This document shows, piece by piece, positions 1-64,000 of a stretch of DNA of 64,000 nucleotides. Positions within the stretch are counted from its first letter, which is position 1, and each line of letters starts with the position of its first letter. Source of the stretch: an uncultured Gemmatimonadaceae bacterium (GTDB taxonomy: Bacteria > Gemmatimonadota > Gemmatimonadetes > Gemmatimonadales > Gemmatimonadaceae). The notes beneath the pieces were generated by a model. It made no database searches, was not told where the DNA came from, and saw only the letters and a program-made list of their open reading frames with translations. The stretch spans positions 192,001-256,000 of the forward strand of contig CAVVTZ010000009.1 of NCBI GenBank assembly GCA_963751275.1. The letters are read 5' to 3'. The position numbers were made by a program, and so were the translations under genes.

Positions 1-30
1 GTTCACTTCCCACTGACTCCCGAGGATCCC

Positions 31-471
31 GTGCACCACTCAGCCACCCGCTCGATCATTCTTGCATTGATGAGCCTCGCGCTCGCCTTCACCGCCGCCG
101 CGCAGCAGCCGGCCGCCGCGCCCGCTCCGGCGCCGGCCCCCGCGTCGGCCGTGTCGATGCCCATGCCGAAGCACGATTCCGCCGGCATGTGCGCCATGAT
201 GGACGCGAAGTCGTGCTCGATGATGAAAGAGCACATGGCCCAAGGCTGTCCGATGATGGCCGGCATGATGCACCCGGCCGGCCCGATGGGCGCTGCCGAG
301 CTCGCCAAGCCGGAGACGGCGCAGCAGCTCGCCGCGTTCGTGAGGAATTTCTACGACGCGCTCATCGCGAAGGGATTCTCCAAGGCCGACGCGCTCAAGA
401 TTGTGACCGAGATCGGTATCCCCAGCGTGAGCGCCGCTCCCATGGCACACCCGGCGCACGGCGCCATGTGA
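31..471 (+). CDS. Secreted hypothetical protein with Met/Cys/His-rich segment
   Basis: GTG start after GAGG; signal peptide ending AAA-QQ; MPMPKH...MCAMM...CSMMKEHM...CPMMAGMMH tract. Confidence 0.7.
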   Translation: MHHSATRSIILALMSLALAFTAAAQQPAAAPAPAPAPASAVSMPMPKHDSAGMCAMMDAKSCSMMKEHMAQGCPMMAGMMHPAGPMGAAELAKPETAQQLAAFVRNFYDALIAKGFSKADALKIVTEIGIPSVSAAPMAHPAHGAM

Positions 472-521
472 TCGCCGGCCGGCCGGCGTGCCCCGCGCGC
501 CGGCCGGCTGTAAGTTAGGAA

Positions 522-1055
522 ATGCCCGCTACCGTCTTCATCGCCACCAGCCTCGACGGCTTCATCGCGCGCGCCGACGGCACCTTCGACTGGCTGCCGC
601 CCCCCGCCGCCGATGAGGACTACGGCTTCGGCCCGTTCATGGAGAGCGTCGACGCGCTCGTCATCGGCCGCAAGACCTACGAGACCGCGCTCAGCTTCGG
701 CGGCTGGCCCTACGGCAAACGCCTCGTCATCGTCCTGAGCAGCCGCCCCATCGATTTCACCGTGGTGAAGGGCGCGAACGTGGAGCAGCTGTCCGGCGAA
801 CCCGCGGAGATCATCGCGAAGCTCGCCGCCCGCGGCGTGCACCAACTCTACGTGGATGGCGGCAACACGATCCAGCGATTCCTGCGCGCCGGCCTCATCG
901 ACCGTCTCGTCATCACGCGCGTCCCCATTCTGCTCGGTGGCGGCATCCCCCTCTTCGGCGCGCTCGCGCGCGACGTCCCGCTGCGGCACGTGTCCACGAA
1001 GTCGTATCCCAGCGGATTGGTGCAGAGCGAGTACGTACCGGCGCTCGCGAGGTGA
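522..1055 (+). CDS. Dihydrofolate reductase-like / RibD C-terminal domain protein
   Basis: FIATSLDGFIA, GRKTYE, YVDGG, PILLGGGIPLF motifs; AGGA RBS. Confidence 0.9.
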   Translation: MPATVFIATSLDGFIARADGTFDWLPPPAADEDYGFGPFMESVDALVIGRKTYETALSFGGWPYGKRLVIVLSSRPIDFTVVKGANVEQLSGEPAEIIAKLAARGVHQLYVDGGNTIQRFLRAGLIDRLVITRVPILLGGGIPLFGALARDVPLRHVSTKSYPSGLVQSEYVPALAR

Positions 1056-2152
1056 GCCGGAAGGCGAGCACCGCGCCCGACATCCGGGCCGCGACTTCCG
1101 CGTACGAAGGGTGGCTCGGCAAGCGCATCCCGCTCATCGCCGCCGACCTCTCGCGGAAGCACGCCCTGATGCGCGCCGACCGCCTCACCTTCCTGCGTGC
1201 GACGTACTATCGCTGGGCGCAGCGCTGGCCCGAGGTGTGCGCCACGGAGGTGAGCGCGCCGCGCATTCTCGCGGTGGGAGATCTGCACGTGGACAATTTC
1301 GGCACCTGGCGCGATGCCGAGGGGCGGCTCGTGTGGGGGGTGAACGACCTCGATGAAGCATGGCGCCTGCCGTACACGAACGATCTCGTGCGGCTCACCG
1401 TATCGGCGCGGATGGCGGTGGAGGAGCACAGCCTGAACCTCGATGCCGACACCGCCGCGGACACGATCCTCGACGGTTATCGCGAGGGACTCGAAGGACC
1501 GGCCGTGCCCTTCGTGCTCGCCGAGGCGCACCCCGCGCTGCACAAGATCGCCACGGCGCGCCTCAAGAGTCCCGAGACGTTCTGGGACAGACTGCGCGCA
1601 TCGCGCTTCGTGTCGCAGCCGGTGCCGGCGGCGGCGCTCATTGCATTGCGCCGCGCGATGCCGGACCACGAGATGCCCACGCGCATCATGCACCGCATCG
1701 CGGGTGTGGGATCGCTGGGCCGCCCACGCTATGTGGCGGTGAAGGAATGGCACGGCGGCCTCGTGGCGCGCGAGGCGAAGCCGATCATCGCGTCGGCGGC
1801 CGCATGGGCCGCCGGGCACAGTGCGAGCGTGTCGGCGCTGTACGCCGCGCTGCTCGAGATCGCGGTGCGCTGCCCCGACCCGTTCGTCTTCCCCATGGGC
1901 CGCTGGCTCGTGCGGCGCCTCGCACCCGACTGTTCGCGGATCGACCTCGACGCGCTGCCCCGCGAGCGCGACGAAGCGCGCCTCATGCACGCGATGGGAC
2001 GCGAGACCGCGAACGTGCATCTCGGGTCGCTCCCGGCGAAGCGGCTCGCGGCGGACCTGCGGAAGCGGCCGAAGGGCTGGCTGCGCAAGGCGGCCAACCG
2101 CATGACGCTCGAGATCGAACGGGACTGGAAGGAGTGGCGCAAAGGGCGGTAG
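1052..2152 (+). CDS. DUF2252 family (kinase-like fold) protein
   Basis: FLRATYYRW, GDLHVDNFG, NDLDEA, AGVGSLG motifs; GTGA overlap with upstream stop. Confidence 0.8.
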   Translation: MSRKASTAPDIRAATSAYEGWLGKRIPLIAADLSRKHALMRADRLTFLRATYYRWAQRWPEVCATEVSAPRILAVGDLHVDNFGTWRDAEGRLVWGVNDLDEAWRLPYTNDLVRLTVSARMAVEEHSLNLDADTAADTILDGYREGLEGPAVPFVLAEAHPALHKIATARLKSPETFWDRLRASRFVSQPVPAAALIALRRAMPDHEMPTRIMHRIAGVGSLGRPRYVAVKEWHGGLVAREAKPIIASAAAWAAGHSASVSALYAALLEIAVRCPDPFVFPMGRWLVRRLAPDCSRIDLDALPRERDEARLMHAMGRETANVHLGSLPAKRLAADLRKRPKGWLRKAANRMTLEIERDWKEWRKGR

Positions 2153-2191
2153 ATTCGCCGAGTCCCACCCTGACCGCAGAGCGAGGCCACA

Positions 2192-2734
2192 ATGCCACCC
2201 GACGCGCGCGCGCCGATCACCGTCCGCTTCATGTTCACGCTCGACGAACTCGCCGAGGTCGCCGAGCGGGGCGTGACGAGCCGTCCATCGCACCACCGCC
2301 GCCGGCTCAACAGCGCGATTTTGGTGGGCCTCGCCGCCGCCGGTGGCGCCTATCTCGCGACCGCCACGCGGCCGGGCTCGGGCATGATCTACATCCTCGC
2401 GGCGTTCGTGATCGCCACCGGCGCGGTCTACTTCCTGGTGCCGCTGATGTACCGCCCCCGGATCATGGAGCTCCTCCGCGAGCGCGTGCCGGGCGACGGC
2501 CCCTTCGAGTGCGTCGTCACGCTCGATGCCTCGGGCGTCACCTTCAAGCAGCTTGGCATGACCATCATCCGCGAGTGGCCGGCAATGAAGGCCGTTGCCG
2601 AGGGCAAGAACGGCATCGAACTCCTCGGCCGCGATGGCAGCATCTCCCTCGTCCGCGAGCGCGCCTTCGGGACTGCTCGCGACCGAGCGGATTTCATTGC
2701 GTATGCGCGGGAGATGCTCGCACCGGCTCGCTGA
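2192..2734 (+). CDS. YcxB-like membrane protein
   Basis: Two TM helices then a soluble C-terminal domain (REWPAM...RERAFG); GAGG RBS. Confidence 0.6.
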   Translation: MPPDARAPITVRFMFTLDELAEVAERGVTSRPSHHRRRLNSAILVGLAAAGGAYLATATRPGSGMIYILAAFVIATGAVYFLVPLMYRPRIMELLRERVPGDGPFECVVTLDASGVTFKQLGMTIIREWPAMKAVAEGKNGIELLGRDGSISLVRERAFGTARDRADFIAYAREMLAPAR

Positions 2735-2759
2735 AGACCGCGGAGCGCGGTGCAGGGGT

Positions 2760-2973
2760 CACTACAACTGCTTGTACGCGGATTCCGCGGAATCCGCGGA
2801 TCACGCGGAAGGCCCTGCGAGGCGACGGAGCCCCTCGCGCCGAGTCGCTGCCGTGTCTTTGTTGTTAACCACAGGAACACAGCCTCGATCAAGCGTGAGG
2901 AGCTTTCATCGCGCTCCGAGCGATCCGCGTGATCCGCGGATTCCGCGGAATCCGCGTGCAAGCAGTTGCGGTG
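2760..2973. repeat. Core-arm palindromic element, copy A
   Basis: 50-bp inverted arms 2760-2809 / 2924-2973 with 3 mismatches; CGGA at 2779, 2788, 2797, 2806; GTTAAC at 2864-2869, exactly central. Confidence 0.95.
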
Positions 2974-3002
2974 GATCTGAGTATCCTCGTGATGCCAGAA
3001 TG

Positions 3003-3035
3003 AAAAAAGCGGCGGGCGATGATCTCGCCCGCCGC
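3003..3035 (-). terminator. Rho-independent terminator
   Basis: 11-bp stem GCGGCGGGCGA/TCGCCCGCCGC; A6 on + strand gives a U-tract on - strand, just past the stop at 3061. Confidence 0.75.
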
Positions 3036-3060
3036 CTTGCTGTTGCCCAACGCCCAGTCC

Positions 3061-5068
3061 CTACATTGTCTCCTTGCCGAGCATCTTCACGACGCCGGCC
3101 AGCACGCCGACCTTCGCGGGATCGCCGGCGCCCTTCTCGTCGGCATCGAGCGACGCCGCGAGCTTGTTCAGTTCGTCGTTGCGAGCCGCAGCCGACGCCT
3201 TCTCGGCGCGGCCGAGCGCCTCACGCGCGTCCTTGATCTTGCCGCTCGCCAGACCGTCCATGCGCTCGAGCTGGTCGAGGTACGCACGCGCCAGCACGAA
3301 CGTCGCCGGCCACACGAGCTTCGGCTGACCCTGCGTGTTGAGGTAGTCGAAGTGCACCGTCTTCGCCGCCGCGATCTCGTTCGCCGAGAGATACGGGCTC
3401 GGCGTCAGCTCGAAGATGTCGAGACCGCGCGCGATCTCGGAGCTGACGATGTAGCCGTTGTACCAGTACGCCGACCACGACTCCGCCCATCGCCATGCGC
3501 GGTCGAGTCGACCGGGCCGCGGTCGAAGAAGGCGATCTCCTTCGGGTGCGCCGGCGTCGGTCCAGTCGAACACCGAGATGCCGCCCTGGTACCACGCCTG
3601 CACCATGACGTCGCGCCCGGGGATCGGGATCAGCGACGCCGTTGTGCGCCACGCAGTTCTCCTGCGCCGTCTGCGGCGCCGGCATCTTGTAGTAGCCCTG
3701 GAACACCATCTTGCCGTCCTCGATCGTGAAGATCGCGTCGGCGCCCCAGTCCTTCGGGTCCGTCGCGCGGCACTTCGGCGCGCCGCCGCCGCCCCACTCG
3801 TCGGAGAAGAGGATCTTCGGTGCCGTCGTTGTTGAACGTCGCCGAGTGCCAGTAGCGAGAAGTTCGAGTCGGCCACCGCGTCGAGGCGCGTCGGGTGCGC
3901 CGGGTCGCGGATGTCGAGCAGCAGGCCGTAGCCCTCGCACGCGCCGCCCGCCAGCCCGATCGCCGGATAGACCGTGATGTCGTGGCACTGCGTCGGGCCG
4001 GGACGCGGGCGTGGCCCGGCGTGACCGGCGTAATCGCCGCATCTGTCATGATCGCCTGTAGGTGCGCCGCGCAGCGCCGCGCTGTCGGCCGCCGTCGGCG
4101 CGCCCGTGCCGCCGCGCGCCTTCACGACGCTGTCGAGCATCGGATCGACGAACTGCGGCGAGGAGCACGACGCTGCGGCCGAGCACGTCCACCATGAAGC
4201 GCGCCCTTCGCGCGCGCCGAGTCGGCCGCGCCTTGTTCGCGGCGGCGATGTCCTGCGCGCGCCTCGCCGTGCGCCGGCGGCGCTGGCTCAGATCGTCGAA
4301 GATCCGCGGCGAGCTGACGATCGCGGCCTGCTCCGGATGCGCGAGCGGCACCTTGATCACCTCGATGCGGAACAGCGCCGAGTTCGGATCCTGGTCGGGC
4401 GCCGCGCTCGAGCAGCCCGCGCAGCTCGTTCGGCGAGCGCACGCCGCGCCGAGCCCGAGATGTAGATGTAGACGTTGTCCGGGTCCTTCGGATCGATCGA
4501 GCACCGTGTGCGTGTGCGAGCCGCGGCAGGTCTGCACGTTGGCGACGTACTTCGGATGCGCGATGTCGCTGATGTCGAAGATGCGGATACCGCGCATACG
4601 CTCCTGGCTCACCGTGTCCTTGCACGCCTTCGGTGCCGCAGTCGAGGCGGCCGGTGGTCGCTTCCCGGACACGAACAGCAGGTTCTTGTAGACCGACACG
4701 TCGCTCTGCGACGCCGGACAGACGTAACGCGACCTTGAGCGTCGGGCTTGCTCGGGGTTGGAGATGTCCCAGATCTGGATAGCCGCAGTAGTTGCCCTGG
4801 ATCACGTAGTTGCCGAGGAAGGCGAGGTCGGAGTTGCGTCTGCCCCGACGAACTTCTCGGAGGGCCGGCGTATTCGAGACCAGCCGCATGTTCCACGCCG
4901 CCTCGCCGGCGTCCCACAGGCCGGCCTTGAGGCCGACGCGCGGATCGGGGCTGCGGCGCCGACGACGTTGCAAGCTCTGCGATGCCGGGTGCTGTGCGAT
5001 GCGGCCGCGGAGCATGCAGGGCGGCGGCGAGCACTGAGCGAGCGGCGCGAGTGATGCGGGAATGCCAT
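3061..5068 (-). CDS. LVIVD-repeat (beta-propeller-like) secreted protein, multiply frameshifted
   Basis: Fragments across frames: NSDLAFLGNYVIQGNY, VQTCRGSHTHT, QCHDITVYP, FSDEWGGG, ENCVAHNG, QAWYQGGISVFD, WSAYWYNG. Confidence 0.75.
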
Positions 5069-5082
5069 GGTTGCGCGATCCT

Positions 5083-5763
5083 CTACGGAGCGGTGGGGGG
5101 AAGGGCGGCGAGCATCTGTTCATGCGGGCGATCTCGGTGGTCTGATCGACCTGCACGTCGTTCGCGAACTTGAAGACGAGTTCGTCCTCGCCGGCGCCGT
5201 CGGTGCGCGAAGAGCTCGTTGACCATCTGCACGGCACCCGTGTGGTGCTGGATCATGTCGGTGAGGAAGAGCCGGTCGAACTCGGTGCCGCGCGCGGCGT
5301 CGAGCTGCCTTCATCTGCGCGGCGGTGAGCATGCCGGGCATGAGCATGGTCATGCTCCATGCCGTCCATCATCATCTTCATGCCGTTCGGGATCGGCGTC
5401 GGGCACCGGCTAGCTGCCGGTCGATGCAGCCACTGCTGCATGAGTGACGATCTCGTCGGTCTGCGCATTGATGATGCGCGCGGCGAGGGTCTGGATGGAC
5501 GGGCTCGCGCCGTGCGTCGGCGCCCACTTGGCCATGACGACGGCCTGCGCGTGGTGGCCGATCATCCCCTGCATGAAGTGGACGTCCGCCTCGACGTACG
5601 GATGGCGGAGGCTGTCGGCCTTGGCCTTGGCGATCGCCGCGGCATCGGGTTGGACGACACCGGGCTGGACGTTCCCCGGCGCGACGTTCTGCGCCGCGGC
5701 CGAGAAGGCGAGCGAACCCGCCGCGATCGCGGCGAGGACGGTGCGGATACGTGGGGTCATCAT
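5083..5763 (-). CDS. DUF305 family protein, frameshifted; 3' end approximate
   Basis: ADVHFMQGMIGHHAQAVVMA, MPGMLTAAQM, DQTTEIARM; signal peptide. Confidence 0.8.
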
Positions 5764-6073
5764 GAGCCTGATTCTCCAGCGGGGCGGCGTTCACGCGCCC
5801 TTGGTTGTGACGGTGAGACGAGCCCTTGAGTTTGCAGCGCGGACGCGCCCAATGCAACCCGGGCATCGGGTCGATTAATACGCTCGGCGCGGCGGGTTCG
5901 TTGGGGGTTCAGGCGCGCAACACGAACTAACTGCTTTGCACGGGATCGCGGAACAGGATGCACGGAATTGACCAGTGATGGACTGCGCCGGCGCCAGGTC
6001 GCGGTCATCTTGTCAATCAACCGATCACAGCCTGACTGGTCATGGAGCACTTCGCCTCAAGGAGCAGTTAGCG

Positions 6074-8353
6074 TCATTCGTGGTTCGCTGCCCCGCGCGC
6101 AGAGACCGAGCGACGATCACAGAGCTTCATCTTCGCGACCAGCGCCTCGAATCGCTTCATGCCGCGCAGTCCGTCGAGGATCGGGTTCACGCGAAGGTAG
6201 GCCATGAAGCCGCGGCGGTCATCGTAGGAGCGCTCGAGCCAGTCGAGCGTCTCGTCCCAGTTCTCCAGTCCCAGGTGCGCGGTCGCGAAGGCCACCGGCG
6301 ACACGTAGTCGTGCTCGGCGAGCTCGTGCAGCTGCTCGAGCTCCAACTCGGCTTCGCGGCGGCGGCCCGCGCGCGCGAGCACGTACGCGAGCGTCGCCCG
6401 GTTGTACGTGCCGCCCTTCGACAGCGCGCACGCCTCGCGCGCGTCACGCTCCGCGCGCGCGTGATCGCCGAGCATGGCGTGGCAGAGCGCGGCCACGCGA
6501 TAGGTCTCGTCGGCCTCGGGGTTCATCGCGATCGCGCGCTCGAGCCGCGGGCGTCCCTCCGCATAGCGCCGCGCGTAGTAGTAGATCCACCCCATCGTGC
6601 GCCGCATCGACACCGACGCGGGGTCCAGCTCCACCGCGCGCTGCGCTTCCGCGATCGCTTCATCGTGCCGCCCGCGCGACGTGAGCCAGAACGAGTACCA
6701 CTGGTGCGCCGTGGCGTAGCCCGGGTCCAACTCCATCGCGCGCGCGAATTCCCGCCGCGACTCCTCCCAGTTCCAGTCGTAGACGAACAGGCTCCACGCG
6801 AGCGACGCGTGCGCCTCCGCGACGGTGTCGTCCAGCGCCAGTGATTTGCGCGCGTACTCTTCGGCCAGCGCGAAGCCTTCCTGCACCGGCACGTTGCGGT
6901 AGTCGATCTGCAGCGAGTACGAATCGGCGAGGCCCGTGTACGCCTGCGCGTACTTCGGGTCGAGCGCGATCGCCTGCTCGAAATAGCGGATCGCCTCGGT
7001 GACGCCCTCCTGCGTGCGCTTGTTCCAGGCGTAGCGGCCCTTGAGATAGAGCCCGTACGCCTCGACGTTCGCGGTGCGGGGGGTCCAGGGCGGCTCGGCG
7101 AGCTGCACGAAGGTGAGCGCGCGCAGCGTTTCCACGATCGTGCGCGCCAGCTCTTCCTGGATGGCGAAGACATCCTCGAGCGTGCGGTCGTACCGTTCCG
7201 ACCAGACGACGCGGCCGTCGTCGGTGGTGGTGAGCTGCGCCGTCACGCGCAGCCGCTGGCCGGCGCGGCGCACCGTGCCCTCGAGCACCCACGCCGCGTC
7301 GAACTGCGCGCCGATCGCGCGCACGTCCTGCGGCTTCCCCTTGAGCGCGAACACCGAGGTGCGCGACGCGACGCGCAGGCCGTGCACCTTGGCGAGCGCG
7401 TCGATCAGTTCATCGGTGATCCCATCGCTCAGGTATTCCGTGTCCGGCTCGGGGCTCGCATTCACGAACGGGAGCACCACGATGCCGCGTCCCGCGCGCG
7501 GCTCCGCGGGCGCGTCGGTGCCGTCGCTCTGGAGCGCCGAGACGAACTCGATGATCGACGGGTAGCGCTCGTCGGGATCCTTCGCGAGCGCGCGCGTGAG
7601 GGCGCGCTCGACGCGCGTGGGCACCTCGGGGCGCATGGTGCGCACGGGACGGGGCGTCTCGGTCACCTGCTTCGCCATCGTCGAGCGCGACCCTGATCCG
7701 CGGAGCGGCGGCTCTCCGGCGAGCATCTCGTACGCGACGCAGGCGAGACTGTAGGTGTCGGTGGAGAAGGTGGCGTCGTCGTCGCCTGCCGCCTGCTCGG
7801 GGCTCATGTATTCCGGGGTGCCGAGCACCATGCCGGATTCCGTGATGATCTCCGGCGCCGCGTCACAGCAGACGCGCGCGATGCCGAAATCGGAGAGCAC
7901 CGCGTGGCCGTCGGCGAAGAGGATGTTCTCCGGCTTCACATCGCGGTGGATGTAGCCTTCGCGGTGCGCGTAATCGAGCGCCGAGCCGATGTCGCGCACG
8001 ATGCGCAGCACCTCGGCGAGCGGCATGCGGCCGCTCTGCTGGATGCGCTGGCGCAGCGACCCCTCGCGCACGTACGGGCTCACGTAGTAGAGGAAGCCAT
8101 CGGCCTCGCCCGAGTCGTACAGCGGCAGGATGTGCGGGTGCGCGAGCCGCGCCGCGATCTCGATCTCCTGCAGGAACCGCTCGGCGCCGAGCGCCGCCGC
8201 GAGCTCGGGGCGCAACACTTTCACCGCGACCTTGCGATGATGCTTGAGGTCGTCGGCCAGATAGACCGTAGCCATCCCCCCACTCCCCAGTTCGCCGGAG
8301 ATGGCGTACCGGGGAGAGAGCGCGGATTGCAGGGCGCCGAGCGGAGCCGTCAT
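6074..8353 (-). CDS. Ser/Thr protein kinase with TolB-like and TPR C-terminal domains
   Basis: GSGGMATVY, VAVK, HRDVKPEN, DFG, GTPEYMSPEQ; IVVLPFVN...YLSDGIT; TPR helices. Confidence 0.92.
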   Translation of the reverse strand: MTAPLGALQSALSPRYAISGELGSGGMATVYLADDLKHHRKVAVKVLRPELAAALGAERFLQEIEIAARLAHPHILPLYDSGEADGFLYYVSPYVREGSLRQRIQQSGRMPLAEVLRIVRDIGSALDYAHREGYIHRDVKPENILFADGHAVLSDFGIARVCCDAAPEIITESGMVLGTPEYMSPEQAAGDDDATFSTDTYSLACVAYEMLAGEPPLRGSGSRSTMAKQVTETPRPVRTMRPEVPTRVERALTRALAKDPDERYPSIIEFVSALQSDGTDAPAEPRAGRGIVVLPFVNASPEPDTEYLSDGITDELIDALAKVHGLRVASRTSVFALKGKPQDVRAIGAQFDAAWVLEGTVRRAGQRLRVTAQLTTTDDGRVVWSERYDRTLEDVFAIQEELARTIVETLRALTFVQLAEPPWTPRTANVEAYGLYLKGRYAWNKRTQEGVTEAIRYFEQAIALDPKYAQAYTGLADSYSLQIDYRNVPVQEGFALAEEYARKSLALDDTVAEAHASLAWSLFVYDWNWEESRREFARAMELDPGYATAHQWYSFWLTSRGRHDEAIAEAQRAVELDPASVSMRRTMGWIYYYARRYAEGRPRLERAIAMNPEADETYRVAALCHAMLGDHARAERDAREACALSKGGTYNRATLAYVLARAGRRREAELELEQLHELAEHDYVSPVAFATAHLGLENWDETLDWLERSYDDRRGFMAYLRVNPILDGLRGMKRFEALVAKMKLCDRRSVSARGAANHE

Positions 8354-8405
8354 AAGGGAAATATCCCTGATTCCGGCGCGCGGGGCCACTGACCGAAGTG
8401 TGCGG

Positions 8406-8639
8406 TTGTCGTTAACAAGGAAATCGGATCTTCATCCACGCCCTCGGAGCCATTCGGTTGCAAGGTCCCTTCCGCGTACTCCGCGCATTCCGCGTGATCC
8501 GCGTGGAAGCAGTTGTAGTTAGAGAACGACAACTGCTTCCACGCGGAACGCGCGGAATGCGCGGAGTGCGCGGAATGCTCAGGGCGCGCGGATGGCGCCG
8601 CGAGTGTCAGCCGGGTCATTCACTTGTGGTTAACTGCAA
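8406..8639. repeat. Inside-out core-arm element (core, right arm, left arm, core), copy B/C
   Basis: GTTAAC at 8411-8416 and 8629-8634; arms ~8470-8520 and ~8525-8575 back to back; CGGA at 8544, 8553, 8562, 8571. Confidence 0.9.
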
Positions 8640-8687
8640 GAACGGGAAGATTCGATAGGACATACTTACACCGGGAGACCGCATCAC

Positions 8688-9479
8688 GTGATCACTCGCC
8701 TCGGACTCCGCACCGCTGCCGTTCTTGCCGGGCTCTCGATCGCCGCCGCATCCCGTGCGCAGGGCGCGCCAGCCACCGGGATCGCGCTCTTCGAGCAGAT
8801 GCGCCAGGCCTATCAGGGGAAGTGGTACTCCACGGTCACGTTCGTGCAGAAGACCACCACGAAGCGCGCCGACGGCTCCGATTCCGTCGCCACCTGGTAC
8901 GAGAGCCTGCGCTACACCCAGCCGCGTGGCTCGCAGCTCCGCATCGACTTCGGCCCGCCCGCGCTGGGCAACGGCGTGCTCTATACCGCGGATTCGCTCT
9001 GGGTGATGAAGGCCGGCCAGCTCGCCGCGACGCGCGGGCACGGCAATGCGCTCCTGCCGCTGATCGATGGCGTGTACATGCAGCCGGCGGCGCGCACCGG
9101 CGCGGAGCTCGCCTCCACGGGCGTGGACCTCACGCGCAGGCCGGTGCTCGCGCAGTGGGAAGGGAAGACCGTGTGGATCATCGGCGTGGCCTCGGCGGCC
9201 GACACTGTGTCGCCGCGATTCGTCGTCGACTCGGCGACGCTCAACGTCGTGCGCGCGGTGTTCAGCCTCTCGCCGGGACGCGAGATCGATGCGCGGTTCA
9301 AGGACCTCGTGCGCGTGGGCGGCGGCTGGCTCGCCGTACGCTGTGAGTTCTACGAGCATGGCACGCTCGCGACCACCGAGGAATATTCCGACTGGAAGGG
9401 GAACGTCGAGCTGCCCGCATCGCTCTTCGACATCACCCAATGGAGCGCGGGCCCGCACTGGGCGGCGCCCGCGAAGTGA
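8688..9479 (+). CDS. Secreted hypothetical protein (possible LolA-like fold)
   Basis: GGAG RBS, signal peptide, WYSTVTFVQ...TWYE...LRID; host-like codon usage. Confidence 0.7.
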   Translation: MITRLGLRTAAVLAGLSIAAASRAQGAPATGIALFEQMRQAYQGKWYSTVTFVQKTTTKRADGSDSVATWYESLRYTQPRGSQLRIDFGPPALGNGVLYTADSLWVMKAGQLAATRGHGNALLPLIDGVYMQPAARTGAELASTGVDLTRRPVLAQWEGKTVWIIGVASAADTVSPRFVVDSATLNVVRAVFSLSPGREIDARFKDLVRVGGGWLAVRCEFYEHGTLATTEEYSDWKGNVELPASLFDITQWSAGPHWAAPAK

Positions 9480-9483
9480 ACCC

Positions 9484-9927
9484 ATGTCGCCTGAGCCGAT
9501 CACCTTCCATCGCGCCACGCCGATCGTGCGCGTCCGCGATCTGGCCGTCAGCGTCGAGCACTACGCCACGGCTCTCGGATTCACGGTCGATTGGCACGAC
9601 CGCGGCATCATGGCGGGCGTGAGCCGCGAGAAATGCCACCTCATGCTCTGCGAAGGCGACCAGGGGCATTTCGGCAGCTGGGTGTGGATCGGCGTGAGCG
9701 ATGCCGTGGCGCTCGAGAAGGAACTGCGCGGCCGGGGCGCGAAGATCCGGCATCCGGCTACCAACTATCCTTGGGCGATCGAGGTGCAGGTGGAGGATCC
9801 CGACGGCAACGTGCTGCGCTTCGGCTCGGACGAAGATCCCGCGAAGCCGGCCGGCGAGTGGCTCGATGCCACCGGCGCACGCTGGGAGATGAAGGCCGGA
9901 GGAGGCTGGAAGCGCGTGGAGGAATGA
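9484..9927 (+). CDS. VOC / glyoxalase / bleomycin-resistance family protein
   Basis: PIVRVRDL...YATALGF, YPWAIEVQVEDPDGNVLRFG. Confidence 0.88.
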   Translation: MSPEPITFHRATPIVRVRDLAVSVEHYATALGFTVDWHDRGIMAGVSREKCHLMLCEGDQGHFGSWVWIGVSDAVALEKELRGRGAKIRHPATNYPWAIEVQVEDPDGNVLRFGSDEDPAKPAGEWLDATGARWEMKAGGGWKRVEE

Positions 9928-9928
9928 G

Positions 9929-10843
9929 TTGATCAAGGTCCTCGGCGAATCCGACGTTCGCGCTGCGCTCCGCTGGGAGGAACTCATACCGGCGATGGCG
10001 CGCGCGCTCGCCGATTTCTCCGCGGGGCGCGTGGTGCAGCCTACGCGCAGCTGGCTCACGCTCGAGGAAGGACAGCGCCACCTCGGCGTGATGCCTGCCG
10101 CCACCGATCGCGCGGCTGGACTGAAGTTCGTGAGCCTCTATCAGAAGAATGAGGGGACGCGCCTGCCCACGGTGATGGCCACCGTGCTGCTCGTGGACCC
10201 GCAGACGGGCGAGCCCGTGGCGCTCGTGGAGGGCACCTTCCTCACCGCGATGCGCACCGCCGCCGTCTCGGCGGCCGTCGCGGATGCGATCGCGCCACGC
10301 GATGCCGGCGTGCTCGCGATGCTCGGCAGCGGCGTGGAGGCGGGCACGCACCTCGAGGCGATGCGCAGCATCCGGACGATCCGCGACGTGCGCGTCTGGA
10401 GTCGTACGCCGGCGCACGCGGCGGCGTTCGCGAAGGCGCACGACGCGACGGCGATGAGCGCCGAGCAGGCCGTGCGGGGCGCGGACATCGTGGTGTGCGC
10501 GACCGCGACGCACACCGCGGTGCTCGAGGGGGCGTGGCTTAAGAGGGGCGCGTTCGTGGCCTCGATCGGCGCGCCGAGCCCCAAGTGGCGCGAGGTGGAC
10601 GACGCCGCGATGTCGAACGTCCTGGTGGTGGATTCGCGCGACGCGTCACTCGCTGAGGCCGGGGACGTGATCCAGACCGGCGCGCCGATCTACGCCGAGG
10701 TGGGGGAGATCCTCTCCGGGAAGATCGCGGTGCCCACGGGGCGCACCGTGATCTTCAAGTCCAACGGACTGGCGGTGGAGGATGTCGTCGCGGCGCAGAT
10801 GGTCGTGGAGCGTTCCTCGGGCCGCGTGCCTCGTGCCTCGTGA
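9929..10843 (+). CDS. Ornithine cyclodeaminase / mu-crystallin family protein
   Basis: LGVMPA, LTAMRTAAVSA, GSGVEA, ADIVVCAT, FKSNGLAVED. Confidence 0.9.
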   Translation: MIKVLGESDVRAALRWEELIPAMARALADFSAGRVVQPTRSWLTLEEGQRHLGVMPAATDRAAGLKFVSLYQKNEGTRLPTVMATVLLVDPQTGEPVALVEGTFLTAMRTAAVSAAVADAIAPRDAGVLAMLGSGVEAGTHLEAMRSIRTIRDVRVWSRTPAHAAAFAKAHDATAMSAEQAVRGADIVVCATATHTAVLEGAWLKRGAFVASIGAPSPKWREVDDAAMSNVLVVDSRDASLAEAGDVIQTGAPIYAEVGEILSGKIAVPTGRTVIFKSNGLAVEDVVAAQMVVERSSGRVPRAS

Positions 10844-10881
10844 CGGCGCGGCGAGGCACGAGGAACGCGGCCCGAGGAACG
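10811..10881. repeat. Heptamer-based hairpin (GTGCCTC/GAGGCAC family) between convergent genes
   Basis: 30-bp arms 10811-10840 / 10852-10881 with one mismatch. Confidence 0.85.
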
Positions 10882-10882
10882 T

Positions 10883-11492
10883 TCACTGTCCCGTCGGCAT
10901 CATCGGCGTGTAGCTGACGAACCGCGACGCGATCATCGCGATCACGACGTAGAGGATGATCGCGCAGACGATGACGGCGATCGTGTAGCCCATTGCCTTG
11001 TCCTCCGGCACCTTCATCAGCACCGGCAGTCCGAGGTAGATGAGGTACAGGCTGTAGAGCCCGAGGATGCCGAGGATCCCGAGCATGGGGACGATCGCGA
11101 AGATGCCCGCGAGCCAGCCGGCCGTGCTCGCGTAGGCACACACCTTGAGCGCTTGCACCGTGTTCTTCTGGCCGCCGAAGGTCGGCGCGAGCCCATCGAC
11201 GATCAGCGCGAGCACGTACACGCTCACGAGGCCGAGCACATACCGCGCGATCGCTCCGGTGAGCAACGTCGTGAAGGGGATGTGCAGCGTGCCGACGATC
11301 GGGAGCGACAGCCCGAAGAGCGACATGCCGATGAGCGATGCCAGATCGGCGGGATCGCCGAGAGCGGGACGATGTAGCCCATATAGAGCGCTTGCACGCT
11401 GGTGCTCTCGCCGTCGATCACCGGCCATTCGGCACGCGGCTGCATGATGATGTTCTTGGCGCGCGCGATCAGGGCTCCCTGGGATCCGTCAT
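10883..11492 (-). CDS. Yip1 family membrane protein, frameshifted
   Basis: RAKNIIMQPRAEWPVI, LAPTFGGQKN, ALKVCAYASTAGW, LYSLYLIYLGLPVLMK. Confidence 0.85.
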
Positions 11493-11523
11493 CGGATGGT
11501 CCTCGTGGTTGGGGACAGTCGCG

Positions 11524-12390
11524 CTACTTCGCCGGCGCGGTGGGCTTGGGCATCTCCACCTTCGTATAGCCCGCCGGCACCTGGAAGACGCTCGCCGGGA
11601 TCGATCCCTTCTTCACGTTCGAGACGAGCATCGTCATGGAGCTGGTCCGCGCTTTGTCGCCCTCGCCGCTCGTGCTCGTGCTCACTTGCTTCAGCTGCAG
11701 GCCCGGCTTCACGTTGCGCGTATGCCTTGATGATCGCAGTGGTGAGCGGCGCCAATCATGCCGGTCGCTCCCTGTACCGCCTTGGCAAGATCGGGACGTC
11801 CGTTCGGGCTCATGATCGGGTCCAGGTCCGGTGCGACCCAAATGTCGGCCACCTCATGCGAGGCGCGTCTTCGTGTCATGGCCCAAGATGGATATGTCGA
11901 GGTGTAACTCTTCGTCAACTTGTAGCGGAGCGTGGAGTAGCCCTCGATCTTCTCGCCGGCGCCGAGCGCCTCCATGTCGACCTTCACGTCGACCTCGACC
12001 TTCAGTGACGCGACGCCGCCATGCGTCAGTTCTGAGCCGGCCGCTCCTCAGGTCAACTCGCCGAAGTCGAACTCCATGTACTGCTTCTTCGCCGGCGTCC
12101 ACGAAGATGGTCATGTGCGTGCCGCTATTCGAGATGAGTAGGTGCCCGTGCCCATGAGGCCGCCCGGCACCATCGACTTCGGCTGATGTCCAACCGCGCC
12201 ATGCCCTTCTCGAACTGTCCGTGGGCCGTCATGTACCGTGATCGTCGTGTCCCGGCCGGTCTTCCGGTCGGGGTGGGTGCTGGTGCTCGCTGAAGTCGTA
12301 GCTGAGGCCCTGCGCGGCGAGCGCGGACGCGCACGACAGGGCGAGAGCGAGTGCGGCGACGCGTGGAGCGCGATGGGACGGGATCCGCAT
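11524..12390 (-). CDS. Secreted DUF4412-like protein, multiply frameshifted
   Basis: Signal peptide; GAGEKIEGYSTLRY, IWVAPDL, SIPASVFQVPAGYTKV. Confidence 0.6.
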
Positions 12391-12491
12391 GAAGGTCTCC
12401 GGTTGGGGAGTTGGGCCGCCACTACAATACTGCCCCATGGCGCGTTCGGTTAGCGTGGCGGCTTCCGCCGGGATGCGCCATCTTTCGGAGC

Positions 12492-13028
12492 ATGCGAGTC
12501 CAGGATCTCCTGCTCGACGCGCTGCACGCCAAGCGTGAGAACCGGCTGGAGGATGCGCGGCGCGACCTGCGCGACGCGGCGGCGCAGCTGCGCGAGAAGA
12601 ACGTGCCGAGCGAGCTGGCCGACGTGCTGCGCGACCTCGGCGAGCTCGAGCGCCGGCTGCGGAACGCCGACGCGGCGCGCGGGCATTACGAAGAGGCCGT
12701 CGCCATCCTCAGCGGCGTGGACGATCCGCTGCGCCTCGCGCACACGATGCGGCACCTGGGAGACGTGCACTATGAGGCGGGGCGCACCACGGCCGCGGAG
12801 CTGAGCTACCGCGAGGCGCTCGCACTGTACCGCAACGCCGGCCGCACCAAGCCGCTGGATCTCGCGAACGCCATCCGCAGCATGGCGGTGCTGAAGAGCG
12901 ATCACGGACCGGTCGATGAAGCGCGCACCCTGTGGCAGGAAGCGATGGAGCTGTACGCCGCGGCGAACGTGCAGCCCGGCGTCGCCGAGTGCTCCGCTCG
13001 GCTGAGGATGCTGAGCGCGCGCACCTGA
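12492..13028 (+). CDS. Tetratricopeptide-repeat protein
   Basis: LADVLRDLG, ARGHYEEAV, LAHTMRHLG, YREALALYR; GGAG RBS. Confidence 0.85.
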   Translation: MRVQDLLLDALHAKRENRLEDARRDLRDAAAQLREKNVPSELADVLRDLGELERRLRNADAARGHYEEAVAILSGVDDPLRLAHTMRHLGDVHYEAGRTTAAELSYREALALYRNAGRTKPLDLANAIRSMAVLKSDHGPVDEARTLWQEAMELYAAANVQPGVAECSARLRMLSART

Positions 13029-13133
13029 TGTTCGTATGGGGCGCGCTGCGATCGCGTCGCCCCGGGCAGGCTCTCTTGCGGCGGCGGCCGGGCACGCCGT
13101 AGTGTAGAGGTCTCTCCTACCGAAGAGCGTCCC

Positions 13134-16100
13134 CTGTCGGGTGACGAAGAGCAGGCGGCCTTCGCGGCCGCGGTCGCCGGCACGTACCGTGTCGAGGCGA
13201 AGATCGGGTCCGGTGGTTGGGGAGTGGTCTATCGCGCACACGACCTTCGCAACGATCGCGAGGTCGCGCTGAAACTCCTGCGCGTGGAATTCCAGGGGAA
13301 GCACCCGCTCGAGCGGTTCCGCCAGGAGATCGCCATCCTCGCGCGGCTCAACCATCCCAACATCGTCGCGTATTACGAGTCGGGCGAGTTCAACGGCGCG
13401 CCCTGGTACGCCATGTCGTTCGTGGCAGGGGAGACGCTGAACGACCGGCTGGAGCGCGAGGGGCAGCTGCCGATAGGGGATTCGCTGCGGATCGCGAAGG
13501 AAGTGGCGGACGCGCTCGCGCACGCGCACGCCGAGGGCGTAGTGCATCGCGACATCAAGCCGGGCAACATCCTGCTGCAGGGCGATCGCGTGTTCGTGGC
13601 GGATTTCGGGATCGCGCGCGCGATCGACCGGGGTGAGCGCGAGCAGTGGATCTCGTCGTCGGGCGTTCAGATCGGGACGCCGGCATACATGAGCCCGGAG
13701 CAGGCGGGCGCGGACAAGAAGATCGACGGCCGCTCCGACATCTACTCGCTGGGCTGCGTGCTGTACGAGATGATCGGCGGTCTGCCTCCGTTCTCGGGAC
13801 CGTCCGGGACCGCCACCATGGCGAGACATATCCTCGATCCGGTTCCGCCGCTGGAGACGCTGCGCAGCGCCGTGCCGAAGGCGGTGGCGGAGGTCGTGTA
13901 TCGCACGCTCGCGAAGTCGCCGGCCGACCGGTTCAAGAGTGCGGAGGAGTTCTCGAAGGTGCTGGCGGCGGTGGCGCTCGACCCGGCGACATCCGTGGTG
14001 GCGCCGTCGTATCGCCGCGTGTGGCGCGCGGCGGCCGGCCTGCTGGCCGCGTCCGTGCTGGCCCTGGCGGGCTGGACCGCGTGGCTGGTGGGCGCGCGGG
14101 CGGTCGATGCGCGCGCCGTCGCGGCGGCGGACACGGTGCGGCTGGTGGTGTTCCCGTTCGAGCACGACTCAGGCGTGGCGCCGACGCTCGACGCGGACCG
14201 CTTGATGCGCCAGGGGCTGATGCGATGGCGCGGCGTGGAGGTGGTGGATCCCTTCGCGCTGGCGGAGGCGATGGGTACGCGCACGGATGGCTCGGTTTCC
14301 GCATCGCGGGCGCGCGCGCTCGCGCTGGGATTCCGAGCGGGGCGCTACATCAGGGGATCGCTGTCAAAGGACGGCGCGCTTCTGCGCCTGCAGGCCATGT
14401 TCTACGATGTTTCGAAGGGCGAGACTCCGATCGCCGAGGCGAGCGCGACGGCGGTGGCGTCAGGCCCGCCCTTGCTAGCAGCGTTCACGGGGATCGCTGA
14501 TCGGCTGTTGTTCCGACCGGTCGACTCGGCGGCATTCGCCGCCTCCACGAGCGGGACCTCGAGCCTCGCCTCACGCCAGGCATACCTGCGAGGGCAATCC
14601 GCTCTTGATCGTTGGGCGCTGAGTTCCGCGGATTCCGCGTTCGCAGCGGCCACGCGGATCGATCCGCACTACGCACAGGCGTTCCTGTGGCTCGCGCTCT
14701 CGCGGGCATGGGCCGACAGAGATTCCTCAACGTGGCAATATGCGGTGGAGGCCGCCGCTGCCGGCCGTGCACGATTGTCAGAGGCCGATCGAGCGATGAC
14801 CGACGCGTTGTCGGCGCTCTTCCGCGACGACCGGCCGGGTGCGTGCGCCATATGGGACGCGCTCGCGCGACGGGAGCCGTTCGCATTCTCCGCGTGGTAT
14901 GGCGCGGCGAACTGCCTGTTGAACGACAAGCTCGTTCTGAAGGATGCGAAGAGTCCATCCGGTTGGCGGTTCCGAAGCAGCTATCACTCGGCGCTCATGC
15001 GGTACCGTCGTGCGTTCGAACTGAGACCGGCGGTCCTCAGTGCACTCCGCAGCAACGCATTCACCGACGTGCGCGAGTTGCTATGGACCAGCGGATATGT
15101 GATACGCGATGGTGCGACAGGAGGGCCGGACCCGCAGCAATTAGCTGCATTCGCCTCCTGGGAGGGCGACACGCTCGCGTTCGTACCATTCTCCTACGCA
15201 GTCATCGGAAGTTCGGACCCTCGCATACTTCGTCGACTGCCACGCACGGTTGGCGTTGCGGTCCGGCATCAAGGCAGCTCTTCCGGGACATCGCAATGGG
15301 ATGGGTAGCGTCCGACCCACACAGTGCGGAGGCAGCGCAAGCACTGGCGCTTTCCCTGTTCTTGCTCGGAGAGCCATCCGCGATCGACACGCTCATGCGA
15401 GCGAAATCGCTCGCGATCGAACCAGCCGAGAGGCAGCGCGTCGCCATGATGGAGATCTGGATGCGCGTACAGTTCGCACTGCCGGCGGATCTGCGCGCTC
15501 TCCGAAAGGCGCGTGACCTGGCGGATTCGCTCCTCGCGGCGCGATCGAGCGATCCGGTTGATCCGGAGACTCTTGCGAGCATCGCGGCACTCACCGGACA
15601 CGCCTTCGAAGCGGAGCGCCTTGAGCGTCGTGCCGAGGGCCGTGTGCTCGGCGCCTCGTCTCCACTGATCAGACTTGCCTCTCGCACGATGGTCGTATTC
15701 GCAGCATTCGGCGGCCCGGCGGACACGCTTCGGGCGCTCGAGCAACGGATCGACTCGCTCGTCGCGACGTCGGCGAGTCCGGATCTACGCGCGATGCATC
15801 GCGCCGGAGCACTCGGTCGTGCCGCCGGACTGGCCTTCCCTGATGTTCAGCTGAGCGCCGTCGCATCGCTCGGAACGAGCAACCAGTATCTGCTCAATGC
15901 CGAGGCGGCCTACGTACGTGGTGACAACGCCCGTGCACTTCAGGTGTTGACGAATATGCAGCATGTGCGTGACGCCTTCTTGCCGCTCGACCCGACGATA
16001 GATGGGTTGTATCCGGAAGCCTGGCTGCTTGGAGCGATGGGCGACACACGGAGCGCGATCGAGAGGCTCGATCCCGCGCTCTCGAATCTCCGGGCTTCGT

Positions 16101-16297
16101 CCTACTTAGTTGACCCGATCACCGCTGCGACGCTCGTGAGAGCAATGGCGTATCGGGCCGATCTGGCGGCACGCGCGGGCGACCGACGGAGTGCCGCGCT
16201 ATGGGCTGCCGCGGTGGCGGAGTTGTGGGCGAACGCAGATGAGTTCCTGCAGCCGCTGGTGAAGCGGATGCGCCAACTGGCTGTGGAAGGCGAGTGA
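13134..16297 (+). CDS. Membrane Ser/Thr kinase with long TPR-like C-terminal region; one frameshift near 15270; start uncertain
   Basis: In-frame YRVEAKIGSGGWGVVY lies upstream of the listed 13224 start (CTG at 13134); HRDIKPGN, DFG, GTPAYMSPEQ; TM helix; continues in the 14612..16297 frame. Confidence 0.8.
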
Positions 16298-16360
16298 ACG
16301 CTGTGAGGCGAAGTCCATAAGGGACTTCGTGCCGGGAGAACCTCGACATAGGAGGAAGCC

Positions 16361-17659
16361 GTGAATAGGCTCAGCCGTATCACAGGTGCGCTGGCAGGGA
16401 TCGGCGTGGTGCTAGCCGCAGTCTCATGGGGATATGGACACGCTTCGCCCCCGCCGCCGCCGAGGCCGGAGTGCCCGCATGAGTGGCCGGAAGGTCTGAA
16501 GATGGAATTGCCCGTTCCCGGCCCGATCTCGAATGTCCCGGAGTTCCACGACTGCCAGCGGTTCCTTCTCAACAAGTCGGGCAATCTCGCCTACGGATCG
16601 ATGGAGGCGATCTTCGTCCGCTACAAGATCGACTCGGTGTTCGACAGCACTGAACCCCTTCACATTCCGGACACGCTGTACCACACGAGTCCCTGGTATG
16701 CGATCCTGACGCCTCCGACCGCTACGACTCACCTCGCGATAGTCGGACAGGTGCTTTCATATGGGAACTATACCCTACTCGGAATCCAGTCCACATACAG
16801 CTGTATCTTGCTCGAATGGGATGCCGCTCCCTCGCCGCCGATGTACCGCGCTTGGATGGTCCCTGTTCCGAGCGGCACGCGATGCGGCCTTCCTCCGCTC
16901 ACGCTCCCGGCCGCTCACATCAAGGAGCTGTACGTGACTCCAGTCACGTTCGCGAATGACGCGCCGCCGGTCTCGCGCTGGGACTGGGATCCGATCGCGA
17001 GAGAGCAGTACATCGGGATGGTCTGTCCGACCGGTTGGTGTGAGTTGCATGCCGAGCAGGGTTATACAACGTCCTCGAGCCACGGCGGAACGCCGTCGAT
17101 TATGAAGGGCTGGTACGATGAGCAATATCTGGCGAGCTATGTCTCCGGAGCGCTGACGATGGATGGATCGTTCGGTGCGATCTTTCCCGATCCGACGCTT
17201 GGTGGGAGAAGCGTCGCGAGCTACACCGGCCAATGGTTGGCCTCAGCATGGGTGACGCTGAATCACCAGTCGGCGAACTACGCCCCAAAACTGAATCTCG
17301 AGCCTGGGTCGCCTATGATGAACCCATTGGCGGATCTCGTGCACCCGGATGTCGCGCGGCAGTACAACGAGATCGAGCTGTGTTTCAGTACCGGCGCTAA
17401 GAGGTGCCCGAACCAAGACCTTGTGAAGCACCCGTGCCCCCCGGACCACTGGACGGAGGGGACCCAATCGTACGTCGGAACCTGGTTCGCCAGAGAGACG
17501 CCGGTGGGGGGACACAATCCCACATACTCCTGTACACAATTCCGATCCTATCCCGGTTTCCAAGCGCCGCCCACGGTCCGCTGGCGGTGGGACCTCAAGG
17601 ATGAGACGATGTGGATCTCATGCCCCCTCGGCTGCTGTCAGGTGAAGGTCGTCCAGTAG
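16361..17659 (+). CDS. Secreted Cys/Trp-rich hypothetical protein with internal duplication
   Basis: AGGAGG RBS, signal peptide; PPVSRWDWD...CPTGWC and PPTVRWRWD...CPLGCC. Confidence 0.75.
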   Translation: MNRLSRITGALAGIGVVLAAVSWGYGHASPPPPPRPECPHEWPEGLKMELPVPGPISNVPEFHDCQRFLLNKSGNLAYGSMEAIFVRYKIDSVFDSTEPLHIPDTLYHTSPWYAILTPPTATTHLAIVGQVLSYGNYTLLGIQSTYSCILLEWDAAPSPPMYRAWMVPVPSGTRCGLPPLTLPAAHIKELYVTPVTFANDAPPVSRWDWDPIAREQYIGMVCPTGWCELHAEQGYTTSSSHGGTPSIMKGWYDEQYLASYVSGALTMDGSFGAIFPDPTLGGRSVASYTGQWLASAWVTLNHQSANYAPKLNLEPGSPMMNPLADLVHPDVARQYNEIELCFSTGAKRCPNQDLVKHPCPPDHWTEGTQSYVGTWFARETPVGGHNPTYSCTQFRSYPGFQAPPTVRWRWDLKDETMWISCPLGCCQVKVVQ

Positions 17660-17738
17660 GGCAGGACCAGCGGTCGTATCAACGCACGGAGTGAATCGCC
17701 GCCGGGAGCCAAGCTTCCGGCGGCGATCCGCCGCGTAC

Positions 17739-18729
17739 CTACCGCGTTCGGCTGAGTAGGAGCGCGAGCACGATCGCGATGCCGGTCGAGAGCACCGCGA
17801 TCGCCCAGGGCAGCCAAACCGGCATTCGCGCCAGTTGCGGTGGCACGCCCCACGGAGCGGCGGCGCTCTCGATGCCGGCCACCGCCCGCACGATCTCCTC
17901 GCCGCTCTGCGGTCGCTTCGCCGGATCCTTCTCGAGGGCCTTCATCACGATGGCCGCCAGCGGCGACGGCACATCCACGCGCCGCTTCGCGATCGGGTCC
18001 GGCGCCTGCTTCGCGTGCGCGGTGAAGATCGCGACCACGTTCCGGCCGCCGAAGGGAGGATGCCCGGTGATCATCTCGTACGCCACCACCCCCAGTGCAT
18101 AGAGATCCGCGCGGTGGTCGAGCGCCGGGTCGGCGCGGATCTGCTCCGGCGCCATGTAGATCGCCGTGCCGAGCGGCTTGTTCGCGCTCGTCTTGAAGCG
18201 CTGGAAGGCGGGATCCTGACGCACGGACTCCGAGATCGCCTTCCCGATCCCGAAGTCGAGCACCACGGCATGGCCGTGATAGAACATCACATTCTCCGGC
18301 TTGATGTCTCGGTGCGATCAGCTGCCCGAGGCGTGCGCATAGTCGAGCGCGCTCGCGACGTCGGAGAGGATGCGCGTGATGTCGGCGTACGCCATCGGGC
18401 CGCTCGCGATCGATCCGCTCGCGCAGCGATTCGCCGTCCACGAGCGGCATGGTGTAGTAGAGGTAGATTCCCGCTTGGCCCGCGGAGAGGAGCGGCACGA
18501 TGTGCGGATGCTGCAGCCGCGCGGCCATCGCGATCTCGCGCTTGAAGCGGTCGGCCGAAAGCGTGGCCGCCACCTCGGACGAGAGCACCTTCACCACGAT
18601 GTGCCGGCCGAGCGCGCTCTCGGTGGCGACGAACACGCGCGACATCCCTCCGCGCGGGAGCTCGCGTTCGAGGACGTACTGGTCGCCGAGTGCGGCCTGG
18701 AAGGTCGAAAGCGGGATCTGCTCGCGCAC
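17739..18729 (-). CDS. Short Ser/Thr kinase with C-terminal TM helix, frameshifted near 18320
   Basis: RELPRGGMSRVF, HPHIVPL, DFG, GTAIYMAPEQ, DLYALG. Confidence 0.8.
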
Positions 18730-18733
18730 GTCC

Positions 18734-19174
18734 CTAAGGTAGCGCCATCGACGCCTGGCCGAAGACGTAGCGCCAGCCGCCCGCCGTCCTCACGTACACA
18801 TCGCTGAACCAGAGCTTCTTGTCGAACGCGTTGCCGCCGGTGGTGCCTTTCTCCCAGAGGAGCGCGGTGACGACGGCAGTGTTCCCCCAGACGCGTACCT
18901 TCTGGAGCGTGTCCTCCTGCCGCTCATAGATCGTGCTCTTCGTGCGCGCGGCCTCGAGCAGCTCGGCGCGCGTGAACACCGCGCCGCGGCCCGTGACGAG
19001 AATGAAATCCTCGGCGAGGATCGCGCTCATGCCATCGGCGTCGTTGGCCTTCACCGCGGCTTGGTATTTGGTGTCGAGCGCCGCGACGGTGGCGGCGTCG
19101 TCCATCGCCATCGGCGTGCCGCGCGTTAGGCCGAGCAGGCACAGCGCGATGGGCAGGGCGAGCATGGAACGCAT
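18734..19174 (-). CDS. NTF2-like (DUF4440) secreted protein
   Basis: ILAEDFILVTGRG, VRVWGNTAVVT, WFSDVYVR...WRYVFGQAS; GGAG RBS. Confidence 0.85.
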   Translation of the reverse strand: MRSMLALPIALCLLGLTRGTPMAMDDAATVAALDTKYQAAVKANDADGMSAILAEDFILVTGRGAVFTRAELLEAARTKSTIYERQEDTLQKVRVWGNTAVVTALLWEKGTTGGNAFDKKLWFSDVYVRTAGGWRYVFGQASMALP

Positions 19175-19341
19175 GAGAGACTCCGTGGAATTGGCCGCGT
19201 CCAATCGTGCCGCCTCGAGTGGTACGATGTCAACTCGTTCCTCCTCTTTCGCGCGTCCTAGGCACACCCGTGCACTCGCGGAGATTGACGCGCTTCCCGG
19301 CCGCATCTATGTTGGCGAGGCAAGCGAATCGGAGGGGCGCG

Positions 19342-20013
19342 ATGCGATTGGCCCAGTCGGCCGCGGTGGTCGGTATCGCGGTGCTATGTTGCCCAATGCT
19401 TCCGTCGCAAGCGAGCCCCAAGGCGAGCCCGCAGACAGCGAGCGTGCCCATCAGCGCGAAGGCCGTGCCGAGCATTGCATTCGAGGCCGACCTGGCGCAT
19501 GCCGCTCCTGTCGCCAAATCGCTGAAGACCGGGAGCACGGCGTGGCACTGCACCACGACGCACTGCTCGGGCACGGGCCCCGGCACGGATGCGGCCGCCC
19601 TCTGCAAGGCGCTCGCCGCCCAGGTGGGAGCGCTTAAGAATTTTTCTGCGGCCGGTCGTGCGATCGACATGCGCACATGTCCTGCGCCGGCCCCGTTGCC
19701 GGTCGCATCCGTGGCGCAGGTCGCGCCGGCAAACAAGATCGCTGCACCGGTGTCGATCCCGGGGGCGCCGCCGGCCGCGCATGCGGCGGGTTCGACCGGT
19801 TCCACGAGCGCGACCGGCCTCCATTTCACGACTCCCGCGATCACGCTCACCGGCACCGGCGTGCTGGCCGCGGAGGCACCCCGCGCGAACATCGCGTTCA
19901 CGACGCCGGCAATCACGCTCACGGGCACCGGCGCCGAGGCGGTCATCATCGCGCCCGCTCGGGCGGGGATCGCGTTCACGACCGATACCTTCCGACTGAC
20001 GGGCCACCCGTGA
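19342..20013 (+). CDS. Secreted protein with a four-Cys domain and three FTTPAITLTG-type repeats
   Basis: GGAGG RBS, signal peptide; WHCTTTHC...LCKALAAQVG...F...C; C-terminal repeats. Confidence 0.75.
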   Translation: MRLAQSAAVVGIAVLCCPMLPSQASPKASPQTASVPISAKAVPSIAFEADLAHAAPVAKSLKTGSTAWHCTTTHCSGTGPGTDAAALCKALAAQVGALKNFSAAGRAIDMRTCPAPAPLPVASVAQVAPANKIAAPVSIPGAPPAAHAAGSTGSTSATGLHFTTPAITLTGTGVLAAEAPRANIAFTTPAITLTGTGAEAVIIAPARAGIAFTTDTFRLTGHP

Positions 20014-20041
20014 TCCGCATCCTATCTTCGAGGACCCTCGC

Positions 20042-20476
20042 ATGAGGATATGTCTCGGCGCCTGCTGGCTGGTTGCTCTGGCGTGGGCCGCACCGGTCAG
20101 CGCGCAAGCGACGGACTTCACAATCACGGTTCCCGTGAACGTGAGCGGCGTGCCGCCAAGTGTGATATCAATGGGAATAGGCTGTGTGATCAAGCCGACG
20201 CAATTCGGCGATGCCTCGACCTACATCGCACGCGGCAACCAGTTACTCCATCTCACCGGCGGCGCCTACCATGGCAATGTGACCATCGCCGTCAACGCGC
20301 TCCCGGGCAAGGATCCGGCGCAGGCGCACTGGTATTTTTGCATCGCCGATTTCGAGGGCGCAGGCAGCACGATCTACTTCCAGGGCGGCAACATGACGCC
20401 ACCGGTCTTCCCTCTCGTTACGGGCGCACCATTCTATCTCGGTACGACGGTCCCGACCAGGATCCCCGGTCGATGA
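20042..20476 (+). CDS. Secreted two-Cys beta-rich protein (paralog of 20957..21355)
   Basis: GAGG RBS, signal peptide, DFTITVPVN...IGCVI...VTIAVN...WYFC. Confidence 0.75.
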   Translation: MRICLGACWLVALAWAAPVSAQATDFTITVPVNVSGVPPSVISMGIGCVIKPTQFGDASTYIARGNQLLHLTGGAYHGNVTIAVNALPGKDPAQAHWYFCIADFEGAGSTIYFQGGNMTPPVFPLVTGAPFYLGTTVPTRIPGR

Positions 20477-20940
20477 ACATGCCGAGGATGGGGCTTGCCG
20501 TCTCCGTCGTACTGATGGCCGTCGCATCGGCACCAGCGCAGCAGCCGAAGGTCGCGGCGCCGGTGAAGCCCGTCGTCACGTCGCCGGTCAAGACCATGGC
20601 GCCGGTGACGACGACTGCGGTGAAAATGCCGGCGTCGACCACCATCCGTACGCCGGCGATCACATTCATTGGCGCCGGCTCCAAGGGCGCGACGATCACG
20701 ACGCCCGCTATCACCTTCGCCGGCGCGGGCCCAGGTGGCATCATGATCCGAACGCCCGCGATCATGTTCGCCGGGATCCCCGCAGGCGGGCCGGTCATCA
20801 ACACCCCTGCCATCTCGTTCATTGGCGGCGCCGGCGGCAAGGGGATCAGGACGCCCGCCATCACCTTCATCGGCGTGCACACCGGGTCCACCACGATCAC
20901 GACCGATCCGATCTCCTTCACCGGGAACCCTTCCCACTAG
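20473..20940 (+). CDS. Secreted protein with six ~17-aa IxTPAIxFxG repeats
   Basis: ATGA overlap with upstream stop; signal peptide; tandem repeats to the C-terminus. Confidence 0.8.
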   Translation: MNMPRMGLAVSVVLMAVASAPAQQPKVAAPVKPVVTSPVKTMAPVTTTAVKMPASTTIRTPAITFIGAGSKGATITTPAITFAGAGPGGIMIRTPAIMFAGIPAGGPVINTPAISFIGGAGGKGIRTPAITFIGVHTGSTTITTDPISFTGNPSH

Positions 20941-20956
20941 CCCGGGACTTACCACC

Positions 20957-21355
20957 ATGAAGATCCTACTCGTCGTTCCCGCGCTCCTGCTCGCGCATCA
21001 CGCGTTCTTCGCGGATTACACGTTCAACGTGCCGGTGAATTTGCAGGACTACCAGCAGCCGTCGAGCTATGTGGGCTCGTCGCAGTCCATCTACTGCGTC
21101 GTGCTCACGGGAACGACCGAGCTCGGCACGGGCCGCACGCCCATCGCGATCCCCGCGAGCGGCAACTTCAACGCCACGGTGACGGTCGCGGTCACGATGC
21201 GCTCAGGCCACGCGCCCAGCGAAGCGACGGACTACCGCTGCTGGTTCACTGTGGCCGACGCGGTGCCGGCGGCCACCGCGGTCTCACGCGGCGAGCTGCA
21301 CCCGCGCGCGGGCACGACGCCGGTGCTCCTCGTGAGCGGGCACATCACGCACTAG
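20957..21355 (+). CDS. Secreted two-Cys beta-rich protein (paralog of 20042..20476)
   Basis: Signal peptide, DYTFNVPVN...IYCVV...VTVAVT...DYRC. Confidence 0.75.
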   Translation: MKILLVVPALLLAHHAFFADYTFNVPVNLQDYQQPSSYVGSSQSIYCVVLTGTTELGTGRTPIAIPASGNFNATVTVAVTMRSGHAPSEATDYRCWFTVADAVPAATAVSRGELHPRAGTTPVLLVSGHITH

Positions 21356-23806
21356 TAGATCGCGTCCTCGTCCTCGCCGAAGGGATCGCCCGGCGGCGCG
21401 CGCAGCGCCGGCGTGAGTTTCGGAAGGGTGCCCTCCTCCTCGTAGTGCGCGATGTCGCTCGCGATGAGCGACCAGAAGGCGCGATCCTCCACGCTCCCCG
21501 TGGCCGACCGCGCCTTCGCCATCGTCTTCCACGCGCTGAGCTTGTACGCCGCGATCGCGCGTACCTGGCCGAGCGCGGTGGAATCGGCGGCCAGCAGCAT
21601 CACGCGGTCCACGAGCGCCCGGCGCGATACCTTGAGCAGCGCCTCGCTCTTCACATCGGTCGCGCTCTTCGTCAGCGTCGCCGCGGCGAGCGCGTCGATC
21701 GTCTCGCTCAGCGTGAGCGGATTGGTCTGATGCGGCGCGAATTCCACCAGCCGCGCCGCGCGGTCCTTCTGCAGCACGTCGTCGACGATCATTTGCGCGA
21801 GCGTGCGCGCGGCGCCCAGTTCGTCGAAGGCCGGCCGCGTGCGGCTCGAGAAGATCTCCACGCCGCCGTTGTAGCCCGGCGGCGCCGGCGCGAGCAGCCT
21901 GAGGATGGTATCCGGGATCGCCAGCTCGCTCGGCGCGAGCGCGCCCACCAGCATCTTGAGCGCCGCGCGCTGCCGCGCCGGATCGATCAGCCGCGTGGCG
22001 TTCTCGCCGTCGCCGCGCACGGCGAAGGTGTATTCCATGCCCGCCGAGCGTGCGCGCGGTGGCGCTGATCCCGAAACGGTGGAACAGGTATAGAGGCACG
22101 AAGCGGTCGTGCAGCAGGGCCACCGGCTCGCCCTCGCGAATGTTCCGCAGCCCGAACTCCTTCATCGCCACCCGGCGCACGTCCATCTGCCGCTGGAGGA
22201 ACAGCGTCGCAGTCGCCGCGTCGTCCCACAGGTTCGTGCGCGGATCGGACGCGAAGTCCGGCCGCGCATCCTGATCCGTCAGGTACAGATATCCCTTCTT
22301 CAGCCCCTCGGCCATGATCGCCTTGAGCGAATCGGCCTCGCTCGCCGCGGGGAAGATCCCGTAGCCCCAGTGGATGGCCCACACGTCGTAGTCGCCGGGT
22401 CCCATCGCGTAGGCCTGGCTCACGTCCACCGCGCCCTTGTCGTTCAGCATGATGCGCGGCGCGGGGTAATCCATGACCGACCCGCGCTCGTACGTGCTCG
22501 CGATGTAATTGTGCGCCAGCCCCAGCGTGTGGCCGATCTCGTGCGCGGTCACCTGGCGCACGCGGCCCAGCACGAAATGCGTGTCCGCCGGTGTCGGATT
22601 TGCGCCCATGAGCGCCGCGTAGAGGTTGTACGCCGTGCGGTTGCGGTGCGAGTCCATGTGCGCCACGCCCTTCAGGTTCTCCCCCGTGCGCGGATCGCCC
22701 ATCGAACCGCCGAAGCTCCAGCCGCGCTCGTTGCGGTTGATCCAGAGCACCATGTTGTAGCGCACATCCATCGGATCGGCGCCGGCGGGAAGATCCTTCA
22801 CCACGAATCCGCCCTTGAGCCCCGCGCGGTCGAAGGCCTCGCTCCAGAACTTCGCGCCCGTCACCGACGCCGAATGCATCGGCTCCGGGATCGCGGGGTC
22901 AATGTAGTAGACGATGGGATTCTTGATGGGGCTGTTGGGATCGTTCGGGTTCGTCCGTTCGAGACGGAAGCGCGAGATCCAGTGCACATCGAGTCGCCCC
23001 TGGATCGGCTGCCCGAAGTCCTTGAAATCGACGCCGAAGAATCCGATGCGCGGGTCGGCGACGCGCGGGCGATAGTCGTCGTTCGGCAGCCGCACGAGAC
23101 TGTAATGCACGCGCAGCGTGAACGCGTGGCCGTCGGCCGCCACCTGGCTCACGGTATTCCCCGGCGCGCCGTTCGCGACGAAGGTCTGCGCGATGTCGAT
23201 CTCGGTGTTGTCGGGGAATCCCTTGGTGAACGGCGTGTACACGCTCGAACGGTCCTTCGCCAGCGAGTAACTCCCCTCATGCTCGCTCTGCAGCCGCTCG
23301 CCCACCGCGAGCCAGTCGCGGATGAACAGATCGGTGGCATCCACGAGGATCTTCCCGTTCTCGGTCGCGAGCACCGGCATACTCGCCATGGTGCTCGGCG
23401 GGAACGATTCCATCACCGACTGCCCGTTCGGCGAACTCGCGCCGAGCGAACTGCGGTACTTCCAGTTCTCGACCACGAGCAGCAGCCGGTCGCCCGTGCG
23501 CTGGACGTGCACGACGCGGTCATCGTCGGCCGCGCCGCGGTCGAAGCCGAGCGGATTGGAGCCGAGCCCGGTGGCCTCCTGCGCGAAGAGCAGGAACTTC
23601 ATCGAGTCGTGCGGGACCTCCATGAGGATCTTCCCGTTCTTCTCGTCGAGGTAGAGCGGGATGAAGCCGTCACGCTTCTCCATGCCCGCGGTCTTGGAGG
23701 CGATCGTGGCCGGACCCGTAGAAGCCGCGGGTTGCTGGGCGTTCGCAGCTGTCGCGATCGTGAGGACACAGGAAAGCGCGGTGATCGTACGGAATGAATT
23801 CAGCAT
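21352..23806 (-). CDS. Secreted zinc metalloprotease (metzincin; DUF5117/DUF4953 type), frameshift near 22040
   Basis: HEIGHTLGLAHN zinc motif, SVMDY Met-turn, DPRIGFF, signal peptide. Confidence 0.88.
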
Positions 23807-23866
23807 GGCTTCGCGGAGAGGGAATAGGGAACAGAGAGTATGCGGCGCGGGACGATGAAGTTCAAC

Positions 23867-24165
23867 GGCTCCTCGGATCCTCAGCCGCCTCGATGCCGAA
23901 CACACGCATCACAGTTCAAGTTTGAACGGATCAACCGGATTGGAGCGGATGACGCGGATCGCTCCGCGTGGCGTATTGGCGCCGTGAGGCGAGGCGGAGT
24001 CCGCGCACTTGTTGTTAACGACAAATACGATAACTCGACCCTACTCGGCGATCCTGCTGCACCCATGGAGCAATCCGCGTCATCCGCTCCGATCCGGTTG
24101 ATCCGTTCAAACTTGAACCGTGATGCGTGTGTTCGGCGTCGCGGCGGCTGAGGATCCAAGGAGCC
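23867..24165. repeat. Core-arm palindromic element, copy D (extended arms)
   Basis: ~99-bp inverted arms 23867-23965 / 24067-24165; CGGA at 23927, 23936, 23946, 23955; GTTAAC at 24014-24019, central. Confidence 0.95.
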
Positions 24166-24209
24166 TTGGCCGTCGGGTCGCGCCACTCGCGGCGCGTTAT
24201 CTTCTTGCC

Positions 24210-24593
24210 ATGGCGAGTGATCTGACGATTGGCCGAGTGCTCATCCGGGCCCTGCGCCGCCGCTGCCCCAACTGCGGCGGCCAGCCGATCTTCATCGACT
24301 GGTTCCGGATGTTGCCCGGCTGCATCAATTGCGGACTCGCGCTCGAGCGCGGCGAGGAGGGTTATCAGGTGGGCGCGTACATGATCAACATCGGCGCCAC
24401 GCTCCTCCTGTTCGTCGGCGGCTTCGCCGGCGCGCTGGTCGCGACGTGGCCCTCGCCGCCGTGGACCCTTCTGACGTATGTTGCCGCGGCGCTGATGATC
24501 GCGTTCCCGATCTTCTTCTATCCGTATTCCAAGACACTCTTCCTGGGGTTCGACCTCTTGATCCATCCACCGTTCGACAGCGGCGATCGATGA
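24210..24593 (+). CDS. DUF983 family protein
   Basis: RCPNCGG...CINCGL zinc-ribbon, two TM helices. Confidence 0.8.
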   Translation: MASDLTIGRVLIRALRRRCPNCGGQPIFIDWFRMLPGCINCGLALERGEEGYQVGAYMINIGATLLLFVGGFAGALVATWPSPPWTLLTYVAAALMIAFPIFFYPYSKTLFLGFDLLIHPPFDSGDR

Positions 24594-26176
24594 GCAAGCG
24601 GCCTCCACGCGGCATCGTCGTCGGCGGCGCGCCCAAGTGGCGCGCGAGCCCCATCCTGTCCGCGGCGGCGATCGAATTCGTCGCCGAGCTCGCGCGCGCG
24701 CATCGCTCGACGATCGCGAAGCTCCTTGCGCGCCGCGCCGAGCGCGCGAAGGAGATGGATGCGCTCGCCGCCGCCGGCAAGCCGATCCTCGATTTCCTCG
24801 AGAGCACGCGCACGGTGCGCGAGACCGAATGGGTGTGCGCGACGATCCCCGCCGACCTGCGCGACCGCCGCGTTGAGATCACCGGACCCGTCGATCGCAA
24901 GATGGTCATCAATGCGCTCAACTCCGGCGCGCGCGTGTTCATGGCCGATTTCGAGGATTCCACCACCCCCACGTGGGAGAATCTCATCGCCGGCCAGCAG
25001 AACCTCTGCGATGCGGTGCGCCGTACGATCACCTTCGAGTCCGGCGGCAAGCATTACGCGCTCAACGACAAGACGGCCGTGCTCATGGTGCGCCCGCGCG
25101 GGCTGCATCTTCCCGAGGCGCATTTCGTCGTGGACGGTGAGCCGATCCCCGGCGCGCTGCTCGACTTCGGCCTCTTCTTCTTCCACAACGCCAAGGCGTT
25201 GGTCGATCGCGGCACCGGTCCGTATTTCTATCTCCCAAAGCTCGAGAGTCATCTCGAGGCGCGCGTCTGGAACGATGTCTTCATCCAGGCGCAGCGCGCG
25301 CTCGGCGTCCCGCTCGGCACGATCCGCGCCACGGTGCTCATCGAGACGCTCCCCGCCGCCTTCGAGATGCACGAGATCCTGCACGAGCTGCGCCAGCACG
25401 CCGCCGGGCTCAACTGCGGCCGCTGGGATTACATCTTCTCCTTCATCAAGAAGCACCGCGCCAGCGCGACCGCCATCCTCCCCGATCGCGCGCAGATCAC
25501 GATGGACAAGGGATTCCTGCGCGCGTACTCACAGCTGCTCATCCGCACCTGCCACCGCCGCGGCGTGCACGCGATGGGCGGCATGGCGGCGCAGATCCCG
25601 ATCAAGAACGATCCCGCGAAGAACGACGCCGCGCTCGAGCGCGTGCGCGCCGACAAGCGGCGCGAGGCCACGGACGGCCACGACGGCACCTGGGTCGCGC
25701 ATCCGGGACTCGTGCCCGTCGCCATGGAGATCTTCGACGCCGCGATGCCCGGCCCCAACCAGCTCGGCAAGCTCCGCGAGGATGTGAACGTCACCACCGC
25801 CGACCTGCTCGGCGTGCCCGCCGGCACGCGCACCGAGGCCGGGCTGCGGCACGACGTGCGCGTCGGCATCCAGTACATCGAGGCGTGGCTGCGCGGCGTC
25901 GGCTGCGTGCCGCTCTACGACCTCATGGAGGACGCCGCCACCGCCGAGATCAGCCGCGCGCTCGTGTGGCAGTGGCTGAAGCACGGCGTGACCGTCGGGG
26001 AATTGCCGCTTACACCCGCGCGATTCAATGCCATCGTTCAGGAGGAGACGCGCGACCTCACCGGCGGACGTTTCGCCGACGCGCGCGCTCTCTTCGTTTC
26101 GCTCTCCACCGCGAACGACTTCGCCGACTTCCTGACGATCCCCGCGTACGAACGGATCGTCGCCGACAATTCCTGA
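24590..26176 (+). CDS. aceB: Malate synthase A
   Basis: [57 protein letters not shown]. Confidence 0.97.
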
Positions 26177-26189
26177 GCAAGACCATCAC

Positions 26190-27445
26190 ATGACTCCCGC
26201 CACCAAGACTCCCGCCGATCGCTTCGCCGGGATCACGCGTCCGTACACCCCGGCCGATGTCCTGCGGCTGCGCGGGAGCTACAAGGTCGAGTACACGATC
26301 GCTCGGCTCGGCGCCGAGCGTCTCTGGGACCTACTGCATGCGCGAGCCGTACGTCATCGTCGCTCGGCGCGCTCACCGGCAATCAGGCGGTGCAGCAGGT
26401 GCGCGCCGGGCTGCAGGCGATCTATCTCTCCGGCTGGCAGGTGGCCGCCGACGCGAACACGGCGGGGCGCACGTATCCGGACCAGAGCCTCTATCCGGTG
26501 GACAGCGTGCCGGCGGTGGTCCGGCGGATCAACGCGGCGCTCATTCGCGCGGACCAGATCGAGTCGTCGGAAGGGAAGACCTCGCGCCACTGGCTCGCGC
26601 CGATCGTCGCCGACGCGGAGGCGGGATTCGGCGGGCCGCTCAACGCGCACGAGTTGATGCGCAGCATGATCGAGGCCGGCGCCGCGGGCGTGCACTTCGA
26701 GGATCAGTTGGCGTCCGAGAAGAAATGCGGTCACATGGGCGGGAAGGTGGTGGTACCGATCGGGCATTTCATTCGCACGCTCGTGGCCGCGCGTCTCGCG
26801 GCGGACATCTGCGACGTGCCCACGCTGCTCGTGGCGCGCACCGATGCCGACAGCGCGAAGCTGATCACCAGCGACATCGATGAGCGCGACCATCCCTTCA
26901 TCGAGAAGGACGGCCGCACGGCGGAGGGGTTCTACCGGCTGAAGAGCGGGCTCGCGGCGTGCATCGCGCGCGGCCTCGCGTACGCGCCGTATGCCGACAT
27001 CATCTGGTGCGAGACATCCACGCCGGACCTCACGCAGGCGAAGCAGTTCGCCGAGGGGATCCACGCCGAGTTCCCGGGGAAACTGCTCGCCTACAACTGT
27101 TCGCCGAGCTTCAATTGGCGGAAGAACCTCGACGAAGCGACGATCGCGAAGTTCCAGCGCGAGCTGGCGGCGATGGGCTACAAGTTCCAGTTCGTGACGC
27201 TCGCGGGCTTCCACGCGATCAACTTCACGATGTACGAGCTATCGCGCGATTATCTCGCGCGCGGCATGAGCGCGTACTCGGAATTCCAGCAGCGCGAATT
27301 CGCGGCGGAGGCGGATGGGTACACCGCAATGCGCCACCAGCGCGAAGTGGGCGCGGGATATTTCGACCAGGTGGCGGAGATCATCTCGGGCGGAACGGCA
27401 TCTACCCTCGCGTTGAAAGGCAGTACCGAGAAGGCGCAGTTCTGA
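26190..27445 (+). CDS. aceA: Isocitrate lyase; frameshift(s) near 26340-26370
   Basis: [44 protein letters not shown]. Confidence 0.95.
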
Positions 27446-27457
27446 CGGCACAGCGAA

Positions 27458-27577
27458 GTCGTTAGTCGTAGGCATTTAGTCCGAGGCATGACAACGGATG
27501 GCGTAAGACTCTCGAACTCGCTTTCACACCATACAATTGGTTGTCATGCCTCGGACTAAACGCGTACGACCAACGAC
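27458..27577. repeat. Inverted repeat, GAGGCATGACAAC family
   Basis: 38-bp arms 27458-27495 / 27540-27577 with 3 mismatches; 44-nt loop. Confidence 0.9.
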
Positions 27578-27586
27578 CGTTGTCTA

Positions 27587-28067
27587 GTGTCTTACGGCAA
27601 GCGGATCCTCGCCACGGCGTCGATCGCCGTCGCGCGGCCGCCGGCCGTCGCGTTCCGCCCGATCGAGCGCATCGGCGGCGCCACTGGGTACTACGCATTC
27701 GATTTCCTCTGGCATTCGCGCGGGATGCTCGACCGGTTCCTCGGCGGCCCCGGCCTCGTGCGCGGGCGGCCGCCGCGCGACACGCTGCGCGTGGGCGACA
27801 AGGTGGACTACTGGCACGTCGCCGAGCTGGAGCCCGGCCGCCGCCTGCGCCTCGACTGCGAGATGAAGCTGCCCGGCCGCGGCTGGCTCGAGTTCGAGGT
27901 CACCGGCGACGCGCGCGGCTCGGTGATCCGGCAGACGACCGCCTTCGATCCGCGTGGTATGAGCGGGCTCGTCTACTGGTACGGGATGTATCCGCTGCAC
28001 CAGAATGGTGTTCGACGCGATGCTCCGCGCGATCGCCGCAGCTGCCATGCGCGAGCCGGGCGTCTAG
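27587..28067 (+). CDS. DUF2867 domain protein (resembles the C-terminal part of YbjT-like SDRs), frameshift near 28005
   Basis: RIGGATGYY...LW..RG.LD..LGGPGL.RGR, EMKLPGRGWLEF, FDPRGMSGLVYWY. Confidence 0.7.
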
Positions 28068-28112
28068 CGTTCTACTCATCGCTCGTCGGGGCTCTCGAGC
28101 GGGAACACAATT

Positions 28113-28327
28113 ATCACGGTAGAAGTTTCGGCCGGATCAACCGGATGATTCCGATTATCCGGATAGGCCTGAGGGTACTCACGCACCCGAGGCGCGGGTC
28201 GAGGGCCGAATTGTTGTTAACCACAAATACACAGCGCCGGCCGTCTCGCACGGTGCATCTCCGGCGCGCGGAGCAATCCGATTGATCCGAGTCATCCGGT
28301 TGATCCGGCCGAAACTTCTATCGTGAT
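28113..28327. repeat. Core-arm palindromic element, copy E
   Basis: Arms ATCACGGTAGAAGTTTCGGCCGGATCAACCGGATGA... and complement; C(G/C)GA at 28133, 28142, 28151, 28160; GTTAAC at 28216-28221. Confidence 0.92.
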
Positions 28328-28355
28328 GCCAGCCCGGAGCAGGTCCAGTAACTAC

Positions 28356-29279
28356 TTACCGTCCTTCGATGAACGTCCCGTCGCGCAGGTCGCTCAGCGC
28401 CTGACGGAGTTCCTGCTCGGTGTTCATCACGATCGGGCCGTACCAGGCGACGGGCTCTTCGATCGGCTTGCCGCTCACGAGCAGGAAGCGGATGCCGCGC
28501 TCGCCGGACTGCACGGTGATCTCGTCGCCGCTGCCGAAGAGCACGAGATTGCGGTCCTGCGCGAAGTCCTCGTTCGCGCGTCGCGCCTCGCCGGGCGTCA
28601 CGAGCGTGCCCACATGCTCGGTCTCGATCGCGCGCGGCGCTGAAGCGTCGCGGAACTTGCCGTCGCCTTCGAAGATGTAGGCGAAGGCGTGTGCACCGCG
28701 TTCCACCTTCAGCGACTTCTTCTTGCCGGGCGGCACCCACACATCCAGGTAGCGCGGCTCCGCGGCCACGCCTTCCACCGGACCTTTCTTTCCCCAGAAA
28801 TCGCCCACCACCACGCGCACGCGGGTGCCGTCGTCATCGGTCACTTCGGGGATGTCCTTGGCCGCGATGTCCTGGTAGCGCGGATGCGTCATCTTGAGCG
28901 ACGACGGGAGATTCGCCCAGAGCTGGAAGCCGTGCATGCGCCCCTTCGCGTCGCCCTGCGGCATCTCCTGGTGCATGATGCCGCGTCCCGCGGTCATCCA
29001 CTGCACGTCGCCCGCGCCGAGGCTGCCGGTATTGCCCAGACTGTCGCCGTGTGCGACCGTGCCGGCGAGGACGTAGGTGATCGTCTCGATCCCGCGGTGC
29101 GGATGCCATGGAAAGCCGGCGAGGTAATCCGCCGGGTTCTCGTTGCGGAAATCGTCGAGCAACAGGAACGGGTCATACTCTTCGGTGTCGCCGAATCCGA
29201 AGGCGCGGCGGAGACGCACACCGGCGCCTTCCATCGTAGGTTGGGATTCAATGATCCGCTTTACTGGACGAATGGACAT
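28356..29279 (-). CDS. Pirin family protein
   Basis: DPFLLLD, GFPWHPHRGIETITY, QWMTAGRGIMHQE, GPIVMNT. Confidence 0.95.
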   Translation of the reverse strand: MSIRPVKRIIESQPTMEGAGVRLRRAFGFGDTEEYDPFLLLDDFRNENPADYLAGFPWHPHRGIETITYVLAGTVAHGDSLGNTGSLGAGDVQWMTAGRGIMHQEMPQGDAKGRMHGFQLWANLPSSLKMTHPRYQDIAAKDIPEVTDDDGTRVRVVVGDFWGKKGPVEGVAAEPRYLDVWVPPGKKKSLKVERGAHAFAYIFEGDGKFRDASAPRAIETEHVGTLVTPGEARRANEDFAQDRNLVLFGSGDEITVQSGERGIRFLLVSGKPIEEPVAWYGPIVMNTEQELRQALSDLRDGTFIEGR

Positions 29280-29320
29280 ATGACCGCAGACGTTGGACGT
29301 TAGACGCTAAATGAAACGAG

Positions 29321-29354
29321 CCCGGCGCTCACGAATGAATACGTGAGCGCCGGG
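29321..29354 (-). terminator. Probable terminator hairpin
   Basis: 13-bp stem CCCGGCGCTCACG/CGTGAGCGCCGGG downstream of the 29406 stop; U-rich tail on - strand. Confidence 0.55.
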
Positions 29355-29405
29355 TAAAGTTCCGAACTCTGCCGTGCGATACGCTATACGCGAGACGCCA
29401 GCTGT

Positions 29406-30236
29406 TCACTTCAGCTTCGCGAGCTTGTCCTTGAGCCGCTGGCTTTGCGGGAATCTCGCGATGAGCGCGGTGAGGACCACCTTCGCGGAATCGGTCTGTC
29501 CCATCGCGATGAAGGCGTCGGCTTTCGTGGACTGGTAGCGCCCCCACATGCGCGACGTGTCCGCCGGCACGGGGAGTTTGGCCAACTGCGCCATCGCGGC
29601 GGCGCCGTCCTTCTTGTCCATGATGAGACTCTGCGCGTAGGCGAGTTGGATCTGCTGGTCGTTCGGATAGCGGCGCGCGAGCTCCTCGAATTCCTGCGCG
29701 GCGGCGGCCGGGTTCTTCTGGTCGCGGTCGAGCAGCGCGCGGTTGTACAGCGCCGCGACCATGGTGTGGTTCACGTCGGTGGTGTCGTTCGTGCGCTCGC
29801 CCACGCCGCCGGCATACGAATAGACCACGATGCCGCCGAGCCGGCCAACGTCGTACACCTCGTACGCGCCCCACAGACAGATCGCCGCCGACGCCATGAT
29901 GAGATACTTCTTCCACTTCGCGAGCGCCGGGATGAGCGCCGCGATCTCGATCGCCGAGATGAAGAGGAAGAGATTGCGTACATCATGACCCGCATCCTCG
30001 TGTGCCTGCACCGCGGCCGCCGCGCCCGGGATCCGCTCGGACAGCTCGTGCGTGTTGGTCCCCGACATGACCGCGAACACCGCCGCGACGGTGCCGAGGA
30101 GGAGGATGACGGTCGCCGCATGGTCGGTCCACGGCCACTTGCCGGTGACCGAGATCAACCGGAACATGATGCCCAGCCCAAGGCCGGCGATGACGAAGTG
30201 GACGATCTGCGGATGGTAATAGCCGATATCAGGCAT
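29406..30236 (-). CDS. DUF2231 membrane domain plus TPR protein
   Basis: HPQIVHF, H-E, GGIVVYSYAGG, C-terminal TPR. Confidence 0.78.
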   Translation of the reverse strand: MPDIGYYHPQIVHFVIAGLGLGIMFRLISVTGKWPWTDHAATVILLLGTVAAVFAVMSGTNTHELSERIPGAAAAVQAHEDAGHDVRNLFLFISAIEIAALIPALAKWKKYLIMASAAICLWGAYEVYDVGRLGGIVVYSYAGGVGERTNDTTDVNHTMVAALYNRALLDRDQKNPAAAAQEFEELARRYPNDQQIQLAYAQSLIMDKKDGAAAMAQLAKLPVPADTSRMWGRYQSTKADAFIAMGQTDSAKVVLTALIARFPQSQRLKDKLAKLK

Positions 30237-30291
30237 GCTGGAGGCGCTCGGTGAGAGTGAGAGGTACGTAAGGATAGTCCGTTGCTTCCCG

Positions 30292-30424
30292 GCGAGTGTG
30301 AACCCCGAACCACGTACTTGGTCCCCCGAACTCCGTCAGAAATGAGTGGTTCGTTGTACGACGAACCTCTCGTTATTCGCGGAGTTCGGGGGACCAATGA
30401 CGGGGTTCGGGGTGCCACACTCGC
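30292..30424. repeat. Imperfect long intergenic hairpin
   Basis: GCGAGTGTG..ACCCCGAACC..TTGGTCCCCCGAACTCCG pairs with CGGAGTTCGGGGGACCAA..GGTTCGGGGT..CACACTCGC. Confidence 0.85.
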
Positions 30425-30432
30425 GGTGTACT

Positions 30433-31380
30433 CTAGTGGCGCGACACCGCCGTCAGTGCCAGCGGCACTCGCCGGAGCCCGTGCCACATATATACGCCTC
30501 CGTCCCGCGCAACGATGCGCATTTGTGCGGAAACGCCGCCGTCCAGCGCCACCGCGCGGCGGCAGCCGAGCGCTCCCATGAGCGCGGCGGTCTCCGGAAC
30601 AGTGAGCCCGAACGGGATGCCACCGAGCGAAGCGCCCAGCGCATCGAATCGCGTGAGCGCCACGATGAGCGTGCCGTCGGGCATCTGCCCGATCGCCAAT
30701 CGCGCATCGCGATGCTCGAGGTCGATCAAGCCGCTCGCTTCGCGGAGCAGCTTCGGCACCTCGCCATCGCCCTCGAGCAGTGTGGGGTACGACTGGAACG
30801 CCTCGACCACGCCGGCGGGGTGATCGGCGCGCCCCAGTGCGCGCCGCCTCGTGACGTCCGCATCGTTCTCGAAGGTCACCGAGCCGGCGGAGTCGATCAC
30901 CAGCGCGCCCGCCAGCGGACCGGTGCCCGGCGCCCGGTACTCCACGCCATCGTGCACGACCCACCCCCACACCGCGCCCCCGCTGAACTGCCCCGCGTTG
31001 AACGCGACCACCGCCGAGTCCGGCGCCTGGTCGATGTTCCACACCGCTGTGCCGCCGTCCGGCGCCGCGCCGTTCGCGAGGCGCAGCGTCACCGCGCGCG
31101 GATCGATCTTCGCGACCACCACGCGCGTGCGCCACGCCTCGCCGCTGCCGGAGAGTTCGATCTCCGCCCACCGCACGCCGCGCGCGCCATCGTGCCATGC
31201 GAGCGCCGCGGTCACCGCCGGATCCGCCGCCGCCCAGCGCGACGGCGCGCGCTGTGCGCGCCACCACGTGACCCACTCGCCACTCCCGCCGCGCACGCCG
31301 AGCTCCGCCCCGCTCGGCGGTGCGCCGAGCGAGGGCACGAGTGCCGCGAGGATGAGGAGCCGGCGTGCGGTCGCGCGCAC
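30433..31380 (-). CDS. Phosphodiester glycosidase (NAGPA/DUF2233) family protein
   Basis: FNAGQF, FQSYP.L, ARLAIG, MGALGC..AVALDGGVS. Confidence 0.82.
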   Translation of the reverse strand: MRATARRLLILAALVPSLGAPPSGAELGVRGGSGEWVTWWRAQRAPSRWAAADPAVTAALAWHDGARGVRWAEIELSGSGEAWRTRVVVAKIDPRAVTLRLANGAAPDGGTAVWNIDQAPDSAVVAFNAGQFSGGAVWGWVVHDGVEYRAPGTGPLAGALVIDSAGSVTFENDADVTRRRALGRADHPAGVVEAFQSYPTLLEGDGEVPKLLREASGLIDLEHRDARLAIGQMPDGTLIVALTRFDALGASLGGIPFGLTVPETAALMGALGCRRAVALDGGVSAQMRIVARDGGVYMWHGLRRVPLALTAVSRH

Positions 31381-31381
31381 C

Positions 31382-32353
31382 CTAGTGCGATGCTCCCTTG
31401 CACTTCGCCATCGCCGCCGACTGCATCTGCGAGATCGTCTGCGCGATCTGCATGAGTTTCGCGGTGTCGCCCGCTTTCTGCGCGGCCTCCATCTCGCTCT
31501 TGTGGTCGATGGAGTACTGTGTCGCGGCCGCCGATTCCTTCTGCATGCACGCCGCGAACGTCATCGAGCTCGCGGAGCCGGCACCCGCGCCGGCCGGCAT
31601 CGCCGGCGCGGGCGGCGGCGCGTTCTGCGCCGCGATCATCGCGTCGGTCTTGTAGCTCACGATCAGCAGCCTCGCGAGCACGATGCGCTGCGGCTTCACG
31701 GCCGCGATCTCGGCCGCCGAGAATCCGTTCGGATGCCCCCACGCCGAGATCTGCTGGCTCGTGGCGCTCGGGTCGCGCGCGAGCACGCTCACGAGCGTGG
31801 GCATCACGTCCACCACACTGGTCCACGCGCAATAGTCGAAATCGCCCGCATGCTCGGCGGCGACATCGAGGCGGTCGTTGGCCGCCTTCTGGGTTTCCCA
31901 CGGGAGCGAAGGCAGCGTCACCGATTGGGGATTCGGCGCCACACTCGGCATCTCCTGTGCCGCCGCCATGTCGCCGGTCTGCGCTTTCTTCTGCAGCGCC
32001 AGATACTTGTCCCAATCGGGGCCCACCTGCGCGTCGAAATCGTTCCGGCGCCGTTCGAGGCTCCTCTGCTGGATCAGCGCGGCGTAGTACTGTCCGGTGG
32101 GCGTGTTCTCCTTGGCGATCACGGCCATCATCGAGTCGCGCGCCTGCAGCGCCTTGATGTACCGCGCCACGAGATCCACGGTGACCGTCGGCGCACCCGC
32201 GTCGCACTTGGGCGGCTTCGCGGCGGTCGTGCTGCTCGCCGGCTCGCTCTTCGCCGGTACGCCCGGCAGTTTCGGCGTGGGGATGGAGATCTGTGCGAGC
32301 GCGGCGCTCGTCGAGAGGATCAACGCGGCGGCGATCGGCATCGAGCGGATCAT
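31382..32353 (-). CDS. Secreted helical hypothetical protein
   Basis: AGGAG RBS, signal peptide ending ALA-Q, host-like codon usage. Confidence 0.7.
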   Translation of the reverse strand: MIRSMPIAAALILSTSAALAQISIPTPKLPGVPAKSEPASSTTAAKPPKCDAGAPTVTVDLVARYIKALQARDSMMAVIAKENTPTGQYYAALIQQRSLERRRNDFDAQVGPDWDKYLALQKKAQTGDMAAAQEMPSVAPNPQSVTLPSLPWETQKAANDRLDVAAEHAGDFDYCAWTSVVDVMPTLVSVLARDPSATSQQISAWGHPNGFSAAEIAAVKPQRIVLARLLIVSYKTDAMIAAQNAPPPAPAMPAGAGAGSASSMTFAACMQKESAAATQYSIDHKSEMEAAQKAGDTAKLMQIAQTISQMQSAAMAKCKGASH

Positions 32354-32457
32354 CGGTCGGCTCCTGGGGTTCCGAGTTGGATGCCAGCGGTGAAGGGCGG
32401 GGAAGCGTCCGGGGCTCCGGTTCCGCACCCTCCGTTCGCGGACTAAACTACCACTCA

Positions 32458-34040
32458 ATGACCAAGAAGAAAGACGCCCCCAAGCCGGGCGAGCCGAACG
32501 AGGAACTGCTCGCGCGCTTGCGCAGCACCACGGAGCTGCTCGAGCAGATCATTCGCGATCGCGGGGTGCTCGTGGGCGTTCCTTCCGAGGAGCGGCGGCG
32601 CTTGCTCGACGCCGTGGGCCAGGTGTACCACCCCAATGCCAACGCGCGCCGGCAGATGGTGCGCGCCACCACGCGCGCGCGCAAAGCCGAACGCATCAAG
32701 AAGGAGGACAAGTCGCTGCACGCGACGGGCATCCGCACCCTGCGCCGCCAGACGGTGTTCACCACGCCCAACGTCTTCCCGCCCGAGGGATTCACGCAGG
32801 AAGATGTGGACACCGAGGCCGAATTCCGAGAGGCGCTCGAGCCGCAGCACTGCTACGTCTGCAAGAAGAAGTTCACGAGACTGCACCACTTCTACGACCA
32901 GCTCTGCCCGACGTGCGCGGAATTCAATTTCAAGAAGCGCACGGAGCTCGCCGACCTGCGCGGCCGCGTGGCGCTGCTCACCGGCGGGCGCGTGAAGATC
33001 GGCTACCAGGCGGGCCTCAAGCTGCTCCGCTGCGGCGCACGCCTCATCGTCACCACGCGCTTCCCGCGCGACTCGGCGCAGCGCTACGCGAAGGAGCCGG
33101 ATTTCGCCGAGTGGGGCGACCGACTCGAGATCTTCGGGCTCGACCTGCGGCACACGCCCAGCGTCGAGGCGTTCTGCCGCGAGCTGCTCACCACGCGCGA
33201 CCGGCTCGACTTCATCGTCAACAACGCGTGCCAGACCGTGCGGCGCCCGCCGGATTTCTACGCGCACATGATGGACGGCGAGACGGCCGCGCTGCGCGAG
33301 ATGCCCGCCGCCGTGCGCAAGCTGCTCGGCGCCTACGAAGGGCTGCGCGGCTATCACATGCTGCCGGAGTCCGAGGGAACGGGCGCGGCGGTGACGGCGG
33401 ACGCCGGCTCACCGATGTCGCCGGCATCACCCACGCGGCGGAGCTCTCGCAGGTCCCGCTGCTCCCCGAGGAGCTGCGAGGCGCAGAAGGCGTCTGTTCC
33501 CCGAGGGACAGCTCGACCAGGACCTGCAGCAGGTGGACCTGCGCGAGCGGAACTCGTGGCGGCTGCTGATGGCCGAGGTGCTCGAGCGGTGGAGCTGCTC
33601 GAGGTGCAGCTCGTGAACGCGGTCGCGCCCGTTCATCCTGAACGCGCGGCTCAAGCCGCTGCATGCTGCGCACGCCCGAGCGCGACAAGCACATCGTGAA
33701 CGTGTCGGCGGTGGAGGGGCAGTTCTACCGGCAAGTTCAAGACGACGCGGCATCCGCACACGAACATGGCGAAGGCGGCGCTGAACATGATGACGCGCAC
33801 GGCCGCCACGGACTACCACGCACGACGGCATCCACATGAACAGCGTGGACACGGGGTGGGTGACGCGACGAGGATCCGGTGGAGATCGCGGCGCGGAAGG
33901 TGGCGGAGCATCGGTTCCATCCGCCGCTCGACATCGTGGACGGGGCGGCGCGCATCGTCGATCCGATCATTCACGGCGTGAACACCGGGCATCATGTTTG
34001 GGGGCAGTTCCTCAAGGACTACGAGCCGACCGACTGGTAG
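32458..34040 (+). CDS. SDR oxidoreductase with N-terminal CxxC/CxxC domain, frameshifted 33400-33870
   Basis: CYVCK...[48 protein letters not shown]. Confidence 0.85.
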
Positions 34041-34098
34041 CGCTCGGGAGTCGGGAATCGGGAATCGCCGCGGGACGCGCAACTACGGTGAGGGCGTG

Positions 34099-34872
34099 AT
34101 GATCCAGCTACGAATGCGCGCAATGCTCTCCGGTCTGGCGTTGGCGGTGGGAATCTCCGCCGCCGCGCAGACCGATGAGATCCAGGTCTACGACGGCGAG
34201 CTCGCCAAGCCCGGCGAGTTCACGCTGACGCTGCATACGAACTACATCGTTAATGGCGATACCGCGCAGGCCTTTCCGGGTGCGGTCACGGCGAACCATT
34301 CGCTCAATGGCGTTCCCGAGTTCGCGTATGGCGTTTCCGACTGGTTCGAGGCGGGACTGTACCTGCCCGTGTGGAGCCTGGACGCGCACCAGGGCTTCGG
34401 CCTCGATGGATTCAAATTGCGCGCGCTCTTCGCGGTGCCGCACGCCGACGAGCGCGCGTTCGCGTACGGGGTGAACTTCGAATTCAGCGTGAACGCCCCG
34501 CAATGGGATCAGTCGAAGTATTCCTCTGAAGTCCGCATGATCCTGGCCTGGCATCTCAAGCCGGTGGACATCATCGTGAATCCGATCTTCGACACGGATT
34601 ACTCCGGTCTCGCGAACCTCGATTTCGCGCCCTGCGCGCGCATCGACTACAACGCGGGCACGCTGTGGTCGTTCGCACTCGAGGAGTATTCCGACTATGG
34701 TCCCATCCATGACATTCCCCCGTGGAACGAGCAGTTCCACGAGCTGTTCGCGGTGGTGGACCACCATGGCAAGACGTGGGACGCGGAGTTCGGCGTCGGC
34801 GTCGGGCTCACGAGCGCCTCGGACCAGCTCACGCTCAAGCTGATCCTCGCGCGTTCGCTCAACGGCAAATAG
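34099..34872 (+). CDS. Putative outer-membrane beta-barrel protein
   Basis: Signal peptide, DEIQVYD, alternating aromatic strands. Confidence 0.65.
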   Translation: MIQLRMRAMLSGLALAVGISAAAQTDEIQVYDGELAKPGEFTLTLHTNYIVNGDTAQAFPGAVTANHSLNGVPEFAYGVSDWFEAGLYLPVWSLDAHQGFGLDGFKLRALFAVPHADERAFAYGVNFEFSVNAPQWDQSKYSSEVRMILAWHLKPVDIIVNPIFDTDYSGLANLDFAPCARIDYNAGTLWSFALEEYSDYGPIHDIPPWNEQFHELFAVVDHHGKTWDAEFGVGVGLTSASDQLTLKLILARSLNGK

Positions 34873-34883
34873 GAGCGCGGCGC

Positions 34884-35432
34884 ATGCGGCGTGTCGCGAC
34901 CGTCCTGATGGCGGCGGCCTCTCTCGTGACCTGCGCGGCCGTCGCGCGCGCCCAGGAGACGCTCGCCTTCACCGTGCCCGCCGCGCCCTGGCGGCTCGTG
35001 CTCCCGAAGAACGCGATCACCGTGGAGGATGAGCGCGTGGACGACAACGGCCGCTCCGGATACTTCACCATGTCCGATGCCAAGACGAACATCACGATCT
35101 CCTTCCTCATCCAGCCGGCGGGCGATTGCGTGAACAGCCGGACGTGCCGCGACAGCGTGCGGGCGCGTGGCAACCCCACCTGGCAGGATCCGCAGCAGAT
35201 GTCCGACGGCATGTTCGGCGACATCTCGTACTTCCAGTTCTTCATGCCATCGTACGGCGGATACCCCGTGAAGCAGGAGAACCTGTACGCCGAGTTCGTG
35301 CAGGACGGCTTCCGGGTGGACCTGCACCTCTCGAAGGTGCGATATTCGCCGTCGGACCACGCGCTGTTCGAGGCGATCGTGAGATCGATCCGTTTCGAGC
35401 CAAAGGACCCCCCGCCGGGAACGGAGGACTGA
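34884..35432 (+). CDS. Secreted hypothetical protein
   Basis: AGGAG RBS, signal peptide, C-x4-C, VDLHLSK. Confidence 0.7.
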   Translation: MRRVATVLMAAASLVTCAAVARAQETLAFTVPAAPWRLVLPKNAITVEDERVDDNGRSGYFTMSDAKTNITISFLIQPAGDCVNSRTCRDSVRARGNPTWQDPQQMSDGMFGDISYFQFFMPSYGGYPVKQENLYAEFVQDGFRVDLHLSKVRYSPSDHALFEAIVRSIRFEPKDPPPGTED

Positions 35433-35433
35433 G

Positions 35434-36117
35434 ATGCGGGTGCTGCTGTTCGGCGCGACCGGCATGGCCGGCCGCGCGGTGTTCGAGGCCTGCCTGGCGT
35501 CGCCGGTGGTGACGCAGGTGCGCGCCATCACGCGCGCTCCGCTCGCCGAGCCGTCGCGGAAGTTCGTGGGCGTGGTGCACGGCGATCTCAGCGACTACTC
35601 AGCGGTGGAGCCGGCCTTTCGCGATGTGGACGTCTGCCTCTTCTGCGTGGGGATCTCCTCGACGCAGGTGCCGGAGGAATCCGCCTACCGGAGGATCACG
35701 TACGACTTCCCGCTCGCGGCCGCCGCCGCGCTGCGCTTCGGAAGTCCGGCCGCGCAGTTCCAGTATCTGAGCGGCGACGGCGCGGGCCTCGACAGCCGCT
35801 TCATGTGGGCGCGCGTGAAGGCGGAGGCCGAGCGCGATCTCGTGGCGCGGTACCAGGCCGTGTGCTGGCGTCCCATGATCATCGGCGCGAAGGCGTCGGC
35901 GAATACGCCATTCGCGTACAAGCTGGTATTCCCGCTCTTCCCGTTGATGAAAGGATTCCGGCGATTCTACGTGAGCGGCGCGGATCTCGGCAACGCGATG
36001 ATCCAGGCGAACATTGAACGCACGCGCAGCCGTGTGATCAAGGCCGCGGAGATCCGGGATTTCGCCGATCGGTACTCGAGGGTGAGCCACCGGACTTCGG
36101 GGCCGGTCAAGGTCTAG
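35434..36117 (+). CDS. NAD(P)-binding epimerase / atypical SDR
   Basis: LFGATGMAG, FMWARVKAEAE. Confidence 0.88.
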   Translation: MRVLLFGATGMAGRAVFEACLASPVVTQVRAITRAPLAEPSRKFVGVVHGDLSDYSAVEPAFRDVDVCLFCVGISSTQVPEESAYRRITYDFPLAAAAALRFGSPAAQFQYLSGDGAGLDSRFMWARVKAEAERDLVARYQAVCWRPMIIGAKASANTPFAYKLVFPLFPLMKGFRRFYVSGADLGNAMIQANIERTRSRVIKAAEIRDFADRYSRVSHRTSGPVKV

Positions 36118-36127
36118 GAGGCGAATC

Positions 36128-36802
36128 ATGTTCGTCGGACACTACGGACCTAGCTTCGCCGCGAAGAAGGCGGACACATCGATCCCGCTCTGGGTGCTGT
36201 TCCTCGCGGTGCAGCTGCTCGACGTCGGCTGGGGCGTCTTCGTGCTCCTCGGCGTCGAGAAAGTGCGGATCATCCCGGGCTTCACGAAGTCGAATCCGCT
36301 CGATCTGTATTACATGCCGTATACGCACGGGCTCATCACCGCGCTCCTCTGGTCCGCGGGCGCGATGCTGCTCTATCGGTTCTTCTGGAAGAGCGCGACC
36401 ACGCGCGCGGGATTGATCGTCGCGGCAGCGGTGTTCTCGCACTGGGTGCTCGACTTCATCGTACACATCCCCGATCTACCGCTGTATGGCAACACGGCGA
36501 AGGTCGGACTCGGCCTCTGGAACTATCCCGCGATCGCGCTGCCGCTGGAGATCGTGGTCTTCGTTGGCGGACTCTGGATGTACTTCAGCACGGGCATCAA
36601 ACGGCGGATGCAGTTTGTGGTCCTGGGCATCGGAATGTTCGCGATCCAGATCGCGACCTTCTTCGGCCCGCCGCCGCCGTCGGCCAAGCTGGCCGCCGCC
36701 GAGGCACTGATCGCGTATTTCCTGTTCGCGGGACTGATCGCGTGGATGGAGAGGCGCGAAATGGGGGTCCGGCCTCCCGAACTACAACAATCGACAGGAT
36801 GA
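36128..36802 (+). CDS. Membrane protein, metal-dependent hydrolase-like
   Basis: MFVGHYG, PYTHGL, FSHWVLD..VH.PDLP, GLGLW. Confidence 0.8.
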   Translation: MFVGHYGPSFAAKKADTSIPLWVLFLAVQLLDVGWGVFVLLGVEKVRIIPGFTKSNPLDLYYMPYTHGLITALLWSAGAMLLYRFFWKSATTRAGLIVAAAVFSHWVLDFIVHIPDLPLYGNTAKVGLGLWNYPAIALPLEIVVFVGGLWMYFSTGIKRRMQFVVLGIGMFAIQIATFFGPPPPSAKLAAAEALIAYFLFAGLIAWMERREMGVRPPELQQSTG

Positions 36803-36894
36803 ACATGATGTGCATGATGAACGGCGGTGACGCCGTTCATCATGCACATCATGTTCATCCTGTCGATTGTTGTAGTTCGGGAGGCCGGACCCCC
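36763..36894. repeat. Perfect 64-bp-stem palindrome (CAGGATGAACATGATG family)
   Basis: 36763-36826 is the exact reverse complement of 36831-36894; loop GTGA. Confidence 0.97.
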
Positions 36895-38291
36895 TAGAAC
36901 GGATTATCCGGCAGCACGATGAATCGCGGCCGATCCACGACCACGCCGTCGAGATGCAGCATCGCGAGTCCGACGCCGGCCGCGCCCTGCATCATTCCGG
37001 TCTGCGCGATCACGTCGGCGGGCGAGATGCGATTCTCCGCCTGGATCCACTTGAGTCCGTCGCCGTCGATCGTCGCGCGCGCCATGGTGTCATCCGCGAC
37101 CTTCACCGCGAACACGAGATGCCGGCGTTCCTTGGTGAGCGCATACATCGACAGGAAGAACTCGCACACGCCGGAATTCCCGCAGCACTGCGAGATGTTG
37201 TTCCAGTAGCCCGAGAGATCGGGATGCTTCTCGGGCACGCCGCTGTCGATGATTCCCTGCGCGAGCTTCGGCACCTGGCTCGACCACTTGGCGTCTCCGG
37301 TCGCGACGCCGAGTTGGTGATAGAGGCGCGCGGTGCCCGCCGGCCCGTGGCACCAACTCAGATAGTAGAGATCCTCGCCGCCGGGCTCGTGGTGGAAGAC
37401 CTTCTTCCCCGCGGGACCGGTCGCGACCGCGATCGCGTCGAGGTACGTCGCGCCCGCGATCGCCGCGTCGAGGAAGGCGCGCTCCTTCGTCGCGAGATAG
37501 AGCGTCGCAAGGAAATATGAAACGCCCCCGGTGCCGTGCGAGAAGTTCGGATACAACTTCGCGACGCTTGGGCTCGATTGCCACTTGAGTCCGCCCTCCG
37601 CCGGGATCCCCACCTCCACGAGATGCCGCCCCGCCTTCGCCGCGGCGTCGCGCGCCTTCGGGTCGTTGAGCGCCTTCTCCGCCCAGAGCATCGTGAGCCC
37701 GATCCCCGCGCCGCCGGCGATGATGTCGTACACGCTGTTCCACGCAATGCCGTTCCCCTGCGGCGTCGCGGCCGCGTGCAGGAGCGTCATCGCGCGCTGC
37801 GCGCCCGCGTAGTACACATCGCGTCCGGTGGCCGCGTGCGTGCGCTCGAGCACGTACGCGATGCCCGCCGCGCCCGTGTACAGTCCCACGCCTTCTTCGC
37901 CGAGCTCCGCTGCCGTGGCGGGCAGTGTCGCGATGAGATAGTCCGCGCCGGATGCGGCGCGCTCGAGCATCGCCGGATCCCTGGTGGCCGACCACGCTTC
38001 GAGATAGAACAGCACGACGCCGGGCGTGCCGTTGTACATGTCGGTCTCGATCACTTCCGGCTTGAGCGGGTTCGCCGGCCACGCGGTGCCGCGCGCATCG
38101 CGCACCGCGCTCCGGCGGATCCACTGCTCGGCGCGCAGCGACGCGTTGTAGTACGGCCGGCTCGGCGCGAACAGATCGCGGAACAACCGCCGCCACCCTT
38201 CCGGCGCCGTGATCATCGCCGCGAACGCCGCCCCGCGCTCCAGCAGCGCGCGCCGCGTGAACCCCTCATGCGAGCCCGTGTCGTACGCCAT
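36894..38291 (-). CDS. LanC-like (lanthionine synthetase C) protein with putative Tat signal
   Basis: Repeated GxxG motifs, NFSHGTGG, SWCHGPAG, QCCGNSG, GMMQGAAG; TRRALL. Confidence 0.85.
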   Translation of the reverse strand: MAYDTGSHEGFTRRALLERGAAFAAMITAPEGWRRLFRDLFAPSRPYYNASLRAEQWIRRSAVRDARGTAWPANPLKPEVIETDMYNGTPGVVLFYLEAWSATRDPAMLERAASGADYLIATLPATAAELGEEGVGLYTGAAGIAYVLERTHAATGRDVYYAGAQRAMTLLHAAATPQGNGIAWNSVYDIIAGGAGIGLTMLWAEKALNDPKARDAAAKAGRHLVEVGIPAEGGLKWQSSPSVAKLYPNFSHGTGGVSYFLATLYLATKERAFLDAAIAGATYLDAIAVATGPAGKKVFHHEPGGEDLYYLSWCHGPAGTARLYHQLGVATGDAKWSSQVPKLAQGIIDSGVPEKHPDLSGYWNNISQCCGNSGVCEFFLSMYALTKERRHLVFAVKVADDTMARATIDGDGLKWIQAENRISPADVIAQTGMMQGAAGVGLAMLHLDGVVVDRPRFIVLPDNPF

Positions 38292-38380
38292 GAGCTATCC
38301 TATGGAAGGTCCGTCGCGCATGTCAATGAGTGGTTCGTACGGGTCCACGAGTTCTCAGGTTCCATGCGCAGCGACCCAAG

Positions 38381-38597
38381 CATCACGGTTCAAGCATGAA
38401 CGGATCAACCGGATGATCCGGATGCGACGGATCGCTCCATGAGGCGCATGAGTGCCCCGTGGCAATGTCGGCTTCGATGATTTGTTGTTCACAACAAAAT
38501 CGAACGCCTGCGTCAGCGCGCCGGCTTCTCTGCGCGCATGGAGCGATCCGCCGCATCCGCCCCATCCGGTTCATCCGTTCATGCTTGAACCGTGATG
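38381..38597. repeat. Core-arm palindromic element, copy F
   Basis: ~60-bp arms; CGGA at 38401, 38410, 38419, 38428; central TTTGTTGTTCACAACAAA (GTTCAC at 38487-38492). Confidence 0.93.
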
Positions 38598-38712
38598 AAT
38601 GTGTTCGCGCACTCGGAACGCGAGAACTCGCCGAGCCCGGCGTTCAACTAGCCACACGCTACCCCACACTCTAGTATTTACCACTCACCCTATGTTCCTC
38701 GAGGCCCTTGTC

Positions 38713-40767
38713 ATGCGGAATCGTCTGTTCGTTCTCCTCGCGCTCGCGATGGTGGCTGCGCCGCTCGATGCGCAGAGACCGACGAGCGACCGGCTCACGC
38801 TCAAGGACATCTTCGAGCTCGAGTGGGGCGCCGATCCGCAGATCGCGCCCGATGGCAAGCGCGTCGTGTTCGAGCGGCAGGGCTTCGACATCATGAAGGA
38901 CAACACGAAGAGTGCGCTCTGGATCGTGAACGCCGATGGCTCCGACCTCCGCCCGCTGCTCGATCCCACGCGGCAGGCCGGCAGTCCGCGCTGGTCGCCC
39001 GACGGCACGAAGCTGCTCTTCGTCTCGAGCGTGGATGGCAAGAGCGAGATCTTCGTGCGCTGGATGGACACCGGCGTCGAGGCGAAGCTCACGCACCTCG
39101 CCGAATCGCCGCGTTCGATCGCCTGGTCGCCCGACGGCAAGTGGATCGCCTTCTCGATGTTCGTCCCCGATGATCCGAAGCCGTTCGTGACGCTCCCCAC
39201 GCCGCCCGCCGGCGCCGACTGGGGACCGCCGCTGCAGTACATCGATCAGGTGCAGTACCGCTTCGACGGCCGCGGTTATCTCCGCCGCGGGCACACGCAC
39301 GTCTTCGTGCTGCCCGCCGAGGGCGGCACCGCGCGCCAGATCACCGACGGCGCGTGGGACGATGGCGCGCCGATGTGGAGTCCCGACGGCGCGGCGCTCA
39401 TCTTCTCCGGTAACCGGCACGCGGACGCGGAGTACGAGCCGAACAACAGCGACATCTACGAGGTATCCGCGACCGGCGGCGCGGTGAAGGCGCTCACCAC
39501 TCGCTATGGCCCCGACAACGATCCGGTCGTCTCGCCCGACGGCAAGACGATCGCGTACACCGGGTTCGACGACCGGCACCAGGGTTACCAGGTCACGCAG
39601 ATCTATCTGATGAATCGCGACGGCTCGGGCTCGCGCTCCCTCTCGGCGAAGCTCGACCGAGATGCGCGCGGTCTCGCGTGGAGCCGCGATGGCAAGGGAC
39701 TCTACTTCCAGTACGATGACCAGGGCGACACGAAGGTCGGCTTCATCACCACTGCCGGCGCGGTGACGGTGCTCGCGCACCAGCTCGGCGGCCTCGACCT
39801 CGGCCGCCCCTACGGCGGCGGATCGTTCACCGTCGCGAACAACGGGCGGTTCGCGTTCAACTTCACCACGCCGGACCATCCGGCCGACATCGCCGTCGGC
39901 GAGGCGGGACATCCGGTCGTGCGGCTCACGCGGCTCAATGATGATCTCTTCGAGCACAAGACCCTCGGCGCCGTCGAGGAACTGTGGTTCCCGTCGTCGT
40001 TCGACCAGCGCAAGGTGGAAGGCTGGATCATGAAGCCGCCCGGCTTCGATTCCACGAAGAAGTATCCGCTGGTGCTCGAGATCCACGGTGGTCCGTTCGC
40101 GAACTACGGCGCACGCTATGCGACCGAGCTCCAATTGTACGCGGCCGCGGGCTACGTGGTGCTGTACACCAATCCGCGCGGCTCCACGAGTTACGGCGAG
40201 GAGTTCGGGAATCTCATCCATCACGATTACCCGAACCACGATTTCGATGATCTGATGAGCGGAGTGAACGCCGTGATCGCGAAGGGCTACGTGGACACCA
40301 CGAACCTGATGGTCACCGGCGGCAGCGGCGGCGGCGTGCTCACCGCCTGGATCGTCGGCCACACGAATCGCTTCCGCGCGGCCGTCGTGCAGAAACCGGT
40401 GATCAACTGGTACAGCTTCGTGCTCACCGCCGACGCCGATGCCTTCTTCACGAAATACTGGTTCCCCGGCATGCCGTGGGACAACCAGGAGCAGTACATG
40501 AAGCGCTCGCCGATCACCTACGTCGGCAACGTCACCACGCCGACGATGCTCATTACCGGCGCGGTGGACTATCGTACGCCGAGCTCGGAGGCCGAGCAGT
40601 TCTACGAGGCGCTGAAGTTGCGGAAGATCCCGACGGCGATGGTGCGCGTGCCGAACGCCTCGCACGAGATCTCCGCGATCCCGAGTCACATGATGGCGAA
40701 GGTCGCATACATCCTGGGCTGGTTCGGCCAGTACCGTACGGGGAGCGGTACGCCGCTCACGCCGTAG
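38713..40767 (+). CDS. S9 family peptidase (acylaminoacyl / dipeptidyl peptidase)
   Basis: WSPDG repeats, IHGGP, NPRGS, TGGSGGG, DYRTP, HEI; signal peptide. Confidence 0.93.
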   Translation: MRNRLFVLLALAMVAAPLDAQRPTSDRLTLKDIFELEWGADPQIAPDGKRVVFERQGFDIMKDNTKSALWIVNADGSDLRPLLDPTRQAGSPRWSPDGTKLLFVSSVDGKSEIFVRWMDTGVEAKLTHLAESPRSIAWSPDGKWIAFSMFVPDDPKPFVTLPTPPAGADWGPPLQYIDQVQYRFDGRGYLRRGHTHVFVLPAEGGTARQITDGAWDDGAPMWSPDGAALIFSGNRHADAEYEPNNSDIYEVSATGGAVKALTTRYGPDNDPVVSPDGKTIAYTGFDDRHQGYQVTQIYLMNRDGSGSRSLSAKLDRDARGLAWSRDGKGLYFQYDDQGDTKVGFITTAGAVTVLAHQLGGLDLGRPYGGGSFTVANNGRFAFNFTTPDHPADIAVGEAGHPVVRLTRLNDDLFEHKTLGAVEELWFPSSFDQRKVEGWIMKPPGFDSTKKYPLVLEIHGGPFANYGARYATELQLYAAAGYVVLYTNPRGSTSYGEEFGNLIHHDYPNHDFDDLMSGVNAVIAKGYVDTTNLMVTGGSGGGVLTAWIVGHTNRFRAAVVQKPVINWYSFVLTADADAFFTKYWFPGMPWDNQEQYMKRSPITYVGNVTTPTMLITGAVDYRTPSSEAEQFYEALKLRKIPTAMVRVPNASHEISAIPSHMMAKVAYILGWFGQYRTGSGTPLTP

Positions 40768-40772
40768 CGCGC

Positions 40773-41171
40773 TTGCCCGGACTGCCGCTCACACTGCTCG
40801 CCCAGCCGCTCGCGATGTGCCAGCTTCCGGCGGATTCCTCCGAGCCCGCGTGGACGCGCGGGGCTCGCGCATTCCTGACGGTCAGTCGCACACCAACGGA
40901 ATTGTCGATCGTCGCCGATGAGCGTGCGTTCCCGGCGGACGTGAACGCGCAGCGCGGCTATCGCGCGTTCCGCGTGCAGGGGCCGCTGCCGCTGGATCTC
41001 GTCGGGATCTTCGCATCGCTCGCGGCGCCGCTCGCGGCGGAAGGGATCGCGATCTTCCCGATCGCGACGTTCGACACCGACTATCTGCTCGTGCATTCGC
41101 GCGACCTCGCGCGCGCGACCGCCGCGCTCGAGCGCGCCGGTCACGTGATCGCCGCAGAACCGCTTCTCTAA
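40773..41171 (+). CDS. ACT-domain protein (ACT_7-like); start approximate
   Basis: RTPTELSIV, GPL.LDLVGI, IFPIATFDTDYLLV. Confidence 0.82.
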   Translation: MPGLPLTLLAQPLAMCQLPADSSEPAWTRGARAFLTVSRTPTELSIVADERAFPADVNAQRGYRAFRVQGPLPLDLVGIFASLAAPLAAEGIAIFPIATFDTDYLLVHSRDLARATAALERAGHVIAAEPLL

Positions 41172-41180
41172 GGAGGGATC

Positions 41181-41618
41181 ATGACGCGTCGCACGGTCGT
41201 GCTGCTGCTGGCCAGCGTATTGCTCACGGGGAGCGCGCCCGACGATCCCCGTGCTCAGGTGATGGCCACGGAGACCGCGTTCGCGAAGACGATGGCCGAC
41301 CGCGACTATACCGCGTTCGGCACCTTCGTATCGAGCGAGGCGGTGTTCTTCACCGGCGCCGCTCCGCTGCGCGGCAAGCAGGCGGTGCTCGACCACTGGA
41401 AGCGCTACTATGACAAGGGGCCCGCGCCTTTCTCCTGGGCGCCCGAGAAGGTGGAAGTGCTCGAGTCCGGCACGCTCGCGCTCAGCACGGGGCCGGTGTA
41501 CGATCCCGCCGGCAAGCAGACCGGCACGTTCACATCTATTTGGCGACAGGATGCGCCCGGCGTCTGGCACATCGTGTTCGACAAGGGGAATCCCGTGTGC
41601 AACTGCGAGGCGAAGTGA
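41181..41618 (+). CDS. NTF2-like (DUF4440) secreted protein
   Basis: ETAFAKTMADRD, FSWAPE, FTSIWR...WHIVFDKG; AGGAGG RBS. Confidence 0.88.
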   Translation: MTRRTVVLLLASVLLTGSAPDDPRAQVMATETAFAKTMADRDYTAFGTFVSSEAVFFTGAAPLRGKQAVLDHWKRYYDKGPAPFSWAPEKVEVLESGTLALSTGPVYDPAGKQTGTFTSIWRQDAPGVWHIVFDKGNPVCNCEAK

Positions 41619-42652
41619 TACGACACTCGGTCGGCTCGATCGCTGTGTCGCTCGCCCTCGCGGCGCCCGCCCACGCGCAGATCGTGCACACCGACCAGCC
41701 GAGCGGCACGTCGGAATTATTGATCGCCGTGAGCCCGGTGAGCGACAAGGTCGTGTGGGTGAGCGGGCAGCACGGGACGTGGCTGCGCAGCACCGACGGC
41801 GGCGCGCACTGGCAGGTCGGGCACGTGCCCGGCGCCGATTCGCTCCAGTTCCGCGACGTGCACGCGGTGGATGCGAACACGGCCTATCTGCTCAGCATCG
41901 GCAACGGCTCGCAGTCGCGCATCTACAAGACCACCGACGCCGGCAAGCACTGGAGGCTGCAGATCACGAACACCGATTCGGCGGGTTTCTACGACTGCAT
42001 GGATTTCTGGGACCCGAAGCGCGGCGTGGCGGTGGGCGACGCGGTGGCCGGGCAGATAGTGATACTCACTACTATTGATGGTGGCGCCCACTGGAACCGC
42101 GTGCGCGCGTCGGCCCTGCCGGCGGCGCTGCTGAATGAGGGAAGCTTCGCCGCCAGCGGCACCTGTCTCGTCACTCAGCCGGGCGGCCACGCATGGATCG
42201 TCTCCAGCAACGCGCAGCAGGCGCGGTTGCTGCACACCGCGGATTTCGGCCGGTCGTGGCAGCTGGAGCCGCTGCCGATCACGACGCACTCGGGCTCCGG
42301 ACCGCAGTCGATCAGCTTCCGCGATCCGGAGAATGGCGCGGTGTTCGCCGGCGGCGCCGCGGTGTTGCCGAGCGATGAGCTCGTGGCCATTACCGTGGAT
42401 GGCGGCGCGCACTGGACGGCGCGCACGTCGCCCGACTTCAAACAGGGCCTCTGGGCGGGCGTGTACGTGCCGGGCGCGAACCCGACCGCGATCGTCGCGG
42501 TGGGCCCCGACGGTGCGGCGTACTCGCGAGACGACGGCATGACGTGGATCGCGATCGACAGCTTCGATTACTGGTCGGTGGGCATGGCCTCCCCGCGCGC
42601 CGGCTGGGCGGTGGGTGCGAAGGGACGGATCACCAAGTTGTCGGGCTTCTGA
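41615..42652 (+). CDS. BNR/Asp-box beta-propeller protein (Ycf48-like)
   Basis: Repeated T-x-D-G-G-x-x-W boxes; signal peptide. Confidence 0.85.
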   Translation: MIRHSVGSIAVSLALAAPAHAQIVHTDQPSGTSELLIAVSPVSDKVVWVSGQHGTWLRSTDGGAHWQVGHVPGADSLQFRDVHAVDANTAYLLSIGNGSQSRIYKTTDAGKHWRLQITNTDSAGFYDCMDFWDPKRGVAVGDAVAGQIVILTTIDGGAHWNRVRASALPAALLNEGSFAASGTCLVTQPGGHAWIVSSNAQQARLLHTADFGRSWQLEPLPITTHSGSGPQSISFRDPENGAVFAGGAAVLPSDELVAITVDGGAHWTARTSPDFKQGLWAGVYVPGANPTAIVAVGPDGAAYSRDDGMTWIAIDSFDYWSVGMASPRAGWAVGAKGRITKLSGF

Positions 42653-42678
42653 GCATCTCTCTCGCAGCGAGGGGCACC

Positions 42679-43167
42679 ATGCATCTGCATCCGATCGTTG
42701 GCGCCGCGCTCCTTCTTGCCGCGGCCTGCGCACCCGCGGCGCCGTCCAAGCCCGGGCTCCCGCCGGTCACGAAGGAGGACGGCGATCGCGTCGCCCGGGA
42801 GATGGCCGCCGACGGCTCCCGCCTCGACGTACCCGCGCTCGTGAAGTTCATACCGCGAACGGACCGCATTGTGTATGTGAGCGACACGAACCCGATCAGC
42901 GGCAACGCCTACGCCAAGGAGATCGGCGACTTCTACAAGACGCTGAGCAAGCTCGACTACCACTGGGACAGCCTGCAATCACTCCCGATCAGCGACAACG
43001 CCGTGATCGTGACGGGCTGGGCGAGCATCACGACGGTCCCGCTCAAGGGAAGAACGGAATCGGTGCGCGCGATCGTGACCAGCGTCTACGTTCGCGATTC
43101 CACCGGCTGGAAGCGCGTGATCTCGCACAAGACCACCATCCCGCCGCCGAAGGCCGGTGGGAAGTAG
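42679..43167 (+). CDS. NTF2-like lipoprotein
   Basis: LLLAAAC lipobox; TSVYVR...GWK..ISH. Confidence 0.7.
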   Translation: MHLHPIVGAALLLAAACAPAAPSKPGLPPVTKEDGDRVAREMAADGSRLDVPALVKFIPRTDRIVYVSDTNPISGNAYAKEIGDFYKTLSKLDYHWDSLQSLPISDNAVIVTGWASITTVPLKGRTESVRAIVTSVYVRDSTGWKRVISHKTTIPPPKAGGK

Positions 43168-43180
43168 GAAAGTCGAACCA

Positions 43181-43385
43181 CAACAGCTTGTACGCGGATC
43201 GCGCGGAGTCCGCGGATGACGCGGAACGCTCCCGGTGGCGGATCGGCGCATCGAGCGATCGCAAGCGATCGTATTTGTTGTTAACAACAAATTCAGGTCG
43301 TCGCCGCGACTCGTCGGCCGCGGATCGCCGCGCGGAGCACTCCGCGTGTTCGGAGGATTCCGCGTGGTCCGCGTACAAGCCGTTG
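43181..43385. repeat. Core-arm palindromic element, copy G
   Basis: CGGA at 43195, 43204, 43213, 43222; perfect 20-bp core ATTTGTTGTTAACAACAAAT at 43273-43292. Confidence 0.93.
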
Positions 43386-43430
43386 CTGTTAATGTTTGTG
43401 TAGCGGCGCCATGAGCCTGAGCACTCGACG

Positions 43431-44234
43431 ATGAGTTTCCTCTCCAATATCGGCCACGAGTTCCTCAAGAAGTTCGCCGACCAGTTCCAGGTGCGGTTGC
43501 CCACGGAGCCGATTCCGGCGTCGTGGCCGGCGATCGTCGCGAAGAACGTGCCGCTCAGCCGCGCGCTCGGCGACGCGGAGCGCGAGCGGCTGCTGCGGAT
43601 CGCGCAACTGTTGATTCGCGAGGTGCCCTTCGAAGGGTGCAAGGGGCTCGAGATCACCGAGGAGATCCGGGTCACGATCGCCGCGACCGCCGCGATGCTG
43701 TTGGTGCGGCGGTCGTTCCCCAAATTCCTGCGCCTCGAGCGCATCCTCGTATACCCCGATTCGTTCGTGGCGCTGCGCGTGCGCGATCATCGGAGCCTCG
43801 ACGTCGTGCGGGAGGAGCATGGGCTCGAAGGCGAGGCCTGGGGCGACGGCATCGTGGTCATCGCGTGGGGCGATGTGGTCGCGGCCGCGTCGCCCACACC
43901 GCCGCACGGCAACGTCGCGCTCCACGAGTTCGCACACCTCCTCGATTTCGAAGACGGCTCGGCGGACGGCACGCCGCTCCTCGAGAGTGCGGGCGCGCGC
44001 TCGAGATGGCGCGCCATATTCCAGCGCGAGTTCGAGCAGCTCGAGAAGGACATCGAGGCCGACCGGCCCGCGACGCTGAATGACTACGCGGCCACGAACC
44101 TCGCCGAGTTCTTCGCGGTCGCCACCGAGACCTACTTCCTCGAGCCGGACCGCCTGCGCGCGGGACGCCCCGATCTCTTCACCCAGCTCGATCGCTTCTA
44201 CCGGCCCGGCGCTGGCAATGCGTTCCCGGGGTAG
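43431..44234 (+). CDS. M90 family zinc peptidase (MtfA-like)
   Basis: FEGCKGLEIT, ILVYP, HEFAH.LD..DG.ADG.P, YAATN.AEFFAV.TE. Confidence 0.9.
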   Translation: MSFLSNIGHEFLKKFADQFQVRLPTEPIPASWPAIVAKNVPLSRALGDAERERLLRIAQLLIREVPFEGCKGLEITEEIRVTIAATAAMLLVRRSFPKFLRLERILVYPDSFVALRVRDHRSLDVVREEHGLEGEAWGDGIVVIAWGDVVAAASPTPPHGNVALHEFAHLLDFEDGSADGTPLLESAGARSRWRAIFQREFEQLEKDIEADRPATLNDYAATNLAEFFAVATETYFLEPDRLRAGRPDLFTQLDRFYRPGAGNAFPG

Positions 44235-44278
44235 CTATGGTAAGCATGCAGCGCATCCCTCGCACTTCGGAGGATCCC

Positions 44279-44890
44279 ATGTCGAATACCATACGCCAGA
44301 CGCGCCTCTTCGCCCTGGCCGGCGTGATCACTTTCGCCGCGGCAGCCGCCGCGGCGCAGGCGGCGCCAGCGTCGACGGCGCCGACGCCGCACACCGTCAC
44401 GTGCGGCGATGGCACCACTGATAACTCGGCCGTCAAGTCTCCCTGCAGCGGGCACGGCGGCGTGAAGAAGAATGCGCAGCCGAAGCCGGCTCACGTCCCA
44501 TCGACGGCGGCTGCCAGCGCCGCGGCCGCGGCACCACCGACGAAGATCATGACGCCGACGAAGGTCTATGATCCGGCCGCCGGCGGCGTCGGCAATACGG
44601 CGGTGGAAAAGGAAGGCCAGATGAACAAGGCCGCCGGCGGCATCGGCAATACGACGGTGCAGAAGGAGGGGCAGATGAATAAAACGGCCGGCGGCGTCGG
44701 CACGACTGAAGTCGTCAAGATGAATTCTGCGGCCGCCGGCGGCGTCGGCCAGACGCAGGTCATTAAGGGGGACGCCTCCGTGAAGTGCAAGGACGGCACC
44801 TACTCCGCGAAGGCGGCGCACGCCAAGGACCAATGCGTGAACCATGGCGGCGTATCGATGACCGGCGGCACCAAGACGACGCCCCCCTGA
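44279..44890 (+). CDS. Secreted protein: two DUF3761-like modules around AGGxG repeats
   Basis: GGAGG RBS, signal peptide; CGDGT...CSGHGGV and CKDGT...CVNHGGV; four AGG(V/I)GxT repeats. Confidence 0.75.
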   Translation: MSNTIRQTRLFALAGVITFAAAAAAAQAAPASTAPTPHTVTCGDGTTDNSAVKSPCSGHGGVKKNAQPKPAHVPSTAAASAAAAAPPTKIMTPTKVYDPAAGGVGNTAVEKEGQMNKAAGGIGNTTVQKEGQMNKTAGGVGTTEVVKMNSAAAGGVGQTQVIKGDASVKCKDGTYSAKAAHAKDQCVNHGGVSMTGGTKTTPP

Positions 44891-45423
44891 CCTCCTTCCG
44901 CATCCGCCGTGGCACCGTTGCCGATGCCGCGGCGCTCGCGGCCTTCGCCGCGCGCACCTTCGCCGAGACGTTCGGCCCCGACAATGATCCGGCCGATCTG
45001 GCCGCGCATCTCGCCGAGTCGTACGGCGTGCCGCAGCAGTCGAAGGAGCTCGCCGATCCCACACAGGTCTTCCTGGTCGCCGAGCACGACGGCGCGATCG
45101 CCGGCTTCGCGCAATTGCGCACCAAGCCGCCGCCGCCCTGCGTCACCGGCGAGGCGCCGGTGGAGATCGCGCGTTTCTACGTGGACCGTCCTCACCACGG
45201 CACCGGACTCGCGCAGCAACTGATGGCCGCCACGCGCGCGACCGCCGTCGATATGGGCGGCCGCACGCTCTGGCTCGGTGTGTGGGAGCGCAACCCGCGC
45301 GCCATCGCGTACTACGCCAAGAGCGGCTTGCGTGACGTCGGTTCGGCTGATTTCTTCGTCGGGCCGGACCGGCAGACGGATCGCATCATGGCCGGCCCGC
45401 TCGATCCCCCCACACGAGGATGA
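44887..45423 (+). CDS. GNAT acetyltransferase (PaiA-like); start non-canonical or uncertain
   Basis: TFAETFG, EIARFYV...HGTGLA, LWLGVWERNPRAI. Confidence 0.85.
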   Translation: MTSFRIRRGTVADAAALAAFAARTFAETFGPDNDPADLAAHLAESYGVPQQSKELADPTQVFLVAEHDGAIAGFAQLRTKPPPPCVTGEAPVEIARFYVDRPHHGTGLAQQLMAATRATAVDMGGRTLWLGVWERNPRAIAYYAKSGLRDVGSADFFVGPDRQTDRIMAGPLDPPTRG

Positions 45424-45424
45424 C

Positions 45425-45835
45425 ATGAAGGCCACGCTGCTGTATCGCATCGCGTCGGTCGCGCTCGTGCTGTTCTGCGCCGGCCACACCTTCGGCTTCC
45501 CGCGCTTCAAGCCGCCGACCGCCGAGGGGATCGCCGTGCGCGACAGCATGAAGAGCGTGATGATGCAGGTGGGCGGCAAGCAGTACAGTTACGCGGGCTT
45601 CTACTACGGATTCGGTTACTACATCACCGCGTACCTTCTCTTTTCAGCGCTCCTCGCGTGGCAATTCGGCACCCTCGCCGCGAGCGATCCGCAGGCGATC
45701 GGCATACTCGGCTGGGCCTTCGCTGCGCTGCAGGGTGCGGGACTCGTGCTCAGTTGGCTGTACTTCTTTCCGATAACGGCCGCGTTCTCCGCCGTCGTAT
45801 TCGTGCTAACCGCATGGGCGGCCTTCCTGTTGTAG
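45425..45835 (+). CDS. Small four-TM membrane protein
   Basis: GAGG RBS, GHT.G, FY.GFG, hydrophobic helices. Confidence 0.72.
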   Translation: MKATLLYRIASVALVLFCAGHTFGFPRFKPPTAEGIAVRDSMKSVMMQVGGKQYSYAGFYYGFGYYITAYLLFSALLAWQFGTLAASDPQAIGILGWAFAALQGAGLVLSWLYFFPITAAFSAVVFVLTAWAAFLL

Positions 45836-45839
45836 CGAC

Positions 45840-45929
45840 CATCGTGTTGATCATGTTCATCCTGTCCAAAGCAGTCACGACAGACGAACGGCAAGAACAT
45901 TTGACAGGATGAACATGATGGACATGATC
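45840..45929. repeat. Back-to-back CAGGATGAACATGATG-family arms
   Basis: ATCATGTTCATCCTGTC ... GACAGGATGAACATGAT. Confidence 0.85.
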
Positions 45930-45982
45930 GAGCCGTACTGCACGCTCCTGGCAGGATCATCTCTCTATATGGAGTTGGCACC

Positions 45983-48900
45983 ATGAAGCCGTTCGCACCG
46001 ACTATGCGCCATCCGGTGATCACGATATACGCTTCGTTCATCATATTGTGCCTCGCCGCCGCGCCGATCGCGGCGCAAACGAAGCTCCTCAGATTCCCCG
46101 ACGTCCACGGCGACAAAGTCGTCTTCACGTACGCGGGCGATCTGTGGACCGCTTCGACGTCCGGCGGCACCGCAACGCGGCTCACCGCACATCCCGGCCT
46201 CGAACTCTTCGCGAAATTCTCGCCCGACGGGAAATGGATCGCCTTCACCGGCCAGTACGACGGCGACGAGCAGGTGTACGTGATCCCCGCCGGCGGCGGC
46301 GTGCCCAAGCAGCTCACCTTCTACCCCGCGCACGGCCCGCTCACGCGAGCGCTGGGGCTACGACAACCAGGTGTATGGCTGGACGCCCGACGGCAAGCGC
46401 ATCGTCTATCGCAGTCCTGCGCGCCAGCTGGACGCTCGGCACGAACCGCCTGTTCACCGTGCCCGCCGAGGGCGGCGCCTCGGTGCCGCTCCCGATGCCG
46501 ATGGCCGGCTCCGGTTCGATACTCGCCCGACGGCAAGCAGATGGTCTACTCGCCGCTCTTCCGCGATTTCCGCTCGGAGAAGCGCTACGGCGGCGGGCAG
46601 GCGAACCGTCTCTGGATCTTCGATTTCGCGACGAATACGGCGAAGCCGATCACCGAGGGTCCGCGCGCCGAGCGCGATCGAGATGTGGATCGGCAACACG
46701 ATCTACTACAACACCGACAAGACGGGCACGTTCAACATCTGGTCGTACGACGTGGCCAGCGGCGCACGCAAGCAGATCACGCAGAGCACGAAGTGGGATA
46801 CGCGCTGGCCGAGCCGCGGCGACGAGGGCCGGATCATCTACGAGAGCGCGGGCGAGCTGCAGCTGCTCGACACGAAGACGGGGAAGTCCACGCCGATTTC
46901 GATCACCGTGCCTGACGATGGCCTTGCCTCGCGTCCTTCGCACATCTCGGCGGCGAACAATGTCGAGTGGTACGCGCTGAGTCCCAAGGGCGAGCGCGCG
47001 GTGTTCGCGGCGCGCGGCGACATCTTCACCGTGCCCGCGGAGAAGGGCCCGACGCGCAATCTCACGAACTCGTCGAACGCGCACGACCGCGACGCGCGCT
47101 GGTCGCCGAACGGGAAGGAGATCGCGTTCATTTCGGATCAATCGGGCGAGGAGCAGATCTGGGTGGTGGCACAGGACGGCAGCAGCAAGCCGCAGCAGCT
47201 CACCACCACGCTCAAGGCGCGGCTCTCCGCGCCGGGTTGGTCGGCGGATGGCAAGAGCCTCGCCCTCGGCGACATCTACGGCCGCGTGTACGTGCTCGAC
47301 CGCGCCAGTAAGAAGCTCACCGAGATCGCCCACGATCCGCGGAACCCGGTCACCGACTACGTCTGGTCGCCGCGCGGGAATTTCCTCGCGTTCACGCTCA
47401 CGGGGATGGATGGCGAGCAGTCGGTGTACGTGTGGGGCGCGGGCGACGGCAAAGTGCACGCGGTCACGGGCCATCCCTTCAGCGAGTACGATCCGGCGTG
47501 GGATCCGGACGGCAACTACCTCTACTTCCTGAGCGACCGCGAGTACCAGCCGCTCATCTCGAAGTTCGAGTTCAACTACGCGGTGGCGCGCACGACGGGG
47601 ATCTTCGCCGTCACGCTGCGGAAGGACGTGAAGAATCCCTTCCCGATGGAGAGCGACGAAGTCTCGACCGGCCCCGACACCGCGGCGAAGCCCGACTCCG
47701 GGAAGATGGCCAAGATGAGCAAGGACTCCTCGAACGCGCTGAACAAGACCGCCCTCACGATCGATTTCGACGGCATCGAGAACCGCGTGACGCGCGTGCC
47801 GGTGGACGCCGACAACATCGGCGGGCTCAACGCCAAGAAGGGGTCGCTCATCTATCTCGTCTACGGCAATCCGTACTACGGCCGCGAGAGCGACCGGAAG
47901 ACCGCGCTCAAGATCTTCGCCCTCAAGGACCGCAAGGAGAACATCCTCGACGACGACGTGAACGGCTACGAACTCTCGGCCGACGGGAACAAGATCCTCC
48001 TCTCGTCGAGCGGCGCGTACCAGATGATCGACGCGAGCGTGGGCGGCGGCGTCGTCCAAGAAGACCGTCTCCACCGCGGGCCTCATGGTGGACCGCGTTC
48101 CCTCGCAGGAGTACGCGCAGATCTTCAACGAGGTGTGGCGGCGCTATCGCGACTTCTTCTACGTGCAGAACATGCACGGCTACGACTGGGACGCGCTGCA
48201 CGACCAGTACGCGCCGCTCCTGAAGTACGTGCAGCACCGGTCGGATCTGAACTACGTGATCGCCGAGATGATCGCGGAGCTGAGCATCCAGCACGCATAC
48301 ATCGCGGGCGGCGACTGGCAGCGGCCGCCGCGCCCGGGCGTCGCGCTGCCGGGCGCGGTGTTCAGCGTGGATTCCGCGAGCCGGGCGCTATCGCATCGCC
48401 ACGATCTATCCCGGCCAGAACGAGGAACCGTGGTACCGTTCGCCGCTCACCGAGGTGGGCGTGGACGCGTCGGCGGGCGAGTACGTGCTCACGATCAATG
48501 GGCAGGATCTCACGGCATCCACCGACATCTACGAGATGCTCCGCTATAAGGCCGACCGACCGGTGGAGCTCACGCTCGCGAGGACGGCCAAGGGCGACGG
48601 CAGCCACACTACCAGCTACCATCCGATCCGCGCGGAGGACGATCTCGTCTACTTCACCTGGGTGCAGGGCAACCGGCATCGCGTGGACTCGGCCACCGGC
48701 GGCAGGATCGCGTACCTGCACATTCCCGACATGGGCTCCGATGGGATCCGCGAGTTCATCAAGTGGTATTATCCGCAGCTCCGGAAGGAGGGGATGATCG
48801 TCGACGTGCGTGCGAACGGCGGCGGCAACGTCTCGCAGATGCTCATCGAGCGGCTGCAGCTCACCGTGCTCGCCACGGAATTTTCGCGGACCGATTCCGG

Positions 48901-49309
48901 GACGGGGGTGTACCCGAGCGCGGCGTTCCTCGGGCCGAAGGTCGCGATCCTTGATGAACGGTCGAGCTCCGACGGCGACATCTTCCCCGCGATGTTCAAG
49001 GCGGCGAAGATCGGCCCGCTCATCGGCAAGCGGTCATGGGGCGGCGTGGTCGGCATCACCGATCACGGCCAGCTGATCGACGGCGGCAGCGTGAACGTGC
49101 CCGAGTCGGCCACCGCGAGCGCGAAGGGGCAGTGGATCATCGAAGGCCACGGCGTGGATCCGGACATCGAAGTGGAGAACGACCCCGCGTCGCTCATCGC
49201 GGGACGCGATCCGCAGCTCGAGCGCGCGATCTCGGAAGTGATGACCATGCTCAAGACCAATCCGGGCATTTTGCCGAAGCGGCCGCCGGATCGGGTGAAG
49301 ACGCATTGA
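45983..49309 (+). CDS. Tricorn-type S41 protease, multiply frameshifted
   Basis: [18 protein letters not shown] repeats, [46 protein letters not shown]. Confidence 0.92.
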
Positions 49310-49396
49310 CGTGCCGCGTGCCTCGTGCCGCGTGCCTCGCCAATCGAGGGGCGCGGCACGAGGCACGCGGCACCAGGCACGCGGAACCCCGCACGC
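49309..49396. repeat. Heptamer-based hairpin (GTGCCTC/GAGGCAC family)
   Basis: (GTGCC[G/T]C)4 followed by ([G/C]xGGCAC)n. Confidence 0.85.
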
Positions 49397-49461
49397 TTTT
49401 CTTCACGATTCCTGCACACCTCGCCTCTCCCCGCGAGGCGCGAGGAGCTCCAGCTTCAAGC

Positions 49462-51156
49462 ATGGCAAGGTCCGCGCGTCGCGTCCTCTGGCTCGAGCTC
49501 CTTCTCGTCGGGGCGCTGGTGTCCGTCGCGCTCATCCTGGCCCAGACTTACCGCGCCGCCACGTCCAACCGCGGGGTCACGGAGGGAGCGCTACGCGACT
49601 ACGCCGGCTTCGCGGCGTGGAGTTATCGCGAGCACCTGATCATGCAGTTGCGCCAGGCCATCGACGAAGTGCTCGGCCCGGTGAATCACGGTGACGGCCT
49701 GCACATGGGCCTCGGTGTCCCCAATGCCTCGGACCTCGTGCACTATCTCCGCTGGGATGACAAGTGCAAGTGCCACGTTCCACGGCGCGGACCGAGCCCG
49801 CTCCACTTCTACGCCTTCGCACTCGGCAGCGACTCGCTCGCCATCGCGGTGAACCGCGCTCCGGCCGGATCCCCCGGATGGCTCATCGACCCGCCGGCCG
49901 GCCAGCCAATGCGTGAGCGCGCGCCGGACCACGCGACGGGCGACGCGGCCTGGATCAACGCGATGCTGAGCGAGACCGCGCGCCGTACGCCGCGCTCGCC
50001 CTGGGGTTACGATCTCATCGTCACACCCCATGACGGCGTGCCGCGCGTGCTCGCGTCGCGCTCCATGCCCACGGCCTGGGGCGACACGATCGTGTACGCC
50101 CTCGAGTACGATCGCGCTGCCGTCGCCGCCACGCTCGGCCGGGTGCTCTCCGAGAGCGATCTGCTCCCGCCGTCGCTCGTGACGGCGCACGCCGGCAGCG
50201 GCGCCATCGATCTCGAAGTGACGGATGTGAACGGCGATGTGCTCTTCCGCACGAACGATCGCATCGATTGGCGCCAGTCCTCCGAATCGCAGCTGCCGGC
50301 CGACTATGGCGGGCTCCGCGTGCGCGCCCAGCTCCATCCGCGTCTCGCCAGCGCGCTGCTCATCGGTGGCACGCCGAAGTCCCGCGTGCCACTCCTGTTG
50401 GTACTCCTCGCCCTGGCGGTCGGGCTCACGGTGTTCGCCGGGGTGTTGCTGCGGCGGGAAGTGCGGTTCGCCGCCGAGCGCGCCGATTTCGTCGCGAGCG
50501 TGTCGCACGAATTGCGCACGCCGCTCACGCAGGTGCGGCTCGTGCTCGACACGCTCCGTCTCGGGCGCGAAGGGGATGCGACCGCGCGCGACTCGGCGCT
50601 CGGCATCGCCGATCGCGAAGTGCTCCGGCTCCAGCACCTGGTGGAGGGTGTGCTGCGATTCACGCGAGGCCCGCGCAAGGATGGCTCGCCGCGCGTGAGC
50701 GGCGATGTGCTCGCCGAGACGCGCGTAGTGGTGCGGGAGTTCGCCCCGCTCGCCGAGCCGAAGGGCGTCACCGTGTGCGTCGAGGGGGAAGGCGTGGTGG
50801 CCGCCGCGATGCAGCAGGGGGCGCTGCGGCAGCTGCTGCTGAATCTGCTGGATAACGCGGTGAAGTACGGGTGCGACCGCGGCGTGGTGACTGTCCGCGT
50901 GACGCCGCGCGACGGCGGCGGCGCGCGCATCGCCGTGTCGGACGCCGGCCCCGGCGTACCCGCGGCGGATCGCGAGAAGATCTGGCGCGCGTTCGAACGC
51001 GGCGGCGCGGCGCGCGGGCACGCGGCGGGCGGGAGCGGCATCGGCCTCACCATCGTGCGGCAGATCGCCGAGGAGCACGGCGGGCGCGCGTGGGTGGAGG
51101 AAGCGGACGGCGGCGGCGCGCGCTTCGTCGTCGAGATCGGCGCGGTGGCGGGCTGA
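49462..51156 (+). CDS. Sensor histidine kinase
   Basis: Two TMs, SHELRTPL, NLLDNAVKY, DAGPG, GSGIGL. Confidence 0.93.
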   Translation: MARSARRVLWLELLLVGALVSVALILAQTYRAATSNRGVTEGALRDYAGFAAWSYREHLIMQLRQAIDEVLGPVNHGDGLHMGLGVPNASDLVHYLRWDDKCKCHVPRRGPSPLHFYAFALGSDSLAIAVNRAPAGSPGWLIDPPAGQPMRERAPDHATGDAAWINAMLSETARRTPRSPWGYDLIVTPHDGVPRVLASRSMPTAWGDTIVYALEYDRAAVAATLGRVLSESDLLPPSLVTAHAGSGAIDLEVTDVNGDVLFRTNDRIDWRQSSESQLPADYGGLRVRAQLHPRLASALLIGGTPKSRVPLLLVLLALAVGLTVFAGVLLRREVRFAAERADFVASVSHELRTPLTQVRLVLDTLRLGREGDATARDSALGIADREVLRLQHLVEGVLRFTRGPRKDGSPRVSGDVLAETRVVVREFAPLAEPKGVTVCVEGEGVVAAAMQQGALRQLLLNLLDNAVKYGCDRGVVTVRVTPRDGGGARIAVSDAGPGVPAADREKIWRAFERGGAARGHAAGGSGIGLTIVRQIAEEHGGRAWVEEADGGGARFVVEIGAVAG

Positions 51157-51842
51157 TGCCGCGCGTGCTCGTGGTGGAGGACCAGCGCGATCTCGCGAAC
51201 CTCCTCGCGCACAACCTCAAGATCGAAGGGCTCGACGTGCGCACCGTGGAGGACGGCCGCGAGGTCATGCCGCTCGCGCGCGCGTGGCTGCCGGATCTCG
51301 TGATCCTCGACCTCATGCTCCCCGGCATGGATGGCTACGAGGTACTGCGCGCCCTGCGCGCCGTGTGGGCCGACCTGCCCGTGCTCATCCTCTCGGCGCG
51401 CGGCGAGGAGCAGGATAAGATCCGCGGATTCCGGCTGGATGCGGATCAATACGTCACCAAGCCGTTCAGTCTGCTGGAGCTGCTCGAGCGCGTGCACGCG
51501 CTGCTGCGGCGCGCCTCGCGCGAAGCGGGCGAGCCCGCCGCCGGCCTGCTGACCTTCGGCGAGGTGACCGTCGATCCATCCTCCCGCACGGTGACCCGCG
51601 CGGGCGAAACGGTGACCCTGCCGCCCAAGGCGTTCGACCTGCTCCTCTCGCTCATCCGCCGCGACGGTAAGGTCGCGACGCGGGTCGAACTGCTGCGCGA
51701 GGTCTGGGGCTACGGCCCGCTCGTGCTCTCGCGCACGGTGGACTCGCACATCGTGGAGCTGCGCCGCAAGCTCGAGGCCGATCCGGCCAATCCGCGCCAT
51801 CTCGTGACCGTCTTCAGAATGGGCTATCGCTTCGAGCGCTGA
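51156..51842 (+). CDS. OmpR-family response regulator
   Basis: VVED, LDLMLP, KPF, RTVDSHI..LRRKLE, GYRF. Confidence 0.95.
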   Translation: MPRVLVVEDQRDLANLLAHNLKIEGLDVRTVEDGREVMPLARAWLPDLVILDLMLPGMDGYEVLRALRAVWADLPVLILSARGEEQDKIRGFRLDADQYVTKPFSLLELLERVHALLRRASREAGEPAAGLLTFGEVTVDPSSRTVTRAGETVTLPPKAFDLLLSLIRRDGKVATRVELLREVWGYGPLVLSRTVDSHIVELRRKLEADPANPRHLVTVFRMGYRFER

Positions 51843-51855
51843 CCCCGCGCGCATC

Positions 51856-51873
51856 ACAACTCCTGAACAACTC
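51856..51873 (+). promoter_or_regulatory. Candidate OmpR-type tandem binding site
   Basis: ACAACTC at 51856 and 51867 (11-bp period), upstream of the sulfurtransferase operon. Confidence 0.4.
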
Positions 51874-51966
51874 GCGCACCGGAACGCCACCACTGAGCGG
51901 CGACCTCCCGCCATCGTACGCGCAGTCTCGAGGCACAAGGCACCCGGCACGAGGCACCGACCCTCA

Positions 51967-52878
51967 ATGGAGGCCCCATGCACACGATCAGAGATGATCA
52001 TCGCCGGTCTGTTGTTGCTGATGTTCGGCGATCCGAATCCGAAGCTCCTCATCACGCCCGCCGAACTCAAGGCGCGGCTGGCCGATCCCAAGCTCGTGAT
52101 CCTGCAAGTGGGGCCGCTCGAGGATTACGAGGCCGGCCACATCCCCGGCGCGCGGCGCGTCGCGATGGAGGACCTCAATATCGAGCACACGAGCACCGGC
52201 GTGATGCTCGAGCTGCCGGACACCGCCGTCCTGCGCAAACGTCTCGAGAGACTCGGCATTTCGAACGACAGCTGGATCGTCGTGGCCGGCGGGGCCGACT
52301 GGGTGTCACCCGCGACCCGCGTCGTCTTCACGCTCGAGGCGGCCGGCCTCGGCGCCCGCACGCAGCTGCTCGATGGCGGCGCGAGAGGCTGGCAGCGCGC
52401 TGGCTTCGCCCTCACCCCGGACGATCCGCCGGCCGCCAAGCACGGCACGCTCACGCTCCCGCCGGACCGCTGGGTGGTCGTGGATCACTCATGGATCCAG
52501 GCGCACCTCTCCGATCCGCACATCCGCATCATCGACGCCCGCGCGCCCGTCTTCTACGAGGGAGTGGGCATGCCGGAGCACGGCACGCCCGGCGGCCACA
52601 TCGCGGGCGCGAAGAACATCCCCTTCAACACGCTCACGAACGATTCGCTCCTCGTGCTGCCGCTCGATTCCCTCCGGAAGATGTTCGCCGCGGCGGGCGT
52701 GAAGCAGGGCGACACGGTGGCCGCGTATTGCCATATCGGGCAGCAGGGCACGGTCGTGATCTTCGCCGCGCGGCTGCTGGGCATTCCCGCGCGCCTCTAC
52801 GACGGATCGATGACGGAATGGCAGTCGCTCAAGCTGCCGCTCGAGAACGCGAACCCGAACGCGAAGCCCGCGCAGTGA
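51967..52878 (+). CDS. Two-domain rhodanese / sulfurtransferase; start uncertain
   Basis: GHIPGA, LDGG, GHIAGA.NIP, YCHIG, LYDGSMTEW. Confidence 0.92.
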   Translation: MEAPCTRSEMIIAGLLLLMFGDPNPKLLITPAELKARLADPKLVILQVGPLEDYEAGHIPGARRVAMEDLNIEHTSTGVMLELPDTAVLRKRLERLGISNDSWIVVAGGADWVSPATRVVFTLEAAGLGARTQLLDGGARGWQRAGFALTPDDPPAAKHGTLTLPPDRWVVVDHSWIQAHLSDPHIRIIDARAPVFYEGVGMPEHGTPGGHIAGAKNIPFNTLTNDSLLVLPLDSLRKMFAAAGVKQGDTVAAYCHIGQQGTVVIFAARLLGIPARLYDGSMTEWQSLKLPLENANPNAKPAQ

Positions 52879-53396
52879 ACCGGAGCGCGCCGAGCCCGTA
52901 CGCCGATGCCGGATGGAGTGGCATCGCGCTCGGCGCGCTCCTCGCGTTCTCGTTCATCGTCGCGGGGCGGGGACTCGGCGCCTCCGGCGCGTTCGCCGCC
53001 GCGGCGGGGGACGCGCTCGGTCGCATCGCGCCGGCGGCGACGGCGGCCGACCCGGCGCTCGCCGATCGCATCCCGATCGGCGTGCCCCTGCTCGGCGACT
53101 GGATCGTACTCCAGATCATCGGCGTCTTCGCGGGCGGTGGGCTCTCCGCGTGGCTCGCCGGCCGCTGGCACCTCTCATCTGCGCCGCTCTCGCCCACGCG
53201 CATCGCGCGCGCGGGGATCGGCGGCGCGCTGATGGGAGTCGGCGCGCGGCTCGCCTATGGCTGCACGAGCGGCCTGGCGCTCTCGGGCGGCGCGCTCCTC
53301 TCCACCGGCGCGTGGATCTTCATCCCGCTGGCCTTCGGCACCGCAATGATCGTCACGCTGGTCGCGCGCGGGCGGCGCGAAACCCCGGTGCCATGA
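52875..53396 (+). CDS. YeeE/YedE family sulfur transporter subunit
   Basis: GLGASG, GGALMGVGARLAYGCTSG. Confidence 0.88.
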   Translation: MNRSAPSPYADAGWSGIALGALLAFSFIVAGRGLGASGAFAAAAGDALGRIAPAATAADPALADRIPIGVPLLGDWIVLQIIGVFAGGGLSAWLAGRWHLSSAPLSPTRIARAGIGGALMGVGARLAYGCTSGLALSGGALLSTGAWIFIPLAFGTAMIVTLVARGRRETPVP

Positions 53397-54481
53397 GCGC
53401 GCTCCCGGTCTGGGCCACCGCGCTGCCGATCGGCATCGCCTTCGGATTCATCCTCGAGCGCGCCGGGCTCGGCGATCCGCGCGTGATCCTCGGCCAACTC
53501 GTGCTGCGCGATTTCACCGTGATCCGCGTGATGTTCGGCGCGATCGTCACGGCGATGCTCGTCGTCATGCTGGCCGGTGTGACGGGACTCATCGACGTGC
53601 ACGCGATCGCGATCCCGCCCACCGACGCCGCGGCGCAGGCGCTGGGCGGCGTCATCTTCGGCGGCGGCTTCGCGCTGGCCGCGCTCTGTCCCGGCACGGC
53701 GTGCGTGGCGGCGGCGAGCGGACGGCGCGATGGCGTGGTCGCGGTCATCGGCATCTTCCTCGGCACGCTGGCGACGCCGTTCCTCTGGCCCGCGCTCGGC
53801 ACCACGGCGGCCGTGCCCCGCGAGGGTGCGACGCTGCCCGCGGACCTTGGGTGGCCGGCGTGGACCGTGGTGCTCGCGATCACGGCGGGCGGGATCGCCG
53901 CGTCGATGATCGCGCGGCGCGTGGAACGTCGCGGCGCGCCGGCCGCGTGGTGGCATCCGGCGAAAGTGGAACTGGCGGCGCTCGCCCTCGCGCTGGTGTT
54001 CGGCGTACTGAGCGCGCGTCCCGCTCCGCCCGCGCCGCCTCGTGTGGACGCGCTCGCGCTCGCGGCGATGATCCAGGCGCATCGCCCCGGACTTCGCGTG
54101 ATCGACGTGCGCCCGCATCTCGACTCCGGCACGTACATGATCCCGGGCGCCCAACGGCTGCCGGCGGCCGGTGGGGCGGATCTCCATCTGGCGCCGGGAC
54201 AGCAGGTCGTTATCTATGGAGACGACGATGCCGGCGCCGCGCGGGGCGTGCCACTGCTGCGCACCGCCGGCGCGCCGGATGTGATGGTCCTCTCCGGCGG
54301 CATGACGGCGTGGGAGGAAGAAGTGATGGCGCCGGAGGCTCCGCTCGTCCCCTCGGACACCGCGGCAGCGCGGTACCGCGAGGCGCGCGCGCTGTCGCTC
54401 TACTTCGGCGGCACTCCGGACGGCCGGCGTCGCGCCGGCGATCGCGTCCTCAAGAGCATCAGGAGGCGCAACACATGCTGA
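53393..54481 (+). CDS. YeeE/YedE transporter fused to a rhodanese-like domain
   Basis: FGFILERAGL, IFGGGF....CPGT; VIDVR...IPGA...LSGGMTAW; ends RRRNTC. Confidence 0.82.
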   Translation: MSALPVWATALPIGIAFGFILERAGLGDPRVILGQLVLRDFTVIRVMFGAIVTAMLVVMLAGVTGLIDVHAIAIPPTDAAAQALGGVIFGGGFALAALCPGTACVAAASGRRDGVVAVIGIFLGTLATPFLWPALGTTAAVPREGATLPADLGWPAWTVVLAITAGGIAASMIARRVERRGAPAAWWHPAKVELAALALALVFGVLSARPAPPAPPRVDALALAAMIQAHRPGLRVIDVRPHLDSGTYMIPGAQRLPAAGGADLHLAPGQQVVIYGDDDAGAARGVPLLRTAGAPDVMVLSGGMTAWEEEVMAPEAPLVPSDTAAARYREARALSLYFGGTPDGRRRAGDRVLKSIRRRNTC

Positions 54482-55854
54482 CCACCGCCGAAAGCCGGAC
54501 GACGCGGACTCCGGTCCCCTCCGACGAGGAATTCTTCGCGGCGTGGCGGGCGCGCGAGCTCACGCGCGTCGATCGCGCCGGACTCGCCTACGTGGACTAC
54601 ACCGGCGCCGCGCTGTATCCCGAGTCGCTCGTGCGCGCGGATGCGGCGCGCCTGGAGCGCGCCGTGCTGGGGAACCCGCATTCGCAGCACGGGCCGTCGC
54701 GTGAGGCGACCGGCGACGTCGAACGCGCACGCGAGGCCGTGCTCGCGTTCCTGCACGCGGATCCGGCGGAGTATGCGGTGGTGCTCACCGTAAACGCGAC
54801 CGCGGCCTGCCGCCTGGTGGGAGAGAGCTTCCCGTTCACGCGGGAGAGCGCGTTCGTGCTCACGGCCGACAATCATAATTCCGTGAACGGCATTCGCGAG
54901 TACGCGCGCGCGCGCGAGGCGTCGATCTCGGTGATCCCGATTGATGAGGAACTGCGGCTCGTCGATCCGCTGAGCGCGCTGGCGGCGCCGGTGCGCGGCG
55001 CCTCGCTCTTCGCGTTCCCGGCGCAGTCGAACTTCTCCGGCGTGCGGCATGCGTTGTCGCTCGTGGCCGAGGCGCGCGCGCGCGGCTACGCGGTGCTGCT
55101 CGACGCCGCCGCCTACGTGCCGACCGCGGAATTGCGGCTCGATGAGGTGCATCCCGATTTCGTCGCCCTGTCGGTGTACAAGATCGCCGGCTATCCGTCG
55201 GGCGTGGGCGCGCTCGTGGCGCGCCGCGAGTCGCTCGCGCGGCTGCAGCGGCCGTCGTTCGCCGGCGGAACGGTGGATTGGGTCTCGGTGCAGCACGAGC
55301 GGCACCAGCTGATGCGCGGGCCCGGCGCGTTCGAGGATGGCACGGTGCCGTTCCTCGCGGTGGGCGCGGTGCCCGATGCGCTCGCCGTCGTCACCGAAGT
55401 CGGCCGCGACCGCCTCGCGCGCCACACCGCGCATCTCACCGCGCAGCTGCTGCGCGGACTCTGCTCGCTCCGGCACGGGAACGGCGCGCCGGTGGCGATC
55501 ATCCACGGTCCCGCGAACATGGAGTCGCGCGGCGCGGCGGTGGCGCTCTCGGTGCTCGCACCCAATGGCGCCTCGGTCCCCTATTGGGAAGTGGAAGAGC
55601 GCGCGCGCAACCGGCACGTCGCGCTCCGCGGCGGCTGCTTCTGCAATCCCGGCTGCGCGGAACGGTCGTTCGGCTTCGGCGCGCGCGAAACCGTCCAGTG
55701 CCTCGACGAACTGGGCGACGATTTCACGATCCCGCGCTTCGCCGCCTGCCTCGGCGAAGGGACGGTCGGCGCGATCCGCATCTCCTTCGGACTCGGCAGC
55801 GTGGCGGCCGACGTGGAGAGGGTGGTCGAGTTCATCGGAGAGTACGCGAGCTAA
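54475..55854 (+). CDS. Class-V PLP enzyme (cysteine desulfurase / Moco-sulfurase-like)
   Basis: YVDYTG, GNPHS, DNHNSVNGIRE, PAQSNFSG, LDAAA, SVYKIAGYP, GCFCNPG. Confidence 0.88.
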   Translation: MLTTAESRTTRTPVPSDEEFFAAWRARELTRVDRAGLAYVDYTGAALYPESLVRADAARLERAVLGNPHSQHGPSREATGDVERAREAVLAFLHADPAEYAVVLTVNATAACRLVGESFPFTRESAFVLTADNHNSVNGIREYARAREASISVIPIDEELRLVDPLSALAAPVRGASLFAFPAQSNFSGVRHALSLVAEARARGYAVLLDAAAYVPTAELRLDEVHPDFVALSVYKIAGYPSGVGALVARRESLARLQRPSFAGGTVDWVSVQHERHQLMRGPGAFEDGTVPFLAVGAVPDALAVVTEVGRDRLARHTAHLTAQLLRGLCSLRHGNGAPVAIIHGPANMESRGAAVALSVLAPNGASVPYWEVEERARNRHVALRGGCFCNPGCAERSFGFGARETVQCLDELGDDFTIPRFAACLGEGTVGAIRISFGLGSVAADVERVVEFIGEYAS

Positions 55855-55868
55855 GTCACTGTCAACAG

Positions 55869-55986
55869 CCGGGAGCCGATTGCCGGGAGCCGATGAGGCA
55901 TGACAACACATCCCATTACGACACGGCGCGATGTCGTGATGGGATGTGTCGTCATGCCTCATCGGCTCCCGGCAATCGGCTCCCGG
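55869..55986. repeat. Long hairpin, GAGGCATGACAAC family
   Basis: ~55-bp near-perfect arms CCGGGAGCCGATTGCCGGGAGCCGATGAGGCATGACAAC... Confidence 0.92.
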
Positions 55987-56084
55987 TATCTTGCCGTGCT
56001 CGGAACAAACCATACGGCCCTTCGTAGTGTCGAACCGGAGTCCCGCCGTTACGAGGCACAAGGCACACGGAACGAGGAACGTAC

Positions 56085-58583
56085 ATGCGCCAGCTGAAAC
56101 TCGCCTTCCGCACGCTCTTCAAGTCCCCCTTCGTCACCACGGTGGCGATCCTCTCCCTCGCGCTCGGCATCGGTGCCAACGCGGCGATCTTCTCGCTCTT
56201 CGACCAGACGCTGCTCCGCGCGGTGCCGGTGCGCGATCCCGGCCAGCTCGTGGATCTCGCGGCGCCCGGTCCGATGTTCGGCTCCAATTCCTGCAGCATG
56301 ATCGGCGGCTGCGACGAAGTCTTCTCGTACCCGATGTTCCGGGATCTCGAGAAGAGTCAGACCGTGCTCACGGGGCTCGCCGCGCACCGCGATGTCGGTG
56401 TGAGCCTGTCCTACGATCAGCAGCCGATGAACGGCCGCGGTCTGCTGATCTCGGGATCCTACTTCCCGACGCTCGGCCTCAGCCCCGCCGCCGGCCGGCT
56501 CATCGGCCCCGCCGACGACTCGACGATCGGCGCCAACTTCGTGGTCGCCCTCAGCTACGACTTCTGGCAGTCGCGCTTCGGCGGCGACGCGTCGGTGATC
56601 GGGAAGCCGATCATCGTCAATGGCCAGACGATGACGATCATCGGCGTCGCGCCGAAGGATTTCTCGGGCACGTCCCTCGGCGTGAAGCCCCAGGTCTTCA
56701 TTCCGATCTCGATGCGGCACGTGTTGTGGCCGTGGTTCCACGACTTCGAGAACCGGCGCAGCTACTGGGTCTATCTCTTCGGGCGTCTCAAGCCGGGCGT
56801 CACGCTCGCGCAGGCCGCCATGGGGCTCAACAAGGTCTACAAGCCGCTGATCAACGACGTCGAGGTGCCGCTCCAGAAGGGGATGAGCGAGCAGACGCTC
56901 GCGAAGTTCAAGGCGAAGGAAGTGAAGGTGACGGATGGCCGGCGCGGACAGAGCCAGATCCACCAGGAAGCGAAGACGCCCCTGACGCTCTTGATGGCCA
57001 TCACGGTCATCGTGCTGCTCATCGCGTGCGCGAACATCGCGAACCTTCTCCTCGCGCGCGGCGCGAATCGCGCCATGGAGATGGGCGTTCGCCTCGCGCT
57101 CGGCGCCAGTCGCCGGCAGCTGCTCGTACAGCTCCTCACCGAATCGCTGCTGCTGAGCCTCATCGGCGGGGTCGTGAGCCTCGTCGTCGCGCGATGGACG
57201 CTGGGCGCGATCTCGACGCTGCTCCCCTCGGATGGCAGCGCGTCGCTCGCTTTCTCGCTCGAGCCGAGGATCCTGCTCTTCGCGGCGGCGCTCTCCGTGT
57301 TCACGGGCTTCGCGTTCGGCATGTTCCCCGCGCTGCACAGCACGCGCGGCGATCTCGTCACGACCATCCGCTCCAACGCCGGCCAGATCTCCGGGCACCG
57401 CGCCGCGGCGCGATTCCGCGCGACGCTCGTCACCGCGCAGATCGCGCTGTCGATGGCGCTCCTTATCGCGGCCGGACTGTTCATGAAGAGTCTCGCGAAC
57501 ATCAGCAATGTGAACCTCGGCGTGCACGTGGACGACATGGTCACCTTCGGCATGTCCCCCGAGCGCGCCGGGTACGACAGCACGCGCGCGCAATTGTTCT
57601 ATGGTCAAGTGGAAGAGGCGCTCGCTGGCATTCCGGGCGTCACCGGCGTCACGTCGTCGATGGTGCCGCTCCTGGCCGGCGACAACTGGGGGAACAGCGT
57701 GAAGGTGCAGGGTTTCGCCGACGGGCCGGACGTGGACGCCAACTCCCGCATGAACGAAGTGGGCGCCGGGTACTTTCATACCATCGGCATCAAGATGCTC
57801 GCCGGCCGCGATCTCACCACCGCCGACGCGCAGGGCGCGGCGCAGGTCGCGGTCGTGAACGAGTCGTTCGCCAGGAAGTTCAAGCTCGGCAACGACGTCG
57901 TCGGCAAATACATGAGCACGGGAGGCTCGCACGATTCGCTGAACATCCAGATCGTCGGCCTGGTGCAGAACGCGAAGTACAGCGACGTGAAGGACTCGGT
58001 GCCGCCCGTGTACTACACGCCGTGGCGCCAGGACCACAACGCCACGTACATGAACTACTACGTGCGCGGCTCGCTCCCGCCAGCGGAGCTGCTGCGCGCG
58101 ATCCCTGCGGCGATGCGGCGCCTGGATGCCACCGTGCCGGTGGAGGACCTCAAGTCGATGCCGCAGCAGATCAAGGAGAACGTCGCGCTCGACCGGATGA
58201 TCAGCATCCTGTCGGCATCGTTCGCGGTGCTCGCGACCCTGCTCGCCGCCGTCGGGCTATATGGCGTGCTCGCCTACACCGTGGCGCAGCGCACGCGCGA
58301 GATCGGTGTGCGCATGGCGCTGGGAGCCGATGCGGGACAGGTGCAAGTGATGGTCATGCGCCAGGTGGGCTGGATGATGCTGATCGGAGGCGCCGTCGGT
58401 CTCGTCGGCGCGTGGGGGCTCGGCCGCGGCGCTGCGTCCCTGCTGTACGAGATGAAGGGGTTCGACCCCGCCGTCTTCGTGCTCTCCATTATCACATTGA
58501 CGTTGGTCGCCGCCGGCGCCGGCTATCTCCCCGCGCGCAAGGCGTCGAAGGTGGATCCGATCAAGGCGCTCCGCTACGAGTAG
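56085..58583 (+). CDS. MacB/FtsX duplicated ABC permease (ADOP-like)
   Basis: LALGIGANAAIFS, LLIACANIANLLLAR, GLYGVLAYTVAQRTREIGVR, VDPIKALRYE. Confidence 0.95.
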   Translation: MRQLKLAFRTLFKSPFVTTVAILSLALGIGANAAIFSLFDQTLLRAVPVRDPGQLVDLAAPGPMFGSNSCSMIGGCDEVFSYPMFRDLEKSQTVLTGLAAHRDVGVSLSYDQQPMNGRGLLISGSYFPTLGLSPAAGRLIGPADDSTIGANFVVALSYDFWQSRFGGDASVIGKPIIVNGQTMTIIGVAPKDFSGTSLGVKPQVFIPISMRHVLWPWFHDFENRRSYWVYLFGRLKPGVTLAQAAMGLNKVYKPLINDVEVPLQKGMSEQTLAKFKAKEVKVTDGRRGQSQIHQEAKTPLTLLMAITVIVLLIACANIANLLLARGANRAMEMGVRLALGASRRQLLVQLLTESLLLSLIGGVVSLVVARWTLGAISTLLPSDGSASLAFSLEPRILLFAAALSVFTGFAFGMFPALHSTRGDLVTTIRSNAGQISGHRAAARFRATLVTAQIALSMALLIAAGLFMKSLANISNVNLGVHVDDMVTFGMSPERAGYDSTRAQLFYGQVEEALAGIPGVTGVTSSMVPLLAGDNWGNSVKVQGFADGPDVDANSRMNEVGAGYFHTIGIKMLAGRDLTTADAQGAAQVAVVNESFARKFKLGNDVVGKYMSTGGSHDSLNIQIVGLVQNAKYSDVKDSVPPVYYTPWRQDHNATYMNYYVRGSLPPAELLRAIPAAMRRLDATVPVEDLKSMPQQIKENVALDRMISILSASFAVLATLLAAVGLYGVLAYTVAQRTREIGVRMALGADAGQVQVMVMRQVGWMMLIGGAVGLVGAWGLGRGAASLLYEMKGFDPAVFVLSIITLTLVAAGAGYLPARKASKVDPIKALRYE

Positions 58584-58670
58584 CTCGGCGCGCGGCCACA
58601 AACCGTTTCCGTACTTCGACTGTCGAAGCAGAAGCCCGCCCTTTCGCGGATCGAGGCACGAGGAACGCCA

Positions 58671-61166
58671 ATGCGCCAGCTCAAGTTCGCACTGAGAACG
58701 CTGTTCAAGTCCCCCTTCGTGACCGCCGTCGCGATCCTCTCCCTCGCACTGGGGATCGGGGCGAACGCGGCGATCTTCTCGCTCTTCGATCAGCTGCTGC
58801 TCCGCCCGCTCCCGGTGCGCGACCCCGGCGAGCTGGTGGACTTGCACGCGCCCGGCCCGAATCCCGGCTCGCAGTCGTGCGGCTTCGCCGGCGACTGCCA
58901 CGACGTGTTCTCCTATCCGATGTTCCGGGATCTCGAGAAGGGCCAGACCGTGCTCGCGGGACTCGCCGCGCACCGCAACCTGAGCGTGAGCCTCACGTAC
59001 GAGCAGCAACCGATGAGCGGGGCGGGGATGCTCGTGTCGGGCTCCTACTTCCCGACGCTCGGTATCTCGCCGGCGCTCGGCCGCCTGATCGGGCCGGACG
59101 ACGACCGGACCATCGGCGCGCACTTCGTGACCGTGCTCAACTACGACTTCTGGCAATCGCGCTTCGGCGGCGACCCATCGGTCGTCGGCAAGCAGCTCAC
59201 CGTGAATGGGAACCAGTTCACGATCATCGGCGTCGCGCCGCGCGGCTTCGAGGGCACTACGTTGGGCGTGCATCCGCTCGTCTTCGTACCCATCACGATG
59301 CGGCACGTCGTCTCGCCCTGGTTCACGGCGTTCGACAACCGGCAGAACTACTCGATCTATCTATTCGGCCGGATGAAGCCGGGCCTCACCATCAAACAGG
59401 TGGCCGCGGGCCTTAATCACGTCTACCAGCCGATCATCAAGGATGTGGAAGCGCCGCAGCAGGAAGGGATGAGTCCGCAGACGATGGAGAAGTTCAAGGC
59501 GAAGGAGATCGTCGTGACCGCCGGCGCGCGCGGCCAGAGCAGCGTGCACAAGCAGGTCCGCACACCGATGCTCCTGCTGATCGCGATCACGGCCATCGTG
59601 CTGCTCATCGCGTGCGCGAACATCGCGAACCTCCTGCTCGCGCGCGGTGCGAATCGCGCGATGGAGATGGGCGTGCGCCTCGCCCTCGGCGCGAGCCGCC
59701 GCCAGCTGCTCGCGCAGCTGCTCACCGAATCGGTGCTCCTCGCGATCCTTGGCGGCGCCGCCAGTCTCCTCGTCGCCCAATGGACGCTCAGCGCGATCGG
59801 CGCGATCCTTCCGCCCGACGGGATCAAGACGCTCTCCTTCCATCTCGACCCGTCGGTGCTCGCCTTCTCGGGCGCGCTGGCCGTCGTCACCGGATTGCTC
59901 TTCGGGATGTTCCCCGCGCTGCACAGCACGCGCGGCGATCTCATCACCAGCATCCGCGCGGGGGCCGGCCAGATCTCCGGCGCGCGCGCGGCCGCACGCT
60001 TCCGCTCTTCGCTCGTCACCGCCCAGATCGCGCTCTCGATGACGCTCCTCATCGCCGCCGGCCTCTTCATGAAGAGCCTCGCGAACGTGGGGCACGTCGA
60101 CCTCGGCATGCAGGTGGATGACGTGGTGATGCTCGGCATGTCGCCGCAGCGCGCCGGCTATGACAGCGCGCAGATGCAGCAGTTCTACGCCCGCGCCGAG
60201 GAGGCCCTCAAGGCGATCCCCGGCGTCACGACCGTCACGTCGTCGCTCGTGGCGGTGCTGGGCGGCGACAGTTGGGGGAACGACGTGACCGTGCAGGGAT
60301 ACCCGAGCGGCCCCGACGTGGACCAGAACTCCCGCTACAACGAAGTGGGACCCGGATACTTCACGAAGCTCGGCGTGAAGTTCGCCTCCGGCCGCGACTT
60401 CACCGACGCCGATGTGCGGGGCAGCGCGAAGGTGGCGATCGTCAACGAAGCCTTCGCGAAGAAATTCAGGCTGGGCAAGGACGGCGTGGGCAAGTTCATG
60501 GCGCAGGGCCACCACGATTCGCTCGACACCCAGATCGTGGGCGTCATCCGCGACGCGAAGTACAACGGCGTGAAGGACACCGTGATCGCGGTGTACTACG
60601 TGCCGTGGAAGCAGGCCGCCGACGCGACGTACATGTACTACTACGTGCACAGCGCGCTCCCCGCGTCGCAGCTGCTGCGGGACATCCCGGCGGCCATGAA
60701 GCGCTTCGATCCGAACGTCCCCGTGGAAGGCCTCAAGACGATGCCGCAGCAGATCAAGGACAACGTCTTCCTCGACCGGATGATCAGCATCCTCTCGGCC
60801 GCCTTCGCGGTGCTCGCGACGCTGCTCGCCGGCGTGGGCCTTTACGGTGTGCTCGCGTACACCGTGGCGCAGCGCACTCGCGAGATCGGCGTGCGCATGG
60901 CGCTGGGCGCGGACTCCGGCCGCGTGCAGCTGATGGTGATGCGCCAAGTGGGCGTGATGATGCTCATCGGCGGCACGATCGGGCTCGCCGCGGCGTACGG
61001 CCTGGGCCGAGCGGCGGCGTCACTGCTCTATGACCTGAAGAGCTTCGATCCGGTGGTCTTTTCGCTGGCGATCGTGACGCTCGCGCTCGTCGCGAGTGGC
61101 GCCGGCTGGCTGCCCGCGCGCAAGGCATCGAAGGTCGATCCGATCAAGGCGCTGCGGTACGACTAA
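58671..61166 (+). CDS. MacB/FtsX duplicated ABC permease (ADOP-like), tandem paralog
   Basis: Same motifs and collinear with 56085..58583. Confidence 0.95.
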   Translation: MRQLKFALRTLFKSPFVTAVAILSLALGIGANAAIFSLFDQLLLRPLPVRDPGELVDLHAPGPNPGSQSCGFAGDCHDVFSYPMFRDLEKGQTVLAGLAAHRNLSVSLTYEQQPMSGAGMLVSGSYFPTLGISPALGRLIGPDDDRTIGAHFVTVLNYDFWQSRFGGDPSVVGKQLTVNGNQFTIIGVAPRGFEGTTLGVHPLVFVPITMRHVVSPWFTAFDNRQNYSIYLFGRMKPGLTIKQVAAGLNHVYQPIIKDVEAPQQEGMSPQTMEKFKAKEIVVTAGARGQSSVHKQVRTPMLLLIAITAIVLLIACANIANLLLARGANRAMEMGVRLALGASRRQLLAQLLTESVLLAILGGAASLLVAQWTLSAIGAILPPDGIKTLSFHLDPSVLAFSGALAVVTGLLFGMFPALHSTRGDLITSIRAGAGQISGARAAARFRSSLVTAQIALSMTLLIAAGLFMKSLANVGHVDLGMQVDDVVMLGMSPQRAGYDSAQMQQFYARAEEALKAIPGVTTVTSSLVAVLGGDSWGNDVTVQGYPSGPDVDQNSRYNEVGPGYFTKLGVKFASGRDFTDADVRGSAKVAIVNEAFAKKFRLGKDGVGKFMAQGHHDSLDTQIVGVIRDAKYNGVKDTVIAVYYVPWKQAADATYMYYYVHSALPASQLLRDIPAAMKRFDPNVPVEGLKTMPQQIKDNVFLDRMISILSAAFAVLATLLAGVGLYGVLAYTVAQRTREIGVRMALGADSGRVQLMVMRQVGVMMLIGGTIGLAAAYGLGRAAASLLYDLKSFDPVVFSLAIVTLALVASGAGWLPARKASKVDPIKALRYD

Positions 61167-61400
61167 CTATTCGTCCATCGCGTCGACGCTCACTTCAGCG
61201 CGCCCTTCGAGATCGTAGTGCACGTGGACTTGCCAAGGCTGGCAACACACCTGGCAGTCCTCCACGTATTCCTGCGCCTCGCCGCTGTCCGGGTCCAGTG
61301 CGATCTCGTTCTCCTCCCCGCAGTACGGGCAGCGCACCGTCGCCTCGGTGTCGGAGAGCGGCTGGTCGTCTGACTCGTCGGGAGATTCCTCGTCGTACAT
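61167..61400 (-). CDS. CPXCG-motif cysteine-rich protein
   Basis: CPYCGE...YVEDCQVCCQPW; GGAG RBS. Confidence 0.88.
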   Translation of the reverse strand: MYDEESPDESDDQPLSDTEATVRCPYCGEENEIALDPDSGEAQEYVEDCQVCCQPWQVHVHYDLEGRAEVSVDAMDE

Positions 61401-61484
61401 GCTGCTCCATCGATCTGGGAAGTGAACGCGCGCGGGGACGCGAAAGATAGCGGCACGTGACACCAGCGAGTGGCCGCCTTTCAC

Positions 61485-61569
61485 ATCATGTGCATCATGT
61501 TGATCCTGTCAAAGCCGTTGTCGTGGCCGTTACAAACTGCCTGACATGATGAACATGATGCACATGATG
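61485..61569. repeat. Back-to-back CAGGATGAACATGATG-family arms
   Basis: CATCATGTGCATCATGTTGATCCTGTCA ... TGACATGATGAACATGATGCACATGATG. Confidence 0.88.
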
Positions 61570-61647
61570 ACAACGATACCAACGAACCGGTCGCCGCTCT
61601 GGAGACGGAGGACGTGAACATCTCCTTGAACACTGCTCGATAGTAGT

Positions 61648-61789
61648 GGCCTCCCGCTGGACAAACGGACTGCGACGTTGGACGTTAGGCCACGTGGAAC
61701 GTGGGGCTGGGAGTGATTCCCACTCTCAGCGACCACCCTCCACGCGGCCCAACGTCCAACGTCGCCCCCCGTTTGTCCAGCAGGAAGCC
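61648..61789. repeat. Imperfect long hairpin containing GACGTT(G/A) heptamers
   Basis: GCTGGACAAACGG..GCGACGTTGGACGTT pairs with AACGTCCAACGTCGC..CCGTTTGTCCAGC. Confidence 0.85.
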
Positions 61790-61806
61790 CCCGCTCCGTA
61801 GTAAGC

Positions 61807-62358
61807 ATGCCCCCCTCGAGTATCACCACCACCGTCCAATTCCCCCTCGACCGCGGCGAGCGCCAGCTCTGGGCGGGCGTGCCGCGGCAGGGTCTCACGC
61901 TCGGGCCGAACGATCTCATCGTCGTCCCGTTCAGCTTGCTGTGGGGCGGATTCGCGATCTTCTGGGAGTGGGGAGTCTTCCACTCCGGCGCGCCCTTCTT
62001 CTTTCGGCTCTGGGGCGTGCCGTTCGTCCTGCTGGGTCTCTACATGATCTTCGGCCGCTTCTTCTACGATTCCTACCGTCGTGCCCGCACGACGTACGCC
62101 GTCACGTCCGACCGCATCATCATCCAGAACGGCGGTTCCGTGAAATCCATTCCGATCCGCACACTGGGGGAAGTCACGCTGCGAGAGAGCGCCGACGGGT
62201 CCGGCACGATCGCCTTCGGCCCGCTGCCCACCGGGATGAAACTCGCGCTGCCGCTCACTCGGCCCGGCACGGAGACCATCCCGATGTTCGAGATGATCCC
62301 GAACGCGCGCGCCGTCTACGACATCATCCGCGACGCTCAGCGCGCGCCTGGCGCGTAG
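61807..62358 (+). CDS. Membrane protein with bacterial PH-like domain
   Basis: [41 protein letters not shown]. Confidence 0.8.
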
Positions 62359-62450
62359 GGTTTTTTGCCAGTGGCGCTTGCTGCGCCAGCACCCGACATT
62401 GGTAACACGCAGGTTGCGCGCGCGTTGAACCCGTTCCCGAGGACCCGGCC

Positions 62451-62993
62451 ATGGCATTCCGAAAAGGCGTCTACATCGTCCCCACCCATCGCTGGTACAT
62501 CGAACGCACGGTGTGGCTGGTCGCCGGCGTCGTCCTCCTCACGGGCACCGCGCTCGCCTATTGGGTGAATCCGTACTTCGTCTTCCTCGTGATCGCCACC
62601 GGCCTCGCGTCGATCACGGTGTCGCTCACCGGGTTCTGCATCGTCGGTAACGTCCTCGCGCGCCTCGGCTTCACCCCCATGCTCGGCGAGGATGCCAAGA
62701 AGACGGGCAAGTGGTACTTCATGAAGACCGACAAGTGGTATCTCGAGCGCCGCATTTACATGGCGGTGGGCATCAACATCTCGATCGCGTCGGTGCTCTC
62801 GCTCGTGTGGACGCCGTGGTGGCTGGCCTTCACCGCGTTCGTCGGCAGCGCGATGGTCTGGTTCGCGGCCACCGGCTACTGCATCATGGCGAACGGGCTC
62901 TATTGGCTGGGCGCCGAGCCGCGGCTGTCGCCGGAGAAGGGCAGCGCCGAGAAGATCACCGCGCCCGACGGCACCGCGATCGCCAAGGGCTGA
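62451..62993 (+). CDS. Tandem DUF2892 (YgaP-like) membrane protein
   Basis: WYIER...TGFC and WYLER...TGYC; GAGG RBS. Confidence 0.8.
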   Translation: MAFRKGVYIVPTHRWYIERTVWLVAGVVLLTGTALAYWVNPYFVFLVIATGLASITVSLTGFCIVGNVLARLGFTPMLGEDAKKTGKWYFMKTDKWYLERRIYMAVGINISIASVLSLVWTPWWLAFTAFVGSAMVWFAATGYCIMANGLYWLGAEPRLSPEKGSAEKITAPDGTAIAKG

Positions 62994-63070
62994 CGCCCGC
63001 GGGCGGAATTCCATATGATGGAGAGGGCCGTCCCCCGCGGACGGCCCTCTCTGCTTTCTCCGAGGCCTGC

Positions 63071-63760
63071 ATGCGCAATGTGGAACTGCACTTCTCCCAG
63101 CGGATCGGCTGGCTGCGCGCCGCAGTACTGGGCGCGGATGATGGTATCGTCTCCACGGCCAGTCTCATCCTGGGCGTCGCCGCGGCCGGCGCGCCGACGA
63201 GCGGCGTGCTCATCGCCGGCGTCGCGGGCCTCGCCGCGGGTTCCATGTCGATGGCCGCCGGCGAGTATGTGTCCGTCAGCTCGCAATCGGACACCGAGAA
63301 CGCGGATCTCGAGCGCGAGAAGAAGGAGCTGAAAGAGGACAGCGCCGGCGAGCACAAGGAATTGGCGCATATCTATGAGAAGCGCGGGCTCGACCCCGTG
63401 CTCGCGAAGCAGGTCGCGCAGCAGTTGATGGTTCACGATGCGCTCGGCGCGCATGCGCGCGATGAGCTGGGCATCACCGAGATCCACCGTGCGCGCCCGG
63501 TGCAGGCGGCGCTCGCATCGGCCGCATCGTTCGCGGTGGGCGCCGCCCTGCCGCTGGTGATGGTGCTCCTCGCGCCGCGGAATCTGCTCACGGTGCTCGT
63601 GGTCGCTGTCTCGCTCGTGTGCCTCGGCAGCCTCGGCGCCGTCGCCTCGCGCGCCGGCGGCGCGAAGGCCTGGGTGGGCGCCGCGCGCGTGACCTTCTGG
63701 GGCGCGCTCGCGATGGCGATCACGTACGGCGTGGGCGTACTGTTCAAGGTCACCGTCTAG
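63071..63760 (+). CDS. VIT1/CCC1 family Fe/Mn transporter
   Basis: WLRAAVLGADDGIVS, SMAAGEYVSVSSQ, AHARDELG. Confidence 0.95.
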   Translation: MRNVELHFSQRIGWLRAAVLGADDGIVSTASLILGVAAAGAPTSGVLIAGVAGLAAGSMSMAAGEYVSVSSQSDTENADLEREKKELKEDSAGEHKELAHIYEKRGLDPVLAKQVAQQLMVHDALGAHARDELGITEIHRARPVQAALASAASFAVGAALPLVMVLLAPRNLLTVLVVAVSLVCLGSLGAVASRAGGAKAWVGAARVTFWGALAMAITYGVGVLFKVTV

Positions 63761-63767
63761 GCCGCTC

Positions 63768-64000
63768 ATGGAACTGCTGATCCGCCGCGCCGTCGCCGAA
63801 GATTCTCTTGCGCTCACGGCGCTCGCGCGCCGCAGCAAGGCGGATTGGGGCTACCCGCCGGAATGGCTCAAGATCTGGGAGCCGGATCTCACGATCGGCG
63901 CGAATTACATCGCGGACAATCGCGTCTACGTCGCCACCGTCGACGGCAAACTCGCCGGCATGATCGCCGTCGAGGACCGCACCCTTTCGTGGACGCTCGA
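63768..64000 (+). CDS. GNAT acetyltransferase, truncated by window end
   Basis: MELLIRRA...LARRSKADWGYP.EW. Confidence 0.8.
   Translation, partial: MELLIRRAVAEDSLALTALARRSKADWGYPPEWLKIWEPDLTIGANYIADNRVYVATVDGKLAGMIAVEDRTLSWTL

Follow-up and report, generated by a model that had tools for sequence, protein, structure and literature searches.

What the palindrome of about 215 bases is that lies dispersed between the genes of this Gemmatimonadota host and its relatives is the question raised by the 64,000-nt stretch analysed here, which is called the window throughout. The original prediction described it as two inverted arms of CGGA units around an AT-rich core and offered two readings, a multi-protein DNA site or a non-autonomous mobile element acted on in trans.

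Architecture and spacing

Five full copies and two back-to-back half-elements were located in the window (Table 1). The five intergenic copies first described were all found where they had been placed, and the arms consisted of four CGGA units with a period of about 9 bp as claimed, except that two arms of the five copies carried one CCGA. The units of these copies started 59-62, 68-71, 77-81 and 86-90 bp from the axis. The core comprised 16 bp, and the copy said to have GTTCAC at its centre was element 4. The inside-out copy at 8.4-8.6 kb was present, but it consisted of two half-elements, either of which had a separate core 61 bp away from its arm. These were flanked by divergent genes, and no sigma-70 promoter or terminator was found in the region of the pair from 8.2 to 8.85 kb. 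Both arm types distinguished at first, GCGGA and CGGAT, were seen, but the number of subtypes exceeded two. In element 2 the inverted symmetry extended about 40 bp beyond the arms. The window also contained a distinct sister family with GACAGGAT-type arms, and arms of this type flanked the two other GxxExxY genes in the same genome.

Table 1. Core elements and sister-family hairpins in the window
Feature	Position	Strand	Remarks
Full element 1	2760..2973	.	GCGGA-type arms; gap of convergent genes
Element 1 left arm	2760..2810	+	AAC-type outer end; CGGA units start 2779, 2788, 2797, 2806
Element 1 core	2859..2874	.	axis after 2866
Element 1 right arm	2924..2973	-	94% complementary to left arm
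Half-element	8406..8521	-	core 8406-8421 (axis after 8413), spacer, arm facing that core
Half-element	8523..8639	+	arm, spacer, core 8624-8639 (axis after 8631)
Full element 2	23867..24165	.	CGGAT-type arms; core 24009-24024; axis after 24016
Full element 3	28113..28327	.	CGGAT-type arms; core 28211-28226; axis after 28218
Full element 4	38381..38597	.	CGGAT-type arms; core 38482-38497, central GTTCAC; axis after 38489
Full element 5	43176..43390	.	GCGGA-type arms; core 43275-43290, a perfect palindrome; axis after 43282
Sister family, coreless GACAGGAT-type hairpin	36763..36894	.	distinct from core element
Sister family, GACAGGAT-type arms back to back	45841..45928	.	
Sister family, GACAGGAT-type arms back to back	61484..61569	.	

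The whole genome contained 27 full copies. Cores with at most three mismatches from TTGTTGTTAACAACAA numbered 28, compared with none in a 3-Mb third-order Markov simulation, and cores without arms did not occur: all 28 had at least one arm (25 on both sides, three on one side). With a search window of 50-68 bp, the distance from the innermost unit to the axis was 59-63 bp for all 54 halves (mean 61.1, SD 0.86), and with a wider one of 41-80 bp 50 of 53 scored halves agreed with this spacing. An SD of 1.7-2.4 was predicted from the indel rate among close relatives. The fixed distance proposed for the window was thus borne out genome-wide, the wide variation that would have spoken against it being absent from the 54 halves.

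Evolution of cores, spacers and orthologous sites

The core had four changes in 207 sites, compared with rates of 0.079 in the spacer and 0.078 in the flanks (P 0.0002); it is under purifying selection. Deviations at core positions 1-8 were one-sided 63 times and compensated once among 73 elements. As the core varies one side at a time, it resembles a double-strand site and not a hairpin stem, and the latter assignment was discarded because the changes are uncompensated. The same core accompanied several arm subtypes and recurred in other genera with arms at 58-66 bp; outside the genus the pattern was found in only 6 of 295 genomes. It was absent from the congener G003 (82% complete). Another genome, G001 (89% complete), contained six cores, and its sole GxxExxY match belonged to another subclade.

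The spacers had been called unrelated between copies and between the two sides. The two sides of one copy indeed resembled each other no more closely than did spacers taken from separate copies (similarity 0.52 in both cases, 0.49 after shuffling), but the spacers had a weak consensus and were inherited between species. The closest arm was the mate arm in 23 of 54 halves, while the closest spacer was the mate spacer in 2 of 54. Local hypermutation of the spacer was rejected, as its rate equalled that of the outer flanks and C/T was no more frequent than A/G.

At orthologous sites the interior was flipped, the arm subtype had changed, or the slot was taken by another hairpin family. By threshold the interior was inverted at four sites (6 of 75 pairs); the inversion was clear in two alignments and weaker in a third. 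Inversion between 50-bp inverted arms requires no dedicated enzyme. For 32 of 49 syntenic copies of relatives, the same gap in genome G000 held an element. Gaps without the element mostly carried another hairpin or array (7 of 9 orthologous sites), and slots had been swapped to other hairpin families among relatives with flanks 91-97% identical. The proposed comparison of orthologous loci gave one clean empty site, which was too diverged to judge target-site duplication, and no such duplication was found over the outer flanks, the longest direct repeat being 4.5 compared with 4.3 in the cross-locus null. Since a target-site duplication was lacking and a clean empty site was seen just once, there is hardly any record of the element moving to new places.

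GxxExxY genes as partners of the element

Among the genes proposed as partners the GxxExxY lead was right, and the inverted arms were built of 8-9-bp periodic units like those beside GxxExxY genes. An HMM built solely from the arms of the elements in the host genome gave hits in one clade of GxxExxY genes on 44 of 96 upstream flanks and on 55 of 103 downstream flanks, compared with 6 of 96 and 1 of 75 control flanks; other GxxExxY clades gave 0/11, 1/5 and 1/11. A loose arm pattern matched 72 of 90 cassettes and 4% of random windows. The arms on the flanks of the clade faced inward, and most of its cassettes had arms without a core. The core is the new part of the finding; the arms are members of the group of inverted repeats with a 9-bp period that flank GxxExxY genes. 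At six loci in four genomes, representing two independent sites, an element preceded the V-Y codons in a GxxExxY gene by 250-280 bp; the chance of this placement in the element's own genome was 0.008. A relative of the gene was present in 204 of 301 genomes of the host family, Gemmatimonadaceae. The other suggested partner, RAYT, received no support, with no Y1/RAYT match (PF01797) in the three genomes G000, G002 and G005 (83, 63 and 89% complete). Viral contigs yielded 120 matches to the loose pattern and one arm-like candidate (L245) with no GxxExxY gene, which were taken as chance.

A filled form was seen in the metagenome contig L170, in which an arm, a spacer and a core are followed by a 465-bp cassette and then by core, spacer and arm. 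The cassette consists of a promoter region and an intact 128-aa GxxExxY gene, bounded at the core axis. The inner eight bases of the two cores were identical, and the arms were 68 and 63 bp outside, so that the left spacing is 68 and not 61. The outer half-cores, when joined, gave a core variant that is naturally present in gene-less copies. The right half recurred in L230 from the same locus, where the 5' part was fused to another gene. Apart from this half, L170 was the only core-bounded filled form, and the only candidate for an autonomous partner with the same ends, among 138 cassettes scanned; the partner is not a known transposase. No more filled cassettes were found among 29 further loci from 401 genomes, and filled and empty forms occurred at different loci only. 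Together with the arm HMM, this filled form supports the proposed non-autonomous element acted on in trans.

A structure model of the GxxExxY protein reached a pLDDT of 94; an earlier model from three sequences (pLDDT 58) had given no clear structural match. The best matches were restriction-enzyme, Cas4/RecB and Hjc-type nucleases (Z up to 7.9, rmsd 3.1, 95 aligned), and Foldseek matched 4ic1 with an E value of 3e-4. Residues E40, D69, E79 and K81 were at least 90% conserved in 72 sequences. The predicted protein thus has a PD-(D/E)XK fold with the E, D and ExK catalytic residues; Z values below 8 are too low to assign a sub-type. It also has a Q93/Y97 motif; QxxxY is a mark of the RecB family. 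Fold and motif are as suggestive of nucleases that process ends or structures as of enzymes that cut at specific sites. Sequence searches of the PDB with the protein found no relative. The entry for PDDEXK_3/GxxExxY (PF13366, TIGR04256) in PMC3424549 lists the family as of unknown function with many transfers, and that entry names no DNA element or repeats. Outside subscription journals and supplements, a literature search found no paper on this element or on repeats flanking GxxExxY genes.

Interpretation, known systems and alternatives

On balance we lean towards regarding the elements as REPIN-like, gene-less and non-autonomous forms of the GxxExxY cassette, in which the core is the putative cut or crossover point for the predicted nuclease acting in trans. 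The arms have counterparts in the inward-facing flanks found in one clade of GxxExxY genes, a gene with its upstream region was found once between two half-elements (L170), and interiors flip, arm subtypes change and other hairpin families take over slots. In this scheme several protein molecules would occupy the four units of either arm and act on the symmetric core from a fixed distance. Repair of the break from the other arm or from other copies may then keep the arms matched, overwrite the subtype and replace older hairpins, much as has been proposed for REPINs and RAYTs. The predicted nuclease would likely cut at the core, after which the gene could be lost or gained or the element rewritten. 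A bolder version, which we hold only tentatively and think doubtful, is a novel type of mobile system, in which a 130-residue PD-(D/E)XK nuclease reads four 9-bp-phased sites per arm and cuts the core 61 bp off; the palindromes would be landing pads on which the cassette goes in and out, interiors flip and arms are rewritten as enzyme subtypes change. Nothing REPIN-like driven by a restriction-type nuclease would have preceded it, and GxxExxY proteins would thereby gain their first defined substrate.

REPINs, as outlined by Bertels and Rainey (PMC3116915) and in the REPORTH preprint (10.1101/2024.10.14.618302), are extragenic inverted doublets with set spacing, a weakly conserved spacer and a linked low-copy nuclease gene, and their copies at conserved gaps are overwritten by other subtypes. 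As far as these outlines go, the element shares with the REPIN-RAYT system the extragenic inverted doublet, conserved spacing, capacity to form a hairpin, weak spacer conservation and overwriting of gaps. The differences are that its partner has a PD-(D/E)XK fold, whereas RAYT is a HUH Y1 transposase; that its arms have four 9-bp-period units and REPs are short GTAG-tagged stem-loops; that it has a conserved central core, at whose axis the gene can sit; and that it occurs in tens of copies and REPINs in hundreds. REP units are described in PMC3733652 as tagged with GTAG (or CGTC) at one end. GTAG, counted alone, was near only 5 of 54 outer ends of the elements, and with no PF01797 RAYT in the three genomes identity with REPs or REPINs was rejected.

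E. coli BIME-1 (RIB/RIP) consists of two REPs around an IHF site, for which the consensus is WATCAANNNNTTR. The element likewise has two inverted arms at a fixed distance about an AT-rich centre, but its core is palindromic and its arms are not REPs; the IHF consensus was present between the arms in 0 of 27 elements, so that by this test it is not an IHF-type BIME. MITEs of insertion sequences are short, non-coding and have inverted ends. The element is similar in these respects and is probably an internal-deletion form of a gene-bearing element, but it lacks a target-site duplication and by this test is not a classical MITE; its partner is no DDE transposase, and its conserved breakpoint is central, with the arms remaining outside the gene. 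Homing endonuclease genes have empty and filled alleles, and in L170, similarly, a nuclease gene occupies the middle of a symmetric site, but empty sites of the element are numerous and scattered, where homing endonucleases have a single conserved target, and the element has no intron or intein. The att sites of tyrosine recombinases combine core and arm sites at a set distance, as does the element, but no recombinase was linked to it.

The strongest alternative, although unlikely, is a domesticated host nucleoprotein site resembling BIME-1/RIB, with arms derived from GxxExxY cassettes, a dimeric host protein on the core and a second protein on the arms at set spacing. The core is conserved and varies like a two-fold protein site, its combination with several arm subtypes, also in other genera, fits a host factor, and the spacing is tighter than the indel rate predicts. 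Four halves whose arm lies only 17-19 bp off the axis, nearer by about four turns of the helix, and the gaps shared with G000 likewise favour it. The nucleoid, topoisomerase or IHF option of the original prediction is tenable because the core is conserved and retained with several arm subtypes, but it received no direct support: the IHF consensus was absent, and a matS-like terminus site was rejected in G005, where dnaA is at 1.92 Mb and the 15 cores, not clustered at the predicted terminus, are spread over 0.29-2.95 Mb on both sides. A regulon was rejected as well, since the neighbouring genes were unrelated (Ser/Thr kinase, pirin, LanC-like, S9 peptidase, malate synthase and others; 14 ORFs scanned, five of them without a Pfam hit). 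Hairpin-family swaps between close relatives, the missing core in G003 and its rarity outside the genus also argue against a host site, which leaves L170 unexplained.

Less probable again is a role at the RNA level, in which a long hairpin of any family would be maintained in the gaps for termination, for processing by RNase III or for protection of mRNA, the core being just its tip. Whole copies folded into one long hairpin (z -14.5 and -16.8), element-free gaps mostly held another hairpin or array, and elements were mildly over-represented between convergent genes (8/32 vs 70/658, P 0.017). Core changes were uncompensated, however, and spacers paired with their mates no better than with other spacers (-30.8 vs -29.7 kcal/mol). 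The spacers had no hairpin of their own (mean z -0.24), which also excluded a cloverleaf or four-way RNA with spacer hairpins. A hairpin needs no fixed arm-core distance, and half-elements held the core at 61 bp without a pairing partner. The Rfam check suggested at the outset gave no match to a described family at gathering score in the window, and a tRNA search found none. An RNA effect can still be of secondary use to the cell without explaining how the element arose.

Quite improbable is a fold-back relic, each half being an arm plus the first ~20 GxxExxY codons, copied in opposite orientation where the E-V-Y-N codons are nearly palindromic, so that its length is inherited and not selected. 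A spacer-only matrix landed at one shared 5' register for 12 of the 15 proteins in one clade, spacer and core peaks matched in 22 cassettes (0-2 of 40 column shuffles reached the score), and elements outscored shuffles with a gene-derived matrix. That register, however, ranked only 2 of ~108 gene offsets, tied with others; inner and outer spacer alone ranked 19 and 10; gene-window HMMs placed no element among the top 100 genome hits; and in the arm-matching clade the arm is ~145 bp, not 61, from the V-Y codons. Spacer and core lie outside the intact gene in L170, and the core is under purifying selection.

Nucleases of the GxxExxY family (PF13366) are widespread, and no function has been assigned to them. 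The element offers them a short, specific candidate substrate for which a cut point is predicted, the spacing follows a rule and a filled form occurs in nature; the function of the protein thereby becomes reducible to a simple binding and cleavage assay. If the proposed model holds, a second, non-HUH class of enzymes would be maintaining populations of extragenic palindromes in bacteria.

Geometry and range of the element

The window contained the five full copies of the ~215-bp palindrome (arm with four CGGA units at a ~9-bp period, spacer, 16-bp core, spacer, arm) and the pair at 8.4-8.6 kb that the original prediction had claimed. The pair was not the inside-out copy it had been taken for, but two half-elements lying back to back, a layout that was also frequent in the sister GACAGGAT family. 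In the genome that includes the window (G000; 3.1 Mb, 68% GC, 83% complete), 28 cores with no more than three mismatches to TTGTTGTTAACAACAA were found, and a 3-Mb Markov simulation gave none at this threshold. All 28 had arms (25 two-sided, 3 one-sided). An HMM of the arms only gave 67 matches in G000, of which 50 were the training arms. Among the other 17, seven had a core with up to four mismatches, two belonged to one full element with a decayed core, and eight were coreless.

G000 held 27 full elements. The innermost unit started 59-63 bp from the axis (the symmetry centre of the core) in 54 of 54 halves, with an SD of 0.86, which confirmed the predicted fixed distance. When the search window was widened and the anchor set automatically, 50 of 53 halves of G000 and, among relatives, 66 of 91 scored ones fell at 54-66 bp; most of the halves outside this range lay about one unit farther out, which probably reflects anchor errors. 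Within one copy the arms matched and the spacers did not, and core deviations were one-sided. In two elements, one of them in the window, the inverted symmetry extended to 127-150 bp from the axis, past the arms, as though the flank had been copied across.

Among 185,579 species genomes the strict two-sided pattern was matched at 29 loci, each in a record with Gemmatimonadaceae or Gemmatimonadota in its title. Cores were present in four of the five congeners (6, 28, 13 and 15), and none was found in the congener G003 (82% complete). Outside the genus, 6 of 295 family genomes had the core pattern, once each, in two full elements, in two cores with arms at other distances and in two armless cores; one further full element was found in another family. 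These extra-genus full elements and three strict-pattern loci had a spacing of 58-66 bp and different arm types. In four halves the arm stood 17-19 bp from the core axis; this second geometry is tighter than the 61-bp one by some four helical turns. Some tallies (core pattern in family genomes, GxxExxY loci) include the unpublished genomes G012, G055, G153 and G313, and no single claim depends on them.

The sister family of GACAGGAT-type hairpins is larger; its members are often perfectly palindromic up to the centre and have inward, back-to-back and tandem-array layouts. In its 73 clusters in G000 no such core was seen by eye. Six genes for four-helix-bundle proteins (TIGR02436) were also present in G000 and may be the partners of the further hairpins listed in the table, most of which are composed of 7-mers.

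Locations of further features in the window, in G000 and in fetched loci (L)
Feature	Location	Remark
Element with inverted symmetry past the arms	window 23867-24165	
GACAGGAT-type hairpin	window 36763-36894	example
Further intergenic hairpin	window 10808-10884	
Further intergenic hairpin	window 27458-27577	
Further intergenic hairpin	window 30302-30413	
Further intergenic hairpin	window 49311-49387	
Further intergenic hairpin	window 55869-55986	
Further intergenic hairpin	window 61648-61789	
Peptidase M90 gene	window 43431-44234	extra anthrax lethal-factor-domain match weak, below cut-off
dnaA match	G000:C7:99313-100643	two pieces in different frames: frameshift or assembly error
Second geometry	L148:1480-1530	
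Second geometry	L149:1500-1560	
Second geometry	L040:1-60	

Orthologous sites

The comparison set comprised 56 elements of four congeners. It corresponds to 62 listed cores minus four that were unfetched, one that lay at the edge of a contig, a duplicate and a core exceeding two mismatches, plus one extra. Both flanks were syntenic in G000 for 49 of the 56. The same gap of G000 held an element in 32 of these 49 cases (two across 3-kb gaps) and none in 17. The 17 cases represented nine sites as judged by eye. At seven the place was filled by a different family of hairpins or 7-mer arrays, one corresponded to the second member of a tandem pair, and one was cleanly empty. At two further sites in closer relatives the family was swapped in 3 of 4 comparisons. 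Where the element was kept in both species the arm subtype often differed, both arms having changed together. The spacers of 75 orthologous pairs were in place in 16, swapped in 6 (four sites) and ambiguous in 53. Two alignments had a plainly inverted interior with flanks and outer arm ends unchanged.

In 13 direct pairs the substitutions per site were 0.019 in the core, 0.059 in the arms, 0.079 in the spacers and 0.078 outside. Spacer indels were free in these pairs (19 events), with a net length change in 10 of 26 halves. A neutral walk at the observed indel rate was expected to give an SD of 1.7-2.4 bp, compared with 0.86 observed (1.29 including relatives), and spacer length is therefore modestly held.

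At L047, L071 (congeners G004 and G002) and L053 (G005) two full elements with different arm subtypes lay end to end at places where a single one was present in G000 and G005; this arrangement suggests insertion beside an existing copy. One element was present three times in almost identical form on separate contigs of G002, each time between the same flanks (L042, L046, L077); this is probably a strain duplication within the bin.

GxxExxY genes and the filled form

Three genes of the small predicted-nuclease family GxxExxY (PF13366, PDDEXK_3) were found in G000. Two were flanked by inward-facing GACAGGAT-type arms, and the third lay directly downstream of a full core element. Among the matches listed, relatives' genes mostly lay, by eye, between inward-facing 8-9-bp periodic arms, and arm type appears to track the protein clade. 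The third gene's clade was represented by 112 loci; tree and clade counts take in one protein from the unpublished genome G012. An arm was present at 72 of the 90 clade loci having both flanks. With own-genus loci excluded, the element-arm HMM scored on flanks of this clade in 44 of 96 cases upstream and in 55 of 103 downstream; the controls gave 6 of 96 for the opposite strand and 1 of 75 for far flanks. A full element stood upstream of six GxxExxY genes in four congeners, at two orthologous sites.

GxxExxY genes were frequently frameshifted or split, and the G005 copy adjoining an element (L058) was broken. The codons for the catalytic stretch D-M-V-V-D-E-K form a near-palindrome with a core-matrix score almost equal to that of the E-V-Y-N codons; this likeness to the core is probably chance.

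A structure model of the third-gene clade protein, built from 72 sequences (pLDDT 94), matched restriction-enzyme, Cas4/RecB and Hjc-type nucleases with Z up to 7.9, and residues E40, D69, E79 and K81 were conserved. The protein is therefore a predicted PD-(D/E)XK nuclease, placed at class level only. A table in PMC3424549 gives the function of PDDEXK_3 as unknown.

The metagenomic locus L170 had the filled form, a cassette between two core halves, in the order arm, spacer, TTGTTGTT/AACTACGG, upstream region, GxxExxY gene, CCGTAGTT/GACAACAA, spacer, arm. The gene was intact (128 aa), with its stop codon inside the second core. The axes were 465 bp apart, and the arms lay 68 and 63 bp outside them. 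The outer half-cores joined give TTGTTGTTGACAACAA, a variant occurring in gene-less copies (arm-core-arm only). L230 contained the right half again, from the same locus. The filled form was found at one locus in 138 cassettes scanned, and 29 more loci yielded no additional one. As far as position goes, this one locus shows that gene-bearing forms can be delimited from gene-less ones at the core axis.

Proposed working and relation to known systems

The arms are shared with the gene, a selected two-fold core stands at a set distance, one cassette is bounded at the axis, and interiors are flipped, arms rewritten and slots taken over. The balance leans slightly towards a model in which the GxxExxY protein acts at the core and gene-less forms arise by gene loss. 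The protein would bind the phased arm units and cut at the core. If the cut were repaired with the mate arm or a different copy as template, this would account for the matching of arms, for changes of subtype and for replacement. The gene-less form would result when the gene between two cores is lost; the reverse step would be a homing-like gene insertion.

That the element is instead a domesticated site of a host protein is conceivable and rather unlikely, and doubt is stronger still for a slot taken by an RNA hairpin. A fold-back relic of the GxxExxY gene start is improbable; its suggestive scores did not pass stricter nulls.

Under the preferred model of GxxExxY action at the core, the element resembles REPIN-RAYT systems in its way of working. 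PMC3116915 describes REPIN doublets whose spacing is set and whose spacers are weakly conserved; 10.1101/2024.10.14.618302 reports mixed REPIN types in 13 of 20 conserved spaces, read as overwriting. The element is not a REPIN-RAYT member: no Y1 gene was found in the three genomes searched (83, 63 and 89% complete), and the GTAG tag (as given in PMC3733652) stood near 5 of 54 outer ends. The tests run spoke against an IHF-type BIME and a classical MITE. No description of the element was found in the literature searched, outside which lay most subscription papers and all supplements. The element is real and REPIN-like, with a predicted enzyme class other than that of REPIN-RAYT. What is new is that the core is fixed, that a filled form exists and that interiors are inverted, and these features make the action of the enzyme testable.
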